This document shows positions 1 to 64,000 of a stretch of DNA of 64,000 bases, piece after piece. The stretch comes from Scenedesmus sp. PABB004. Its lineage: Eukaryota. The notes beneath the pieces were generated by a model, which searched no databases, had not been told where the DNA came from, and saw only the letters and a list, made by a program, of their open reading frames with translations. The stretch's first letter is position 1; each line of letters begins with the position of its first letter. The stretch lies in the NCBI GenBank assembly GCA_014905635.1, contig CM026548.1, positions 1,302,001-1,366,000 on the forward strand, in the 5' to 3' direction. The translations under genes were made by a program, and so were the position numbers.

Positions 1-582
1 TGGACGCGGAGCTGCGCGCGCGGGGCGAGCGCCCGCTCGTGCTGTGGGCGTTCAGCGGCGCCGCGCGTGGCGTGCTCGCGAGCGCGCTCGAGCTGCTCGC
101 CGGCCGGCACGCGCTGCCGGCGCCAGCTGCCGCCGGCGCCGCGCGCGTGCTGCGGTGCTGCGCCGGCGCGGTGCTCGACTCGTGCCCCGTCGACTTCACT
201 TCAGAGGCGGTGCGCGCCGCGCCGCACGCGCCGCACGCGCCGCCCGCGCGCGCCGGCAGCTCCCGCTCCCCCTCGACGCCCCCGCGCCCCGCGCGCGCTC
301 GCAGGGCAAGCGCCTGCTCGCGCCGCGCGCGTACGGCGGCGAGCCCGCGCCCGCAGCGGCGCCGCCGCCGCGCGGCGCGCGCGCCGCGGCGGCCGCCGCC
401 GCGGCCTGGGGCGTCGGGCTGGGCGCGGGGCTGCTTGACTTCGTGCTGCTCGAGGCGTTTGAGCGGCACCGCGAGGCGATGTGGACCGCGCTCGAGGCCA
501 GCCTCCCCGGCCCCGTGCTGCTGCTCTACTCCCGCAGCGACACCATGGTGCGGCCCACGCCGCCGCCGCACCACGCCTGCGC

Positions 583-623
<41 letters not shown>

Positions 624-1308
624 CGCCCCGCCCGCCCGCATCGCCGGCCCGCACGCGCGCGCGCGTGCACGCAGGCCGACGCAGCGCAGATCGCGGGCCT
701 TGCCGCAGCGCTGCGGCGCCGGGGCCGCACGGTGATGGAGCAGGTGTGGCAGGACAGCGGCCACTGCCAGCACTACCGGTGCGGCGGCGCGCACCCGCCG
801 CCGCGCCCGCCGCCGCGCCCGGCGCCGCGCCCGCCGCCGCCACGTCCGGGCCCCGGCGCAGCACCCTGCGCGCCGCCCCGCCAGGCTGGACCCGCAGGTC
901 TATCGCGAGGCGGTGCAGCACCTGCTGGCCCAGGCGCTGCTGGAGTGGGAGGCGCGCAGCAGCCGCGCGCGCGAGGGCCGGCACCTGGCGGCGAGGTGGC
1001 GATCCGACCCGGACGAGCAGCAGCTGGCGCGGCAGCCCGTGCGGGGCGTCCCAGGCGCGCAGGCGGTCGCGGCAGCGCCGGCGCCGAGCGCGGCGCGGCG
1101 GGCGAGCCTCAGCGCGTGCTGCAGCTGCGCAGCCGAGGCGTGCGGGTGCGCTGGCACGGGGGCGCCTGCGAGCGGCGAGCTTGCGTGCTCCAGCAGCATG
1201 GCGGGCAGCCTGCGTCTGCAGCACGGGCGGCCAGCGGGCGGCACGGGCCTCGCGCCGCCCGGCCGCCGCGCCGCAGCGCAGCCAGCGCGGCCGTGCAGCA
1301 GGCTGTGA
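1..1308 (+). CDS. DUF829/TMEM53-like alpha/beta-hydrolase-fold protein, 5' end outside window (spliced)
   Basis: Spliced exons read LWAFSGAA...VLDSCPVDF...PGPVLLLYSRSDTM|ADAAQI...VMEQVWQDSGHCQHYR|LDPQVYREAVQHLL, matching the FS-x-G, DS-x-P, LYS-x-x-D and S-x-H-x-x-H motifs of DUF829. Stop TGA at 1306-1308. Confidence 0.7.
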
Positions 1309-1350
1309 CGCAGGCGGTCCGCAGCCGACATACCGGGCTGCGCTGGCTTG

Positions 1351-1735
1351 GCAACGCCCCTCTGCTGGCGCTGGCCGCCGCTCCCGCCGCCGCACCGCCG
1401 CCGCGCTCGGCTTGTTGCTGCTCCGGCGCGCGAGGCAGGCGATCGGGCGGGCGCGGGGCCCGCGGTTCACGCTGCGGCGCGCACAGCCTCCACCCGGCCG
1501 CCCTGGGCCTCCACTGCCACACACGCGCCCTCCAGGCCAGGGCTCAGCTGCAGCACGCAGCCGCGCGAGCGCGCCGCCGAGCCCGCCGCCGCCGCTGCTG
1601 CGCCGTGCGCCACGATCCGGCGCACATCGCCCCGCGGCGCCCGTGTGGGCCCGGTGTCTTCAACTACCCGCCCAGGCAGCCGCCGCGCCGGCCCAGCGCC
1701 CTCAGGCGCCGCGGCAGCGCCGACAGCAGCGCCCG
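1351..1735 (+). repeat. ~400-bp direct repeat, 5' flank of LRR cassette copy 1
   Basis: gcaacgcccctctgc...cccgcggttcacgc...cagcacgcagccgcgcgagcgc...cgcacatcgccccgcggcgcccgtgtggg...cccagcgccctcaggcgccg recurs at ~3979-4381, ~35793-36172 (rc), ~38480-38868 (rc) and ~59060-59478. Confidence 0.9.
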
Positions 1736-1744
1736 CGCGCCGCC

Positions 1745-3701
1745 ATGCGCACCCGGCGCGCCGCGCAGCGCGAGGCCGCCCAGGGTGCGTGGCTGGGAGG
1801 GGCGTGCGTGGCAGTGTCGGGCCTGCCTGAGGCGGTGGCCCGCGGCAGGCAGGCAGCCCCCGCAGGCCCACACGCCCGGCGCGCGCCCCACGCCGCCGCC
1901 CGCTGCTGCGCCGCCCGCCAGGCGCGGTGGTGGCTGCGGCGGTGGCTGCGGCCGCGACCCTGCACGACGCCTGGTCGCTTCTGCTGGCGCACCCGGCGGT
2001 GTGCGAGGACGTGGGCGTGGTGGCCAAGCTGCTCGCGACCAGCCGCGCCACGCGCGCCGCGGGTGCGGGCGTGCGGCTGGCGCGAGCGCGGCGGCGGCGC
2101 GGCAGGCGGCAGCTGCCGGCGTGGGTGCTGACTCGCGGTGCTTGGCGCGGCCAGCGCGCTCAGTCGCTGCCGCTGACGTGCCCGCCGCCGTTGCCGCCGC
2201 CGCATCGCGTGCAGTCGACACGCAGTGCTGGGGCCTGCGCATTGGGTGGCACCACGCCAGGGCCGCGTCGTTCGCCGACTGCTGGCTGCCGCGCCACGCG
2301 CACATCCTCGCCGCGCTGGACATCGGGTTCCGCCCAAACACGGCGGCTGTGGCAGCCGCGCTGCGCACGGCGGCGGCGGTGCGGCCCCTGCGGCTGCACG
2401 GGTTCAGCTTACATGATCACGCAGCCCCTGCGGCGGCGCTGCTGCGGGAGCTGCCCGCCAGCCTCACGTCGCTGGGGATTGTGCTGGACGAGGGCAGAAA
2501 CGCCTCGCACCTGCCGCGCCTGGCGGCGGCGCTGTCGCGCCTGACGGCCCTGCGCACGCTGCACCTGAGTGACGAGGCCATGCCCATGGGCAAGGAGGTG
2601 CAGCGCCTGCTGCCGGCGCTGGCGGGCCACCGCCAGCTCACATCGCTGTATGTCGACACCCAGGACGGCCTGGGCGCCCTGCCGGCGAGCCTGGTGGAGC
2701 TGGAGTTGGCCGACGGCTTTGCTCACAAGACCCCTGACCCCAAGTTCGACCTGCACCACCTCACAGCGCTGACCAGACTCACCTACATCGCGGGTGTGGG
2801 CGACGCGCTGCCGCCCAGCCTGGAGGCGCTGGAGGTGGTGGCGATCATGGACGTGGGGCCCCTGCTGGCGCTCAGCCGGCTGCGCGAGCTGCGCCTGCCT
2901 TATGCCCGCGACGTGCCTGCGCTCGAGCTGGGCCGGCTCACGGCCCTGGCGCGCCTCAGCAGCGTGGCTCTGGACTACACACAGACGTGGTACGAAGGCG
3001 CGCTCGATATCAGCGAGGCACTGCTCGCGGCGGCGCGGGTGTGGCCGCGGCTGCCGCTGGTGGGCCTTAGCGCCCCCCTGGTGAGCGCCCTGCTGCCGCA
3101 CCTGTTGCAGCTGCGCGGCCTCACCATGCTCGAGCTCCTGGGCACTGCAGAGGAGGGGGAGCTGCCGAGCGCGGCCGAGCTGGCTGCGGCGCTCGGCCAG
3201 CTGACGGCGCTGCGCACGCTCAACTTGCGCGGCATCCTCGTGCCGCCCCTCGCCCAGGCGGCGGCATCGCTGGCGCCCGTGACGGCGGCGCTGTCGCGGC
3301 TGCCCAGCCTGGACAGCTTCGGGCTCTTTGGCAGCCCTGGCGTGTTTGACGTGGCGGCCGCCGAGGCGTTTGCGCCGCCGGCGACCACCAAGCTTTGCTT
3401 CGAGTGCTGCCGCATCGACGACGCCGCGCTGTGCGCTGTGGCGAACCGACTGCCCGGCCTGATGTCCCTGAGTGTTTACGACGATGACAGCGCGCTGACC
3501 GGGGCCACCCTGCCGGTGCTGTGCGAGCGGCTGACGCAGCTCACGTGCCTGACCCTCCCGGCGCCGGCAGTCACGCTGGCCAACGCGCACTGCCTGAGCG
3601 CCCTCGTGCGGCTCAGGGAGCTGTACGTGTACAAGCTGGCATGGGACGAGCTCCAGGCGGTGCGCCAGGCGGTGCGAAAGGGCTTCGTGGAGGTGCATTG
3701 A
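1745..3701 (+). CDS. LRR (RNI-like) protein with degenerate F-box-like N-terminal motif, copy 1; exons ~1745-1784, 1922-2062, 2215-3701
   Basis: MRTRRAAQREAAQG|AVVAAA...TLHDAWSLLLAHPAVCEDVGVVAKLLATSRATRAA|VDTQCWGL... followed by many LxxLxxLxxLxL repeats. The phase-compatible GT-AG introns are conserved in all three copies. Confidence 0.8.
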
Positions 3702-3978
3702 GCCCTGACAGCGGCCGGCGTGTGCCTGCCGGGGCGGCGCGGCGCTCCTGGGCGGCGGCTTTGGCGCGCCCGGCGGCGGCGCTGCCGCCGCCAGGCGGCC
3801 GGGGCAGCTCGGCGCTCGGCTGGGTGGCTGCGCGGGGCATGTGCGTGGCTGCGGCGGCGAGCTGAGTTGAGATGGGCGCGGCACCGTGCGTGCTGCGCGC
3901 GCGTGCGGGGGCGGCGGGCGCGCGCTGGCCGGCTGGTCGCGGGCTGCGGCGGGTGCCGGCGGCGCGCGTGCCCCTGCT

Positions 3979-4381
3979 GCAACGCCCCTCTGCTGCTGCG
4001 CTGGCCGCCGCTGCCGCTCCCGCCCCCGCACCGCCGCCGCGCACGGCTTGTTGCTGCTCCGGCGCGCGAGGCAGGCGGGCGGGCGGGCGCGGGGCCCGCG
4101 GTTCACGCAGCGCCCGGTGGCGTCGCGCACAGCCTCCGCCCGGCCGCCCGTGGGCCTCCCCTGCCACATACGCACACGACCTCCAGGCCCGGACGGCAGC
4201 CGCAGCACGCAGCCGCGCGAGCGCACCGCCGAGCCCGCCGCTGCTGCTGTGCCGCTCGCCGCGATCGAACGCACATCGCCCCGCGGCGCCCGTGTGGGAC
4301 CCGCGACGCCACCGACCCTCACAGCCAGCCGCCGCGCCGACCCAGCGCCCTCAGGCGCCGTGGCAGCGCCGGCAGCAGCGC
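3979..4381 (+). repeat. ~400-bp direct repeat, 3' flank of LRR cassette copy 1; directly upstream of ATG16
   Basis: Colinear similarity to 1351-1735, seen directly in the sequence. Confidence 0.9.
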
Positions 4382-4457
4382 GCTGCTGCCAGCTGCGCCT
4401 CGCCCGCGGCAGCGCCGCCCGGCCAGCCGGCAGCGCCTTGGGTGAGCGCCTGCTGAC

Positions 4458-7400
4458 ATGATGGCGGTGGAGTGCCCGCAGGAGCTCCAGGCGGACGTGT
4501 GGCGCCAGGTGGCCGCGCTGCGGGCGGCGCAGACAGCGCCGTACGAAACGCTCGTCGCCGACTACATGGCCTGCCTGCAGCGCAACAGGGAGCTGGAGGT
4601 GCGAGCCCGGGGCGCGCGCGGCCGCCTCACGGCCCAGCGGGCGGCCGCGCCCGCGGCGCGCCCGCGCGGCGCCCGTGCGGCGCGCGCCTGGCAGCTGACG
4701 CGCGAGCTGCTGCCGGCCGGGCGGCCGGCCGGCCGGCGTGCCGCCAGGTGCGGGTCGGCGTGCTCGACAAGGAGGTGGCCGAGCTGCGCGACGAGGCCGG
4801 CTCGCTGCAGCACCGCCTCGCGGCGTTTGACGAGGCCGCGGTGCGCGACTTTGCGGCAAAGGTGCGCCCGCCGCTGCGCCCGCCCGCGCCCGCTGCTGGC
4901 GCTGCTGGTGCCGCTGCCGCTGCCGCGGCGGCCGTCGCTGCCCGGGCGAGCCCCGTCCCTCTGTGCGCCGCCCGCCGCCGCCGCGCCAGGCCGAGAGCTA
5001 CCGGGCAGACCTGGCGCGTGCCAACAGCGAGCTCACCAGCCTGCTGCGCGACAAGTCCAAGGCGCGCTCGCCCGGCCAGCGCCCCGCCGCGCGCGCCGGC
5101 TGGGCGCGCCGCGTGCGCCGCCGGCCACACAAGCGCGCGCCCGCGCCCGCGCCGCCGCCGCCAGGCGTACGAGGAGCTGCTGGCCCTGCAGCGCACCGTG
5201 GCCGCGCTCAGCGCGTCGCAGGCCGAGGCCGCCGAGGCCGCGGAGCTGGCCGAGGGCGAGATCGGCGGGCTGAAGGCCCGCCTCGCCGAGCTGAGCCAGG
5301 AGCTCGACGCCGAGCGCCAGGCGCGCCAGCTGGCGGCGGCCGAGGCTGAGGCGCGGTGCGCCGCGGCGGCCCGGCGCGCGCGCGGGGCGGCTCCCGCCGC
5401 GCGCGCGGCGGCCGCGCGGCGCGGCGCGCTGACGCCGCCGCCGCCTCTGCCGCCGCCGCCGCGCCCGCGCCCGCAGCGTGGCGGCCAAGGTCGCGGCCGA
5501 GGCCGAGTCGGAGCGGCTGCGCGCCGACAACCTGCAGATGGAGGGGCAGCTGCGGCAGATGGTGGCCAAGGAGGTGCGGCGGGCCGCCGCTCGCGCGGCG
5601 CGGCGGAGCGCGGGGCGCGCGCCGGGCGGCCGCGGGGCGCGGCCACGCGCCCGGCCGCGCCGCCGCCGCTGCGTTGGGTGCTCGCAGGCGGAGCGGCTGG
5701 AGCAGATCAGTCGCATGCATGAGGAGCTGATGGTCAACACCAAGCGGCAGCAGGTGGGCGGTGGTGGCGGCGGCGGCAGCAGCCCACGGCGCGCGGCCGT
5801 GGCCACGCGGCGCCGCGGCCGACACCGGCCCGCGCGCCGCGCGCCGCAGACTGAGGCGTCCGCGGCGTCGCAGCTGATGGGCCTGCTGACACGCCGCCGC
5901 GGCAGCGCCACCAGCAGCAGCAGCGCCGCGGCGTCCGCCGCGCCCAGCCCGGGCGGCGGCGCGTCGGCGCCGGCGAGCCGCCGCGGCAGCGCGGCCGACG
6001 CGGCCGGCAGCGCCGCGGCGGCGGCGGCCGCGGCGGAGGAGCACGAGCATGCGCAGGAGATGTGGTCGAGCCTCAAGCAGCGCATGGGCCTGCCCGAGCT
6101 GCCGGTGGGCCCGATCAAGGAACGGGAGCTGCCACAGCAGCCGGCCAAGGCCGTGCAGGTCTGCGCAGCGCTTCGCCCGGCGGCGGCACGGCGCCCGCGC
6201 CGCCGCGCGCGCGCGGGCCGCAGCCCGACGGGCCGGCCTGCGCCGCACCACCCGCGCGCCGCCCCGCGCCCCGCGCAGGCGCACGCGGGCGGCGTGTGCA
6301 GCCTGGCCTTCCAGCCGCACGGCCAGCTCGTCGCGAGCTGCGGCATGGACAAGACGGTGCAGAGCTGGTCGCTCACGCACGCGGCGCACGTCAGCACCTA
6401 CCAGGCGCGGCGAGCGGCGCGGCGTCGCGTCGGCGCGCCCCGCCCCGCCCGGCCGCGAAGGCGCGGGGCCCACCCAGGCTCCCCGCCCGCGCCTGGCCGC
6501 GCCGCGCAGGGCATGCAGGGGAGCGTGAACGACGTGGCCTTCAACGCCGACGGCCGGCGGCTGCTGGGCGCGGGCAGCGACAAGCGCTTGCTCGTGTGGA
6601 ACACGCACGGCGGCCAGGCGCGCGCGGCGGCCGAGGCGGGGCGCGCGCGCGCCCGGGCCGGGGGCTCGCCGCGACCCCCGCGCGCGCCGCGCCGCCGCGG
6701 CCGCAGGTCGTGCACACGCTGACGGGGCACGCCAACGCCGTGAGCTGCGTCGCGGCGTCGCCGCTGGACGAGGGCTTGGCCGTGTCGGCGGGCGAGGACC
6801 GCTGCCTCAAGGCGCGCCGCAGGGTTCAGGCCGCGCGGCGCAGGGTTTAGCCCGCGCGTGCCGCGCCAAGCCACGCCACGCCACGAGCACGCCGGGCGCC
6901 GCGGCGCCGCGCTCGACCGTCTGACGCCGCCGCCGCCGCCGCAGGTGTGGGACCTCGTGCGCGGCTACGCGAGCCGCAGCATCCCCTGCACCAAGATGCC
7001 GACCGCGCTCACGCTCAGCGCCGACGGCAGCACCATCATCACAGGTGGGGCGAGCGCGGCGCCTGCGCTCAGCGCGCGGTGCCCGCGCGCTGACGGCCGC
7101 GCCGCGCCCGCCCCACGCACGCAACCCGCGGCCAGGGCACCTCGACGGCACGCTGTGCCTCTGGGACCTGCGGCAGAGCCGCGCGGGCAGCCAGCCGCTG
7201 GCCGAGGTGCGGCGGCGGCAGCGGCGCTGCGCCGCTCGTGCCGCCGAGCGGGACAGCTGCCGAGGCGCGGCCGGCTCCGCCGCCGCCGCCGCCGCCGCCG
7301 CTGCTGCGCAGGTGCGCGACCACGCGCAGGCGGTGCTGTGCGTCACGCCCACGCCAAACGCGGACTGGCTGCTGACCGCGTCGAAGGACAACCAGCTGCG

Positions 7401-7915
7401 GCTGTGGGACTTCCGCCAGCTCGGCACCGTCCAGGCGCGTCGCCGCGCTCCCGCTCGCTCGCTCGCTGCCGCCCCGGGCGCGCCGCGCCGCGTCTGGCCG
7501 CCGCTTGCGCCGCCGGCGCGCGGCGGCGCTGCGACCCCTGCCGCGGCGGCGGCGGCGCTGCAGGTGCTCAAGGCGCCGCACTTCAGCATCGGCCACATCG
7601 GCAGCATGGGGCGCAGCAAGTGCCACGCAGAAATGAGCGCCGACGGGCGCTGGGTCGCGGCGGGCGCGGCGGACGGCCAGGTGCGCGCGCGGCGCGCGTC
7701 GCGCGGCGCGAGGTCGCGGGGCCCCGTGGCGAGCGCGCGCCGCCCGGCCGCAGGTGTTTGTGTGGGAGCTGCGTGGCGCGCCCGGCGCGGCGGCGGGCGC
7801 GCGCGCGCTGCGGCACCACAAGGACGCGGCGGTCGCGGCGGGCTGGAGCGCCGACTGCACGGAGCTCGTGACCGCCGACAAGGCCGGCGGCATCGCCTTC
7901 TGGCGCCTGCAGTGA
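4458..7915 (+). CDS. ATG16: Autophagy protein ATG16 (coiled coil plus C-terminal WD40 repeats), multi-exon
   Basis: N-terminal helix (WRQVAALRAAQTAPYETLVADY), long coiled coil, then WD40 repeats (AHAGGVCSLAF...ASCGMDKTVQSW; LTGHANAVSCV...SAGEDRCLK|VWD; GHLDGTLCLWDLR; LLTASKDNQLRLWD; MSADGRWVAAGAADGQ|VFVWE). Stop TGA at 7913-7915. Confidence 0.8.
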
Positions 7916-8352
7916 CGCGCGCGCCGCGCTCACCGCTGGTAACACCGGCCTGGGCCCGGCAGGCGCCGAGCGCCGCTCGAGGCACCAGCCCAGACCCGCG
8001 GCGGCACCGACTCCTCGTTCGCCGAGAGCGCAGCCGCCCGTTGAGCTGCCGCGACTGCCACCGAGCCCTTTCGCCGAGTGCGTGCATCTTGTGCAGCTCG
8101 CACACAGTGCTGCGGCAACCGCGACCAGCTCGCCACGCCCGCTCGCCCGCGCGCGCCGAGCAGCAGCAGCGGTGCCGCCCGCCGCTCGCCGCCGCCGCAG
8201 CCGGCCCGCCGCCGCAGCCGCCCCGCCGATCCCCGCCGGCAGCATCGCGCGAGCGGCGCCCGATTGCAGCCCGCTCGCCGCCGCCGCCGCGCCGCGCCGC
8301 TGCTGCTGCTGCGGGCGCCGCTGGCTCAACAACGCCGCGCCGCGCCGCCGCG

Positions 8353-11860
<3,508 letters not shown>

Positions 11861-12136
11861 GGCGGCCAGCTGCGCAGGGCGCAGGCGGGCGCGCTGCGGC
11901 CTTGCCTGGTGGTCTCGCGGCCGGTCAAAGTGACGGGTCAATGCCGCCGGGCAGCATTATGCCCGTTCCGCCCCCGCACGCCCGGCCCCGCGATAAATCG
12001 AAAGCAGCAGCGTCCCGTCGCCCCCACCCGCTGGTGTCCGCCCTCTGCCGAGCGACCCGCCTCAGCGCCTTGAGCATTTTCGCGCCGCCGCTGTCGCGAC
12101 ACCGAGCCCGCTGCGCGGTCAAGCGTCCCCTCCACA

Positions 12137-13996
12137 ATGGTGCGTCACCTACTGCTCCTCTTCCTCGCGGCCGCGGCCGCTGCAAGTGCCTCCGCCGCCT
12201 GGACGAGCCTGCAACAGGACTGCGCCGCCGTCGCGCCCGGCGCGGCCTTTGGCGCCGCCGCGCCCGACCTGTGAGCCGCCCCGCGGCTGTACCTGCGCGC
12301 CTTTGGCCCGCCGCGCTGCCCGCCTCGCCGCTGCGCGCGCCGGCGGCGCCGCGCGCCGCGCCGCGCCGCCGGCGCTGCTCCGCGCGCGCCGCGGCACTCA
12401 CCCACCCGCGTGCCGCCCCCCCCCATCTCGCAGGAAAACGGCCATCACCGTGACGACCGCCGACGGCGGCGCCGTGGCCGCGCTCTGCCCCGGCGTGGCG
12501 TACACCGTGCGCGTCAAGTTCCCCGAGCGCCGCAACTTCATCGTCGCCGCCACCGCGGGCGCCTTTTCCGGCGGCGTCGCCACGACGGGGACCTGGTGCA
12601 GCGCCTGTTCTTTTGCCGTCAGTGGGGTGGGGGGCGCCGGCGCCCTCTCTGCCCGCTGGGCGCCCCGCTGACCGCCCCGCTGACCGCCCTGCTGACCGCC
12701 CCGTTGGCCGACCCCGCGCGCTCGCAGCGCCAACCGCTTCATCAGCGCCGTGCCCGCCAGCACCACGGCCGCCACGCTCAGCCTCCCGTGCGGCGCGGCC
12801 GGCACCGTCGACCTGGCCGCGGCCAGCGTGCTATTCAACAAGACGACGTCGGCCGCGTTCAAGAAGGCGCAGCTGCTCGGCCTGCCCGTCGCGCCGCTCG
12901 CCGCCTGCCCGCAGTCCAACTGCCCCGGCGCCGGTGCGCGCGGCGCCGCGCCCCGCGCCGCGCTCCGCCGCTGCGGGCTGCCGCCGCCGCGCGGCCCCGC
13001 CCGCCCCCCGCGCCCGCCCCTCACGCGCGCGCCCCTCGCGCGTGCGCAGGCCTGCGCATCACCACGGGCGTCGCCGCCACGCCCGCCGCCGCGCCCGCCG
13101 CCGCGCCCGCCGACGCGCTGGGCGTGCGCCTGCCCGCGATCCCGGGGCTCAAGCTGCCCGAGGTGCGGCTCAACCTCACCAAGACCCCGTTCAAGGTGCC
13201 CTCGTTCAAGGTCAACCTCACCAAGGTCGCCCTGCCCACCAAGGTCGTGCTCGACCTCAACGTCCCCCAGCTCGAGAGCATGAAGGCCCTGCTGACCGAG
13301 TCGCTGTCGAGCGTCGACGCCGCGGCGGGCCTGCCCGACCTCACTCCCCTCGCGCAGCCCTTTACCGCGCTGCAGAGCCTCGCCGCGAGCATGGGCGTCG
13401 CGGCGCCGATCAACCTCACCGCGGGGCTCGCGTCCGCGCCCGGCGCGGCCCTCGCAGCGGCGGCGGCGACGGTGCAGGGCGTGAGCGCCAAGCTGCTGCG
13501 CAGCGCCAACGTGACCGTCGCGACCAACGGCACCGTGCTGGGCCTGCCCGACAGCCCCGACGAGCTCGTCGCCTTCATGCGCGGCATCGCCGACGAGCTG
13601 CGCGCCAAGACCGCGGGCCTCTTTGGCGCGGGCGCGGGCGCCGACGCCGCCGACGCGCCCGCGGGCGACGCGTCCGCGCGCCGCCTGCTCGCGGCCGACC
13701 CCGTGGCGAGCTACAACGCGCGCAAGATCGTGTCGTTCACGCAGCTCGCGCAGAGCGACTTTTGGGCGGTCATGTACACCGGGTTCAAGACCTCGCGCGC
13801 GGCGATGGCGCTCATGATCGCCGCGCTCAAGGCGCCGGTCAACGGCGTCGTCACGCTCGACAACGTGTCGCTGCTCGACTTTACCTCCAACGTCGCCTCG
13901 CTCGGCGCGGAGCTGAGCGACCTGATGAGCCGCATCACCAAGACCACGTCCGACGCGATCAACCCGCTCAACCTCAAGCCCACGACGACCGGGTGA
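12137..13996 (+). CDS. Secreted protein with Cys-containing Reeler-like N-terminal domain and unknown C-terminal region (4 exons)
   Basis: Signal peptide [48 protein letters not shown]...C|ANRF; RRLL putative processing motif; long final exon with strong codon bias ending KPTTTG*. Confidence 0.6.
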
Positions 13997-14629
13997 CTCA
14001 CCCGGTCATCACCCGGGGTGATGACGGGCTGGCGGGGACCGTGAGAGGGGGGGGGGGCATCTGTCGAGAGGGGCGTGTGCGGCAGGTGGCTCTGTTCGCG
14101 CGTGCGCTGGGCCATCTCTTGCATGCACGCGGCGATGACGGCGCGCGTGCGGCGGGCGCCGATACCTTGGCGGCGCCGATACCTTACCTTGGTCGCTTGA
14201 GCCCGCCCGCGGCGGCGGCACCGCTGAAGAACGGAGCGGCCGCCGCCGCGGCAGCGCGGCGCGGGCCCAATCACAACTCTGGCGCCGACGCTCCGCGAGT
14301 GAGCGCGCGCGGCCCAACTCACTCTCGCGGCGGTTCAGTCGCGCGCGCGCAGTGTGGCATCGGTGTGCAAGCGTGGCATCCCCAGTGCAACTGGTGGTGC
14401 CAGCCTGCTGGGGCACGCGGCCGACCGCTGCCCACCACACCGCGCCGCCGCAAACAGCTCGCCGAACCCGCCGCTGCTGCTGCACTGCTGCCGCGCCGCG
14501 CCGCAGCCGGCGCCGCCCTGCCTCCTCCGGACCCGCAAGTGTGTCACGCGGTCGCGTCCAGCTCTGCGCCGCGCGCCGACGCCGCGGGGAGGCGGGCGGG
14601 AAGGAGCAGGCCCGCGCACCAAAGAAAGG

Positions 14630-17600
14630 ATGATGCGCGCGCGTGGGGCCGCGCGGGTGCTCGCTGTGCTCGCAATCGCGCTGACAGCGTGCTCCTATGC
14701 CTCGGGCGCCACGCTGCGGGTGCGGCGGCCGGCGCGGCGGCGGCAGCGGCCGGCCCGCGCCCGGCCCGCGCCGCGGCCCGCCGCGCCGGCCCCCAAACGC
14801 GCCGCCGCCGGCGCGCAGGTCGCCACGGTCGGCGACTTTGGCGTGAATGACGAGAACGAGGCCAAGGTCGCCACCATGATTGGGAACTGGAAGCCCGACC
14901 ACGTGCTCGCGCTCGGCGGTGCGCGCCGCGCGCCGCGCCCGCGCCGAGCTCGTGCCGCGGCCGCCCGCGCGCCAGCACACGCGCACGCACCGCAACGCAA
15001 CACGCACGCGCGCGCGCGCGCGCACGCGCCCGCGACGCAGACAACAACTACGACGTCGGCGCCGCGGCGACCATCGACGCCAACGTGGGCAAGTTCTACG
15101 CGTCCTTCATCTCGCCATACACCGGCAACTACGGCCCCGGCGCGCCCGGCGGCGTCAACCGCTTCTGGCCGATCCTTGGCAACCACGACGTGCGCCGCGC
15201 GCACGCGCCGCGCACTCGCCGCGCACTCGCCGCGCCGCGCCGCGCCGCGCACCGCCGCGCACTCGCCGCCCTCGCGCCACCCGCCGCCGCGCCCCCCGCG
15301 CCCCCGCCGCGGCGCAGTGGGGCAACACCTGCGGCGACCAGAAGTCCGGCTGCGCGGCCGGCGTCAACTGCTTCGGCGGCGACACCGCCGGCTATGCTGC
15401 CTACATGCCTATTCAGGGCAAACGCTACTACTCCCAGCTCCTGGGTGCGCGGGCCGCCGCCCTGAGCGCCGCGATTCACGCCTCGCCGCGCCGCGCTGCG
15501 CCCCGCCGCACTGCCGCCCACGCCCCGCCGCGCCGCACCGCACCCCCGCCGACGCACCAGGCGCCGACGGGCTGCTGGAGATTTTCGCGCTCGACTCTGA
15601 TTGCAACGAACCTGACGGCACGGGCGCCGACTCGGCGCAGGCCACGTGGCTGCGCGGCGCGCTCGCGGCCAGCAAGGCGGCGTGGTGCGGCGCGCGCGGG
15701 CGGGCTCCGCTCCCCCTGTCCGTCCCCGTCGTTCGCCGTCGCTCGCCGTCGCCCGCCCTGACCCTCCCCCCCCCCCCGCCCCGCCATCTTCCTGCCCGCA
15801 GGAAGTTTGTGCTGCTGCACCACGCGCCGTTCAGCAGCTCCAGCGGCCACGGCTCGATTAACCGGTGCGCGCGTGCGCAGCCTCGCGCCACACGACGCGC
15901 CGCGCCGCCGCTGCGCCGCGCCCGCCGCCGCGCGGGCCGCTGACGGGGTGCCGCCGCGCCGCCGCCCGCGCCGCCGCCGCGCCCGCGAGCGCAGCGTGCA
16001 GTGGCCGTACGCCGAGTGGGGCGCCGACGCGGTGTTCTCGGGGCACGACCACGTGAGCGTTGTTTTGCGTGCTTTGAGCCGCGCTGCCCTCGGACCCACC
16101 CCCACGCCAACCCACCCTCCACACTCACACACTCACACACACCACACACGCGCGCCCGCCCCGCCTCTCCAGCTGTACGAGCGCGTCCTGCAGGGCGGGG
16201 GGTTCCCCTATTTCGTCAACGGCGCCGGCGGCCGCGGGCTCAACGCCTTCCTGCCCAACCCAGTGGCGGGTGCGCGCCGCCGCCCGGCCAGCCGCGCCGC
16301 GCGCTGCGTGTCGCGCCGCGCGCGCCCAGCCCAGCCCGCCGCCACCCCGCGCCGTCGCCGCCCGTGCCGCCGCCGCGCGCGCGCAGGCAGCGCGGCGCGT
16401 TACGCAGAGGAGCACGGCGCGCAGCTGATCACGCTCAACGCGACGCGCGTCGAGCTTGCGTTCTGGGCGACGACCTACCCCGGCCCGAGCCTCATCGACT
16501 GCTACGCCATCACCCGGCCGGCCCCCGGCGCCGCGCCGTCGTACGGCACGTGCGCGGCGGCGGACGGGCCCGGGCCCTCGCCGGCGCCGGCGCCGGGGCC
16601 GGCGCCGGGGCCGTCGCCGTCGCCGTCGCCGGCGCCGGGGCCGACGCCGCCGCCGCTGCTCTACTCGCTGCTGACCGGCGCGGCGGCGCCGCCCGGCGCG
16701 CCCGGCGGCGCGACGCGCGTCGCGTGGCGGTGGCGGTCGCAGCTGTCGGCGCTGCCCGACGGCTGGCAGGCGCCGGGCTTTGCCGCGGGGCGGGGCTGGC
16801 GCAGCGCGCGCGCGTCGTTAGGGTACGGCCCGGACCAGCCCTGGATCACGCGCCTGCCCAGCGCGGACGCCGCGTTGCACCACTACTTCCGGACCAGCTT
16901 TTGCCTCGGGCCGGACCGCGCCGCCGCCGCGGCGCGCGCGGGCGTCGTGCTGCGCGTGCTGGCCGACAACGGCGCGGACGTGTGGGTCAACGGCGCGCGC
17001 GTGCTGTCCGACGGCGGGGCGAACCACGACCCCGCCTACTGGAACAACGAACTCACCCTGCAGGCGGACGCGCTCGTCGCCGGTGCGTGCGCGCCGCGCC
17101 GCGGCACGGCACTGTGCGGGCGGGGCGCCGCGCCGGCGGGCCGGCGCTGCGCAGCCAACGCGTGCGCCGCCGCGCGCAACGCCCGACGCGCGCGCCGCCG
17201 TGGCCGCCGCGACCGCTGCCGCAGGCGCAAACACGATCGCCGTGCACGTGAGCAACACGCCGGGCTCATCGGACGCTGGCTTTGACCTGGACCTGCTGAC
17301 CTATGCTGAGAGCGCGCTCGGCGAGCCGCCCGCGGCGCCGCGCCTCGGCCACACCGTGCTCACCGGCTCCCCCGCCACGCCGGCGACGGTGCGCCTCAGC
17401 TGGGCGCCGCCGGCGTGCGGCGGCGGCGACGCGGTGAATGCGCTGGTGAGCCGGTATCGCGTGAGCATCACGCCCGGGGGGCGGACCGTCAACGTCAAGG
17501 TCAACAACCCATTCGCGAGCCTCGCCCGCCTCGTCACGGGGCTCGCGTCCTGCACCGAGTACACCTTCAGTGTGGTCGCCTTGATCGGCAGCGTCGCGGG

Positions 17601-17640
17601 CGAGGCCGCGAGCGTTACCTTGAAGACCCCGGGCTGCTGA
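14630..17640 (+). CDS. Secreted calcineurin-like metallophosphoesterase (PAP/ACP5-like) + Pro/Ser linker + galactose-binding-like beta-sandwich + FN3 domain
   Basis: Signal peptide; all five metal-binding motifs (GDFG, G|DNNY, GNHD, LLHHAPFSS, FSGHDH); (GP/SP/AP)n linker; LGYG...YFRTSF...LRVLADNGADVWVNG; C-terminal VRLSWAPP...YRV...VTGLASCTEYTFSVVA. Confidence 0.8.
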
Positions 17641-17990
17641 CAGGGGCGCGGGGCTGGCGCTGGGCACCGTTTTATGCTGTCTGCTCCGGCGCCGAGGCGC
17701 CTGCGCACGTGCATCAAGCCATGACCTATCTCGCTGCGCTGACTCCGGGCTGCGCCCCGCATCCTTTCCTTTTTGCACACGCGCGCGCGCGCGCTGAACA
17801 GTTGGGGGAGAGCTTGGCGGCAAGGGGAGGGGGGCTTGGCAGGGCCTTGGATTGATTTGACAGCGTCACGGGACGCTCTGCTGCGAGGGGCGTTGCGCGC
17901 GCGCTGTGCCGCAGTGCTGGCGCTGGCGTGCTGTTCTTGTTTGATCTCTAGACCGCGCTTCCTCTGTCTCTTCCTCTGGTCAACCCTCTG

Positions 17991-20217
17991 TCACACCGCG
18001 CCGGCCTCGCCGCCGCCGCCCACGCCGCCGCCGCCGCCCGGCTGCTGCGCCGCGCCCGCCGCGTCCGGCTCGCCCCCGCCGCCGGCGCCGCCCTCGAGCG
18101 CCCGCTCGCCCGCGTCCGCCGGCAGCGCCGCGCCGCGCGCGTCCTCGCCGCCCCCGGTTCCGCCGCCGCCGCCGCCGCCGCCGCGGGCGCGGCCGCACGG
18201 CCCCGCGCCGCCGCGCGGCGGGCGCAGGCGCGGGCCGCTGCTGAGGAACGCGGCGCTGAGGCGCGGGCCCCAGCCGCACGTCGCGTTGGCCAGGGCGTCC
18301 ATGTAGTCAAAGAAGGCCCAGTCCTTGACGTTGCCCGCGCCGCTGCCGCGCGTGCGCTTGGCGCCAAACTCGGCCCGCGACTTGAGCACATAGTGGTGCA
18401 GCACCAGCTGCGCGCGCGCGGGGCGGCGGCGGCGGCGGCGGCGTGGGCGCGGCGGGGCGCGCATGGTGGGCGTGGGTGCGGCGGCGTGGGCGTGGTGGCT
18501 GCGTGCGCGTCTGGGCGCGAGCGTGCGGGCGCGATCGGCGGCGGCGGCGCGCGCCTTGTGCCACTTGGCGGTCGGCGTCTTGGGTCCGGTGAAGGGCACG
18601 CCGTCGACGTCCACCACGACGCGCCCCCTGCGCGGCAGCACCTCGTGCGGCGTGCCGCCCAGGCCCAGCACGGCGCCGGTGTTGGCGATCATCTGAATGC
18701 AGCCGTGGGCGGGTGGGCGGGGCGGGGCAGGGAGCGTCGGCGGGGCGAGGCGGGGCGGCGCGCGGCACCTCTCGCGCGCGCGTGTGCGCGTCACCGCGCC
18801 GCCGGCCGCCGCGCCGCGCACCTTGACGTGCGTGCTCTCCCAGTGGCCGCGCGGCACGCACGCGGTGTAGCTGGCGAGGGGGCCGCCCGGCGGGCGCTCG
18901 GCGAGGCCGCCGCTGCCAAAGAGCACCCAGTTGACGCCCAGCGCCGCGTAGTACTCGTAGCGGGAGAGGAAGGCGCCCAGGCTCGCCCGCGAGCGCCGCC
19001 CCCGCGCGAGGCCCTCGCCGCCCGGCGCGCCGTCGGCGCCGCCGCCGTCGGCGCGCGGCGCGTCCCACGGCTGCTGCTGCCGCGCCTGCCCGCCCTGCTG
19101 CTGCTGCTCCCCCGCCCCGCCCCCCTGCCCCGCCGCCGGCTGCTCCCCCGGCTGCCACCGCGCGTCGCCCTCGCCGCCGCCTGGCTGGCCTCCTTCCTCA
19201 GCGCCAGGCGGCGGGAAGACCAGAAACTCGTCCACATCGATGAATGCGATCCACCGGTGCAGCCGGAAGTGGGAGAGCAGGCAGCCGGTGTAGGCGGCGT
19301 ACTGGTTGGTGTCGTGGAAGTCGGGCCGCCGCCGCGGGCGGCCTGCGCGGCGCGGCGCGGCGCGGCGCGGCGCGGTCGGCGCGCGCTGCGACGGCGGCCG
19401 CGCGCGCACATTCTGTTGCTCGCCAGCCCCCGCCCCGCGCCGCCGTTGCGCCCCGCGCTGCCACTACCACTGCCGCCGCCGCCGCGTCGGCGCGTGGTGC
19501 GTGCCGCGTCGGCGCCGCACCCCTGAAGTAGTGGTAGTCCACGACGCCCTCCTCAATCAGGTCCCACAGCCCCAGCAGCGCGGGCGAGGTGGAGTTGTTG
19601 TCGTAGATGTAAAACTTGCTCACGCCCAGCCACCTGGCGGGGCGGCGAGGCGTGCGGCGTGCGGCGGCAGCGCGCGCGCGTACGGGTGCGTCCATACACG
19701 CGCGGCCGTGCGCCGCCTGCCCTGCCCTGCCCTGCAGTGCCCACCGCGGCGCGGCCCGGCGCGGCGCGGCGCGGCGCGGCGCGCGCCTGTGATACTCTAT
19801 CCAGTAGCGCAGGTCGCGCCCCTGGTCCTTGACGACCGCGCACACGGCGACGTAGCCCTGCGGCCACTTGGTCGCGAGCGCGTGGAGCAGGTCGGACTCG
19901 GTCGGCGCCGCGCCTGCGCCGGGGCCCGCGGGGCCGCCGGGCCCGGCGCCGGCGGAGCCGTTGGCGGCGGCCTTGGCGGAGATGAGGGCGTGGAGGTCCT
20001 GGTGGTGGTGGCGCTGCAGCGCCGCGAGCATCGCGGCCTGCTGCTCAACGAGGTGCGCCGGCAGGAACGCGTGCAGCGCGCCGGCGACGCCGCCGCCCGC
20101 GGCGGCCGCGCCGTGCGCCGGCGCGGCGCCCGCGCGCAGCGGCGCGAGCGCGGCCGCCGCCGCGGCGACGAGCAGCGCCGCCGCCGCCGCCGCCGCCGCC
20201 CGGCGCCGCGGCCGCAT
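17991..20217 (-). CDS. Glycosyltransferase family 92 (DUF23) protein
   Basis: N-terminal anchor; YVAVCAVVKDQGRDLRYWIEYHR|WLGVSKFYIYDNNS; QYAAYTGCL...WIAFIDVDEFLV; LGVNWVLFGSGG; LHHYVLKSRAEF. Confidence 0.85.
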
Positions 20218-20876
20218 CGCCGGGGAGGGGCGCGCGCGTCGCCGCCGCTGCCTGCTGCAGCAGCGCGCTGCTGTCGGTTGGCGGTTGCCGCCGCCGCTGC
20301 GGGTCAGCGGCCCGCGGCTGGGGGAACCATGCGGCACGAGGAGCTCCTCGCAAGCGGCCTGGCCGGGCGGCCGGGGGCGCGCCGCCGGCGGCGCGGGCAG
20401 CCGCGCGCTTGACGACGGCGGCGCTGCTGCTGCCAGGCGGCTGGCCGTCCGGCGGCTGGCAGGCGGTGCCGGGACGGATGGCGCGTGTGGTGCGCGTGCT
20501 CCCGGGACGGCTGGCGCTGCGAAAGGGCGGGCCTGGGGCACGGGCCGGCGCTGCTGCGCTGCGGCGTGCGGAGCTGCGGCGGGTCTGCGGCAGCGTGGGT
20601 TGCGCCGCTGGTGTCGGGCGGCTGTCTGTGTTGGGCTCTCCCACCGCACTCAGGACGCGACGCGCCCGCGGTTGAGGGCGGCGGTGCGGCGGCGCAGCGC
20701 GCGCGGGCGCCGGCGACCCAGCGTCAGCCACGCCGCGCTCCACACCCGTCACACCGCTTAGCGCCCGCAGCCCGAGCCCCTCGACAGCCGGCGGCGCCGC
20801 GGTCGAGTCCGCCGCGCCGCGCCGCGCAGCAGTAGCGGAGGGCCGGCCGCGCCGGCGGCGGCCCGGGAGCGACGCC

Positions 20877-23406
20877 ATGGCGGTCCGGCTCAACGTCATA
20901 ACCGCGGGCCAGCTGGAGGCCATCCGCGCCAAGCTCGTGCGCGCGCGCCGCCGGCCGCGGCGGCGCTGCTCGCGCCGCGCCCGCGCCGCGCCCGCGCCGC
21001 GCCGTGCGCGCGCCCGCGCCCGCGTGTAACGCCCCCCGCGCCCCCAGTTGAAGGCCCCGGACGAGGCGGCGCGCGGCAAGGAGGACGAACGGCTGCGCCT
21101 CAAGGCGCTCAGCGAGGCGCGCCGCGCCGCAGGGCGCTCTCGCGCGGCGGCCCGCAACGCGCCCGCGCCCGCCCGCGCCTCACGCCCGCGCGCGCAGGCC
21201 GCCAGGGCGCAGGCCGCGCGGGAGCGCAAGGCGCGGGCGAAGGCGGAGAAGCTGGAGGCGGAGGAGGCCGCGCGCGAGGAGGCACGCGCCCGCCGCCGCG
21301 CCGCTGCGCCCGCGCCGGCGCAGCAGCGCCAGCGAGAGCAACCGTGGCAGCGCGGCGCCAGCGACGGCAGCGGCTGACGGCCGCCCGCCGCCGCAGGCGG
21401 ACCGCGCGGAGGCGCTCGTGCGCGCGGACGCGCGGCGCCTCGCGCTCGAGCGCGCCAACAAGATGCTCCACGACGACACCGACGACGTGCGCGCGCTGCA
21501 CAGCAAGCTGCTGCTCTCCGAGGTGCGCGCGTGCGGCGCGCGCCGGGCGGCAGGCGGCGCCGCGCGCGGCCGCCGGCGGCCGAGCTGCCGCGCCCGCCCG
21601 CTCGGCGCAGGTCCTGGCGGAGAACCAGGCGCTGGTGGAGCACAAGCAGCGCGTCGCGGCGCTCAAGGCCGAGCAGGAGGCGGTGTTCGTGCAGCGGCAG
21701 CGCGCCGCACTCGAGGTGCGGCGGCGGCAGCGCGGCGGCAGGCGCGCGCCCAGGGCGCACTGCTGCCGGCCCGACCCCTCGCCCCCGCGGCCGGCCGGCA
21801 GGCGGCCGAGGCAGCCGAGCGTGCCAAGCTCGCGGCGGCCAAGGACGCGGCGCTGGCGCAGAAGGCGGTCCAGATGCAGCAGCTGGAGCAGCTCAAGGCG
21901 CGCATCCTGCAAGAGCGGTGCGGGCAGGCGGCGGCAGGCGGCGGCGGCGGCGGCGCGGGCTGTGCTGCCTGCAGGCAGCAGGCAGCACAGCTGGCAGCAC
22001 AGCTGGCTCACGCGCCACGTGCGCGCGCGCAGGGCGGCGGGCAAGGCGGAGGGCGCGCTCGTGCGGCGCAAGGCGGGCGAGGAGGCAGCGCAGCTCGCGG
22101 CCAAGGAGGCGGCGGCGCGCGCGGCGGCGCGCGCGATGACCGCGGCGACGCAGGCCTCAAACGACACGCTGCTCGCGTTCAGGGCCGCGGAGCGCGAGCG
22201 CGACAAGCAGCTGGGCGAGGCCGTCGAGGGTGCGCGGCGGCGCTGGGCGGCGGCGCCCGCGCGCCTGCCGCGGCCCGCGCCGCGCTGACCGGCCGCGCCG
22301 ACCGGCCGCCGCCTCCGCGTCAGCCTTCTGCCGGCAGAAGGCCGAGACGGACGCGCAGTGCGCGGCGGCCAAGGCGGCGGCCGAGGCGACCAAGGAGGCG
22401 CGGCGCAAGGTGCGGCCGGGCGGCGGGCTGCGCCGCGCGCGCGCCGGCCGCACGCCCCGGCGCAGGGACGGGCTTGCCCGCACGCGGCGGCTGCGGCGCG
22501 CTGAGGGCCCACGCCGCGCGTGCTCTGCCCCGCCCCCGCCGCTCCAGGCGATGCGGGAGGTGATGGAGGAAAACTACTGCCGCTGGCACACCGCCACGGA
22601 GCAGGCGGTCGCGGCCGACGTGGCCGCGGCGGAGGCCAAGGCCGACGCCGACGCCGAGGCGCAGCGCCGCAGGCGCGGCGGGGGCGGCGGCTGGCTCGCG
22701 GGGGCGCGCGCAGGCAGGCCGCGCACGCGGTATGGCGCTGCGCCGGTCGGCGCTGAGCCGCCGCGCCGCGCCGCTCCGCGCCGTCCAGGCGCGAGGAGCA
22801 GCTCGCGGCGGCGCACCGCAGCAACCAGCAGCAGCTCGCGCGCAAGGCGGCGGCCAAGGCGGACGCGCGCGCGGCGGACGCGGCGTTCCAGGTCGCGTGG
22901 GCGCAGCGCCTTGCCGAGCTCAGGCGGGAGGAGGAGGCGGAGGTCGCGGACGCCCGGGCGCGCGCGCTGAAGGTGCAGGAGTTCCAGCAGTGGCAGGCGG
23001 CGCGGGCGGCCGCCAAGAAGCAGGCCGCGGGCGTGGCGCACGCGCAGGTGCGCCGCCGCCGCGGGCGGGGGCTGCTGGCGGCCGCCGAGCCAGGCCGCTG
23101 ACCGCCGCGCCGCGCGCCGACTTGCAGGACGCGCTCATGGCGCAGACGGCGGTGGCGGAGGCGGACGAGAAGCTGGCGCGCTACGGCCGCCTCCTCGCCG
23201 ACGAGGCGGTGGCGCGCGGCCTGGACCGCCGCCCGCTCGCCAAGCACGTCGCGCGCGCGCGCCAAGGCGCGCGCCGCGCTCACGCCCAGCATGTGACGCG
23301 CCTGGCCCGCGCCGGAGCAGCGTCGCAGCGCGCCTGTGCGCCAGCAGGGAGCAGCAGCAGCAGGGAGGGGCAGCGGCAGCAGCAGGCGAGCGCGCGGGCG
23401 GCGTGA
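20877..23406 (+). CDS. Trichohyalin-plectin-homology coiled-coil protein, CFAP210/CCDC173-like; 3' end uncertain
   Basis: ERANKMLHDDTDDVRALHSKLLLSE|VLAENQ resembles the conserved CFAP210 segment (ANK+L++.TD.V+..HS.+L+S+V). The remainder is E/A/R/K-rich coiled coil over many short exons. Confidence 0.65.
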
Positions 23407-23727
23407 GCGGCGAGGCCCTCGGTGACGGCGGCGAGCAGCGGCGCCGCGCCGGTGACGGCGGCGGCCGGCGCGCGGTTGTGGTCGGGCGATGGAGCAACCT
23501 GTCGGCGTGAGCGTGGCTCGCTGCTCGCCTGCGCGATCGCGCGTTCGGCACTCGGCGGACCACGTGTTCTTTGTCAGGCCCGGGTGCGCAGCCGTCGCCC
23601 GGGCCCGTGGCCGCCAGACAGCGCCGATCGGATCAGTGCGCGCTCATCCCGCCGCCCGCCAACGTCGCCCGGCGGCCAGGGCCGCAGCAGCAGCGCCCTC
23701 GCGGCCCGGACCGCGACGCCAGGCAGG

Positions 23728-26659
23728 ATGGGCTTCTCACTCGCGATCGATCGGTGCGCCGGGATGCCCGGAGCGCTCGCCCGCGACCCGCGTCCGGGCT
23801 CCCGGGCCTGCAGCGGCGGCGGGCGCCGGCAGCAGCAGCAGCGGCGCTCCCGGCGCGCGCGCCGCGCCGCCGGGCCGCCGCCGGGCCTCGCGGCGGCGCC
23901 GGCGGCAGCTTCAGACGCGGGCCCCACCGCGCTACGGCGCACCCCGCCGCGGCGCGCCGGGGCCGACAACCCTAGCCCACACTCACCGCCCGGCGCCGCT
24001 GCTCCTGCTCGCCGCCGCTCGCCGCCGCGCGCAGGCACTTCAAGGTCACGGAGCGCGGCTCCACGATCGGCACCGAGGTCAAGGCCGGCATCGCGACCTT
24101 CCTGACCATGTCCTACATCCTCCTGGTCAACCCCAAGATCCTCGGCGTCGCGGGTGCGCTGCTGTCGAGGCGCCGCGCACGGCGCCGGCGGCGCGCGGCC
24201 AGCAGCGCGTGCGCGCGCGGGCCGGCCGGCCGGCGGCCGCCGCTGCCCGTGCGCCCCCAGCCAACGCCGCGCCCTCACGCCGCGCCCTCGCGCTGCCGCG
24301 CCAGGCCTGCCGGTCAAGGCGGTCGTGACGGCGACCGCGCTCTCGTCGACGGCCGCGTCGCTGCTGACCGGCATCTTTGCCAACATGCCCGTCGGCCTCA
24401 GCCCTGGCATGGGACTCAACGCATACCTCGTCTTCAGCCAGGCGCGTGCGTGGGCGGCTTGGGCGCCCGCACGGCGGACAGGGGCGAGGGGCGGCCGCCA
24501 CGCGCGTGCGCGGGGTGGGAGGCGGGAGGCCGCACCCACGCCCACGCGCCGCCGCGCCGCCGTGCCGCCGCGCCGCCGCAGGTGCTGGGCCTGGGCGTGA
24601 GCGTCGAGCGCGCGCTCGCGGGCTGCTTTGTCGCGGCGGGCATCATCGGCGTGCTCGCCCTCATACGCGCGCTGGACCTCATCCTCAGCGTCGTGCCAGA
24701 CTCCATCAAGCTCGCGACGGTGAGGCAGCCGCAGGGTTTGGGGTTTAGGGTTCAGGGTCTCGCCGCCCCGCCTCGCGCCGCCCGCGCTCCCGCGAACACG
24801 TCCTCACGCCGCGCCGCGCCCTCCTGCGCGTCGCCGCAGGTCGTGGGCATGGGCCTGCTGCTGACCTTTATCGCGCTGCAGACCGCCAAGATCGTGGTGC
24901 CCGACCAGGAGACCATGGTGACCATGGGGAACCTGCTCGGCCTCGAGCCGCTGCTCGCGATCGGCGGCCTCGCCGTCATCGCGGCGCTGCACTTCAGGCG
25001 CGCGGAGCAGCCCCCGGCGGCCGCGCGGCGCGGCGCGGGCGCGGCGGCGCTGGTCCGCGTCGCGCTCTCTCCCTCCCTCGCCCTCGCTCCCGCGCCCGCG
25101 CCCGCACCCCTGCCCCCGCCGACGCCCCCTCCCGCGCCGCCGCCGCCGCCGCCGCCCTTCCACCTAAACCCTGATCGCCCTGAACCTCCCCGCAGGAACG
25201 TCAAGGGCAGCATCATCATCGGCATTGTCATCACCGCCCTCGCCTACTGCGCCGCCAAGCACACCTGGCCCACCAGGTGTGCACGCGCGCGCCGCATGCC
25301 GCGGGACGCCGCAGCAGCGGCCTCGCCCGGTCCGCCCGCGCGCCGCCGCTCCCACGCGCTCACGCGCTCGCACTCCCTCACGCACTCCGCTCACACCCTC
25401 TCTCCAGCTTCATCGCGCTGCCGCACCTCGTGTTCTTCAAGCTCGACTTCACCGACCTCTTCGGCCCCGACGCCACCGCCTCGGCCTGGTGCGCGCGGCC
25501 GCCGCGCGCCGCGCCGCCGCGCGCGCGCTCGCAGCCCCTCGCCGCCCGCCCGCCTCCCCCGCATCCTCCCAAAACCTCTCAACCCCTACACCCCTGAACC
25601 GCCCGCCCCGCCGCGCGGCGCGCAGGTCGGCGGTGCTGGCCTACACGCTCGTCATGGCCTTTGACATCGGCGGCGCAATGTTTGGGCTCTGCAACCTCGC
25701 CGGCCTCGTGCAGGGCGGCCGCGTGCCGGGGTCGGTCTTCACCTACGCCTGCGCCGCGCTCGGGACGGCGCTCGGCGCGGTGACGGGGACCACGCCGCTC
25801 ATCATCGCCGCCGAGAGCGCGGTCGGCATCAAGGAGGGCGGCCGCACGGGGCTCGTGTCGGTCACCATCGCCGGCTGCTTCCTGCTCTCCATCTTTCTCG
25901 CCCCCCTGCTGCAGGTGCGCGCGCACTGCCGCCGCGCAGGCGCCGCGCGCGCGCCGCAGGCGCCGCCGCCGCACGGGCGCAGCGCGCAGCGCGCGGCTCG
26001 CAGGCGCGCCCGGGGCCGCGCCGCGCGCCGCGCGACCCCGCCGCCGCGCGCCGCCGCCGGGGGCGCGTCGCCGCGCCGCGGCTCCGCAGGACATCCCCCA
26101 GGTCGCGACGGCGCCGGTGCTGGTGCTCGTGGGCGCGATGATGATGGGCGAGTCGACGCACATCGACTGGAGCAGCATGATGACGGCGGTGCCCGCCTTC
26201 CTCACGATTGTCATTCAGCCCTTTACCTTTTCCATTGCCAACGGCATCTACGCCGGCCTCGCGATGACTGCGCTGCTCTGGATCCTCACGGGCGCCTTCC
26301 TGCAGCACGTGCCGTGGCTCGCCGCGCGCTTTGGCCCCGGCGCGGGCGAGCGCGACGACCTCGCCGCCGGCGGCTGGGACGCGCTCGCCGACGGGATCGA
26401 GTCCCAGAACAGCGGCCCGAGCGCGGCGTGGGCCGCGGCTGGCGGCGGCGGCGCCGCCGCGGGCGCCGGCGGCGTCGGGGGCATCCCAATCGCTTCGAGC
26501 CCCGGCGGCGCGCGGCGCCGCGTCGCCGCGCGCGGCGTGCCCGCCGCGGGCAGCTACCAGCGCGGGAGCTTCTCCATGCTCATTAACACCTTTGGCAGCC
26601 AGACCAGCCCGGGCGCCCTGCTCGGCAGCGCGATGCACTCGGAGGAGCCCGAGCACTGA
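23728..26659 (+). CDS. AzgA-like (NCS2 superfamily) purine/nucleobase permease
   Basis: HFKVTERGSTIGTEVKAGIATFLTMSYILLVNPKIL; ANMPVGLSPGMGLNAY; ESAVGIKEGGRTGL; ATAPVLVLVGAMM; PAFLTIVIQPFTFSIANGI. Confidence 0.92.
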
Positions 26660-27042
26660 CTGTGCCGGGCGGGCGGGCGGGCGCGGCGGGCGCGGGCTGG
26701 CAGGCAGGGTCCGGGCGGGGGCAGGCGGGCGGGTGACCGTCAGGGGGCGCCGGCGCTCGGCGGCGCGCGCGCTCAGCACGGACGCGCGCGGGGAGCGGGC
26801 GGCGGCGGCGCGCACGGCAGCGGGGGGTGTTTCTAACGTTCCAAATGGCGCCGGCCTGTGCCGAGGCGCGCGTGTGCATGCGGGGGGTGGGCAAACGGGT
26901 GTGTGCGCAGGATTTGCGGTGATCAAAGCGCCGCGTCGTCGCTTTGCGCGGGCGGCTCGCAGCCGCCTGCTGCGACGCGCCCCGAGGCTGCTGCGCTGAC
27001 TGGCGGCAGGCGCGGGCGCGCTGGCCGACCGATCGGGCGCTG

Positions 27043-27112
27043 GGACGGGGGGCGGCTGCAATCACCTTCGACACACAGGACGGGGGGCGGCTGCAATCAC
27101 CTTCGACACACA
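27043..27112. repeat. Perfect 35-bp tandem duplication between two convergent genes
   Basis: ggacggggggcggctgcaatcaccttcgacacaca present twice. Confidence 0.9.
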
Positions 27113-27515
27113 CACCCCAGCGCGTCGCTGCGCGCACGCGCGTGCGTTCGTGGGCGCGAGGGGGCAAGTGAAATCAGGCGGCCCGCGCACGCGCGCGGGG
27201 CACACCCCAGCGCCCCGTCGCACGATGGATGCCCCAGAGCCCAGCGCCGCCCGCCGCCGCCAGCACCGGCCCGACCGATCGCCGCTTGACGACGCGCGCG
27301 CCGCCAAACAGAAAGAGACAGACGTCCAAATCGCCGAGACACAACATCACCACCAAGCCCACCACCCACCACGCCCGCGCACCAGCGGCAAGCCACAGCC
27401 TGGTTGTTTCGTGCAGCCCCATTCGTCCCATCTCTCCCCCCCCCCCACCACCACCGCGCCCTCCCGGTTACGTTTTTCGTTCGCCGTGCCCGCGCCCGGG
27501 CGCGCGCGCGCCGCG

Positions 27516-30500
27516 TCAGCGCGGCGGCGGCGTCGCGACGCAGCCTGTGGTCGCGTTGTAGGGCTTTGTGATTGCCATCGGCTCCTCGATCACTGCCGAG
27601 CCCGCGTCGAGCGTGGCCTGCAGGATCTTCTCCCGCTTGTCCATGTCGCCGGCGCGGTTGGCCACGTCGAGGTTGCGCAGCTCGGTCGCGCCCTGGGCGC
27701 ACATGTTGTACGCCGTGTCGCCGAGGCTGCTGCAGAGGTTGATGGTGGGCTGGGCGGGGTAATAGTAGATCCACCAGCTGCGCGCGTGGGTGGGTGAGTG
27801 TGGGCGTGGGTGTGTGGGTGGTGTGGGTGGATGGGTGGGCGGTGCGGCGGCGTGGGCGCTCGCGCGCGCAGGCGGGCGCACGCGGGCGGGCGCACGCGCG
27901 CGCGGGCGGCGCGGCAGCGCGGCGGCGGCGGCGCTGCGGCGCTCACAAGCACATCTCCTCCTGCGTGGAGTAGCCCCAGGGCGTGACCGTGGTGCGGCTG
28001 GTCGAGTCAAACGTGCACACTAGGCTCAGCTCCTCGCCGGGGTGCAGCACCGCGCCGTCGTCTGGGATGTCAATCCAGGTCTGGAACTCTGCGGGGCGGC
28101 AGCGGGGAGGGAGAGAGGGAGAAGGGAAGGGCGGGGGTCGGAGGAGGGGCGGGGGTCAGAGGAGGGGCCACCAGCAGCGCAGGCGGGCGCGGGCGCAGGC
28201 ACGGGCGCGGGCGTCCCCTCTGCGGCCAGCCGCCACGCCCGCCGCGCCCGCCGCGGCGCACGCACTGTAGTCAAAGTGGCGCAGCGTCGCGATCGGCGGC
28301 TGCTCCACGCCGCCGCGCACGCGCCGCGTCGTCATGCTGCGCCCGAGGCCGTGCATGTGCAGCGCCTGGGCAATCATCGTCACTTTCTGGTCAAACCTGG
28401 TCAAAGCGACGGGGGGACAGGACCGTCGGGGCGGGGCGGCGGGGCGGCGGCGCGCCGTCGGCAGGGGGCGCGGGAGCGCGAGCGCGCGAGGGAGCGGAAC
28501 GGGGCGGCCCGCGCGCCGCCGGCAGCGTGGCGTGCGACGGCTGCGTGCGCATGCGCACGCGCGTGCGCGGCCGGCGCACCGGCCGGTGCAGCTGGAGGGG
28601 CAGGTCGCGCGCGCGGCGGAGAACGCGGGCTGCCCCGGCTGAATGTCCAGGAGGAACTGGGAGATGGTCAGGATGCCTGGTGCGGTCACACACACAGCCA
28701 GGGGCGGGGGCGGCGGCGGCGGCGGCAGGGGCGTGGTCAGCGCGGCGGCGGCACGGGCGCGCCGTGCGTCGCGGTCGCGCGGGGCGCGGGCGGCGGCGAG
28801 CGTGCGCGGCGGGGCGGCTGGCTCACCGATCTCGTGCGTCTCGGGGCGCGCCTCCTCAAAGTACACGCGCAGACCTGGCAGCCGGCGGCGGCGACGGCGG
28901 CGGCGCTCAGCGAGCCGTGCCGCGCGGCGCGGCGCGGCGCGGAGCAGAACCGCGCGGGGGCCGCACCCGTGCCGGGGTCGGACTCGCCCGTCTTGAACTG
29001 CGGGTTGTTGTAGTGGACCTCGATGGCAAAGTACTTGGTGCCGTCCTTGCCAAAGGGCAGCCCCGTGCCCGCCGGGAAGGCGTACGTCGGCGCGGTGGGC
29101 GAGGGCCCGATCTGGCGGCGGCGCGGCGCGGCGCGGCGGCGGCGGCGCGGCGCGGTCGTTCGCACGCGTGCGGGGCGCGGGCGGGGGCGGGGCGCGGGCG
29201 CGGGCGCGGGCGCGCTGCCTGGGCTCTGCGCACGCCGCGCACGCACCATGTAGAAGGTGTCGCAGACCTGGCGGTCGTCCTTCTGGTTGTACGGCCCCGG
29301 CCCGCGCGTGCAGAGCAGGTCCTCGACCGCGGGCTGCGAGCTGCTCGGCAGGCAGGCGTAGACGAGCGAGTGGTGCACCAGGCCCAGGTTGCCGTAGATG
29401 GTCGTGTAACTGGTGATGTGGTACCGCCTGGGGAGGGCGCAGCGGGGCGCAGCGGGGCGCAGGCAGGGTTTACAGGCTCAGCGCCCGGAGCGGCGGCGCG
29501 TGGCGTGCGAGTTTGCGGCCGGCGAGCGCGCAGCGCAGCGCGGCGCGGCACAGCACGCAGCACGCAGCGCGCGGCGCGCACTTGTCGCTGGGCAGCTCGA
29601 CGTAGCAGGTCATGTAGGTCGTGTCGGTGTCGCTGGGGATGTCCGGGACCTTGCAGAGGATCTCAGTCACGTACTTGCCGTCGCCGAGGCTCTTGACCCG
29701 GCGCGGCAGCGCGCTCGGGACGTCGTCGCACGCCGCGGGCGCCGCGGCCGCGGACGCGGGCCCCGCGCCGCCGCCGCCGCCGCCGCCCGACGGCGGCGCG
29801 TCGTTGGCCTTCACGCCCGCGTTGTACCCCGCCTCGAGCTGCACGCCGAGCTGCTCCGAGATGGCGCTCAGCGGCGGCGGCGCCGCCGCCGCCGCCGCCG
29901 CGGCCGCCGCGGGCTCATCATCGGCCGCCGCGGCGCCGCGCGTGGCTGTGGTGGCGTTGAGGACGTTGAGCATCTGGATGTAGAAGCTGCCGCGGGCGTT
30001 GTTGTGGTATGCGATCCAGTCGCCCAGGGCGGGGCCGTTGGCCCAGATGACAAAGTTTCCCATGCCGCGGCGGATCTCGTGGTCAGAGTCAAAGTCGCAG
30101 GTCTTGATGCGCCGCGAGAGCACCGCCGTGAACGCCGCGCCGCGCAGCGCCGCCGAGTGCAGGACCCAGTCCTGGCTCGCGTCGGGTGAGGGCATGAAGA
30201 AGCCCGCCGCGCTCGCGTCGGTCACGACCCACTTGCTGCCCTTGCGGTGCAGCACCGCCATGTCGGCGCCTGCGCGGCGGCGCGCGCTGCTGGTCGGCCG
30301 GGCGCCGCCACCGCGGCGTGCCGCTCCCGCCCGCCCCGCGCTGCTGCCGCTGTCACGCCGCCCCGGCTGTTGCCGCCGCTGGCGTGCGCCGCTGGTGCGC
30401 GCCGCTGGCCGGCCAGGCGCCGCGCCGCTCCCGTCCTTGAAGCGCTGCTGCCGCTGTCACGCCGCCGCCGCCGCCGCCGCCGCTGCTGCACCGCTGGCCG

Positions 30501-31143
30501 GCCGGCCGGGCGCCGCCCCGCCGCGGCCGCGCACCAGTCATGCCGCCCATGTCTGACAGCCCGACCGCAAACCAGCCGCGCGCCGCGGCGTCGGGCTCGC
30601 GGTTGCTGAGCCGCAGCGTGATGTAGTCGCCGTTGTCCTGCCACTGCACCGCGGCCTTGCCCTTCTTGAGCACCTGCGGGCGTGGAGGCGCGGCGCGGCG
30701 CGTCGGAGGGCAGCGGCGGGCAGCGGCGGCGGGCAGCGGCGCCTGGTGCCGCCGGGCCGGGTCGGTCCCTCGCGGCTTGCCCGGCCATGGGCCGCGCCCA
30801 GCGGCACCCGGAGCGGTCGCGCGGGGGCGGCACGGGCCCGTGGCGCCCGGGGCGGGCGGCGCTGCGCCAGCGGTCGGGTACCGACGTTCTCCCCGCACGG
30901 CCCCCCGTTCGGCCGCCCGCCCGGGCCGGAGGCGGCGACGCAGCCCCGAGATCCCAAACCGAGGGCGTGCGGGCCCCGACGCCGCACCTGGCAGCCGTCG
31001 AAGGCCTTGCCCTTGAAGCGGGCCGCGCTGAGCGCGCCGCAGTTCATGGCTGCCGCCACGGGCGCCAGCAGGGCCAGCAGCAGCACCGCGGCCGCAGCCT
31101 GGCCGCGCCGCAGCCCCCGCGGAAGGGGCGTCGAGGCTGGCAT
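27516..31143 (-). CDS. DOMON + copper type II ascorbate-dependent monooxygenase (MOXD1/DBH-like)
   Basis: Signal peptide; DOMON (GWFAVGLSDMGGMTG|ADMAV); Cu ligands VHHSL, EVHYNNP, LHMHGLG and QEEMC; HFDY..FQ; C-terminal WIYYYP. Confidence 0.88.
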
Positions 31144-31449
31144 CGCCGCCGAGTCCAGGCGCGGCGTGGGGCGCGGGGCAGCCGGGGCCGTGTCTCCGCG
31201 GCGCGCTGAGCCTGGGTGCAACGAGGCGCGCGCGCTGGTGCGGCGGCGGCAGCGGCGGCGGCGGGGCGTGGGGCACGGGGCTTTACCTGTGGCACCGCCC
31301 AGGATGCCGCCGCCTGCCAGCCAGACGGCCGAGCCATTCGTCCGTCGCCACCGCATCCGCCGCGGTCGCCGCCGCTGCCGCCGCGCTGACGGCGGCAGCG
31401 GCCCTCACAGGCCAGCTGCCGCCGCCTCGCAGCCGTGGCGCGCTGCGCT

Positions 31450-32068
31450 GCGGCGCACGGCAGCGTCGCGGTAGCTGAAGGCCAAGGTCACGTCCGGCTA
31501 CCGGACGCGGCCGTGCGCCGCGCCGCCACGCCCGCCACGCGCCCAGCACGCCCGCCGCGCGCGGCTCGGCCGCCCACACCTGGCCCTGCGGCAGTCGGTC
31601 CTCATGCGCGCCCCGTGCGCTGGAGGCTCTGGGGCGCGGACGAGGACCGACTGCAGCTTCGGCGCGCTGGGCGCCCAGGTGACTGGCGCGCTGCGCTGGC
31701 CGCGGCGCGCCTCGCGGCCACCTCGGCGGCGGCGGCGGCGGCGGCGGCGTCGGTGGCAGCCGTCTTGATGTGCCACACCTCCGGCCTGTGCGCCTGAGGC
31801 CTGGAACACCAACACGGCTACCGCCGACACCAGCGACGCGGCACACGGCCGCGCCGCGGTAGCTGGAGAAGGCGCCTCAAAGGTTGGCGCCGCCCATCAG
31901 CTACCGCAACGCGGCCGTGCGCCACGGCGCCACGCCCGCCGCGCACCCGGCACGCCCGCCGCGCGCGGCTCGGCCGCCGGCCTGGCCGGCCTGCGCGGCG
32001 CGCGTGAGGACCGACTGCCGCTTCGGCGCGCAGGGCGCCCGCGTGCCCTGCCTGCTGCGCCTGACTGG
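31450..32068. repeat. Degenerate ~230-bp direct repeat pair (~31450-31686 and ~31838-32068) upstream of the monooxygenase
   Basis: Shared colinear blocks: cgcggtagctg, acgcggccgtgcgcc, gcacgcccgccgcgcgcggctcggccgcc, gaggaccgactgc.gcttcggcgcgc, tgactgg. Confidence 0.75.
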
Positions 32069-32131
32069 ACCGGGGCTGCGACGCCCTGCCACCCGCCCCG
32101 CACGCCGCCGCCACACCCAGACAGCACAGAG

Positions 32132-35100
32132 CTAGTCGTCCGCCTCCGCCGCGTCGCCGCCCCGGTCGGCGCCGCGCCCCGCCGGCAGCGCCGGCGACCA
32201 GCAGCGCCCGCCCGCCGCCGCCGCGACGGAGCCGAGGCTGTTGCGCCGCGAGTAGGGGCAGGCCTGCCCCGACAAGCTGCTGACGTCCTTGAAGCTGGCC
32301 AGCAGCATGCCCGGCGGCAGCAGCGCCTCAAAGCGCTCGAGCGCGGCGTCGAGCCGGTCCGCCTGCTTCGACTCGAGCGTCACCAGCAGCCGCGCACCGT
32401 CGCGCTGCCCGCTCACCTGCGCGCGCGCACGAGCGCGGCGCGTAAGCGCGGCGCGTCAGCCCGGCGGCTGAGCGGCGGCCGGGCGGCGCGCGCGGGCTGT
32501 GGGGGGCGGCGCGCGGCGGCGCAGCGGCGCGCACCGGGTAGCTCCCGATCGCCAGCTCGCCGCCCCACTCAGCGGCGAGCGTGTCCAGCAGTGGCGCGAC
32601 GGTCGCCTCGTCCTCAGCGGCCAGCCGCGCCACCCTGCGCGCGGCGCGACGGCGGCGCGCGGCGCTCGCGCGGGGGCTGCGCGCGGGCGGCCCGGCCGGC
32701 CCGGCCCTCGGGGCGCCCACGCGCGGGGCGCGCCGCAGCGCTGCCCGGCGGCTGCTGCCGCACCGGTTGCTGAAAGGCGCGAGCTGCACCGCGGCCTGCA
32801 GCTCCGCCGCGACGGCCGCCCACTTCTGGCGCAGCAGGTGCGGGACGCCTGCGGCACGAGCGCGGCGGCCACCTCGGCCGCCGGCGCGCGCGCGTGCGGC
32901 GCGGGCGGGGGCGCGGCGGGCCGCCCCCCGCACGGCGCGGCGGGCCGCCCCCCGTGCTGCGTGGCGCGCGCCTGGCAGCACAAACACGTTGCGCACGGCG
33001 ACGAGCGGGAAGGGCCCCGGCGCGCCGCCGTCGCCGGGCAGGGGTATGAGGCGCGTCGTGTCGTCGCCGGGCGCGTCGGCCATCTTGAGGTGCGCCGGCG
33101 TGGCGTCGTCCCCAAAGTAGCGCAGCAGGCCCTCCTCCAGGTCGGGGTGCCTAAAAGAGGGAGGGGGCGGTGTAGAGGGGCGGGGTTTAAGGGCGGGGCG
33201 CGTGTTTGCTCGTCCGTCCGCGCGTCGCTGCCGCGGGCAGCTGTGCCCAGCGCGCGTGCGCCCGCCGCCACGCCGCGCGGCGGGGCCGCGGCGCAGCGGA
33301 AGCGGGGCGCACCGCACGACGTCGACGCCAAACGCCGCGGCGATGCCCTCCATGGTCACGTCGTCGAGCGTCGGCCCGACGCCGCCGCTCGTCACGACCG
33401 CGGCGCAGGCGGCCGAGAGCGTCGCGACCTCGCTCGCGATCGCGGCGACGTCGTCGGGCACGAACGACACCTGGCGTTGGCCGGGGCGGGGGTGGACGGG
33501 GCGGGGGATGGACGGACACCGGGCGCGTTGGGCGCGGGGGGGGGGGGGGGTGTTGGGCGCGCGTTCGGCCGCCGCCGCGCCGCCCTGCCCGCGCGGCCGC
33601 CGACCTTGCGCACGGTCCAGCCGATCTCGTGCAGCCGGCGGCAGAGGAAGGGCGTGTTCTCGTCCTCCACCTGCGCCACGGGGCGGCGCGGCGGCGGGGC
33701 GGCGGGCGCTCGCCGCGCTCGAGCGCTCCGCCCAGGCAAGGTCCCGGCCCGTGAACCCCAAACCTTGAACCCTGAACCCTGACTCCCCGCCACCTAAACC
33801 CTGAGCCCTAAAGCCCTGGGCCCACCTTGCCGCTGAGCATCTCGTCCCCGACCACCACGATGCCGGCGACCCAGCTCATGCTGCTCGCCACGCCCGCGGC
33901 GCCGCCCGACGGCAGGCTGTCGCTGCGCCGCTGCGCGGACGCGGCGCGGCGGACGCGGCGGCGGACGCGGCGGCGTCGGCGGCGCGCCCGTCGGCGCGGC
34001 CGCGCCGGAGGGAGGCAAGACAGCAGGCCGAAGCGGCAGCGCGCGCGCGCGCCTGCTTGGTCGCGCGGCCCGCGCGCTCGAGCCGGCCGTCCGCCAGAAT
34101 GTAGGCGGGCGCGTAGCTGCCGTCGCTGCGCTTCAGCGCGCTGCGGTGCGAGGCGCGGGCCGTGCGCCCGCGGCAGGCGCGGGCCGCGTCGGCGCGGCGC
34201 GCCCGCGGCGCGCTGGCCGTCAAGCCGTGCGCCGGCCGCGCGTGCCGCGCCGCGCGGCGCGCCTGTTTGGCAGCGTGTTGTTCACGCCGCCGAGGCTCGT
34301 GTAGCCGTCGTCGTACAGGCCGCAGTAGGGCACGCCCGCGGCGCGCAGGAAGCCCCACACGTCTGGCGCGCGGCGCGGCGGCGGGGCCGGTGCGCAGTGG
34401 GTGCATGGGCGGCGCCGCGCCGTGTGCCGCCGGGCGCGGGCGCCGCCGCGCGCTCCCTCCCTGCCCCCCTGCGTCCCTGTGTCCCCCGGGGCCCCCTCTG
34501 CCCCGCCCTCTGTCCCCACCGGCGTAGCTCCAGTCGAGTATGGGGTTGATGCGCATGAAGGGCGGCCAGCCCGCGCTCGAGGGGCAAAAGTACTCCTGGC
34601 CGTCCGCGTTGGGGTCGCCCCTGCGCCCGCGGCGGCGGCGCCGGCGCGCGACGGCGGCGCGTGGCGCGGCGCGGCGTGCGGCGTCGCCGACCTCGCACAC
34701 GCACACGCGCACGCACTCGCACAGCACACACAGCACACACAGCACACACAAGACACACACACACAGCATGCACAGCGCGCGCCTGCGCGTGCCGAGCACG
34801 ATCGCCGCCGCGTGGGCCGCTGACAGGTACTCCTCAAGCCCAGCCTTGAAGTCCGGGTGCGTGAGGAACTGCGTGCGCAGCCCGTAGCTGCGCGCCGGCG
34901 GCGGCGGCGGCGGCGGCGGCAGTGGTGGGATCGGGGGCGAGCGCGGCGCGCCGCCGGCGGCGGCGGCGAGCGCGGCGGCGCTGGCGTGCGGCGGCCAGCC
35001 TCACGTCGCGTCGGTCTGGCGCACAAAGTCTATGACCTCGGGGAAGTCGTCCGCCCGCTCAAAGTAAAACGCGGCCAGGCCGCCCAGCCCTGCGCGGACA

Positions 35101-35718
35101 AGGGGTGGGGTCGGCGTGCGGCGGGCGGCACACGCGGCGCGCGGGGCTCGCGCGCGGCGCGCGCGCTCGCCGTCGGGCGGCGGCCGGCCGTCGCGCTGCT
35201 CCTGCTCCCGCTCCTGCTGCGGCTGCGGCGCGCCCTGCTCAAACGTCACGCGCGGCGCCTGCTTCGGCTGCGCCTGCAGCTCGGGCTGGCCCAGCAGCCG
35301 GCTCCCGCTGCCGCTGCTCGCGCGCGGCGGCGGGCTGGCCGCGAGCGGCGAGAGGTCCAGGTCGGGCCGCAGCGCCACGCGCATGAGGTGCAGCAGCACC
35401 GTGGAGTCCTTGCCGCCGTTGAAGCTCAGCGAGATGCTGCCGTGCCTGGCGGCGGTTGCGGCGGTTGCAGCGGCGGCAAGACAGCGCGCGCGCGGCCCAC
35501 GCGCGCCGCTGCAGCAGCGCCAGGCGAGGCCCTGGTGCGCTCCCTGACATCAGCGTGGCAGCCCAGTCCCGCCCGGCTGGGCGGGCGCCGACTGCGCACC
35601 GGTAGAGCTCCAGAGTGCGGTGCAGCATGTGCAGCGCCTTGTGCACCTTGCCGCGCAGCACCGGGTCGTCGATGCCGCGTATGCCGGCGGCCACCGCCTC
35701 CACGCTGACATACTTCAT
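32132..35718 (-). CDS. Bifunctional FAD synthetase (PAPS-reductase-like FMN adenylyltransferase + molybdopterin-binding/CinA-like domain), plant-type order
   Basis: [110 protein letters not shown]. Confidence 0.92.
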
Positions 35719-35792
35719 GCCAACGGGCAGCTGCCGCGCCCGCGCGGGGCCCGGCCTGGTCACGGCGCCGGCGGCAGCAGCGAAAGCAGCAG

Positions 35793-36172
35793 CGGCGCTG
35801 CCGCGGCGCCTGAGGGCGCTGGGCCGGCGCGCCGGCTGCCTGGGTGGGTCTGCGGTGTCGCAGGGCTCACACGGGGGCCACGGGGCGATGCGCTGGATCG
35901 CGGTGAGCGGCGCAGCAGCGGCGGGCTCGGCGGCGCGCTCCCGCGGCTGCGTGCTGCGGCTGCCGTCCGGGCCTGCAGGCGGTGTGTGTGTGCGTGTGGA
36001 GGGGAGGCCCACGGGCGGCCGGGTGGAGGCTGTGCGCCGCCGGGCGCCGCGTGAACCGCGGGCCCCGCGCCCGCCCGCCTGCCGCGCACGCCCGAGCAGC
36101 AGCAAGCCGAGCGCGGCGGCGGTGCGGCGGTGGGAGCGGCGGCGGCCAGCGCAGCGGCAGAGGGGCGTTGCA
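35793..36172 (-). repeat. ~400-bp direct repeat, 3' flank of LRR cassette copy 2; directly upstream of FAD synthetase
   Basis: Reverse complement matches 1351-1735 and 3979-4381. Confidence 0.9.
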
Positions 36173-36457
36173 GCAGGCGCGCGCGCCGCCGGCACCCGCC
36201 GCAGCCCGCGACCAGCCGGCCAGCGCGCGCCCGCCGCCCTCGCACGGGCGCGCAGCACGCAAGCCGCCGCCGCCGCGCCCGACTCAACTCAACTCGCCGC
36301 CGCAGCCCAAACACGTGCCTCGTGCAGCCATCCAACCGAGCGCCGAGCTGCCGCAGCCGCCTGGCGGCAGCGCCACCACCAGCCGGGCCAAAGCCACCGG
36401 CCCGCAGCTGCAGTGCTGGCCCGGCAGCGCACTCCGGCCAGCGGCAGCTGGCAGGGG

Positions 36458-38476
36458 TCAATACACCACCACGCTGCACCCAATGCGCACCGCCTCGCAC
36501 ACCGCGTTGAGCTTCGCCTCTGAGGGCTCGTACACCTCCAGCTCCCTGAGCCGCACCAGGGCGCTCAGGCAGTGCGCGTTGGCCAGCGTGACCGCCGACC
36601 CCGGGAGGGCCAGGCACGTGAGCTGCGTCAGCCGCTCGCACAGCACCGGCAGGGCGGCGCCGGTCAGCGCGCTGTCACCGTCGTGGACATCCAGGACCAT
36701 CAGGCCGGGCAGGCGGTGCGCCAGAGCACACAGCGCGGCGTCGTCGATGCGGCAGTGCATAAATAAAAGACTAGTGAGCGCGGGCGGCGCAAGCGCCTCG
36801 GCGGCCGCCACGTCAAACACGCCAGGGTTCCAGGAGAGCGCAAAGCGGCACAGGCTGGGCAGCCGCGACAGCGCCGCCGTCACAGGCGCCAGCGACGCCG
36901 CCGGCTGGGGCGCGCCGCCCGCAGCGAGGGGCGGCGGCGCGAGGTGGATGCCGAGCAATTCAAACTGACGCAGCGCCGTCAGCTGGCCGAGCACTGCGCC
37001 CAGCTCGGCCGTGCTCGGCAGCCCTCCCTCCACTGCAGTGCCCAGGAGCTCGAGCCTGGTGAGGCCGCGCAGCTGCGACAGGTGCGGCAGCATGGGACGC
37101 GCCAGCTGGACGCCGCGCAGGCACGCCAGCGGCAGCAGCGGCCACACCGGTGCCACCGCGAGCAGTGCCTCGTCGGTGCCCACAAGCTCATCGCGTGAGT
37201 TGCCCCGCCCGTACTCTAGCTCCAAGCTGCTGAGGCGCGCCAGGGCCGTGAGCCGGCCCAGCTCGTGCGCGGGCACCCGGCGGGCGTGCGGCAGGCGCAG
37301 CTCGCGCAGCCGGGTGAGCGCCAGCAGGGGCTCTGTGTTGTTGACACACTTCACGTCCAGCTCCTCCAGGTTGGGCGGCAGCGCGTCGCCCACGCCAGCG
37401 ATGTAGGTGAGTCCGGTCAGCGCCGTGAGGTGGCGCAGGTCGACCGCGGTGTCGGAGGGCCCGTAACCAGCGCCATCGTACGAACGCAGCTCCACCAGGC
37501 TCGCCGGCAGGGCGCCCAGGCCGTCCTGGGTGTTGACAACCAGCCGCGTCAGCTGCCTGAGGCCCGCCAGCGCCGGCAGCAGCCGGCGCACTTCCTTGCC
37601 GTAGGTGTCGTAGGTGTCGTCGGTGTCGTCGGTGTAGTCATCGAGCGCCAGCGAGCGCAGGGCCGTCAGGCGTGAGAGCGCCGCCGCCAGCCGCCGCAGG
37701 TGCGAGGCGCCGGTGCCCTTGCGCACCCCAAGCCCCAGGAACGTGAGGCGGCTGGCGGGCAGCTCCTGCAGCAGCGCCGCCGCAGGGCCCGCATGGCCAC
37801 CTGACCTGAACTCCAGCAGCTGCAGGGGCCGCGCCGCAGCCGCCGTGCGCAGCGCGGCTGCCACAGCCGCCGCGTCCGCGTTCCGGACGGCCAGCGCGGC
37901 GAGGATGTGCGCGTGACGCGGCAGCCAGCAGTCCACAAACGGCTCTGCCTCGGGCTCAGCGCTCTCGAACTCAACGCACCCAATGCGCAGGCCCCAGCAC
38001 TGCGTGTCCACTGTGCGCGAGGCGGCGGCGGAGACGTCAGCGGCGGGGACGTCAGCGGCAGCTGAGGGCGTGCTTTGCGAGCCAAGTGCGGCGAGGCAGC
38101 GCCCCGAGCCGGCAGCTGCCACGCGCCACGCGCCGCCGCGCGCCGCCGCGCCCGCTGGCGCCGCAGCCCGCACCCGCGGCGCGCGTGGCGCGGCTGGTCG
38201 CGAGCAGCTTGGCCACCACGCCCAGGTCTTCGCACACCGCCGGGTGCGCCAGCAGCAGCGGCCAGGCGTCGTGCAGGGTCGCGGCCGCAGCCTCCGCCGC
38301 GCCTGGCGGGCGGCGCAGCAGCGGGCGGCGTGCGGCGCGCGCCGGGCGTGGGCCTGCGGGGGCGGCCTGCCTGCCGCGGGGGGCCACCGCCCCAGGCGGC
38401 CTGACACCGCCACGCACGCCCCTCCCAGCCACGCACCCTGGGCGGCCTCGCGCTGCGCGGCGTGCCGGGTGCGCAT
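36458..38476 (-). CDS. F-box-like/LRR protein, copy 2 (3 exons, apparently intact)
   Basis: MRTRHAAQREAAQG|...TLHDAWPLLLAHPAVCEDLGVVAKLLATSRATRAA|VDTQCWGL...LRELEVYEPSEAKLNAVCEAVRIGCSVVVY*; same exon structure as copy 1. Confidence 0.8.
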   Translation of the reverse strand: MRTRHAAQREAAQGAWLGGACVAVSGRLGRWPPAAGRPPPQAHARRAPHAARCCAARQARRRLRPRPCTTPGRCCWRTRRCAKTWAWWPSCSRPAAPRAPRVRAAAPAGAAARGGAWRVAAAGSGRCLAALGSQSTPSAAADVPAADVSAAASRTVDTQCWGLRIGCVEFESAEPEAEPFVDCWLPRHAHILAALAVRNADAAAVAAALRTAAAARPLQLLEFRSGGHAGPAAALLQELPASRLTFLGLGVRKGTGASHLRRLAAALSRLTALRSLALDDYTDDTDDTYDTYGKEVRRLLPALAGLRQLTRLVVNTQDGLGALPASLVELRSYDGAGYGPSDTAVDLRHLTALTGLTYIAGVGDALPPNLEELDVKCVNNTEPLLALTRLRELRLPHARRVPAHELGRLTALARLSSLELEYGRGNSRDELVGTDEALLAVAPVWPLLPLACLRGVQLARPMLPHLSQLRGLTRLELLGTAVEGGLPSTAELGAVLGQLTALRQFELLGIHLAPPPLAAGGAPQPAASLAPVTAALSRLPSLCRFALSWNPGVFDVAAAEALAPPALTSLLFMHCRIDDAALCALAHRLPGLMVLDVHDGDSALTGAALPVLCERLTQLTCLALPGSAVTLANAHCLSALVRLRELEVYEPSEAKLNAVCEAVRIGCSVVVY

Positions 38477-38479
38477 GGC

Positions 38480-38868
38480 GCGCGGGCGCTGCTGTCGGCG
38501 CTGCCGCGGCGCCTGAGGGCGGTGGGCCGGCGCGACGGCTGCCTGGGCGGGTCTGCGGTGTCTCAGGGCCCACACGGGGGCCACGGGGCGATGCGCGCAG
38601 GATCGCGGTGAACGGCGCAGCAGCGGCGGCGGGCTCGGGCGCGCTCGCGCGGCTGCGTGCTGCGACTGCCGTCCGGGCCTGCAGGCGGTGTGCGTGCGTG
38701 GCAGGGGAGGCCCACGGGGCGGCCGGGTGGCTGTGCGCGCCGCCGCCGGCCGCAGCGTGAACCGCGGGGGGCCCTCGCCCGCCTGCCGCGCGCCGGTGCA
38801 GCAGCGAGCCGAGCGCGCGGCGGCGGCTGCTGCACGGTGGCGACGGCGGCGGCCGGTGCAGCAGCAGA
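38480..38868 (-). repeat. ~400-bp direct repeat, 5' flank of LRR cassette copy 2
   Basis: Reverse complement matches the other flank copies. Confidence 0.88.
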
Positions 38869-39150
38869 CGAGACGAGTGCGCCCCTTGCTGCTTGGCCAG
38901 GTCAAGTTACTGCGCTCAATCAAGTGCTCGTCGGGACCGACGTCAGAGCTGCGCGGTTGGCACGCTATGCGGCGGCGGGGTGCCGCGTGCCAAGCCTCGT
39001 GTCGTGTGATCAAAATTGCGCCACTCACTGCGTGTGCGTGGCAAGCAACGATGTGCGCCGTGCACTGCGGCACGCGCGGCATGCGTGCGTCAAGGTGAGG
39101 GAAGCTCAGAGCTAAGCGCTCGGCCGCGGGTTCGTCGTGCAAGGAAACAA

Positions 39151-40658
39151 TCACATGCCGACGGCCAGCGCCGCCGCCGCGAGCGCCGTCAGCGCCGCCC
39201 AGGCCGGCGCCGCCGGCGCGCGCGCGGCGCTCGTCGCCGCGGCGGCGCCGGCCGCCGCCGCGGCGGCCGGGAGCGCCTCCGCGATGCGCGCGCCGCCGCC
39301 GCCCCTCGAGCCGCACACGCCGTCAAAGGCGACGCGCGCCCTGCCGACGCAGCGCGCCTCGCACGCCGACGAGTATGTCGTGCCGTCCGCGCCGCACACG
39401 GGCGCGTAGGTGTCCGGGCAGCCGCCCGCCGGGCAGTCGGCGGGCGCCGCGGGCGCGGGCTCGGCCGCGCGCGCCGGCGCGGGCGCCGCGGCCGCGGCGG
39501 CGGGCTTGGCCGCCGCCTCGGTCACCACAGTGGCGGGCACCGCGGCCGGCGCCGGCGCCGGCGCCGGCGCCGCGGCGGCGGGAGCCTCCGCCGCGCGGGG
39601 CTCGGCGGGCGCGGCCGCCGCGGGGGCCTCCGCCGCCGCGGCGGCGGGGGCGGCGGCGGCGTCCGCCGCGCCCGGGGGCAGCGGCCGGGCCGCACCGCGC
39701 GGACGCCCGCGCAACGGGCGGTGCACGTGTTGCTGTACGTCGCGCCATCGTCCGTGCTGCACACCGGCGCATAGACGGCGGGGCAGACGCAGCCCCCCGC
39801 GGCGGCCGCGGGGCTGGGCGGCGTCAGCGGCTCGGCCAAGGCCGCCGGCTGGGGCGCGGCCGCCCGCGCGGGCGCCTCCCCGGCCGGCGCGGCCGCCGGC
39901 GCCGGGGCGGGCTCTGAGGTGGCGGGCTCCGCGGCGGCGGGCTCCGCGGCGGCGGGCTCCGCGGCGGCGGGCTTGTCGTCTGCCGGCTTTGCCGCCGGCT
40001 GCGGCTGCGGCGTCGCCGGCTCTGCAGGCTGCGAGGGCTGCGGCTCCGCCTCCGCCGCAGGCCGCGCGGGCTGCGGCTCCGGCTCCAGCCCCGCAGGCCG
40101 CGCGGGCCGCGGCTCCGGCTCCACCGCCGCCGCCGGCTCCACCGCCGCCGCCGCTGCCGGCTCCTGCGCCGCCGCCGCGCCGGGCGCCGCCGCCGCGCCG
40201 GGCGCCGCCGCCACGTCGTCCTTGCACGCGCCGGCGCGCGCCACCTCGGCGCCGGCGCAGAGCGCGAGGCACTCGTTGTCAAACGTCTCACCGCGCGTCG
40301 AGCACACGGGGTTGACGTTGCGGTTGCACACCAGGCAGCCGAGCGGCACGTCGCCGCCGAGCGGCCGCGGCAGCGCCGCGCCGAGCGCGCCGCCGGGGAG
40401 GCCCACGCCTGCGGCGCGTGAGGGGGGGGGGGGGGCGGGGTGCGGCGGCCGCGCGCGTCGGTGCCGCCGCCGGTGGGAGCTGGAGCTGGCGGCAGCAGCA
40501 GCAGCAGCAGCGGCGGCGGGCGGCGGGCGGCCGCCGCGGCAGGCTGGCAGACCGCCGAGCGCGGCGGCATCGGTCTCGCCCAGTCCTCACGCACCGGCGG
40601 GCTGAGCGGCCGCCGCGGACAGCGCCAGGAGCGCGGAGAGCGCGAGGGCGAGCGCCAT
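39151..40658 (-). CDS. Secreted, probably GPI-anchored protein with three Kazal-type domains and Ala/Pro/Glu linkers; apparent 1-nt frameshift at ~39676
   Basis: Signal peptide MALALALSALLALSAAAA; CNRNVNPVCSTRGETFDNEC; CPAVYAPVCSTDDGATYSNTC; CPDTYAPVCGADGTTYSSAC; hydrophobic C-terminus WAALTALAAAALAVGM*. Confidence 0.8.
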
Positions 40659-40967
40659 GGAGAGAGAGTGGCGGGCGCGCTGCGCCAGGGGCGGCGGAGC
40701 TGGAGGCAGCGTGGCGCGCTGCCCGGATGATGATTGGAGGGCGCAAGCGCAGGCGCGATGGCGCCGGCGGGCGGTCGGGCAGTCGGGACCGCGCTGAGAC
40801 GCTGCTCCCGCACCCGCCCGCTGCCGCCCGCCGCTGGTTCTCCGTTGCCAGTGTCGCCGCACCGACACAGCGCGCAGCTGCAACCAGCCGGCAACACGCC
40901 GCCGCACGCCGCCGCCAGGCTGGCGCGCGCGCGCTGCTGCCGACCCCGCGCCCGCCGCCGCGCGGCG

Positions 40968-41524
40968 ATGGAGGCGCTGCCGCCCTGGCTGGCGCCGCTG
41001 GCGACGGCGCCGACGGCCTGGGAGCCGGGGCCGGGGCGGCCGCGCGTGGCGCTGAACGTGGCGCTCGACGGCTGCATCGTGCCGACGCTGTCGGGCGGCG
41101 CGCGCGTGGACTACGCGCACGTGGTGGTCCTGGACGGCCTGGTGGACGAGCCCACGCGCGCCGCGCTGCTCGCCGGCCTCACCGCGCCGGGCTGGGCGGG
41201 GCCGGCGCCGCCGGCGGCGCGCTGGGAGCGCGCGACCGCCGACGCGGCCGGCGGCGCGCGCGGCTGGGGCCTGCGCGGCGACGCGCTGTCGGCCTTTGCG
41301 GCGGGCGAGCTCGCGGGCGCGGCCAAGCTGGAGGTGCAGTCGCGCCTGGCCAAGCTGTACCCGGAGCTGATCATCGCCCACATGCCCTCGCACGCGATCC
41401 AGGCCGGCGCCGCGGCCGGCGGGCGCGGCGGGCGGCGCGGCAGCCCGCAGGCGGAGCAGCAGCAGCAGGAGCAGGAGCAGCAGCAGCAGCAGGAGCAGCA
41501 GCAGGAGCAGCAGGCAGGGCAGGC

Positions 41525-41583
<59 letters not shown>

Positions 41584-42191
41584 CGCAGCAGCAGCAGGAG
41601 CAGGAGCAGGCGCGGGAGCAGGCGCAGGAGCAGGAGCAGGGGCCGGGGCAGGGAGACGGCGGCGGCGCGCCCGCCGCCGGCGACTGCACGCCGTTCCTGG
41701 CCAACGCGGCGGTGCCGGGCGACGCGTTTGCGTGGCACGTCGACGCCGACCCCGCGGCGCTGCCGGCGCCGAGCCCCTGGGCCGACGCGTTTGGGGCCTA
41801 CCCCAACCGCGAGCCGGGGCGCCCCCGCTTTGTGTCGCTGCTGCTCTACCTCAACGCGGCGTGGCCGCTCGGTCACGACGCCGAGACGCTCTTCCTCGAT
41901 GGCGGCACCGACACGGGCGTCTTCGTGCGCCCAGCGCCCGGCCGGGCGGTGCTGCTCGACCAGGACGTCTGCCACCGGCTGTCGCCGCCGTCGGCGGCCG
42001 CGGCCGCGCCGCGCTACAGCCTCGTGTGGAAGCTCGTGCTGCTGCCGCGCGCCGGCGGCGCGCGCTGCTGCATCGCGCGGCCCGAGTGGGGCCGGCCGAC
42101 GTTCTTCGGCTCCGCGGCGCACGTGCAGCGCGCAGCCGCGGACGCGGCCGCGGCCGCGGGCGCCAAGCGCCGCGCGCCGGAGCCGCCATAG
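40968..42191 (+). CDS. 2OG-Fe(II) oxygenase (prolyl-4-hydroxylase-like fold), intronless, with Gln/Glu insert
   Basis: FAWHVDADP (HxD), FVSLLLYLN, ETLF, VRPAPGRAVLLDQDVCHRL (distal His), PRYSLVWK (RxS). Confidence 0.85.
41455..41640 (+). repeat. Coding CAG/CAGGAG repeat encoding a (QE)n/polyQ tract
   Basis: Visible gcaggagcaggag array, in frame within the oxygenase. Confidence 0.9.
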
Positions 42192-42913
42192 GGCGCGGCG
42201 GCGGGGGCGGCGGCCGAATTGCTGGGCAAGCTGAGTTGCCGCCCCTGGCTGCGTCGGCGCGCGCTGGCAACGCCGACCAGCGCGCTCGCCGCGGATGCGC
42301 GGCGCCGCCGGCAGCAGGTCGGGTGAGCTCCAGGCCGGCCGATGTCAGCTCCACGTCGGGCGATGCCAGGCTGCCGCGCGCGCAGGCCGAGGGCGGGCGG
42401 CGTGCGGCGCGCCAGCGCGGCGTGCCCCGGCCCGCGGCGGCTGCCGCCTCGCCGGCTGCGCGAGCTGCCCCAGACGTGCTGCGACAGCGGCGGGGACGCA
42501 CGCCCGCGCCCGCCACCACCAGCGGGGCCCACCGTTGCCGCGGTGGCGGGGGACCCGCTGAGCCCCGGCGTGCCCTCCCACGCTGCGCGGCCTCCCGGCT
42601 TCCCACCCTGCTCCCCGACCGGCACACAACCGCCCGGACCGCACAGCGCAGCAGCCGCGTCGGCAGCACCGCGCCCCCGTGCAGCACGCCTCCGCGCCCG
42701 CCGCAGCGCTCGGCCTCCGCGTCACGCGGTCAGTGCTCGGCCCGCCGGCTTTCAGGGCGCAATGCGGCGCGCCCGGGGCCAGTGAGGGCGCGGCAACGCC
42801 GAGGCGGCATCAGCAGCAGCAGCGCCCTGCTGCCGCACCCAGCCGGCCCGCCCGGGGCCCCGCGGCCCATGGGCAGCCCGCCACGCCCGTCCCGGCAGCA
42901 GGCGTAGGCCCGC

Positions 42914-45436
42914 ATGGCCGCGCAGCCCGCGGGCCAGATGGTGTCCTCCGCCGCGCGCCTCGCGGTGCGCGCCGCCGCGGCGTCGTCGCTCGGCCTCTCC
43001 CAGGGCATCCGCCTCGCCGACTGCCAGGCGCGCGAGGTGGTGGACGACATCTTCGCGCACGCCCTGAAGAAGCAGACGGGCGTGAGCCTCAAGTACATGC
43101 TCGATTTCGGGTCGAGCCCGATCGAGCGCCAGCTCGTGCTCTCCAGCCAGTTCCTCCACAAGGAGCTGCCCGTGCGCCTCGCGCACCGCGTCGCGGAGCT
43201 CGAAAACCTGCCCTACGGCCTCTCCAGCAAGGGCTCCATCCTCAAGGCGCGCGCGCGCGCGCGCGCGCGACGCGACCTGGGCGGCGGCGGCGGCGGCGGC
43301 GCGGCGGCGCGGCGGCAGCAGCGCGGCGGCGGCGGAGCGGCGGCGGCGAGCGGAGCGGCGGCTGCAACAGCAGGAGCAGAGGCAGAGGCAGCAGCAGCAG
43401 GCAGAGCAGCAGCAGCAGGCAGAGCAGCAGCAGCAGCAGGCGGTCGCTGGCCGCCGCCGGCTGCCCGCGCAGCCCGCCCATGCCCTGCCCGCCTCCACAC
43501 CCACCCACACCCACACCCACACCCACACACCCACACCCACACTCACCCACACATCAACACAACCCCGCCAGGTGCGTGACTGGTACGTGGAGTCGTTCAA
43601 GGAGCTGCGCGGCTTCCCGCTCATCCGCGACGCCTCGGACGAGATCAAGTTCACCGAGCTGCTGCGCCACATCTACCGCCGCCACGCCAACGTCGTCCCC
43701 GTCATGGCAAAGGTGGGCGCGTGGGTGTGAGGGGGGAGGAGCCGGGGCGGGACGGGGACAGTGGCGACGGGAGCGAGGGAGGGAGCGGGCCGGGGCGGCC
43801 GTCGCTTGGCGGCCGCCGCGTCGCCGCGCGTCGCCGCCCCACGCCGCGCCGCCGCCGCCCCGCGCCGCCGCCGCCGCGCGCCGCCGCCCTTGGCAGGGCG
43901 TGGCGGAGCTGAAGCGCGAGCTCAACGAGCGCGCGATGCTGACCGAGATGCCTGAGATCCACCAGTTCCTCGACGGCTTCTACCTCTCACGCATCGGCAT
44001 CCGCATCCTCATCGGTGACCTGCTGCTTTTTTAGCCCTGGCAGCGGCGGCGCGGCGCGGCGCGCGCGCGCGGCGGCGCGCGCGTGTGGTGGGGGGAGGGG
44101 CAGGCAGCGGCGGGCCCCTGCTGCGTGCGCCGACCGCGCCGCCGACCGCGCCGCCGCCGCCGCCGCGGCCGCAGGCCAGCACATCGCGCTGCACGAGCCG
44201 CCCAAGCAGAGCCACATCGGGCTCATCTGCACCAAGTGCTCGCCCTGGCAGGCGCGCGCGCGCGCCCGCGCCCGCGCGGCGCGCGCCCGCGCCCGCCCGC
44301 GCCGCGCTCCCTGCCTCCCCCCTCCCCCTTCCCCCCTTCCTCCCCCGCCGACGCCCGCCTGCCGCCGCGCCGCCGCCGCCCCCTCCTTCCGCCCCGCGCA
44401 GGTCGCGCAGGATGCGATCAACGACGCGCGCAGCATCTGCCTGCGCGAGTACGGCGCGTCGCCCGACGTTTCCATCTATGGCGACCCCGGCTTTGCCTTC
44501 CCCTACGTCCCCAGCCACCTGCACCACATGGTCTTTGAGCTCGTCAAGAACTCGCTCCGCGCCGTGCAGGACCGCTTCGAGGACGGCGACGACGAGCCGC
44601 CGCCGATCAGGCGCGCGCCGCGCCGCGCCGCGCGCCGCGCGCCGCGCCGCGCGCCGCGCCGGCGCGCGGCGCCCGGCGTCGCACGCCCGGCGCCCGCGCC
44701 CGCGCTCACGCGCTGCTGCCGCACCGCCGCGCCGCGCCGCGCTGCCGCGCAGGCTGGTGGTGGCGGAGGGCGGGGAGGACGTGACCATCAAGGCGCGGCG
44801 CGGCGCGGCGCGGCGGGGCTGCGACGGCGGCAGAGCAGCGGGGGCCCCCTTGCCCCTGCCCCGCCCGCTCCCGGCCCGCGCTCCGCCGGCCCCCCGCCCG
44901 ACCCAGCCCTGCTCACCCACCCCCGCGCCGCCGGTCGCTGGTCGCCGGTCGCAGGTGAGCGACGAGGGCGGCGGCATCCCGCGCAGCGGCCTCGCGCGCA
45001 TCTGGACCTACCTCTACTCCACCGCCAAGCAGCGCGTCGCGGTGGAGGAGCTGCAGGCGCGGCGCGCGGCGCGGTGCAGCGCGGCGCCCTCTCCCCCGCG
45101 CGCGCGCCCCTCTCCCTCGCCCGCGCGCCCCTCTCCCTCGCCCGCGCGCCCGCCTCGCACGCGCGCGCCCCCTCGCGCGCCCCGCCCCGCCCCGGCCCGC
45201 GTCTCAAAACCCCCGCCGCCGCCGCCGCCGCCGCCGCGCCGCGCATCGCCCCCGCCGCGCAGGACGACACCGACGGCCCCGCCGTGCTCGCGGGCTACGG
45301 CTACGGCCTGCCGGTGAGCCGCCTGTACGCGCGCTACTTTGGCGGCGACCTGCAGATCATCTCCATGGAGGGCTACGGCACCGACGCCTACCTGCACCTG
45401 AACCGCCTCGGCAACGTGCAGGAGCCGCTGCCCTAA
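42914..45436 (+). CDS. PDK: Mitochondrial pyruvate dehydrogenase kinase (8 exons)
   Basis: [140 protein letters not shown]. Confidence 0.97.
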
Positions 45437-46127
45437 GCCCCGGCCGCCCCGGCAGCGCGCGGGCGCCGCTGCCCTGAGCTGAGAGCCGGGGCGGGCCCAC
45501 GCCGCGCGCGCCCAAGCGAGTGCGCGCGCCGGCGCCGGCGGCGCGTGCGCCCTGGGTGTGTGCGCACGCGACCGGCTTGAGTGACTGCCGCCCCTGGCCG
45601 CGAGGGGCCGAGTGGAAGCGTGCGGCGGCGGCGCGCCCTTGCCGCGGGCCGGCAAGCGGCCGGCCGCCGACGGGGTGCAGCGGCAGCAGCGCCCCGAGTA
45701 CATACCGTGGCGGCCCTCTGCGCGTCTCACTGCTTTGCTCTGTTATGCCCTTGCGCGCGTGCGCGCCCGGGGGCAGCGGGCGCGGCGCGGCGCCGCGGCC
45801 GCCCGCTGCCGCCGGGCGCGCGCGCGCGCGGGCGCTGCGGCCGCCGCGCCGCGCGCGCCCACGCGCGCTGTACACAAGCACGGCTTTTGGGGGCGCCGAG
45901 CGGGGGCGGGGTTCCCGGGGCAGGGGTGGGGCAGGGGGGGGGGTCGCAGCGGCGAGAGAGGGCTGCGGAAGAGTACGCTTAAGCACGCGGCTTACTGCGG
46001 TAAACGGCTCACGAGGGCACAGCCGAGCGCGCGGCCGAGCAGCCCCGCTCAGCTCAGCCCAGCTCGGCGGCCGCGCAAGCGGCTCGGCGCAGCTCAGAGG
46101 GAGCTCAGCAGCAGCGCCGCTCGGCGC

Positions 46128-46525
46128 TCAGAGCTCCGCGTCGTCGTAGTCGTCCGGCGCCAGCTCCTCCGCCGTCTTGCCGCCGCGCGCGCGCAGCAGC
46201 GCGATCGTGCCCTCGTTGCCCGACCGCAGCGCCGCGTCCAGCGGCGTCTGCCCGTTGCCGAGCTCGTTCACCGGCACCTGGGCAGCGCGGCGCGGCGAGG
46301 CGCGGTGGCGGCGGCCGGCGTCGGGGCGCGCGCCCGCGCGGACGCGCGGCCGCCCGCCCCCGTGCGCGGCGCGCCGCCGTGCGCACCTTGCCCTGCTCCA
46401 GCAGCACGCGCACGGTCTCGGTGTGCCGCGGCTCGCGGCCCCAGCACGCGCGGTGCACCGGCGCGTAGCCGTCCTGCGAGCGCCGCGCGCCGCGGCGCGT
46501 CAGCCCTGCCGCCGCGCGCTGCTGT

Positions 46526-46581
<56 letters not shown>

Positions 46582-47057
46582 GCGCCTGGTGCCGCTCGCG
46601 CGGGTCCAGCCCCGCCGCGATGAGCAGCGCCGCCGCCTCGGCGCGCCCCTGGAAGCCCGCGCCGTGCAGCGGCGTGTAACCGTCCTGCTCGCCGAGCGAC
46701 AAGTCCAGCGCGGCGCGGTGCTCGCTGAGCAGCAGCCTGCGGCGCGGCGGCCGCGCTCGGGTGCGGCGCGCGCGGCGCGCGGCCGGGAGCCGGCGACCCT
46801 CCCCCCGCTCACCGCACGACGTCCGTGCTGCCGGAGAGCGTGGCGGCCATGATCGGCGTCTGCCCGCCGCCGCCGCGGGCGTTGAGGTCGGCGCCGTCCG
46901 CGATCGCGTCGGCCGCCGCGGCCGCGTCGTTGGCGCGCGCGGCCGCCTCGAGCCGCGCTGTCGCGTCAGCGGCGGCCGCTGCCGCTGCCGGGGCGGCCGG
47001 TGACAGCGCCGCCGCCGCCACCAGCAGCAAGACCAGCGCCGCCGGCCGCCGCCGCAT
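46128..47057 (-). CDS. Ankyrin-repeat protein with signal peptide and C-terminal DAEL (4 exons)
   Basis: MRRRPAALVLLLVAAAALS; GQTPIMAA, GYTPLHGA, GYAPVHRA, GQTPLDAA; ends PDDYDDAEL*. Confidence 0.8.
46525..46580. repeat. Intronic (GCC)n microsatellite
   Basis: Visible run. Confidence 0.9.
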
Positions 47058-47399
47058 CGCGCCGGCAGCAGCTCTGCGCGGTCGGCGGGCGACAGCGGCG
47101 CGCAGCGGCGCGCGGCAGCGCGCGGCGGTGGGGGGGGGGGGCGCTGCGATCGGCGCCGGCAGCAAGCACATGTGAGGGGGGGAGCTCTGCGGGGGCCGCC
47201 CGTGCCAGCAGCGCAAGCAGAACCGGGCCGAGAACCGCGAGGGTCTGGGCTGGGCTCGCATGCGCACCAGCGCGCGCGGTACTCACGAGCGCGCGGGGAG
47301 TCGTCGCTGGTCCGGCAGTTCCGCGAGTTCAGTCAGCCTCTGTCTTCGCGCCCGCGCCCCGTCCGCGCCCGCCTGCCGTCGCATCAGCGTCCAGCAAAG

Positions 47400-48485
47400 A
47401 TGCGCGCACTCCCGGGGCGCGCACAGCTCGCGGCCGCGCTGCTGCTAGCGCTGGCCGTGGCCGGCGCGGCGGCGGGGAAGTCGGGCTCGCGCTCGACCTT
47501 CAGCAGTGCCGTCGCCGCGTTCAGCGGGCGGCCCAGCACCAGCAGCTACGGCGCGCGGCCGCCGACGTCTGGTGGCTTCTTTGGCTCCACCCGCCCTCCC
47601 ACGACCTACGGCGCCCCCTACAGGCGCGCATCAGGCCAGCATGGAGGCCTCGCCGATCTGCCGCGCACCCGCAGCGCGGCGGCGCGCGGCGGCGACTCGG
47701 CGGCAGCAGCAGCAGCGGCAGCAGCGGCGGCAGCGACGCGGCACCGCGCACGGCCCAGCCGCGGCGCGACGCCACACGCGCGCCCCGACCCTCACCCCCT
47801 TCCATCCCGGCCGGACTTGACCGCCGCGCTCCGCCGCCGCCGCCGCAGGCCGCCGACGGGCGCGATGGGCATGGGCGCGATGGGCGGCGCCATGGGCGGC
47901 ATGGGCGCCGCGGCCGGGCGCTTCGGCGGGGCCAAGCCCTTCTCGTACGGCCGCCCGGGCTTCAAGTCCTCCCGCATCGCCGTCCCGCTCGCCGCCGGCG
48001 CGCTCGCGGGCGGCGCGTTGTACGCGCTGTCGTCGAGCTCCAGCGCCTACTGCAACGGCTTCTCGGTGCAGTGCTACAAGGCCGCGTGCGCCAACGCGCT
48101 CGCGCAGTGCGACGCCACGCGCGCGACGGCCCTCGTGACCGCGCGCTGCCCCGACTCGCGCTTCAGGCGCGCGCCGCCGGGCGCCGCTGCCGCGCCGCCG
48201 CCGGCTGGGCGCGCGCGCGACGTCGGGCGCGCGCGCGCGCGCGCGCCGCCGCTCCGCCGCCGCGCCGGCCGACCCGCCCGCGCGCGCGCCGCAGCGAGTG
48301 CTGGGCGACGAGCGACCGCGGCTTTGAGTGCTTCGGCCGCCGCCGCCCGGCCTACGGCGGCGAGGACATCGCCGCCTATTGCAACGCGCCCCAGCCCGGC
48401 AGCCAGCAGCTCGGCCAGCCCAGCAGCTTTGTGCCGGGCAAGGAGCCGGGGCTCGGCAACGGCATGCAGGCGCGGCGGCGGCTGC

Positions 48486-48527
<42 letters not shown>

Positions 48528-48785
48528 AGCTGCGGCGCCGCGGCGCGGCGGCTCGCTGACAGTGCGCCCGCCCGGCCGCCCGCCCGCCAGGTCACCCTCA
48601 TGCCCGGCGCCGTGAGCGGCGGCAGCGCGGCGCCGCCGCTGCGCACGGTGAGGCGGGCGGCTCGTCTGTCGGGGCGCTGCTGCGAGCCCGCGCGCGCCGC
48701 CGCCGCCTCACGCGCGCGCCCGCCCCGCTTGCCGCAGGCGCTCGCGCTCGCGATGGCGCTGGCGGCGGCCGCGGCGCTGCTGTGA
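47400..48785 (+). CDS. Secreted Gly-rich/Cys-rich cell-surface protein with probable GPI signal, function unknown (5 exons)
   Basis: Signal peptide; Gly/Ser/Arg/Met-rich region; hydrophobic IAVPLAAGALAGGALYAL; 8-Cys domain; terminal ALALAMALAAAAALL*. Confidence 0.65.
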
Positions 48786-49305
48786 GCGGCGGCGGCGTGG
48801 CCGAGCGCGCGGCGCGGCGCGCCGGCAGCAGCGGTGTATGTATCGAAGGGCGTTGCATTCATCCTCGCTTCGTGGGCGGGGCACTGGACTCGATCCAGCG
48901 ACTTCTGCGCTGGACTTGACCGCGGCCGCGCGCCGCGCTGACCGACGGACGACGACAAACCCGGGCGCGTGGGCGGCGGCGGGTCCTGTGCGGCGCCGGG
49001 GCCGACTTGGCGACGACGCGCGGGGCCGGGGTTGGGGCGTCGGGGGCTATAAATCAATGCGCGCGTTGCAGCACTCGCTCCGCGCAGCCTCGCGGCGGGG
49101 CCAGCCGCCGCCGGGGCGCCTAGGCGGCCGTCGCTCGCAGGCCGAAAAAGGGTGCAGCAGCCTACCGCCTAGCAGGCGGCCGAGCCGGCTGCAGCGGCGC
49201 GCCCAACGAACGAAGGTCCCCCCCTCGCACGCCCCTGCTGCTTGTGGTACACACGTCGCCCGCCCGCCCGCTGCTCTCCGCCGCTCTCCGCCGGCCTCGC
49301 GCCCG

Positions 49306-50284
49306 CTACCGCCCTTGGCTCGTGACCTGCCGCGGCGCCTGCTGCGGCGCCTGCTGCGGCGCCTGCTGCTGGCTCCGCACCTCCGTCGCGACCACGTCCA
49401 CCACCGCGCCCGCGCCGGCGGGGTCGCCCAGCGCCGCCTCGAGCAGGTCCAGCGCGCGGCTGACGTCCGGGTGGGCGCCCCAGCGCGCGAGCCCCGCGCC
49501 GGGGTCGGCGCTGATCGCCGCCAGCGCGCCGCGCACGGTCGGGTCGGCCAGCAGCGCCTGCAGCTCCGCGTCGCCCGACATCGCCGCCAGGACCGCGCCG
49601 GGCGTCGTGCCCGCCTCGGCAAACGCGGCGGCCGCCGCCGGCGGCAGCTGCTCGCGCCCCAGCAGCCGCTCCAGCACGCGCATCACCTGCGGCGGCGGCC
49701 GCCGCCGCGTCGGCGGCCCCCGCGCCGCGCCGTTAACCGAGCGCACGCGCCGCTGACCGAGCGCGCGCGCCGCGCCGCGCCGCGCCTTGGGGTCGCCCGC
49801 GTGCCGCGCGAGCGCGCCCGGGTCGGCCGCGACCTCGCGGATCGCGGCGGCGAGGGCGGGGTCGTCCAGCAGCGGCGCGAGCGCGGGGTCGGCGCGCAGC
49901 TCCGCGACCATGCCCCTGCGGCGCGGCGCGGCGCGGCGCGGCCGAGCGTCGCGCACGCTGGGCCGCGCGAGCGGGCGCCCGCGCCGGCGGCGGCAGCGGC
50001 GACAGCACGACTGCATCGCGGGCGCTCACTGCAGCTGCGCCGTGGCAAACTCGGCGTCGCGCGGGAAAGTCGCGATGCGGCGCCCCGGCCGCTGTGCGTG
50101 CGCCGGCCGCTGCGCCGGCGCGCGTGCCGGCTGCGCCACCGCAGTGCGCTGCGGCCTGCGCGGTGCAGGAGGGGGGGGGGGCGGGCCAGGAAGGTCGGGC
50201 GGTGGGCGCCCGGGCGGCGGGCGGCCAGGCGGCGGCGCTGCGCGGCCCGTTGTCGAGCGGCGCGCGGCGCCGGCACCTGGACAT
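49306..50284 (-). CDS. STI1/HOP-DP-domain protein, possibly organelle-targeted; alternative ATG at 50308
   Basis: Two DP modules: LRADPALAPLLDDPALAAAIREVAADPGALARHAGDPK|VMRVL and MSGDAELQALLADPTVRGALAAISADPGAGLARWGAHPDVSRAL. Confidence 0.7.
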
Positions 50285-50924
50285 CGTGCCGTGACGCGAA
50301 AGCCGCATGGCTGGAGCCGATGCACGGGGCGGGCTGGCCGCTGCGGCTGCCGCTCGCGGCAGCGACGGCGGCGGCAGCGACGGCCGCGGCGACGGCGGCG
50401 TCGGCGGCGGCGGCGCGTGGTGGTGCGTGGGTGCGTGGGCGTGTTGCCACGCAGTGCTTGAGCCGGGCGCGATGCCCCTGGCCTGCAGACGCTCGAGCCG
50501 CGGCGGCACGACGCTCGTGACGCCACGCTGCGGCGCGGCCCACAACGCGCGTCCCCCCCTCACGCCCACGCCGACACCGCGCTGGGTGCCACGCCACAGC
50601 CACGCGCCCGACCCGCGCGATCCAGCTGCGCTCGCGAGCACGCGCCCGCCGCCGCTGCGCCGCCACGGTGCGAGCTGGCGCCAGCACGATCGCGGACGGC
50701 GCGCGGCGCGGACGCGAGCAGGCGCCAGCACCAGCGCGGGCGGCGCGCGCGTGGATGCGGCGGCGCGTCGGCGGCGCGGCGCGGCGCGGCGCTCCGCTGC
50801 GCTCGCTGCTGCGCCCGACGCACGCGCCGCCGCCGCCGCCGCCGCCGCTGCCCGCAGGGGCTCAGCTCCCCCTGCCTCCCTCCGGCCCAGAGGCACCATC
50901 TGGCCGGCCGCCGCGGTCGCCGCG

Positions 50925-53147
50925 ATGGCGCCCGACCCCGTGGAGGGCGTGGGGACCGACGGCCAGCGCGCGCGGCCGCTGCGCCTCTTCTTCAATCGCC
51001 GGTGACCTGCCGCCGCTGCTGGCCGCCGGGGCCCGCGCAGCGCCGCCGCCGACGCGCGCCCGCCGCCGACGCGCCCGCCCGCCCACCCCGCGCCGCAGCA
51101 ACGCGGCGGGCCTGCTCGGCGCGGCGCTCGCGGGCCCGGGGCTCGGGTTTGGCGTGCGCGGCATGGTCGCCGGCTACGCCCTCGCGCGCTGGGCGTACGC
51201 CAAGACCGAGCAGTGAGCGCCCCGCCGCCGCGCGGCCAGCTGCCCCGACCGCGCCGCGCCGAGCCCCCGCCCGCCCGCCGCGGCCAGCTGCCCCCGCCCG
51301 CGCCGCGCCGAGCCCTCGCCCGCCTCTGCGACTCGGCCCGCCGCCGCGGCGAGCCCCCGCCCCGCCCCGCCCCGCCCGCCGCCGGGGCGCAGGTTTGTGC
51401 CCTTCACGCGGCGGCGGCACATCATCCTCATGCCCAGCCTGGCCGAGGCGCTGCTGGGGCAGCACCTGCACGAGCAGTTCCTGCTGGAGCAGGGCAAGAA
51501 GGTCGGGGGGCGCGGGCGGGGGCTGGGCCAACGCGCGGCGCGGCGCTGGGGGCCCGCTGCAGCAGCACGTGGCCGCCCCGGCCGCGCGCGCGCGCCGCCG
51601 CCGCCGCCCGACCCGCGCGCTGCACGCCCCGCTGCCCCGGCGCAGGGCACGCTGCTGGACGCGTCGCACCCCGACACCACGCTCGTGGTGGGCGTGGCGA
51701 AGCGCCTGATCGCCGTGCTGGGCGAGGGCCACGGCGGGGGCTACCAGAAGCACCTGCGGAACTTCAAGTGAGTCAGGCACACCACGCCACGCGCGGCCGC
51801 GCGCGCGCCGCGGCGCCCGCCGCCCGCAGCGGGCCGGGCGGGCTGGCCCGGCCAGCAGCGCCGCCGCGCAGCCCCGCGGCGCGGCGCGCGGCTGGGCCTC
51901 CCCTGCCCGCGGGGCTGAACCTCTTGCGGCGGCGGCGGCGTGCCCGCGCGCGCGCAGGTGGAGCGTGAGCGTCGTCCGCGAGCCGATCATGAACGCGTTT
52001 GTCTTCCCAGGTGACACCCCCCTGCGCGCGCGCGCCTGCGGTGCGCCCGTGCACCACGTGCACGCCCTGCGCGGCACGCGCGCGCGCGCGCGGCGCCCCT
52101 GGGAGCTCGCCGCACGCTCTCAGCGCTGCCGCCCCGGACCCCGCCGTGCCGTCCCTGCCCCCACCGCCTGACCCCCGCCGGTCCGCCAGGCGGCTACATC
52201 GTCGTTTACACAGGCGCGTGACCGCGGCGGCGGCGGGGGCTCGGCCGAGGGCGGGGCGCTGCGCGCTGCGCGCTGCGCGCGCTCGGCGCGCGTCGAGCCC
52301 CGACGCGCGCGCGGCCGCCCGCGCCGCCGCGCCGGCCTCGCAGGCCTGCTGCAGCTGCTGCGGCGCGACCCGGACCTGCTCGCGATGGTGATGGGGCACG
52401 AGGTCGCGCACGCGCTCGCGCGGCACAACACGGAAAAGGTGTGTGGGCGCGGCCGGCGCGGCGGCGGGCCCTGCCGCCGACGCCGTGGCGGCGACAGGGG
52501 GCTCGGCGGCAGGGCCGGGACGCGGCAAGGGCGGCTGGCGGCCCTGCGCCTCTGCGCCGCGGACGCGAGCGGCGCCGCCGCCCGGTGCCGCCCGCCGCCG
52601 CCGCTGCCGGCAGATGGGCATGGGCCTGGCGGTGAGCATGGTGCTGCAGATGCTGCTCGCCGCGGCGGGCGCGGGCGGCGACGCGGAGGGCGCGCGCGCG
52701 CGCGCGGCCGAGCTCGAGGCGGAGCGGGCGCGGCGAGGCTACCACCGCACGCACTCGCGGCTCGTCGCGGACGAGGGCGGCGACGGCGGCGGCGAGCCGG
52801 GGCGCGGCGGCGCCGGTGGCGCGGGCGCGCCGTGGGGCGCCGCCGCCGCCGCCGCGGGCGGGCGCTACCCGTCCGTTCCTCCGCCAGGCGTGCCTCCCAT
52901 CCAGTACCGGCAGGCGCCGCCGGCGCGCGGCCGCGGCGGCGGCGGCGGCGGCGCGCCGCCGCCGGACGTGCCGCCGCTGCCGCCGTGGATGAGCGAGCAG
53001 CTGCTGCGCAGCCTGAGCAGCGTGCTGCTGGAGCTGCCGTTCAGCCGGCGCGCCGAAACTGAAGCGGATTTGATCGGCCTTAAGCTCATGTCCCTCGCGG
53101 GCTTTGACGCGGCCAAGGGGCCCGAGGCCTTCCGCCTGCTTGCGAGT

Positions 53148-53235
<88 letters not shown>

Positions 53236-53621
53236 GCGGGCCGCGGGCGGCGCCGGGGAGGGGCGGGGAGGCGGGCGGCCGCGTCCCGCGCGCGCGCCGA
53301 CGCGCCGCCGCGCTCGGGCGGCGCCCGCCGCAGGCGTGTCGGGCGACGCGCGCAAGGGCGGCGCGGAGTCGCTGCTCGCCGGCCTGGGGTGAGCGCGCGC
53401 CGGCGCGCGCGCGGCCGACCGCCGCGCCGCCTCCCCGCCGCGCTCGCGCGCGCGCCGCGCCCCTCACGCGCGCCCCCCGCCGCGACAGCTGCACGCACCC
53501 GGACTCCACGCGCCGCGCGGCGCGGCTGGAGGAGGAGCTTGCGTTCATGGCCGCGCACCGCAGCGACGCGCGGCTCGGCCTCGAGTCGGTGCACAGCCGG
53601 GTGGACTACTTCTCCGTCTGA
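50925..53621 (+). CDS. OMA1: Peptidase M48, OMA1-like zinc metalloprotease
   Basis: VPFTRRRHII; WSVSVVREPIMNAFVFPG|GYIVVYTG|LL; LAMVMGHEVAHALARH (HExxH); LPFSRRAETEADLIGL; THPDS. Confidence 0.88.
53148..53235. repeat. (GCG)n microsatellite, probably intronic, in the OMA1-like gene
   Basis: ~29 GCG units starting right after a gt donor-like site. Confidence 0.9.
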
Positions 53622-54466
53622 CCCTGCCCGGGGTCTGACGCTGCCCGAGGCTGGCGAGGCTGGCGCGAGAGGGATTTGCGAGCGGGTTGCGCGCGGCGGC
53701 GTCGTTGCAACAACATCGCCGCCGCCACACACGCGTCGTCGCCACACGCGCCAGGAAAGGTGTGATGAATTTGCCGGGCCCGCGTGCCTCCAGATGTGGC
53801 CAGGAGCGCACCAGCCGTGTCCCGCGTCTGCCTCGCCCAGAGCCGCCGCCGCGCCGGCGCTCGTCCTCGCGGCAACGCCGTCGTCGCCACGCCGCGCCAC
53901 CTTCAAATGCTGTGGCCGCACACGCCCGTCGCCGCGCACGCACGCACGCACGCACCGCGCCGTCATCCAGGTCAGCCGGTCAGCCGGTCAGGGGGGACGC
54001 ATAACCCGTGAGGCAAGAGGAGACGACACACTGCAAAAGCGACGACGCGCGCGGTGGTGCCCCCCACGCCCTGGCCTACACAAGCGAGACATTGCACACC
54101 CTGCTGATGGAGAGCCAGGCGCCTGCTCAGCGCCGTCGCGATCAGTCAGTCGGTCAGTCACCGGCCCGCGCCGGCCCGGGCGGAGCGCCGCCCGGGGCGG
54201 CGCGCGCGCCGCAATGGCGAGAGCGCCGCGCACAGATCCCCGGTGTGTGTTGTACAACCGCGCGGCAGCCGGCCGCGCGGACAAGGCAAAGGGGGGCCCG
54301 CTGGCCGGCAGAGGCCCCCCCCCCCCGCAAACAAACGCGCACAATGCCGATCACACCACCACCACCACCAGCACCAGCACCGCCGGCCGGCATGCGTCGC
54401 GGCTGCGGCGGCGCGCGGTCAATTCGGGGCGGGCGCGCGCCGCACGCAGTGCGCGCCGCGCCGCGC

Positions 54467-56755
54467 TCAGTGGCCCGTGAAGGCCGAGGCGTGGCCGTCG
54501 AGGGTGAGCGCGACGAAGCTCAGCGCGAGGCAGAGGCTGTAGGCGAGGCCGAGGCTGCTGCTGCGCGCGCGCGCGAGCGCGGCGCGGCGCGCGGTCGCCT
54601 TGGCGCCCTTGCCCAGGATGCGCTCAGCCTCGGGCGCGTAGGTCGGCGCGCCGGCGGCGTCAAAGAACCGCCCCAGCCGCGCGGGCGCGGTCAGCAGGCG
54701 CAGCAGCGCGCTCGCGGGCGTCAGGTACCTGCGGCGCGGGGTGGGCCGGTGCGGGCGAGCCGGCGCGCGGTGGGCAGGCGGCGTGGCGCGGCGCGGCGAC
54801 GCCCGCGGGCGGGCGGCCGGGCGGGCGGCCCGGCCGCGAGCGCGCGCCGCCGCACCGTGTGTATGTGCCGTTGAGGCCGCACGCGACCGCGGCGCGGCAG
54901 CGCGGCACGAGGAACGCGGCGACAGTCTCGGGATGCTCGCAAAGGATGTTGAACGCCTGCGAACGCGCAGCAGGCGCAGCGGCGGGCGCGGGGCGGGTGA
55001 GGTCTCCCGCAGCGCACGCGCCGGCAACGCTGGAGCCGGCCTCCGGCCCCGGCCGGCCCTGGGCGCGCGCGCGCGCGCGTGCGGCCGCGCCGCGCGCCTG
55101 CTTGTTGGCGGTCGTCGCGCCCTCGAGCAGCAGCTCCGTCAGCATCATGCCCGGCGACAGCACGTGCACGCCGACCGCGCTGCCCGCGAGCTCCGCGCGC
55201 AGGCTGGCCGCGAGCTGCGGGAACGCGGCCTTGGTCGCGCCTGCGGCGACGCGCGGCGCGGCGCAGCGCTGGGCGGCGCGCGGCGGGCGCCGCGCGCGGC
55301 GGGCGCCACGCGGCGGCACGGCGGGCGCCGCCGCGCGGGGGCAGCGTCGCTCCCGCGGCGCCGGCGCCGCCGTCGCGGCGCACCGTAGGCGGCGTACTGC
55401 GGCGTCGCGTTGCCGTCGGCGCCGGCGCCGTCCATGATGAACACGTGGCCCCCCAGCGCCTGGCGCAGCTGCGGCGGCGGGGAGGCAGGCACCAGGGGCA
55501 GCGCGGGGCGGCAGCGTCAGGGAGCCGCGCAGGCAGCGCGGGCGCAGGTGCGACGTGACAGGCGCGCGGCGGGCACGCGGCGGCGGCGCGGCGGCGCGCA
55601 CCATGAGGCGTCCCGCCGCGCGCGCGCAGAGCAGCGTGCCCAGCAGGTTGGTCCGCACGACCGCGCCGAGCGCGGCGGGGTCGGAGGCCAGGAACGGCCG
55701 GAACGCGCCGGAGTAGCCTGGCCCGCGGCGCAGCACGGGCGGGGGGCGGGGGCACGCGCAGGCAGTCAGGCGGCAGTGGCGGCGCGGCGGTGGCGGGGCA
55801 GCGCGGCGGGCGGTGCGCACCCGCGTTGGCGACCCACACATCCACGCTGCCGAGCAGCGCCTCCGCCGACGCCGCGAGCGCATCGACCTGCGCGGCGTCG
55901 CTGACGTCGCACACGACGCCGTGCAGGCGCGGCGGCGCCGCGACGCCGAGGCCGGCGAGCTCAGCGCGCAGCGCCGTGAGCGCGGCGTCGAGCGAGGCGC
56001 GCGTGCGGCCGGTTATGACCACGGCGTCGCTGTGGGCGAGGAACTCGCGCGCGAGCGCCTTGCCGAGGCCCTTGGTGCCGCCTGCGCGCGCGCGCGGCGC
56101 GGACGCGCAGCATGCGGGCGGCGCTCGCAGGACGGGCGGCGGGCGCGCGAGCGACGCGGGGGGCACGTGCGCGGGCGGTGTGCCCTTCGCGCCAAGGGCC
56201 TCGGCAAACACGCGGTCGCGCACCGGTGATGACGACGTTGAGCGGCGCGTGCGGCGGGCGCCAGAGGCGCGCGCTGCAGTAGCGGTTGAGCGCCGCAAAC
56301 ACGCCGCCGATCGCCGCGCCCGTCAGCGCGGGCAGCCACACGGGGCCAGGCACGCCTGCGGGTGCGGGCACGGGCGTGCGCGGGGCGCGGGGCGTGCTGA
56401 GGCTGGGGCAGGGCCGCGGGCGGCGCGGCGCCGGCGCGCGGCGCGACGCAGCGCAGGCACGGCGCCCCGCACCCGCGACGCTGCTGGCCGTGCCCAGCAC
56501 GTAGGCGCCAAAGGCGACCAGGCCCAGCGGCTTGTGCGGCTCGGCCTCGTAGACGACGCTGCGGCGCGCCGCGATGGCGCGCCGCGCGGCGGGCAGCGGC
56601 GCGACGCCGCCGCCGCCGCCGCCGCCCCGCCGGGCCGTCGATGCCTGAGGCCGCGCGACCGCGCGCGTAACGAGCCGCTGGCGGCCCAGGCAAGCGGCGG
56701 CGCGCTCGGGCACGCGCGCCGCGCGCTGCGGGGCGCGGGAGTGGGCGCCGCGCAT
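54467..56755 (-). CDS. NYC1: Chlorophyll(ide) b reductase, NYC1-type SDR with hydrophobic segments
   Basis: Transit-like N-terminus; LNVVITG|GTKGLGKALAREFL; VDVWVANAG; TNLLGTLLC; GHVFIMDGAGADGNATPQYAAYG|ATK (YxxxK); SPGMMLTELLL; FNILCEHPETVA. N- and C-terminal hydrophobic stretches favour NYC1 over NOL. Confidence 0.88.
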
Positions 56756-57190
56756 TTCGCTGCCTCCTCCCTAACGCCCGCGCGCGCTGCGGATCCGGCG
56801 AGCGCTGCTGGGGCGCTCCGGGATCGAAAGCAGCGTCCACGAAGAGCGCTTGACCCCCAGGCGCCCCAGGGAGCGTTGGGAGGGCCCGGCCGCTGGCGCG
56901 CGCGCGGCAACAAAGCTCGTCCGCTGGCGAGAACGGGCCGCTGCGCGCGCGGCGGTGTGGCTCGATCGGGCAGAGGGCACAACACTGCGCCCCGCATGAC
57001 GCGGCGCGGGGCGTCGCCGCCGAGCTGGCGCCACAACCGCGCGCCCGCCGCCGCGCCCCACATGCTCCCCCGCGGCCACCGTCTCCCGGTCCAACGCACG
57101 CCACCCGGCCGGCCGCACGCTCCCCCGCAGCACACACGCACGCACGCGCGCGCGCGCGCCCACGCCAGCGGCTCGCCCCGCGCCCGCGCC

Positions 57191-57871
57191 ATGCAGGCGC
57201 CGCGCCTGGCGGCGGCGCCGCCGCGCCGGGCGGGCCTGACGGCCCTGGCGGCCGCGACCCCGCCGCCGTGCGGGCCGCGCACCGCCGCCGGCCGGCGCCG
57301 CGCGGCCGGCAGCAGCAGCGGCGCCGGCGGCGCGCGCCCGCGGCCGCGCTCGCGCCGCCGCGCGCTGCCCGCCGAGCGCGCCGGCGGCGCGGCGCCCGGC
57401 CGGCGCGGCGGCCCGCCCGGCGCCGCCGATGTGCAGGGCTGGCGCAGCGCCGTGCCAGGGTGCGCGCCGCGCCCCGCGCGCGTCGCCCGCTCCTCGCCGC
57501 CCGCCACGCGCGCGCTGACGCGGCCCGGCGCCTGCCGCCGCGCGCGCGCCCGCGCAGCGACAGCGGGTGGGACCCCCTGAAGCTGCGCGCGCGCGACGCC
57601 AAGACCTTCAACCGCTTCCGGTGCGCCGCCGCGGGCGCGCGCCGCGGCCGCCGCCCACGCCCGGCGCTCCGCTGCACGGCGCGCGCACGCCGCCCGCACG
57701 CGTCGCCGCCGCGCGCCCACGCCGCCCGCACGCGCCGCCGCCGGGCAGGGAGGTGGAGGTCATCCACGCGCGCTGGGCAATGCTGGGCGTGATGGCGCTG
57801 CTGCTCGGCGACGCGCCGGGCACGCCCGTCTCGCCGCAGACGGTGCGCGCCCGCGCCCGCGCCCGCGCCCT

Positions 57872-57917
<46 letters not shown>

Positions 57918-58749
57918 TTTCCGTGCGCGAGCCCACCCCACCGCGCCGCGCCGCGCGACGCCGCGCCGCGCCGCGCTGGCGCAGCTGAGCGTCGGCGTGC
58001 TCGCGCCGTGGGGCCTCACCGCGCTGCTGGGCGTCGCGTTCATTGAGAGCTCCCGCCTCGCCGCGCTGTGGGGCGAGGACGACGTCGACGCGCGCGCATA
58101 CCCGGGTGCGCCGTGTGCCCGAGCGGCCGCCTGCGCCGCGCCTGCACGGCGCCCCCGCCGCCGCGCCTGCGCCGAGCCCGTGCTCCGTGCCTGCGCCGAG
58201 CCCCCGCCGCCGCGCCGTGCCTGCTGAGCCCCGCCGCCGCGCCGCAACGCCGCCGCGCAGGCCAGCGCTTCGACCCGCTCGGCCTCGCCCGCCGCGCGCG
58301 CCGCGGCCGCCGCGCCGGCAGCGCCGCGGGCGAGGGCGACGCGCCGCCGCCGCTCGCGGTGTTTTCGAGCTGGCTCGGCGGCGCACCGGGCTGGCTCGCG
58401 GGCGGGTGGTGGTGGGAGCGGCGGGAGATGACGGAGGGCGAGCTCCTTGACATGAAGAGCCGGGAGCTGCGCAACGGCCGGCTCGCGATGTGCGCGCGGC
58501 GCGCCCGCCGCGCGCGCCGGCCTGCGCCGAGGCCCCGCCGCCGCGCCGGCCCGCGCCGGCCCGCGACTGCCCGCGCCGGCCGGCCCGGGTCCGCGCGCGC
58601 CGAGCCGCCCGCGCCGCGCGCGCAGGGTGTCGTTCCTGGGCTGCTGCGCGGCGTCGGCGCTGACCGGCAAGGGCCCCATCACGCTGCTGGTGCAGCACAT
58701 CACCGACCCCGCGCACAACACGATCGTGCAGAGCCTCGGCCAGCAGTGA
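57191..58749 (+). CDS. Divergent light-harvesting chlorophyll a/b-binding (LHC) family protein (6 exons)
   Basis: PG|DSGWDPLKL; FR|EVEVIHARWAMLG; FIESSR; YPG|QRFDPLGL; KSRELRNGRLAM|VSFLG; TGKGPITLLVQHITDPAHNTI. Confidence 0.9.
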
Positions 58750-59059
58750 GGCGGCGCGGCAGCGCAGCGCGGCGCGGCGCGTCGGCGGCGAGCGGGGCGG
58801 CGGGCGGGCCGCCGCCCCGCGGCGAGAGGGGAGGCTTTGGGAGCGCGCGTGGAGAGCGGGGGCGCGGGGATCGGGGGCGAGGGGCAGGCGATGCGCTGCG
58901 ACACGTGCATGCGTGACCATCTGTGTGCTCTGCGTGCGTGCGGCGTGTGTATTCACTTCTCTGTACAACACCGTGGGGGCTCAAACGCCTCGGGCGGCCG
59001 GCTGCGAGTTGAGCGCGCGTCGACCGAAGTTGTGCGAAGCGCCTCTGGGGCGGCAGGTC

Positions 59060-59478
59060 GGCGGCGGCGCGCGCGCCTGCTGCAATGTCCCTATGCTGCG
59101 CTGGCCGCCGCCTCTCCTGCCGCCGCACCGCCGCCGCGCTCGGCTTGTCGCTGCACCGGCGCACGGCAGGCGGGCGGGCGCGGGGCCCGCGGTTCGCGCT
59201 GCGGCCGGCGGCAGCGCACAGCCTCCACCCGGGCCGCCCGTGGGCCTCCCCTGCCACGCACGCACACCGCCTGCAGGCCCGGACGGCAGTCGCAGCACGC
59301 AGCCGCACGAGCGCGCCCGAGCCCGCCGCCGCTGCTGCGCCGCTCACCGCGATTAAACGCATCGCCCCGTGGCGCCCGTGTGGTCCCTGCGACACCGCAG
59401 ACCCGCCCAGGCAGCCGCCGCGCCGGCCCAGCGCCCGCGCGCGCCACGGCATCGCCGACAGCAGCGCCCGCGCGCCGC
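59060..59478 (+). repeat. ~400-bp repeat, 5' flank of LRR cassette copy 3
   Basis: Colinear with the other flank copies. Confidence 0.9.
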
Positions 59479-59479
59479 C

Positions 59480-61454
59480 ATGCGCACCGGGGGCGCCGCG
59501 CAGCGCGAGGCCGCCCAGGGTGCGGCTGGGAGGGCGTGCGTGGCAGCGGCGTCAGTGCCTGGGCCCGCGGCAGGCAGGCAGCCCCCGCAGGCCCACTCGC
59601 CCGTCGCGCGCCCCACCCCGCCCGCTGCTGCTGCGCCGCCGCCCGGCAGGCGCGGCGGTGGCTGCGGCGGGGACCCTGCACGATGCCTGGTCGCTGCTGC
59701 TGGCGCACCCGGCGGTGTGCCAGGACGTGGGCGTGGTGGCCAAGCTGCTCGCGACCAGCCGCGCCACGCGCGACGCGGGTGCGAGCGGCGGCGCCAGCGG
59801 GCGCGGCGGCGGCGGCGGCGCGGCAGCTGTCAGCGCGGGCGCTGACTCGCGGTGCTTGGCGCGGCCAGCGCGCTTGACGGCTGCCCCTGACGTCCCCGCC
59901 GCCGCCTTTGCCGCCACCGCCGTTGCTGCCGCCGCGTCGCGCTCAGTCGACACGCAGTGCTGGGGGCTGCGCGTTGATGGCGAGTGCGCCGACCTCGAGG
60001 CAGAGCCGTTCACCGACTGCTGGCTACCGCGCCACGCGCACATCCTCGCCGCGCTGGACGTCTGGTACCACCAGACGTGGCGGCTGTGGCAGCCGCGCTG
60101 CGCACGGCGGCGACCGCGCGGCCCCTGCGGCTGCAGGAGTTTGCCTGCCGCGCCCAGCTGGGCCCTGCGGCGGCGCTGCTGCGGGAGCTGCCCGCCAGCC
60201 GCCTCACGTCCCTGGGGCTTTACCTGCACGCGGGCTGGGCTGTCTCGCACCTGCCGCGCCTGGCGGCGGCGCTGTCGCGCCTGACGGCCCTGCGCTCGCT
60301 GAATGTGTTTCTGGAGGACGAGGGCGCCGGGGCGCACCGCCTGCTGCCGGCGCTGGCGGGCCACCGCCAGCTCACGCGGCTGGCGCTCAACACCCAGAAC
60401 GGCCTGAGCGCCCTGCCGGCGAGCCTGGTGCACCTGGCAGCGATTGGCAACGTGCGGGACCCGCTGCCATACGCCGGCCGGGACCTGCGCCACCTCACGG
60501 CGCTGACCGGACTCACCTACACCGCTGGCGCGGGCGACGCGCTGCCGCCCAACCTGGAGGAGCCTGGAGGCGCTGGACGTGAAGTGTATCGACAACACGG
60601 AGCCCCTGCTGGCGCTCAGCCGGCTGCGCGAGCTGCGCCTGCCGCACGCCCGCCGGGTGTCTGCGCTCGAGCTGGGCCGCCTCACGGCCCTGGCGCGCCT
60701 CAGCAGCGTGGAGCTGGACTACACGCATGTGGACAGGGCCACGCTGGTCAACACTGACGAGGAGCTGCTCGCGGCGGCGCCGGTGTGGCCGCGGCTGCCG
60801 CTGGTGTGCCTGCGCGGCGTCCGGTTGGCGCGTCCCATGCTGCCGCACCTGTCGCAGCTGCGCGGCCTCACCATGCTCAAGCTCCTGGGCGCTGCAGAGG
60901 AGGGAGGGCTGCCGAGCGCGGCCGAGCTTGGCGCGGCGCTCGGCCAGCTGACGGCGCTGCGCGAGCTTGATTTGCTTGGCATCCGCCTCGCGCCGCCGCC
61001 CCTCGCTGCGGACGGCGCGCCCCAGCCGGCGGCGTCGCTGGCGCTGGTGACGGCGGCGCTGTCGCGGCTGCCCAGCCTGTGCCGCTTTGCGCTCTTTGGC
61101 AGCCCTGGCGTGTTTGAGGCGTTTGCGCCGCCGGCGACCACTTGTCTTTGCTTCGAGGAATGCAGCATCGACGACGCCGCGCTGTATGCTGTGGCGCAGC
61201 GCCTGACCGGCCTGATGTCCCTGCATATTGTGGACGAGGACAGCCCGCTGACCGGTGCCGCCCTGCCGGTGCTGTGCGAGCGCCTGACGCAGCTCACGTG
61301 CCTGACCCTCCCGGCGCCGGCAGTCACACTGGCCAACGCGCACTGCCTGAGCGCCCTGGTGCGGCTCAGGCAGCTTTGGGGGTGCGTGCTGCCAGAGGCG
61401 GAGCTCCAGGCGGTGCGCCAGGCGGTGTGCAGCGGGTGCTGCATGGTTGCGTGA
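59480..61454 (+). pseudogene. F-box-like/LRR gene copy 3 with two frameshifts (~60070 and ~60563)
   Basis: Same 3-exon layout. The homologous peptide is split over three ORF-track entries (59085-60284, 59984-60757, 60579-61454). Confidence 0.75.
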
Positions 61455-61835
61455 CCCCTGCCAGCGGCCTGAGTGCGCTGCAGGGCCGTCGCCGCCCCCC
61501 CCCCCCCCCCCCCGGCTGCGCCGGCGCAGCTGCGGGGCGGTGGCTTGGCGCGGCTGGCGGCGGCACTGTCGCCGCGAGGCGGCCGCGGCAGCTCGGCGCT
61601 CGGCTGGGTGGCTGCGCGAGGCACGTGTGTGTGGCTGCGGCGGCGAGTTGAGTTGGGCGCGCCCGCGTGCGTGCTGCGTGTGCGTGCGAGGGCGGCGGGC
61701 GGCGGGCGCGCGCTGGCCGGCTGGTCGCGGGCTGCGGTGGGGGCCGGCGGCGCGTGCCCCTGCTGCAACGCCCCTCTGCTGCTGCGCTGGCCGCCGCCGC
61801 CGCCGCCGCGGCACAGCCGCCGCCGCGCGCTCGGC
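61455..61835 (+). repeat. 3' flank of cassette copy 3: shared 3' spacer plus only the first ~80 bp of the direct repeat
   Basis: Matches 3702-~4050 (gcagctcggcgctcggctgggtggctgc, gagttgag, gcgcgctggccggctggtcgcgggctgcgg, ctgctgcaacgcccctctgctgctgcgctggccgccg), then diverges. Confidence 0.85.
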
Positions 61836-62653
61836 CGCCTGCGTGGCGCGCGCAGTGCGCGTGCATGCCACGAGCAGCCGAGTGCTGCGCGGGGGCGCGC
61901 GGCGAGCGAGCGGGCTAGCCCAGTGCGCGAACAACGCACCGGGGACAGGCAGGCGCCGCCCCACCTCCGGCGTCGCCGCCGGCCGCCGGCGTCGCAGCGC
62001 GTCGTGCGCCGTGCGCCGGCGCGGCGTGTGACCGCGCGCTCCGCTGCCGCCCGCGCCGGGTGTTATGGCCTGCCCCGCGGCCCGTGGGCCGTTTCGTGCC
62101 GCGCGGGCCGCCCCCTGCGAGCTGGGCAGGGCCGTCAGATCCTGCGTACCTCCGTGTGCACGCGGTGCCGCGCCGCGCCAGCGCCAGGACGTAGGCGACG
62201 TTCCCGCAGCATGGCGCCTCGCGCCGCTGCCGGGCGTAGCGCGGCCCAGCGGCGAACTGCGCAGCACATCTCTCGCTGGTCGCGTGACTGAACGCCGCGT
62301 ACAGGCCTCGCCAAGCAGCCCGCCGCTCAATTTATTCATTCTTATGCTTGCTCAAGCTCGATCAGCCATGACGAACGCAGCCCAGAGCGCTGTGCGGGCG
62401 TGCGTAGCGGTCGCCGGACAGGGTCGCCATTGTTACATGCGAGAGTTGGCCCCTGCAGCTCACAGCGCCGCGCCGCGCCCTCGCGCGCCACATTCCGCGA
62501 CTCCCCTAGGACAGCACCAGGCTTGGGACCACACGCACACTCAGGGCGCCGCTCCGCGCCCCCGCGCCAGCCGCCTTCCATCGTGCAGCCAGCGCCTCCT
62601 TCAGGCGCACGCCCCGGACCTAGCACAGCTTCGGAGACCCCACACTGTCCCTC

Positions 62654-64000
62654 ATGGTGCTCCCCAGCACGCGCGCGTGCGCGCTGCTGCTCCTGGCGCT
62701 GGCAGGTAGGGGTCGCCCTGGGGCGGACCTGCGGCCGGCCCCCCGCAGGCAGCGCGCGGGCGCAGCGCGCCGCAGCGGCGCGCCGGCTGCGACCTGACGC
62801 CGCTCGTGTGGCCCCGCAGGCGCCTGCACAGCAGCGGCGCAGCCGGACTGCGCCGCGGGATGCGCCGGCGACTTTGCGCCCGCCACGGGCGCGGACGGCC
62901 TCACATACATCAACGCCTGCGTGGCCCGCTGCCAGGGCGTGGCCGTGGCGTCCGGTGAGCACCGCGCGCGGCGCCGCAGCGGCGGGGGCACTCGGCAGCT
63001 AATCTCGGGCCAGCTGGTGCCCTCGGGCGGGTTGACCCCCGGTCCGCGGCCGCCGCCTGACCCCCCGCCCGCCGCCCACGCGCAGAGAACGCCGGCCAGG
63101 CGCCCGTTCCGGGCGCGCGGCCGGTCACGGCGGCCGACATGGCCGCGCACGAGGGCTTCAACTTCATTGACTTTGCCCGCGTGCGCCGCGTCCAGCCCAC
63201 CCTGCGCGGCGCCACCGCCAGCTCCGTGGGGTGAGGCGCGCGCGCGCCGCGCCGCGGGGCAGCGGCGCCGCCCGCCGGCCGCCCGCCGGCCGCCCGCCGG
63301 CCGCCGGTCGTCGCCGCCTGCTGACGCCCCGCGCCCGCCCCGCCGCGCCCCGCAGCGCGCCCAGCCTCGCGGGCCTGCCCACGGGCCGCGTGATCATGTA
63401 TGACGTCCCCCGGGGCGCCATCTACGTCACGCCCGCGCCCGCGGCCATGCCCGCCGACGCGGCCGAGGTCAGCGTCGCGGCGGTGCCCGGCAGCGGCGTC
63501 GGCCCCGTCTACGCCCCGCAGGCGACGCAGCCCGCGCCGCAGCCGGCGGCCGGCGGCGACGCGGAGATGTGGACGCCCACGCTGGACGTGGACCTGGGCA
63601 ACATCCTGCCCAAGGCCAGCCCCAGCCCCGCGCCGGCCGGCGAGGAGCAGCAGCAGCAGCAGCAGCAGGGCGGCGGCCGCCGCCTCGCGGCGGTGCAGAC
63701 GCCCGACGAGCGCGTCGCGGTCGCGTCGCCGCCGAGCGGCCTGCCGCTCGCGGCGGTCGGGCAGCTGCTCGGCCACGGCCAGGAGTGGCACTGCAGCGCG
63801 AGCCTCATTGGCGAGCGCACGCTGCTCACCGCGGCGCACTGCCTCTACGACCGCAACACCGGCTCCTTTGCGCGCGGCCTCTACTTTGTGCCTGGCCGCG
63901 TGCGCGGCGCCGACGGCGCGATCGTCGCGCCGTGGGGCGCGTTTGACGTGTCGGCCGTGTACATCATGAGCCAGTTCGTGTCGGGCGAGCCCCAGAGCAT
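62654..64000 (+). CDS. Secreted trypsin-like (PA clan, V8/glutamyl-endopeptidase-like) serine protease with N-terminal Kazal-like domain; 3' end outside window
   Basis: MVLPSTRACALLLLALA|G...CAAGCAGDFAPATGADGLTYINACVARCQG; RRL motif; DERV...AVGQL...CSASLIGERTLLTAAHCLYD...YFVPGR...APWG. Confidence 0.8.

Follow-up and report, generated by a model that had tools for sequence, protein, structure and literature searches.

Three copies of an intron-containing LRR gene between direct repeats: possible pieces of a tandem array split by two local inversions

Ranz et al. (2007, PMC1885836) reported inverted duplications at the breakpoints of 17 of the 29 fixed inversions of the Drosophila melanogaster group; their median size was 321 bp (range 46 bp to about 1.9 kb), and breakpoint regions had been used repeatedly. 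The locus described here lies in a window of 64 kb, the whole stretch of DNA analysed, and holds three copies (c1, c2 and c3) of one gene-bearing cassette. Similar to the staggered-break inversions outlined in that paper, a unique segment has gene-bearing, non-repetitive sequence as inverted copies at its two ends, a breakpoint region would have served in more than one inversion, one of the duplicates (here c3) decays and the duplicates are about 80-88% identical. Unlike them, the host is a very GC-rich, green-alga-like eukaryote, the inversions are deduced from the present gene order, and a duplication of the whole 3-kb unit, if it occurred, would exceed the maximum of about 1.9 kb given there. 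A further difference is that the breaks probably hit a sequence that was repeated in tandem beforehand, which would make each piece look like a gene between direct repeats.

In Drosophila and Tribolium, short satellite arrays have been described as spreading into gene-rich DNA via extrachromosomal circles (10.1101/846238, PMC11610590). As in the cases outlined in those sources, the copies are pieces of a head-to-tail repeat, each about one or a few units long, which lie dispersed and lack TSDs, and their divergence looks burst-like. Where a satellite measures 100-400 bp, the present unit is a protein gene of 2.6 kb with introns, of which only three copies are seen, all inside 64 kb.

LRR-type gene families of plants, such as the NLR, receptor-like and F-box-LRR clusters, undergo tandem or ‘proximal’ duplication by unequal crossing-over, gene conversion and diversifying selection. 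The present locus is similar in being a local cluster of LRR paralogues with one decaying copy, mosaic similarity and a reading frame that is preserved at a dN/dS of about 1.2; the gene is fast-evolving. It differs in that the copies are 20-31 kb apart across unrelated genes, with one inverted, and in that the protein is from an algal LRR family with little annotation. Gene-carrying transposons include Pack-MULEs, Helitron gene captures and LARD/TRIM elements, with ends defined by TIR and TSD, by 5′-TC...CTRR-3′ and a hairpin, and by TG...CA with PBS and PPT, respectively. These also place a host gene or gene fragment between repeated ends in several copies. Their defining ends were not found here, and the gene is complete with a promoter-like flank and both introns.

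A BLASTN search with positions 800-5200 against the 64-kb window gave three copies of ~3 kb, with ~80% identity among them, at 1351-4399 (+, c1), 35764-38868 (-, c2) and 59050-~61835 (+, c3). The interval 1361-4399 aligns with 38868-35764 on the minus strand (80.8% over 3175 columns) and 1351-4040 with 59082-61823 (80.2% over 2825 columns). Each copy has an LRR gene with two introns, preceded by a direct repeat of ~0.4 kb (R) and followed, ~250-280 bp past the stop codon, by a second repeat (R′; a remnant in c3). Upstream of c1 is a DUF829 gene (+) and downstream a coiled-coil/WD40 gene (+, ATG 4458), called ATG16-like in an earlier sequence-only reading. A three-domain Kazal gene (-) lies upstream of c2 and an FAD synthase gene (-, ATG 35718) downstream. 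For c3 the neighbours are an LHC gene (+, stop 58747) upstream and a Kazal-like/trypsin gene (+) downstream. The strand order is + - +, and the copies sit at the ends of two unique segments: S1 (4400-35763), between c1 (+) and c2 (-) and running from the WD40 gene (+) to the FAD synthase (-), and S2 (38869-59049), between c2 (-) and c3 (+) and running from the Kazal gene (-) to the LHC gene (+). The 64-kb window has no fourth copy, and metagenome and viral contigs yielded no relatives. Two public runs contain short contigs with variants unlike c1, c2 and c3, those at 3398, 3483 and 3624 differing from both c2 and c3; since these fit none of the three copies, further copies may exist.

The 5′ R of c1 (1351-1732, +) ends 13 bp upstream of the LRR ATG at 1745 and recurs at 3979-4381 (BLASTN, 84.2% over 406 columns). 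The R′ of c1 (3946-4381, +), which ends 77 bp ahead of the WD40-gene ATG, matches the 5′ R of c3 (59050-59467, +), the copy with the longest 5′ end, at 83.3% by BLASTN; its first part, 3946-3978, has a counterpart only in this longer R. The c2 repeats are at 38486-38868 (5′ R, -) and 35793-36171 (R′, -), and the c3 remnant at ~61732-~61835 (+), where homology stops at about 61823-61835. A 23-nt core motif of R has five sites in the window, all in cassettes (two in c1, two in c2, one in c3), where 0.03 are expected by chance and five were reached in none of 100 shuffles; no solo R occurs in the 64 kb. By repeat position the outer 5′ edges are at +0 (c3), +33 (c1) and +43 (c2), and the outer limits of all copies are within about 45 bp of R ends. 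With a unit period of 2628 bp (1351 corresponding to 3979), c1 and c2 each span 1.16 units and c3 about 1.04. The pieces are circular permutations of one 2.63-kb head-to-tail unit, c3 having at its 5′ end 33 bp extra from the tail of a preceding unit, and no intact tandem array is left in the window. In c1 and c2, where R′ is complete, 46-77 bp separate it from the ATG of the gene that follows, and it probably acts as promoter and leader of that gene.

The two repeats of c1 are closest to each other: grouping by copy has 10 substitutions and one indel on its side, as against two for grouping by position. The R tree joins them (UFBoot 94), and an AU test rejects the topology with repeats grouped by position (p = 0.023), a pattern which fits concerted evolution and is equally predicted by an LTR-like or rolling-circle origin. 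The least similar pair is c1 5′ R and c2 R′ (81.3%), with no ‘cross’ substitutions in common. Among the whole copies, the three pairings are backed by 182, 162 and 158 of 502 informative sites, i.e. they are near-equidistant, and the pairing signal is mosaic along the sequence, its heterogeneity being reached in none of 5000 permutations.

The LRR gene of c1 (1745-3701, +) has exons at 1745-1784, 1922-2062 and 2215-3701 with GT-AG introns, that of c2 (38476-36458, -) at 38476-38437, 38302-38174 and 38010-36458, and that of c3 (59480-61454, +) at 59480-59519, 59650-59778 and 59947-61454. Both introns are kept in all three, with the exon structure of two public spliced models from NCBI nr, P0152 (c1) and P0002 (c3). 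The frame is intact in c1 and c2, where nine of nine indel events are in frame; in the introns gap runs are mostly not multiples of three (multiples in four of nine). The c3 copy is decaying, with two frameshifts relative to c1 and c2, one near 60070 (about -1) and one at 60551 (a 10-nt duplication). Introns and non-coding parts were copied too and have diverged at about the neutral level, in support of spread at the DNA level, and copies and R/R′ pairs alike have about the same age (dS 0.18, R-R′ identity 85%, near-star site pattern).

Much of the description in the sequence-only reading is borne out by these data. It had proposed three + - + copies of one cassette with both introns retained, a downstream repeat complete in c1 and c2 and shortened in c3, differing outer boundaries, spread at the DNA level and pieces of ~1.1 units from a tandem array. 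Its placing of the repeat ~280 bp after the stop also holds, given the c1 stop at 3699-3701 and a repeat start at 3946-3979.

The hallmarks of mobile elements, several of which that reading had also noted as absent (element ORFs, TG...CA termini and a clear TSD), were not detected. There are no fixed termini, repeat edges varying among copies, and no TSD above chance; the longest flank matches are 7-8 bp (control median 7, 95th percentile 10-11). The longest inverted end matches are 6, 6 and 10 bp (control 95th percentile 10-11), i.e. no TIR above chance. TG...CA ends were not found at the repeat edges. By eye, the 5′ repeat is followed by no TGG-type primer-binding site, only CCGCGCGCCGCC and then the ATG 13 bp on, and R′ is preceded by a stretch which is G+C-rich but not polypurine. 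The Helitron TC...CTRR is not conserved at the differing ends; a palindrome, GGCAGCAGCGCGCTGCTGCC, occurs at the R′ end of c1 only, and folding there is no better than in shuffles (z 0.68 in c1, -1.17 in c2). In six frames, c1 ORFs of at least 150 aa matched no Pfam family at E <= 0.001. Recombinase, Rep, helicase, RT, transposase, gag and pol domains were absent from the ORFs of at least 150 aa that were scanned, 149 of 149 in a first batch and 118 of 137 in a second, which left out 19 ORFs inside c2 and c3. A TIR DNA transposon of the Pack-MULE type was rejected for want of a TIR or fixed TSD above control. A Helitron was rejected as the cassette lacks the conserved ends, a hairpin above shuffles and Rep/helicase in the scanned ORFs. 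Tyrosine-recombinase elements (DIRS/PAT-like, Crypton) were set aside with no such family in the scanned ORFs and simple direct repeats only.

Terminal direct repeats of ~0.4 kb, with those of c1 grouping by copy, would also be seen in a non-autonomous LTR-type retroelement (LARD- or TRIM-like) that had captured a gene, R being the LTR. Such an element is very improbable and close to refuted: the two spliceosomal introns are retained in sense orientation, TG...CA ends, PBS, PPT and TSD are all missing, and neither gag nor pol was found in the scanned ORFs.

Kazal-like sequence occurs in the window only at the 5′ side of c2 and the 3′ side of c3. The Kazal gene (39154-40586, -) has three domains, d1 (40343-40200), d2 (39797-39654) and d3 (39441-39292), and its 3′ end faces the 5′ boundary of c2 across a gap of 286 bp. 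The Kazal-like/trypsin gene (62654-64000, +; ATG 62654), which runs off the window end, has its 5′ end facing the cut-off 3′ boundary of c3 at about 830 bp and contains a Kazal-like exon, kt (62816-62953), with 20.1 bits against Pfam Kazal_1 (cut-off 21). Alignment scores are 89 for d1-d2, 97 for d2-d3 and 99 for d3-kt, as against 67 for d1-d3, 70 for d2-kt and 53 for d1-kt; the similarity forms a neighbour chain. The earlier statement that the copies lie between unrelated genes needs correction for these two flanks, whose genes both carry Kazal-type domains.

The same two boundaries have derived characters in common. An exact 22-mer with a derived 5-nt insertion, at 38808-38829 (-) in the 5′ R of c2, has its sole second site at 61814-61835 (+) in the c3 remnant. 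Counting this insertion among the shared characters, the two agree in nine of the 13 columns in which the six R sequences divide two against four, over ~64-85 overlapping columns. The characters sit in GCC-rich, slippage-prone sequence.

One rather unlikely account of these data, which is that of the sequence-only reading, is that an R-gene-R′ unit reached new sites by copying at the DNA level, any c2-c3 inversion coming later, by recombination between copies already inverted. Circle or rolling-circle re-insertion of the R-gene unit, copy-in during break repair and trans-mobilisation of a non-autonomous element would be candidate routes. The limits of all copies close to R ends, the mutual closeness of the c1 repeats, the similar age of copies and repeat pairs and the hint of a fourth variant in the public runs agree with it. 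Recombination between inverted copies would also trace the c2 5′ R and the c3 R′ back to a single ancestral copy, so that it accounts for their common characters. This account has to contend with termini that vary, TSD and TIR at chance level, 64 kb with neither a solo R nor an additional copy, scanned ORFs free of recombinase, Rep, RT and transposase, and public proteins with no further close paralogue. It needs an unknown insertion mechanism in addition to an inversion, and gives no reason why copies should be placed exactly where the Kazal pair was split. No evidence was found for the self-spreading or trans-mobilised unit or the undescribed gene-amplification system of the sequence-only reading, there being no solo R, fixed termini or further close public paralogue, and the + - + order, the split Kazal pair and the common derived characters fitting local inversions; of its interpretation, the DNA-level, array-like part is supported.

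The preferred reading, for which confidence and doubt are about balanced, is that a short tandem array arose by unequal crossing-over between R repeats and was split by two staggered-break inversions inside repeats. We infer the array, both inversions and their order from the present arrangement. At the founder locus the gene would have been flanked by a ~0.44-kb sequence in direct orientation, R on its 5′ side and R′ on its 3′ side, with R′ just ahead of the next gene. Crossing-over between R and R′ would have given the order LHC gene, two or possibly three R-gene units, R′ and WD40 gene. Two local inversions may then have scattered the units, each through a staggered break in an R between units and a second break in an intergenic spacer unrelated to it. 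With staggered breaks inside R, each piece would hold a full unit and a portion of the repeat that followed, which gives the look of a gene between R and R′. Inversion of S2 would have split one R into the c2 5′ R (from +43) and the c3 3′ remnant (to about +90-135) and parted the Kazal gene from its Kazal-trypsin neighbour. Inversion of S1 would have brought c1 to DUF829 and the c2 R′ to FAD synthase, either by a break in the next inter-unit R or with duplication of the whole 3-kb unit at the breakpoint.

The + - + layout at the ends of unique segments is that of inversions flanked by inverted duplicates, both copy pairs having the inverted orientation and the position. The inverted state of S2 appears to be backed, only indirectly, by the Kazal chain, because undoing one inversion of 38869-59049 makes the two Kazal-bearing genes adjacent, and by the derived characters, which fit two halves of one broken repeat. 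This one scenario reproduces six of six junctions with no extra event, including the longest 5′ end in c3, the ancestral 3′ flank in c1 and the c1-c3 homology at 1351-4040. Near-equal distances and a mosaic signal would be expected from an array homogenised by unequal exchange. If the array reading is true, the three copies are old pieces of a small array and not a new kind of mobile gene cassette.

Some observations run against the array reading. The S1 inversion has no independent support, and both inversions are deduced from this one window. The c1 5′ R and the c2 R′ have the lowest identity of any pair and no ‘cross’ substitutions in common, and the reading has to assume subsequent conversion inside the individual copies. 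Three breaks fall inside the first ~135 bp of R (+33, +43 and about +90-135), which calls for a fragile site, yet DNA folding of the break region shows no excess structure (z between -1.2 and +2.0). The reading also implies that DUF829 and FAD synthase were ancestrally only about 90 bp apart. Just past R′, c1 and c2 match at 15 of 18 bases (p about 0.02); if this is real homology, S1 duplicated the whole 3-kb unit, above any Drosophila case among the sizes given in PMC1885836.

This match beyond R′ also bears on an improbable alternative with no array, in which a single R-gene-R′ ancestor underwent two staggered-break inversions, each duplicating the ~3-kb unit inverted at its ends. The mechanism is a known one (as outlined in PMC1885836), and the + - + layout and the junction extents, longest 5′ in c3 and longest 3′ in c1 and c2, fit as well. 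It predicts the c2 5′ R to be sister to the c3 5′ R, whereas the derived characters are common with the c3 remnant. Two independent nicks 10 bp apart (+33, +43) would be needed, as would two fill-ins of ~3 kb, above the ~1.9 kb Drosophila maximum given in that paper.

The LRR protein belongs to a little-annotated algal family. Public proteins include no close paralogue beyond P0152 and P0002, and among named relatives an uncharacterised protein of Tetradesmus obliquus is the nearest (34% identity). Against Pfam LRR profiles, c2 scores 34.7 bits on LRR_14 (cut-off 40), which five of eight distant relatives pass (40.7-61.4 bits), and c1 matches only LRR_4 (12.4 bits). The exon-2 peptide matches no Pfam family at E <= 1. 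A conserved N-terminal motif resembles an F-box by eye only. An F-box protein was rejected as an assignment, there being no Pfam F-box match in this peptide or, at E <= 0.01, in any of the eight relatives. The best solved matches include F-box-LRR proteins, via the LRR part, and the family profile matches the LRR proteins TIR1, FBXL17, FLS2 and TLRs at E of about 1e-19 to 1e-12.

The G+C content is 75-83% throughout the window, which is eukaryotic and green-alga-like, containing a chlorophyll a/b-binding gene and spliced public gene models. One segment of ~3 kb is present three times (BLASTN, query 800-5200 against the window), confirming the three copies described in the sequence-only reading. 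The first copy (c1) lies at 1351-4399 (+). By BLASTN, the second (c2, 38868-35764, -) is 80.8% identical to it over 3175 columns and the third (c3, 59082-61823, +) is 80.2% identical over 2825 columns. The segment 1351-1732 of c1 recurs at 3979-4381 with 84.2% identity, giving a unit period of 2628 bp. This direct repeat is termed R upstream of the leucine-rich repeat (LRR) gene and R′ downstream of it. The 5′ repeat of c3 matches 3946-4381, including 33 bp extra of the sequence preceding the downstream repeat, and that of c2 starts ~10 bp later than that of c1. The downstream repeat of c3 is cut short, as had been noted, with homology stopping at 61823-61835. Five sites, all within cassettes, carry a 23-nt repeat core, against 0.03 expected, and tblastn matches to the LRR exons are confined to the three loci in the window. 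A 20-nt perfect palindrome, GGCAGCAGCGCGCTGCTGCC, is located at 4372-4391, exactly at the end of the c1 downstream repeat, and folding there is no better than that of shuffles. At this site c2 contains a complement-like CTGCTGC in place of the first arm.

The LRR gene of c1 (+) begins with an ATG at 1745 and consists of exon 1 (1745-1784), exon 2 (1922-2062) and exon 3 (2215-3701), spliced identically in two public protein models, P0152 and P0002. Exon 3 is intact in both c1 and c2 (517 codons in the latter). Its 11 gap runs between these copies amount to nine indel events, all nine of them multiples of three, against just 12 of 34 gap runs in the non-coding parts. For the same exon dS is 0.18 and dN 0.225 (dN/dS ~1.2), with 343 of 494 amino acids identical. 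The gene thus keeps its frame while its sequence changes fast, a pattern typical of recognition proteins and of interest to algal biology. The third copy looks decayed, with one frameshift near 60070 and another caused by a 10-nt duplication at 60551. Identity between c1 and c2 reaches 95-96% over exon 1, intron 1 and exon 2 (1729-2019 against 38490-38200), compared with just 75-85%, about 80%, in the LRR exon; the high 5′ identity reflects either a tract of recent conversion or strong 5′ constraint, intron included.

The LRR proteins of the window have sub-threshold matches only to Pfam LRR families, and five of eight distant relatives pass LRR_14. The family profile matches TIR1, FBXL17, FLS2 and Toll-like receptors. 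No F-box family was detected by Pfam in the protein or its relatives. The closest named relative is an uncharacterised protein of Tetradesmus obliquus (34% identity).

Each cassette is co-oriented with both of its neighbours: c1 lies between a DUF829 gene and a WD40 gene, c2 between a Kazal gene and a FAD synthase gene (all on the minus strand), and c3 between an LHC gene and a Kazal-trypsin gene. As the copies run + - +, c1/c2 and c2/c3 are inverted pairs, bounding the unique segments S1 (4400-35763) and S2 (38869-59049), respectively. Kazal-like sequence is found at only two loci in the window, the gene beside the 5′ boundary of c2 and an exon beside the 3′ boundary of c3. The former encodes three Kazal domains (39154-40586, -). 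The latter encodes a degenerate fourth domain with one cysteine lost (62816-62953, +), at the start of a trypsin-like protease gene, and scores 20.1 bits against Pfam Kazal_1, just below the cut-off of 21. The two loci are 22 kb apart on opposite strands. Along the chain of the three domains followed by the Kazal-like exon, alignment scores between neighbours are 89, 97 and 99; those between non-neighbours are lower (67, 70 and 53), so that similarity declines with the inferred ancestral distance. Re-inverting 38869-59049 would bring the 3′ end of the Kazal gene beside the 5′ end of the Kazal-trypsin gene in the same direction. The similarity between the two Kazal loci was detected solely by targeted tblastn; tblastx among the six flanks gave nothing at E <= 1e-6.

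The repeats themselves may carry a further trace of breakage. Of 13 columns that divide the six repeat sequences two against four, the start of the c2 5′ repeat (its first ~65-85 columns) and the c3 downstream remnant agree at 9. A 5-nt insertion is among the characters common to the pair, as is an exact 22-mer that is found nowhere else in the window. Such agreement is expected if a single repeat was broken and each sequence kept one of its overlapping halves. A tandem-triple variant, in which the 5′ R of c1 and the R′ of c2 would be sister halves, found no support in the repeat sequences and was rejected.

The most likely story, with about an even chance of being correct, is one of ordinary genome mechanics, in which a fast-evolving LRR gene formed an array that was then divided by inversions. 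A founder locus of the form R-gene-R′, with the LHC gene on one side and the WD40 gene on the other, would have grown into a short array via unequal exchange between R and R′. One inversion, of S2, would have involved a staggered break in an inter-unit repeat, at positions +43 to ~+90-135, and a second break between the Kazal and Kazal-trypsin genes, giving the present placement of c2 and c3. The other would have broken the next inter-unit repeat, or cut around a whole unit, and would also have cut between the DUF829 and FAD synthase genes, producing c1 and setting the R′ of c2 in front of FAD synthase. Taken in this order, the events account for all six junctions and for the extents of homology observed. 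The earlier suggestion of ~1.1-unit pieces of a tandem array is supported. The inversion of S1 is without independent support. Just beyond R′, c1 and c2 are alike at 15 of 18 bases, weakly above chance (p ~0.02); if this is real homology, the whole 3-kb unit would have been duplicated at the inversion. At the other breakpoints, second small duplications amounted to just 10-19-bp noise matches.

The three breaks of the array model fall within ~135 bp of the repeat start, and a fragile site is thus needed, of which folding shows no sign. Hairpin-prone break sites were rejected, the six boundary stretches folding no better than shuffles. One study of Drosophila documents both the inversion mechanism and the reuse of breakpoint regions, with inverted duplications of 46 bp to ~1.9 kb in 17 of 29 inversions (PMC1885836). 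If correct, array formation followed by inversion would provide a clear non-animal case of local rearrangements turning a tandem cluster into dispersed, cassette-like paralogues. It would also be a caution that several copies of a gene between direct repeats need not imply mobility.

The grouping of the repeats bears on both local and mobile origins. In the repeat tree, the two repeats of c1 form a group apart from the c2 and c3 repeats (UFBoot 94), and a topology by position is rejected (AU p = 0.023). Sites grouping the repeats by copy comprise 10 substitutions and one indel, against two substitutions grouping them by position. The three possible pairings of the copies are supported by 182, 162 and 158 of 502 sites, and the observed heterogeneity along the copies was reached in none of 5000 permutations; the copies are mosaic. 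The by-copy grouping may be read as concerted evolution within each locus. It is, with the mosaic pattern, likewise predicted by an LTR-like or rolling-circle origin, and to that extent agrees with a cassette mobile at the DNA level. This is a less likely reading: flank matches resembling target site duplications (7-8 bp) or terminal inverted repeats (6-10 bp) are at the level of controls (median 7, 95th percentile 10-11) and the scanned ORFs contain no Pfam family of an element. ORFs of >=150 aa in and around c1 gave zero Pfam families in six frames. All families among the window ORFs were from ordinary cellular genes (149 of 149 ORFs scanned, plus 118 of 137 in a second batch, the other 19 lying inside c2 and c3). 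Neither a primer-binding-site-like nor a polypurine sequence was seen, and the ATG lies 13 bp after the 5′ repeat. The window had no match to any Rfam family, and no tRNA was found in the cassettes. No tested feature indicates a mobile element, and the new gene-amplification system proposed from the sequence is not supported. Were the cassette mobile, it would represent a new route of cellular gene amplification. The papers listed in a literature search for such an algal system dealt only with amplification in general.

The downstream repeat may have acquired a function of its own. From the end of R′ (35793-36171 in c2, 3979-4381 in c1) it is 46-77 bp to the start codons in the FAD synthase (35718) and WD40 (4458) genes, with nothing else between these and the LRR 3′ region, and for this reason it is probably their promoter. 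At c3 only the R′ remnant is present, and the next gene retains ~830 bp of its own upstream DNA. Under array formation and inversion, a 0.44-kb flank would now drive FAD synthase and a WD40 protein, two unrelated housekeeping-type genes, and such promoter donation by rearrangement would be a testable case. An unlikely extension of the mobile-cassette reading is that R-gene-R′ is an R-bounded cassette that copies itself at the DNA level, via a circle of one unit or a rolling-circle intermediate, and survives in gene-dense DNA because R′ gives the downstream gene a promoter. If true, this would be an intron-containing cellular gene spreading with a portable promoter and without a known transposase.

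Beyond the window, the only close relatives of the LRR protein among public proteins are the two window-encoded models, P0152 and P0002, both from NCBI nr. The 'near' length range gave one match (29% identity), the 'longer' range these two models plus one match at 34%, and the 'shorter' range no matches. An all-against-all representative search returned one protein at E <= 1e-30, P0002. Other annotated copies should have surfaced, assuming that nr covers the whole proteome of the assembly. The copy count from public proteins is a lower bound, since c2 is missing from the collection in every length range searched and seems to be unannotated. Metagenome contigs gave 151 matches to the protein pattern, none confirmed, and no matches to the R motif, and viral contigs gave 23 pattern matches, none confirmed.

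Two sequencing runs, X1 and X2, were listed as sharing a small part of the words searched (0.10 and 0.05); no RNA run was among those listed. At 80% likeness, both runs yielded contigs of ~150-320 bp, which neither give a copy count nor bridge any junction. Some pieces have 0-1 differences, showing that these runs contain the organism or a close strain. Joints listed for these contigs had sides of <30 letters and were disregarded. Over 3331-3650, some contigs are identical or nearly identical to c1. In the c2-like contigs the bases at 3398, 3483 and 3624 are G, C and C, respectively, differing from all three copies; these contigs may derive from a strain allele or from a fourth genomic copy elsewhere. 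Seven more such positions fall in an indel-rich stretch where the alignment is ambiguous.

Both public models contain incorrect gene fusions. P0152 (2522 aa; 1-12000) runs the c1 LRR gene together with the DUF829 gene, the coiled-coil/WD40 gene and one or more others. In P0002 (1279 aa; 57191-64000) the LHC, c3 LRR and Kazal-trypsin genes are merged, and the model splices around the c3 frameshifts. Stop codons are rare at 80% G+C, and such read-through models arise easily. At 3-3698 (+), a single frame is open for 1232 codons, through a gene end, an intergenic spacer, a repeat, two introns and the LRR exon. As this frame crosses non-coding DNA, ORF length was rejected as a sign of function and is uninformative in this genome. 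A 98-nt tRNA-Gly(GCC) was called by ARAGORN at 11370-11467, within GC-rich, coding-like sequence; Rfam at the gathering threshold found no tRNA there, and the call is probably false or reflects a gene with an intron. A (GAGCAG)n/(GCA)n tract at 41417-41674 and a (GCG)n tract at 53136-53240 are probably low-complexity coding or intronic sequence, and a long (GT)n/(GC)n microsatellite is located at 9224-9420.

Follow-up and report, generated by a model that had tools for sequence, protein, structure and literature searches.

Why should three paralogous leucine-rich repeat (LRR) genes be nearly invariant in their framework and differ radically at the positions where LRR proteins bind their targets? 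This question is raised by a window of 64 kb (the whole stretch of DNA analysed), which is ~80% G+C with spliced, alga-like genes. A sequence-only reading had described a conserved scaffold with variable LRR segments and proposed a diversifying recognition repertoire.

Self-BLASTN of the window reveals three paralogous units of ~3 kb, all within 60 kb. Unit A (1351..4399, plus strand; limits also from a MAFFT identity profile) matches unit B (35764..38868, minus strand) with 81.7% identity over 3178 nt (1362-4399 / 38864-35764) and unit C (59050..61828, plus strand; limits also from the identity profile and alignment) with 80.7% over 2827 nt (1351-4042 / 59082-61828). TBLASTN of A and B on the 64-kb window returned no locus beyond these three, the next matches having E values of at least 0.43.

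Each unit encodes a three-exon protein composed of a short N-terminal helical motif and ~18 irregular LRRs, and GT-AG splice sites are kept in all three. In A, on the plus strand, exon 1 (1745..1784) begins with the start codon at 1745 and is followed by GT, as placed by a splice search that reproduces the inner part of public model P0093. Exon 2 (1922..2062) carries the conserved helical, putatively F-box-like motif, with a three-way identity of 0.91. Exon 3 (2215..3701, stop included) is intact and holds the ~18 LRRs and 19 variable patches, as defined by translation, alignment, splice search, LRR phasing and AlphaFold. The exons of B, on the minus strand, are exon 1 (38437..38476) and exon 2 with the N-terminal motif (38174..38302), both mapped from A and supported by GT-AG sites and an open frame, and exon 3 with the LRR domain (36458..38010, stop included), which is intact by translation, alignment and open frame. 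A and B comprise 555 and 573 residues, respectively, and their frames stay open over 10 whole-codon length differences.

In C, on the plus strand, exons 1 (59480..59519) and 2 (59650..59778) were mapped from A with a splice-site check. Two lesions disrupt exon 3 (59947..61454), a deletion of 1 nt near 60071 and a tandem duplication of 10 nt at 60551-60560; translation in one frame meets four stops, and both places are skipped by public model P0003. With two frameshifts, C is probably a pseudogene. Public protein collections yielded models of A and C alone from this genome, and no separate model of B. At these loci the public gene models run together with neighbouring genes and should be corrected.

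The sequence-only reading ran from the first base of A exon 3 (2215) to the last base of the C stop codon (61454), and every peptide that it quoted is visible in the translations and the three-way alignment. Its reading of the third copy is obtained only with two frame changes, at the deletion and the duplication. The near-identical flanks that it described are found in some windows only (93-98%). Overall, three-way identity averaged over windows of 30 nt, gaps being scored as mismatches, is 0.65-0.78 in non-coding DNA and 0.78 in exon 3.

The alignment has 520 codon columns, of which 215 are variable and 63 are different in every copy. The variable columns form 186 runs, compared with 253.2 ± 11.1 expected (10,000 shuffles, minimum 211). 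The LxxLxL strand motif is present in tandem, and we placed 18 units on the three-way alignment. The fraction of variable columns in these units is 0.06 at L1, 0.11 at x2, 0.17 at L4 and 0.44 at L6, and rises to 0.72 at x3, 0.83 at x5 and x7, 0.61 at x8 and 0.56-0.72 at positions 9-13. Variable residues occur in clusters that follow the phase of the repeat, L1, L4 and L6 being conserved. At the exposed strand positions and in the loop 118 of 198 columns vary, versus 83 of 286 elsewhere (odds ratio 3.6, p = 2e-11).

An AlphaFold2 model built from a 77-sequence alignment (pLDDT 90.8, pTM 0.89) contains 19 strands. Variable residues occupy 56 of 95 strand positions and 55 of the 95 positions in the six residues after each strand, as against 46 of 154 in helices and 33 of 151 elsewhere (odds ratio for strand and post-strand enrichment 4.0, p = 6e-13). 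The proposal that variation lies at the ligand-binding positions of the LRR solenoid is supported, by the predicted model and by phasing, for exposed strand positions and ascending loops. Furthermore, in 74 distant relatives the patch columns also stand out as the most variable (entropy p = 3e-10) and the most gapped (p = 3e-9).

The patches have sharp edges. Within some of them divergence is near the random level for their base composition, with adjoining blocks 95-100% identical. Their G+C content is 0.62-0.67, compared with 0.77 in the scaffold and 0.81-0.84 in non-coding DNA, and their GC3 is 0.83-0.86 versus 0.92-0.93 in the scaffold. The encoded segments are polar and aromatic, enriched in D, E, Y, F, K and N. 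Since the patches keep both frame and this unusual, A+T-richer composition, they are not free-drifting junk.

The closest pair among A, B and C switches along the unit, non-coding DNA included, and this mosaic ancestry shows that the copies exchange sequence. The three site patterns occur equally often (180, 163 and 158 of 501 sites) but in clusters, with 262 switches versus 333.3 ± 10.4 expected. In non-coding DNA alone, 77 switches are found versus 114.6 ± 6.2, and none of 5000 shuffles reaches that value. The high GC3 of the scaffold would be expected from GC-biased conversion.

Two points weigh against conversion. Copy-specific bursts of change could also cluster the odd-one-out pattern inside patches, a weakness from which the non-coding result is free. 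The conserved blocks between patches measure only ~30-100 nt, so that conversion tracts would need to be very short or to be halted by the diverged patches.

A freshwater metagenome run provides a view beyond this genome. Contigs of 80-90% identity stack on the LRR part, and in patch 9 one variant lacks three codons relative to A, B and C, which hints at more diversity in nature. One 231-nt contig spanning two patches is a single base off A, indicating that this two-patch stretch is stable between samples.

To gauge selection, we distinguished exposed sites, set beforehand by LRR phase, from patches, which are by contrast defined by their variability. At exposed sites pairwise maximum-likelihood (ML) omega is 0.84-1.20 and never significantly off 1 (2dlnL at most 0.42), whereas in the rest of the gene it is 0.30-0.43 (2dlnL 11.5-24.4 versus omega = 1). 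Patches give 0.44-0.91, with the B-C value of 0.44 significantly below 1 (2dlnL 9.3), and the whole exon 0.47-0.60. NG86 counting returns 1.0-1.26 over the whole exon and reaches 1.56 in patches; owing to the extreme codon bias, we trust it less than ML with codon frequencies taken into account. The sequence-only reading had named dN/dS at or below 1 at the variable sites as its own refutation, and its proposal of diversifying selection does not pass this check on the ML estimates, at variable or at exposed sites. Such selection is unproven rather than excluded, because three sequences give little power. An omega of ~1 is also expected from a mixture of positively and negatively selected sites.

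Silent differences at codons for the same amino acid are more frequent in patches (39 of 182, 21%) than in the scaffold (71 of 857, 8%; odds ratio 3.0, p = 1.8e-6), which is consistent with an older coalescence of the patches. Part of this silent divergence may reflect chance amino-acid identities in saturated, hard-to-align segments.

We favour, at a probability of about one half, concerted evolution in which the framework is constrained and the sequence of the exposed face may vary freely; it would involve three dispersed paralogues, of which A and B are intact and C is a pseudogene. Purifying selection would preserve the N-terminal motif, the helices and the framework of buried leucines, and gene conversion in short tracts would repeatedly make these parts alike in the three copies. 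Exposed strand positions and ascending loops would be unconstrained in exact sequence (omega ~1), needing only to stay in frame and polar or aromatic. The exposed patches would have diverged to saturation and dropped out of conversion, and each intact copy would present a different concave surface. The pattern, its structural location, the mosaic ancestry and the omega values are observed, and from them we infer the cause of patch divergence and the biochemical role. As it stands, the locus is a clean, small case of a binding face left unconstrained under concerted evolution, in a genome extremely rich in G+C.

The alternative that fares best, although we consider it unlikely, is true diversifying selection on recognition receptors, immune-like or engaged in another arms race, in which new concave-face residues are favoured and conversions that level the face are removed. 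It would explain why variation falls exactly at canonical ligand-binding positions in patches that retain frame and composition, and why patch dN (0.42-0.78) is ~2-4 times scaffold dS (0.19-0.25), an above-neutral rate if all parts share one history. The NG86 omega above 1 in patches for A-B and A-C and the wider natural diversity hinted at by the metagenome variants also point this way. However, ML omega exceeds 1 in none of nine pairwise class fits with the class's own codon frequencies, the B-C patches are significantly below 1, and silent divergence is raised in the patches as well. The metagenome contig one base from A and a gene model with neither NB-ARC nor TIR domain also argue against it. 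Nor does 'repertoire' describe what is present: the window has three copies, one of them broken, and protein collections add no model beyond A and C. If the exposed face were truly selected to differ, this would be R-gene-like evolution in a unicellular green alga, and the family, which extends to other green algae, would give studies of virus or parasite recognition by algae a place to begin.

What the proteins do can be approached through their family. The profile of the relatives matches LRR proteins in the PDB at 8.6e-21, and Foldseek assigns a probability of 1.00 to many solved LRR domains. Against Pfam LRR_14 (PF23598), B scores 35 bits versus a cut-off of 40 and A has no match, with weak LRR_4 alone; 6 of the 14 scanned proteins exceed the cut-off. 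The window proteins and 88 representative clusters (E <= 0.001) have a common architecture, with the N-terminal motif, a second conserved motif ahead of the repeats, and the LRRs. The likeness to these relatives, among them the green-algal Tetradesmus obliquus protein P0094, spans the whole architecture; the window copies differ in falling below the LRR_14 cut-off and in being only 25-40% identical to the relatives. None of the green-algal relatives has a described function. The best explanation is that A, B and C belong to an uncharacterised green-algal family of cytosolic LRR proteins.

Possibly, the N-terminal helical motif represents a divergent F-box. Judged by ESM features, its nearest neighbours are F-box clusters (0.92 for relative P0008, 0.85 for window exon 2), with few features shared; this is a weak lead. 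F-box profiles (PF00646, PF12937) match none of 14 relatives and none of the three window exon-2 peptides at E <= 10, and the PDB profile search gave no alignment covering the N-terminal region. Among the best Foldseek matches are COI1, D3/MAX2 (TM up to 0.54) and TIR1, all F-box LRR receptors. Their TM of 0.44-0.54 reflects general LRR likeness only, with internalin, Roco, TLR8/9 and NLRC4 scoring similarly. F-box LRR receptors of SCF ubiquitin ligases resemble the algal proteins in placing a short helical motif at the N-terminus, ahead of a long LRR solenoid, and in having the target-binding domain (predicted in the algal copies) as the variable part; a difference is that Pfam recognises no F-box in the algal copies. 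Expanded, fast-evolving F-box adaptor families are reported in plants and nematodes (PMC3719486, PMC8120010). The intact copies probably act as target-recognition subunits, most likely as ubiquitin-ligase adaptors, a role for which these are weak leads.

By analogy, the closest counterpart is a plant R-gene cluster, which shares the clustering, the sequence exchange and the hypervariable strand positions. In contrast to plant NLR clusters, the algal genes number only three, belong to a green alga and have an N-terminal helical motif instead of an NB-ARC or other signalling domain. Pfam finds no NB-ARC or NACHT domain in the LRR exons of A and B, nor is one among the families listed for P0093 (best 25 of 38) and P0003. 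The 555-residue gene model leaves no room for such a domain, and Pfam places no signalling domain (NB-ARC, TIR) in it. For the coffee SH3 cluster of CC-NBS-LRR resistance genes, positive selection is reported as significant (PMC3113787), whereas it is undetected in the algal copies (omega ~1). A bolder version of the selective alternative joins both comparisons: an algal F-box-like LRR family in which selection keeps the concave faces of clustered paralogues different against constant gene conversion. It would be the counterpart of an R-gene cluster in which recognition is coupled to ubiquitin ligation instead of an NB-ARC switch, and its targets might be viral or parasite proteins. We regard this as decidedly doubtful.

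Relaxed constraint on the way to loss is somewhat less probable again. Here a dispensable family decays in all copies and the pattern records the changes that a folded LRR tolerates, as might be read from the broken C, the high whole-exon omega, the lack of a separate public model of B and an exon 3 overall no more conserved than non-coding DNA. Decay is at odds with the 555- and 573-codon frames that A and B retain with their splice sites over 10 in-frame length differences, with a scaffold omega significantly below 1, and with a patch composition far from non-coding equilibrium despite saturation.

Lamprey VLRs also have an invariant LRR framework with hypervariable concave-face residues, a likeness to the algal copies, and their diversity arises by somatic assembly from flanking cassette arrays. 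The algal genes differ in being three germline genes, one matched almost exactly over two patches by a metagenome contig, and TBLASTN found only three full-length copies and no VLR-like donor cassette array in the 64-kb window. Least probable of all is templated replacement of patches, in which micro-conversion anchored on conserved blocks would draw on cassettes or more distant family members located elsewhere in the genome: sharp borders around near-random divergence, demonstrable exchange and the extra metagenome variants would suit it, yet TBLASTN detects no donor in the window and protein collections no further close member from this genome.

The units carry ~400-nt direct repeats at both ends (block R), which raises the idea of an LTR-type mobile element, for which clear terminal TG...CA ends and target-site duplications would be expected. 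In A, alignment places the 5' copy upstream of the gene (1351..1732, plus strand), 84.5% identical to the 3' copy (3979..4381, plus strand; also found by self-BLASTN), which ends before reaching the start codon. In B, the 3' copy (35793..36161, minus strand) is 86.5% identical to 38496-38868 by self-BLASTN and is also seen in the alignment. By eye, the alignment of the six repeat copies shows no clear termini and no duplicated target, and pairwise identity is no guide here, being 83-88% for every repeat pair. Unit C terminates ~60-90 nt into the expected place of its 3' block. At its other end the likeness starts ~20-40 nt ahead of the repeat and there covers sequence found elsewhere in front of the 3' repeat, an arrangement consistent with a former tandem array.

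Three paralogous LRR-gene units of ~3 kb are found in the window by self-BLASTN: unit A at 1351-4399 on the forward strand, unit B at 35764-38868 on the reverse strand and unit C at 59050-61828 on the forward strand. The overall identity among them is 81-83%. TBLASTN with the LRR exons of A and B detected no further copies within the 64-kb window, the next matches having E ≥ 0.43. The neighboring genes are unrelated to the LRR units; they are of the DUF829 and ATG16-like WD40 types around A and of the LHC-like and Kazal/trypsin-like types around C.

The genes of the window are spliced, with GT-AG introns, and one of them encodes a chlorophyll a/b-binding protein; with the high G+C content, this makes an origin from a eukaryote resembling green algae a reasonable interpretation. 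For copy A, splice positions were varied until the translation fitted the inner part of the public model P0093 (2522 aa). Only one canonical GT-AG solution was obtained, encoding 555 aa, with exons at 1745-1784, 1922-2062 and 2215-3701 (forward strand). Positions carried over from A via the alignment place the exons of B at 38476-38437, 38302-38174 and 38010-36458 (reverse strand), with an open frame of 573 aa, and those of C at 59480-59519, 59650-59778 and 59947-61454 (forward strand). GT and AG are preserved at every splice site in all three copies. In exon 3 of C, one nucleotide is deleted near 60071 and 10 nt are duplicated in tandem at 60551-60560; the two changes jointly shift ~160 codons out of frame and produce four stops. 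Because of these lesions, and because the public model P0003 skips both frame-breaking places, copy C is probably a pseudogene, and the local family would then consist of three members, one of them dead. The translation of C in the sequence-only reading involved unstated frame changes. A run of ~20 C at 61493-61513 directly follows the stop codon of C and is absent from A and B.

Both public models are chimeras. P0093 joins, among others, the DUF829 gene, LRR copy A and the ATG16-like coiled-coil/WD40 gene, and in P0003 (1279 aa) the broken copy C is fused with a chlorophyll a/b-binding gene, identified by a Pfam match, and with the Kazal/trypsin-like gene. Protein word searches with A and B found no public model for B.

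In the 520-column codon alignment of A, B and C, 215 columns are variable, and all three copies differ in 63. The variable columns are clustered (186 runs, versus 253.2 ± 11.1 in shuffles), and we refer to runs of variable codons in exon 3, the LRR exon, as patches and to its remaining codons as scaffold. For a phase analysis, 18 LRR units were located on the alignment. The variable fraction is 0.06 at L1, 0.11 at x2, 0.72 at x3, 0.17 at L4, 0.83 at x5, 0.44 at L6, 0.83 at x7, 0.61 at x8 and 0.56-0.72 at positions 9-13, with mostly lower values (0.13-0.53) thereafter. This profile follows the classical LRR pattern, in which buried and exposed strand positions alternate before the ascending loop. 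Exposed strand and loop positions contain 118 variable columns of 198, versus 83 of 286 elsewhere (p = 2e-11).

AlphaFold2, run on exon 3 of A with 77 aligned family members, predicted a confident solenoid with 19 strands (pLDDT 90.8, pTM 0.89); the single-sequence prediction (pLDDT 43.9) was unusable. On the model, variable residues account for 56/95 positions in strands and 55/95 in the six residues after each strand, versus 46/154 in helices and 33/151 in the remainder (p = 6e-13 for the contrast). As LRR strands make up the concave sheet of the solenoid, the predicted structure would locate the variable residues on one face. Run clustering, LRR phase and model agree that the hypervariable strand and loop pattern proposed from the sequence is real, non-random and at the places named there. 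The accompanying proposal of near-identical flanks holds for some windows (93-98%) and fails on average, the mean identity of non-coding parts, with gaps scored as mismatches, being 0.65-0.78, the same as that of exon 3 (0.78).

The closest pair among the three copies changes along the unit. Two-against-one sites are split evenly (180, 163 and 158), and their patterns are clustered, with 262 switches versus 333.3 ± 10.4 in shuffles. The same is observed in non-coding DNA alone (77 versus 114.6 ± 6.2; 0/5000 shuffles), scaffold codons alone (63 versus 76.4 ± 5.0; 37/5000) and patch codons alone (109 versus 129.9 ± 6.4; 3/5000). The longest same-pattern run is 10, and in 2000 shuffles the maximum averaged 6.3 and went up to 13; this test is indecisive by itself, and the switch count is decisive. 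Since every pair is closest somewhere, no single tree fits throughout A, B and C. Such a shifting closest pair is the pattern left by gene conversion or recombination between copies.

Silent differences at codons for the same amino acid are more frequent in patches (39/182) than in the scaffold (71/857; p = 1.8e-6), with the caveat that chance may account for some amino-acid identities in the saturated patches. GC3 is 0.92-0.93 in the scaffold versus 0.83-0.86 in the patches. Both contrasts fit a framework repeatedly homogenized with a G+C bias and an older divergence of the patches. The best-supported mechanism, with roughly even odds, is concerted evolution in which the LRR framework is constrained and its exposed face is free in sequence and constrained in kind.

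Diversifying selection for recognition, in which replacements on the exposed face would themselves be favored, is an unlikely account. The Nei-Gojobori (NG86) omega of the exon is 1.0-1.26; as third positions are ~90% G+C, these values were set aside, and pairwise Goldman-Yang ML with F3x4 codon frequencies was preferred. The ML omega is 0.47-0.60 for the whole exon, 0.27-0.36 for the scaffold (dS 0.19-0.25) and 0.44-0.91 for the variability-defined patches (dS 0.84-1.10). In the patches, no pairwise ML fit exceeds 1 significantly, and that of B-C falls significantly short of it. A second set of site classes was fixed by LRR phase, which avoids choosing sites by their variability. Here, omega is 0.84-1.20 for exposed strand and loop (2dlnL ≤ 0.42 versus omega = 1) and 0.30-0.43 for the remaining positions (2dlnL 11.5-24.4). 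The expected dN/dS above 1 at the variable sites is therefore not shown (ML omega 0.44-0.91 in the patches and 0.84-1.20 at exposed positions), in a test that is weak with three sequences and saturated patches.

The G+C content of the patches is 0.62-0.67; the scaffold reaches 0.77 and the introns and flanks 0.81-0.84. D, E, Y, F, K and N are abundant in the patches. As the saturated patches stay far from the non-coding composition, they are not drifting freely, and the kind of residue must be selected. The 10 length changes between A and B are all whole-codon, and gaps of 1, 2, 4, 8 and 10 nt occur in the non-coding parts of the same alignment. Decay and templated replacement are minor alternatives. 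Replication slippage seems to add to the length variation of the patches. In B, patch 5 (37560-37610) contains a run of near-repeated Asp, Thr and Tyr codons, at a place where A is 7 and C is 11 codons shorter.

The closest known analogue is the plant R-gene cluster, for which one study reports gene conversion together with positive selection at solvent-exposed LRR residues (PMC3113787). In contrast, A, B and C are without an NB-ARC domain, form a group of different size and show no omega above 1 among the three sequences.

A ~400-nt upstream block, block R, recurs at the 3' end of A (1351-1732 and 3979-4381, forward strand) and of B (38496-38868 and 35793-36161, reverse strand). In C, the 5' block is at 59050-59467 (forward strand), the unit ends just inside the 3' block, and the likeness extends slightly upstream of block R. 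These repeats look more like what is left of an earlier tandem array than like an LTR element. An LTR origin is without support from the alignment of the repeat copies, and as the repeat pairs are all 83-88% alike, their identities are uninformative on this question.

An exhaustive HMMER search with B matched 88 representative clusters at E ≤ 0.001. The public model of copy C ranks first; the other relatives, from Logan, JGI and ENA contigs, are 25-40% identical and contain far less G, A, R and P. Protein word searches with B at longer lengths returned only P0093, P0003 and one Tetradesmus obliquus protein, and those with A at near lengths and B at shorter lengths gave no matches. The relatives and the window copies have the same overall architecture, in which an N-terminal helical motif precedes another conserved motif and then the LRRs. 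In the wider family, variability and gaps peak at the columns that hold the patches of the three copies, so the loops are tolerant or specificity-bearing family-wide.

With Pfam at E ≤ 10, LRR_14 was detected in 11 of 14 relatives; in another scan of 14 proteins, 6 passed its cut-off. The Pfam F-box was found in none of the 14 relatives and none of the three exon-2 peptides from the window, and profile matches to PDB sequences are confined to generic LRR regions. By ESM features, the N-terminal motif has F-box clusters as its neighbors (0.92 in the case of a relative and 0.85 in that of exon 2 from the window), with few shared features in either case. Fold comparison places COI1, D3/MAX2 and TIR1 among its top matches (TM 0.44-0.54), together with internalin, Roco, TLR8/9 and NLRC4. 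These predictions are weak leads toward an F-box LRR type. A full-text search found no literature on the algal family, only plant and nematode analogues.

Two public sequencing runs contain small shares of the words of unit A. With contigs aligned at 80% likeness, one of 231 nt from a freshwater metagenome is one base off A across two patches, and many contigs with 80-90% identity stack on the LRR part. In one variant, patch 9 is nine bases shorter than in A, B and C, which hints at more alleles or paralogues in nature. The aligned contigs are evidence of presence and of some additional variants, no more, and their uncovered parts are uninformative. A scan of metagenome contigs with the three-copy alignment gave 117 pattern matches and no relatives.

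The G+C content is 75-83% in every 2-kb bin of the window, which is extreme for an intron-bearing eukaryote, and the three LRR units form local dips (0.745-0.76). Self-BLAST also detects short repeats, tandem or of low complexity, at 9224-9416, at 41439-41652 and at 43280-43362 / 46468-46618 / 53148-53256, which have no relation to the LRR units.

Follow-up and report, generated by a model that had tools for sequence, protein, structure and literature searches.

The window analysed here (the whole stretch of 64,000 nucleotides) belongs to a very GC-rich green-alga genome (~80% GC DNA). Self-BLAST reveals three diverged copies of an LRR gene within 60 kb of it, one of the three being inverted. 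A non-coding stretch of ~390-400 nt, which we call R, lies immediately 5' of the LRR gene in all three copies, as the first-pass annotation had proposed when it named this sequence the immediate upstream region of the gene. R is present again downstream of the LRR gene in copies 1 and 2. The features discussed below are as follows.

1306..1308, plus strand: stop codon ending the upstream DUF829-like gene; unit 1 follows after 42 nt
1337..1347, plus strand: copy of an R-internal 11-mer, situated in the 5' flank of unit 1; possible filler DNA
1351..1744, plus strand: 5'R1, non-coding sequence flanking LRR1 on its 5' side; homologous to 3'R1 as far as 1732
1745..3701, plus strand: LRR1, exons 1745-1784, 1922-2062 and 2215-3701; 555 aa; intact
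3702..3978, plus strand: LRR1 3' spacer, probable 3'UTR; the final 33 nt (3946-3978) recur in front of 5'R3
3979..4381, plus strand: 3'R1, the second R copy, beginning at a TGCAAC motif
4371..4390, no strand: perfect palindrome of 20 nt centred on the end of 3'R1
4382..4457, plus strand: spacer of 76 nt from 3'R1 to the ATG16 ATG; first 18 nt common to copy 2
4458..4604, plus strand: exon 1 of the ATG16-like gene, followed by WD40 exons to about 7400
35719..35792, minus strand: spacer of 74 nt from 3'R2 to the FAD synthase ATG
35793..36171, minus strand: 3'R2 (self-BLAST, nhmmer)
36458..38476, minus strand: LRR2, exons 38476-38437, 38302-38174 and 38010-36458; 573 aa; intact
38477..38868, minus strand: 5'R2 (self-BLAST, nhmmer)
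59050..59479, plus strand: 5'R3, led by 33 nt (59050-59082) matching the end of the LRR 3' spacer
59480..61454, plus strand: LRR3, broken under the common three-exon model
61765..61852, plus strand: 3'R3, only the first 72-105 nt of R; next ATG at 62654

In the self-BLAST of the window, 1351-1732 matches 3979-4381 at 84.2% over 406 columns, and 35793-36161 matches 38496-38868 at 85.7%. Whole units are ~80-81% alike (1361-4399 with 38868-35764, 1351-4040 with 59082-61823, and 36113-38863 with 61823-59094). An nhmmer profile of R recovers five full copies and one partial copy (61766-61836), with no further match at E below 0.03 in the 64-kb window; no solo R was found in these 64 kb, which include roughly 20 other genes. 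A 23-nt motif of R has five occurrences in the window, where 100 shuffles predict 0.03. Neither R nor the conserved LRR exon 2 found a relative among the JGI metagenome contigs. All three cassettes are co-oriented with both neighbours, and the strands of the flanking genes thus uphold what had been noted at first pass. Copy 1 lies between a DUF829-like gene and ATG16 (both plus strand), copy 2 between a Kazal gene and the FAD synthase gene (both minus strand), and copy 3 between an LHC gene and a Kazal/trypsin gene (both plus strand).

The two GT-AG introns are retained in all three LRR copies. LRR1 contains one stop only, at its terminus, while LRR3 has indels of -1 and +10 nt and four premature stops; the public gene model P0006 merges LRR3 with both neighbours. 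Exon 3 of LRR1 differs from that of LRR2 by nine net indels, every one of them in frame; non-coding sequence, including R, has indels of any length. The dN/dS of the LRR genes is 1.0-1.4, with dS of 0.15-0.17. LRR1 and LRR2 remain in frame and are diversifying, and LRR3 is decaying. The LRR gene is fast-evolving and lineage-restricted. The AF2 model of LRR1 (13-sequence alignment; pLDDT 87.1, pTM 0.86) forms a beta/alpha solenoid of ~20 strand-helix units, and every listed Foldseek match is an LRR protein; the plant F-box LRR receptors TIR1, D3 and MAX2 give the highest TM-scores (0.50-0.57). The product is accordingly modelled as an LRR solenoid protein, with repeated strand/helix units in a curved solenoid. 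Pfam support for the LRR assignment is weak: LRR_14 matches LRR2 with E=1.1e-8, and its 34.7 bits lie below the 40-bit cut-off. Pfam reports LRR only on the unit, with no gag/pol remnants. An F-box protein was also considered and rejected, since exon 2 alone, in the correct frame, gave no match to an N-terminal F-box at E up to 10.

The plus-strand exons upstream of unit 1 resemble DUF829 (a weak Pfam match, E=0.0013), and the stop codon at 1306-1308 is the sole stop in all forward frames between 736 and 1828. Downstream of unit 1, residues 6-49 encoded by ATG16 exon 1 align with residues 6-49 of a Tetradesmus obliquus protein with an ATG16 domain (57% identity, E=1e-16). The name ATG16 is taken from the domain list of this nearest homologue, and Pfam on the window's own exons returns WD40 only. 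Exon 1 of the FAD synthase gene leads into the SFNGGKD motif of exon 2; its Pfam matches are PAPS_reduct, MoCF_biosynth and FLAD1_M, and a PDB search gave a FAD synthase match with E=0.037. The start codons of both genes are consistent with their homologues.

The first-pass annotation had placed the end of each downstream repeat about 75 bp before the ATG of a housekeeping gene and just short of where the LRR ATG would be, and both observations stand. 3'R1 ends at 4381 and the ATG16 ATG occupies 4458-4460, with 76 nt between; 3'R2 ends at 35793 and the FAD synthase ATG occupies 35718-35716 on the minus strand, with 74 nt between. R is thus in sense directly upstream of both ATGs. Relative to the LRR ATGs (1745, 38476 on the minus strand, and 59480), the downstream repeats halt 12 nt short of the equivalent position in copy 1 and 19 nt short in copy 2. 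Copies 1 and 2 do not end at identical points, being offset by 10 nt on the 5' side and by 7 nt on the 3' side. Homology between these two copies continues ~18 and 29 nt beyond the end of R, to 4399 and 35764, although this match is weak (P=0.04); on that basis the distance from the shared unit to the ATG may be 58 nt for ATG16 and 45 nt for FAD synthase.

The R copies differ in how they are related and in which parts are kept. Seven sites and a 6-nt indel link 5'R1 with 3'R1, and three sites link 5'R2 with 3'R2; two sites link 3'R1 with 3'R2. Since the R copies group within units 1 and 2, either gene conversion inside the unit or repeats made afresh at each insertion are needed. The last 40 columns of R are the best kept, with identity of 0.88-0.93 in every class of pair, 5' and 3', and the first 80 columns are kept in the 3' copies only (0.89-0.90 vs 0.58-0.71). 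Private changes number 11 and 8 in 3' copies vs 14, 22 and 14 in 5' copies. Overall, R diverges approximately neutrally, at 84-90% identity vs a dS of 0.15-0.17.

In copy 1 the junctions resemble filler DNA. The 11-mer occurs six times in the window, counting both strands: four times in R copies, once at 1337, and once at an unrelated position. At the other junction, the final 10 nt of 3'R1 and the 10 nt that follow the break are reverse complements of each other, against a background of ~10 loci in the window with palindrome arms of 10 nt or more. These junction features were noticed post hoc, in DNA of low complexity and high GC content. The flanks of units 1 and 2 are unrelated to each other, and no clear target-site duplication of 4-6 bp is seen around the units, whose ends are fuzzy and whose flanks are CTG/CGC-rich.

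Copy 3 repeats another segment, which combines 32 nt or more from the end of the LRR 3' spacer with ~72-105 nt of R; copies 1 and 2, by contrast, repeat ~385-400 nt of R. Scored by alignment, a longer stretch of 3' spacer than these 32 nt in the copy 3 repeat does not reach significance. A further occurrence of a rare 8-mer from the LRR 3' spacers lies at 59006, near 5'R3. Copy 3 is the only copy far from the next gene, with 801 nt from its 3'R to the next ATG, and it has lost most of its 3'R.

From this geometry we think it somewhat probable that the units are DNA-level pieces, slightly larger than one period of a head-to-tail LRR repeat, and not a transposon with fixed ends. The source would have been a tandem array of the LRR gene, or a concatemer or circle derived from such an array. 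R would then be the entire spacer of the head-to-tail repeat, from the TGCAAC motif to just short of the next ATG, opening with 3'-end signals and closing with the LRR promoter and 5'UTR. TGCAAC may be the poly(A) signal of the LRR gene, a guess based on its similarity to UGUAAC. The pieces would have entered short spacers that separate co-oriented genes, probably when a break was repaired by end joining. Copy 2 may descend from the copy-1 form, because the two seem to have 18 nt of post-R sequence in common, and copy 3 would represent a different window of the same repeat period. Introns and flanks were copied and the window of terminal redundancy varies among copies, as in a DNA-level duplicate.

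Several observations were counted for the array or concatemer origin: the repeat geometry, the differing ends, the retained introns, the absence of solo R, the three copies within 60 kb and the junction features of copy 1. Others were counted against it. Neither a tandem array nor a circle was seen, the window examined holding three copies, and the R copies group within units 1 and 2. Random breakpoints do not account for the near-coincidence of the copy 1 and copy 2 ends, unless copy 2 comes from copy 1 or selection filtered the ends. In addition, the junction features are post hoc, the post-R stretch reaches only P=0.04, and the extension in copy 3 is not significant.

It is very unlikely, in our estimate, that R-LRR-R is instead a discrete, promoter-preferring mobile element whose terminal repeats are remade at each move, in the manner of LTRs or Penelope-type pseudo-LTRs. 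Such an element would fit with the two R copies of units 1 and 2 being mutual closest relatives, with unit 1 and 2 ends that agree to 7-10 nt between unrelated flanks, and with the position of both intact units directly upstream of an ATG. However, the 12 nt from R to the LRR ATG leave no room for a primer-binding site, and by eye they contain no TGG-type site; there is no polypurine tract 5' of 3'R, where the preceding 30 nt are mixed G/C and not a purine run. The introns are retained, the ends are inexact, copy 3 repeats another segment, and inverted ends are lacking, the best arms being ~70-76% complementary, as expected for GC-rich DNA. R opens with the putative poly(A) motif, which would lie upstream of any promoter, the normal order of a spacer and not that of U3-R-U5, and solo R is absent from the 64 kb, as are relatives of R and exon 2 from the JGI metagenome contigs. 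An LTR retrotransposon, or a LARD/TRIM derivative, was rejected on its terminal repeats (unequal among copies), the lack of PBS, PPT and gag/pol, and the kept introns. A TIR DNA transposon or MITE was likewise rejected, the best inverted pairs being 70-86% complementary, not at the ends, and expected for 80% GC DNA. Less probable still, and indeed hardly credible, is that a solo R pre-existed before ATG16 and FAD synthase and that a circle of R plus LRR integrated there by homologous recombination of the Campbell type. Direct repeats with outer ends set by R, unrelated flanks and retained introns would all be accounted for, and the reverse reaction would account for loop-out; but no solo R stands among roughly 20 other window genes, the copy 3 repeat window differs, and homologous recombination would not be expected to leave palindromic and copied sequence at the junctions.

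Fast-evolving LRR genes, such as plant NLR and receptor-like genes, occur in clusters of proximal or dispersed DNA-level duplicates. The present case is similar in that an intron-bearing LRR gene was copied with its flanks and clustered over tens of kb, with one copy inverted, and in that repeat-domain dN/dS is about 1 or more, indels are in frame and one copy is decaying. Unlike in those clusters, the units here are single, lie between unrelated housekeeping genes and leave 42-76 nt of spacer; each is slightly larger than one head-to-tail period, so that the promoter region is carried twice. LTRs and solo LTRs can donate promoters, and some retrotransposons seek promoters, e.g. Tf1 of fission yeast. 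The units share with these a terminal direct repeat in sense, with a putative promoter, ending just upstream of a host ATG, but they have no PBS, PPT or visible reverse transcriptase, keep their introns, and have inexact ends and a repeat window that varies among copies. In Penelope-like elements, pseudo-LTRs are partial tandem copies and introns can be retained. Terminal direct repeats of varying extent, from a partial second unit, are also seen here, although without a reverse transcriptase or GIY-YIG gene and with an ordinary-looking LRR gene as cargo. Free DNA such as T-DNA is reported to be inserted by polymerase-theta-mediated end joining with filler DNA (PMC9299229, PMC4912351, PMC2943611). 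The copy 1 junctions similarly have short copies of nearby sequence, inverted (the snap-back palindrome 4371-4390) and direct (the 11-mer at 1337), and the units lack inverted ends. The inserted DNA here is instead an endogenous gene, and the enzyme and pathway would be deduced from two low-complexity junctions.

Whatever their origin, the downstream R copies may have consequences for the adjacent genes. We lean towards the view that ATG16 and FAD synthase are promoted from the second R. Transcription of both genes now probably begins within R or at its edge, because the second R leaves just 74-76 nt of other DNA before the ATGs; promoter donation is plausible since almost no native upstream DNA remains. 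At locus 1 the unit starts 42 nt after the DUF829-like stop, which leaves almost no native spacer to house a promoter: non-unit DNA from that stop to the ATG16 ATG amounts to only 42 + 76 nt. The conserved 3' end of R, the retention of its first 80 columns in the 3' copies only and the lack of excess private changes in 3' copies were counted for promoter use, as was the loss of most of 3'R only in the copy distant from the next gene. It is possible, though we doubt it, that the units arose in the same way and the downstream R is an inert by-product, its nearness to two ATGs being due to chance in a compact genome. ATG16 and FAD synthase would then use a core promoter in the 45-76 nt of unique DNA, or LRR read-through. 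The probability of two of three 3' ends falling within 76 nt of an ATG is ~0.18, R as a whole diverges about neutrally, and co-orientation has a P of only ~0.04 where most window neighbours are co-oriented on a rough strand map. Polycistronic transcripts are also known in green algae (PMC7896298). Against an inert R, 45-76 nt is very little for a promoter and 5'UTR, the 3' end is the best-kept part of R in 3' copies too, the copy distant from a gene start is the one without most of its 3'R, and the many AUGs in the LRR ORF would be expected to block leaky scanning to a downstream ORF.

The first-pass annotation had suggested that the unit inserts at gene 5' ends, but two cases are opposed by one counter-case, copy 3. 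The P of ~0.18 for these positions is arithmetic from the coordinates, given short spacers (with the units removed, 118 nt, at least 356 nt and 1101 nt). The positions of the downstream R copies are not beyond chance, and targeted insertion is unsupported. Nor do inexact ends (10 and 7 nt) and the different segment in copy 3 suit a defined insertion element. A more speculative and rather improbable extension is that R acts as a portable "terminator plus promoter" spacer, so that R-LRR-R would fit between any two co-oriented genes. The first R would terminate the upstream transcript and drive the LRR gene; the second would terminate the LRR transcript and become the promoter of the downstream housekeeping gene.

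For now, the finding is chiefly one of well-defined anatomy: three local DNA-level duplicates with unequal terminal redundancy. The promoter reading predicts that the 5' ends of ATG16 and FAD synthase mRNAs lie inside R. If the second R does drive these genes, a gene duplicate, and not a transposon, would have replaced the promoters of two essential genes in nature and placed them under the control region of a fast-evolving LRR family, and the case would show how very tight spacers can tolerate new gene copies. If R also serves as a portable spacer, insertion would be harmless, ATG16 and FAD synthase would be coupled to LRR-family regulation, and a diversifying receptor-like family could spread through a compact genome without a transposase.

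The window holds three copies of a unit of ~2.8-3.1 kb, which are 80-81% alike in a self-comparison of the window. Each unit opens with R, the ~390-400 nt directly upstream of an LRR gene, and all findings on the units and on R come from these 64 kb. The units, the LRR1 gene and two neighbouring stop codons are located as follows.

Repeat units and associated features (window coordinates)
1306-1308, stop codon of the DUF829-like gene, the sole possible stop, upstream of unit 1
from 1351, plus strand, unit 1
1745-1784, 1922-2062 and 2215-3701, exons of LRR1 in unit 1 (555 aa, one terminal stop)
from 38868, minus strand, unit 2
58747-58749, stop codon of the LHC gene, upstream of unit 3
from ~59050, plus strand, unit 3

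The first-pass annotation had taken R for the immediate upstream region of the LRR gene, and R does stop 12 nt before an ATG in all three units (1745, 38476 and 59480). In units 1 and 2 a second copy of R follows the LRR gene. In the self-comparison the downstream copy of unit 1 (3'R1, 3979-4381) matches the upstream one (5'R1, 1351-1732) at 84.2%, and that of unit 2 (3'R2, 36161-35793) matches its partner (5'R2, 38868-38496) at 85.7%. These downstream copies had been described as breaking off near the start codon of a neighbouring gene, just short of the point equivalent to the LRR ATG. Both parts of that description are upheld: 3'R1 ends 76 nt from the ATG of the ATG16-like gene (4458) and 3'R2 ends 74 nt from that of the FAD synthase gene (35718), falling short of the LRR-ATG-equivalent position by 12 and 19 nt, respectively. 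Also as described, each of the three units is co-oriented with both of its neighbours. The anatomy of the unit is confirmed and sharpened.

A profile search of the window for R recovered nothing beyond five full copies and a partial one (61766-61836), and a 23-nt core of R occurs five times where 0.03 occurrences are expected. The 74-76 nt flanks are dissimilar to one another, and neither resembles LRR exon 1 and intron 1 (P=0.15-0.98); therefore the break in R homology is real, and the repeat does not pass gradually into a diverged start of the LRR gene. R is non-coding on the evidence of its indel pattern and the absence of a coding signature. It contains no sense ATGs, which is uninformative given that only ~2 are expected per 500 nt, and a G-quadruplex motif is present in 3'R1 only and is not conserved among the copies. 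The R 23-mer had no matches in JGI metagenome contigs. The sole match there to a 22-mer of exon 2, contig L001 (65.7% GC), was rejected as chance, as it is otherwise dissimilar to the window.

The LRR2 gene is intact under the exon model of LRR1 and encodes 573 aa, 71.6% identical to LRR1. The large LRR1 exon is predicted with high confidence (pLDDT 87.1) to fold into ~20 strand-helix units; the structural matches listed for this model are all LRR solenoids, with plant F-box LRR receptors at the top TM-scores, and a Pfam search of exon 2 gave no match at all, to the F-box motif or otherwise. All nine net indels between LRR1 and LRR2 in exon 3 are in frame, in contrast to R, the introns and the 3' spacer, where indels are of any length. 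The dN/dS is 1.0-1.4 and substitutions are even across codon positions. Both genes keep their reading frames, and their repeat domain either diversifies or drifts; conservation is far higher, at 93-98%, in exons 1 and 2 and in the bases preceding the ATG. The LRR family is narrow in protein searches. LRR1 exon 3 matched no protein of similar length at E of 0.001 or better, its sole match among longer proteins was the window's own fused model P0006, and an exhaustive search returned 62 of 1.84 billion representatives at E of 0.001 or better, the next best after the window's own protein being 38% identical.

LRR3, under the common exon model, has indels of -1 and +10 nt and four premature stops. 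By eye, the +10-nt frameshift (60555-60575) resembles a tandem copy of the adjoining ~10-nt stretch, and a slippage-type lesion would fit this better than an assembly error. In the public gene model P0006 (1279 aa, 57481-63998), the broken LRR3 is fused with the LHC gene on one side and the Kazal/trypsin gene on the other; the model bridges the LRR3 lesions and translates the final ~85 nt of R in frame. It has the look of an ab initio artefact, such as 80% GC DNA with few stops would produce.

The G+C content is ~80% across the whole window. The genes in it are of eukaryotic type, with GT-AG introns; one encodes a chlorophyll a/b-binding protein, and a WD40 gene has its closest homologues in Tetradesmus and Scenedesmus. 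A chlorophycean green alga is therefore the most likely source. The start codons of both neighbours hold up: exon 1 of ATG16 (4458-4604) matches residues 6-49 of a Tetradesmus ATG16-domain protein at the same offset, and exon 1 of the FAD synthase gene runs on into the SFNGGKD motif. The latter gene (32331-35718, minus strand) begins with a PAPS-reductase-like part, with MoCF-binding and FLAD1 middle-domain matches downstream. Human FLAD1 has the opposite domain order, and this region may represent a different architecture or two genes. Kazal-domain genes adjoin two of the three units, one upstream of unit 2 (39154-40586, minus strand) and one downstream of unit 3 (62654-63998, plus strand), the latter with a signal-peptide-like first exon and a trypsin domain; self-BLAST of the window showed no DNA similarity between them. 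Self-BLAST also detected numerous short GC-rich low-complexity stretches on both strands, 70-88% alike (family D1; e.g. 53140-53370, 46480-46650, 43250-43440 and 18000-18250). A simple repeat lies at 9240-9348, and Rfam gave no matches anywhere in the window.

Short contigs of a freshwater metagenome run (X1), compared with positions 1-9200, match LRR1, LRR2 and the start of ATG16 at 95-99% identity; therefore the run includes this alga, or one closely related to it, at low depth. The near-identical contigs are only 130-231 nt long and none bridges a junction. Joints in X1 were rejected as junction evidence, every one listed having a side of <30 nt and so being noise, and a variant contig (3335-3552) was rejected as a further paralogue, as it agrees with copy 2 at the positions compared by eye.

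The first-pass annotation had further proposed a mobile cassette that targets gene starts. This is not supported, and we consider any targeting of gene starts improbable. R is not the fixed end of an element. Between units 1 and 2, the ends match no more closely than to 10 nt at the 5' side and 7 nt at the 3' side. In unit 3, R is preceded by a further 33 bases (59050-59082) matching the end of the LRR 3' spacer, and the downstream repeat ends after ~72-105 nt of R; therefore the window that it repeats, within the same period, differs from that of units 1 and 2. An 8-mer at 59006 is elsewhere confined to the three LRR 3' spacers, and extension of unit 3 beyond 32 nt is unproven (P=0.05-0.39 against real window segments). 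A resemblance between the 5' flank of unit 1 and the LRR 3' spacer was significant against shuffles but was dropped, not being so against real window segments (P=0.12). Neither the units nor R have inverted ends, the units have no polypurine tract and no space for a primer-binding site, and both introns are retained. Unequal windows, inexact ends, missing element ends and kept introns are as expected if each copy were a segment just exceeding a single period of a head-to-tail LRR repeat, of which R would simply be the spacer.

Such pieces may have been joined with filler DNA. In unit 1 the final 10 nt of R are followed directly, across the break, by their exact reverse complement, so that a 20-nt perfect palindrome is centred on the 3'R1 break; there are ~10 palindromes of that size in the window, and the chance that one has its centre no more than 2 nt from a given point is ~0.001, a post hoc estimate. 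At the 5' flank of unit 1, an 11-mer lies 14 nt ahead of R, with 3 nt separating the two, and occurs otherwise in four R copies and one place elsewhere. Inverted or direct copies of nearby sequence are described in PMC2943611, PMC4912351 and PMC9299229 as a mark of filler from end joining that is synthesis-dependent or uses polymerase theta. Units 1 and 2 seem to stay homologous for 18 and 29 nt beyond R (P=0.04), and given this shared stretch unit 2 would have descended from the unit-1 form. The R pair within a unit has derived states in common at seven sites and one indel (unit 1) or three sites (unit 2), against two sites for same-position copies of different units. This indicates gene conversion inside the unit, or repeats made anew at each event, and argues against simple copying of whole units.

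The annotation had also suggested that the trailing copy of R keeps the host gene expressed, and for ATG16 and FAD synthase we lean slightly towards 3'R serving as the promoter. Only 42 + 76 nt of non-unit DNA separate the DUF829-like stop from the ATG16 ATG. By the figures in PMC7896298, co-linear genes in two other green algae lie a median 3.3-3.4 kb apart, and polycistronic pairs 212-260 nt. All DNA upstream of -76 (ATG16) and -74 (FAD synthase) is unit DNA, and the unit without most of 3'R is the one whose downstream gene has 801 nt of upstream DNA of its own; however, the cases number only two, against one counter-case. In the 3' copies the end of R is conserved, and these copies decay no faster than the 5' ones, although R overall diverges at about the silent-site rate. 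Two of three unit ends within 76 nt of an ATG have P ~0.18 by our arithmetic (the spacers measure 118, at least 356 and 1101 nt), and co-orientation has P ~0.04 on a rough map in which most neighbours are co-oriented anyway.

R begins at TGCAAC, one base off UGUAAC, which PMC1868727 gives as the chief poly(A) signal in Scenedesmus. The first 80 columns of R are conserved at 0.89-0.90 in the 3' copies versus 0.58-0.71 in the 5' copies, and the last 40 columns at 0.88-0.93 in all copies; we infer that the start of R would carry 3'-end signals and its end a promoter or 5'UTR. TGCAA(C) occurs at 39 sites on both strands versus ~23 expected (among them 3978, 36172 on the minus strand, 61764 and 59081; also 14366/14386 and 49070 on the minus strand), often 170-390 nt past a coding end with non-coding DNA after it. 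TGTAA is nearly absent from the window (eight sites on both strands) and was found at none of the gene ends examined. TGCAA(C) may be this alga's variant of the UGUAA(C) signal.

The units resemble fast-evolving LRR gene clusters in being local duplicates at the DNA level. Promoter donation by LTRs operates in a similar manner, but the units do not test as LTR members. Penelope-like elements have pseudo-LTRs that are partial tandem copies, and these, together with end-joining insertion with filler DNA, are among the closest known systems. Replacement of the promoters of neighbouring genes by the second R is a good hypothesis.
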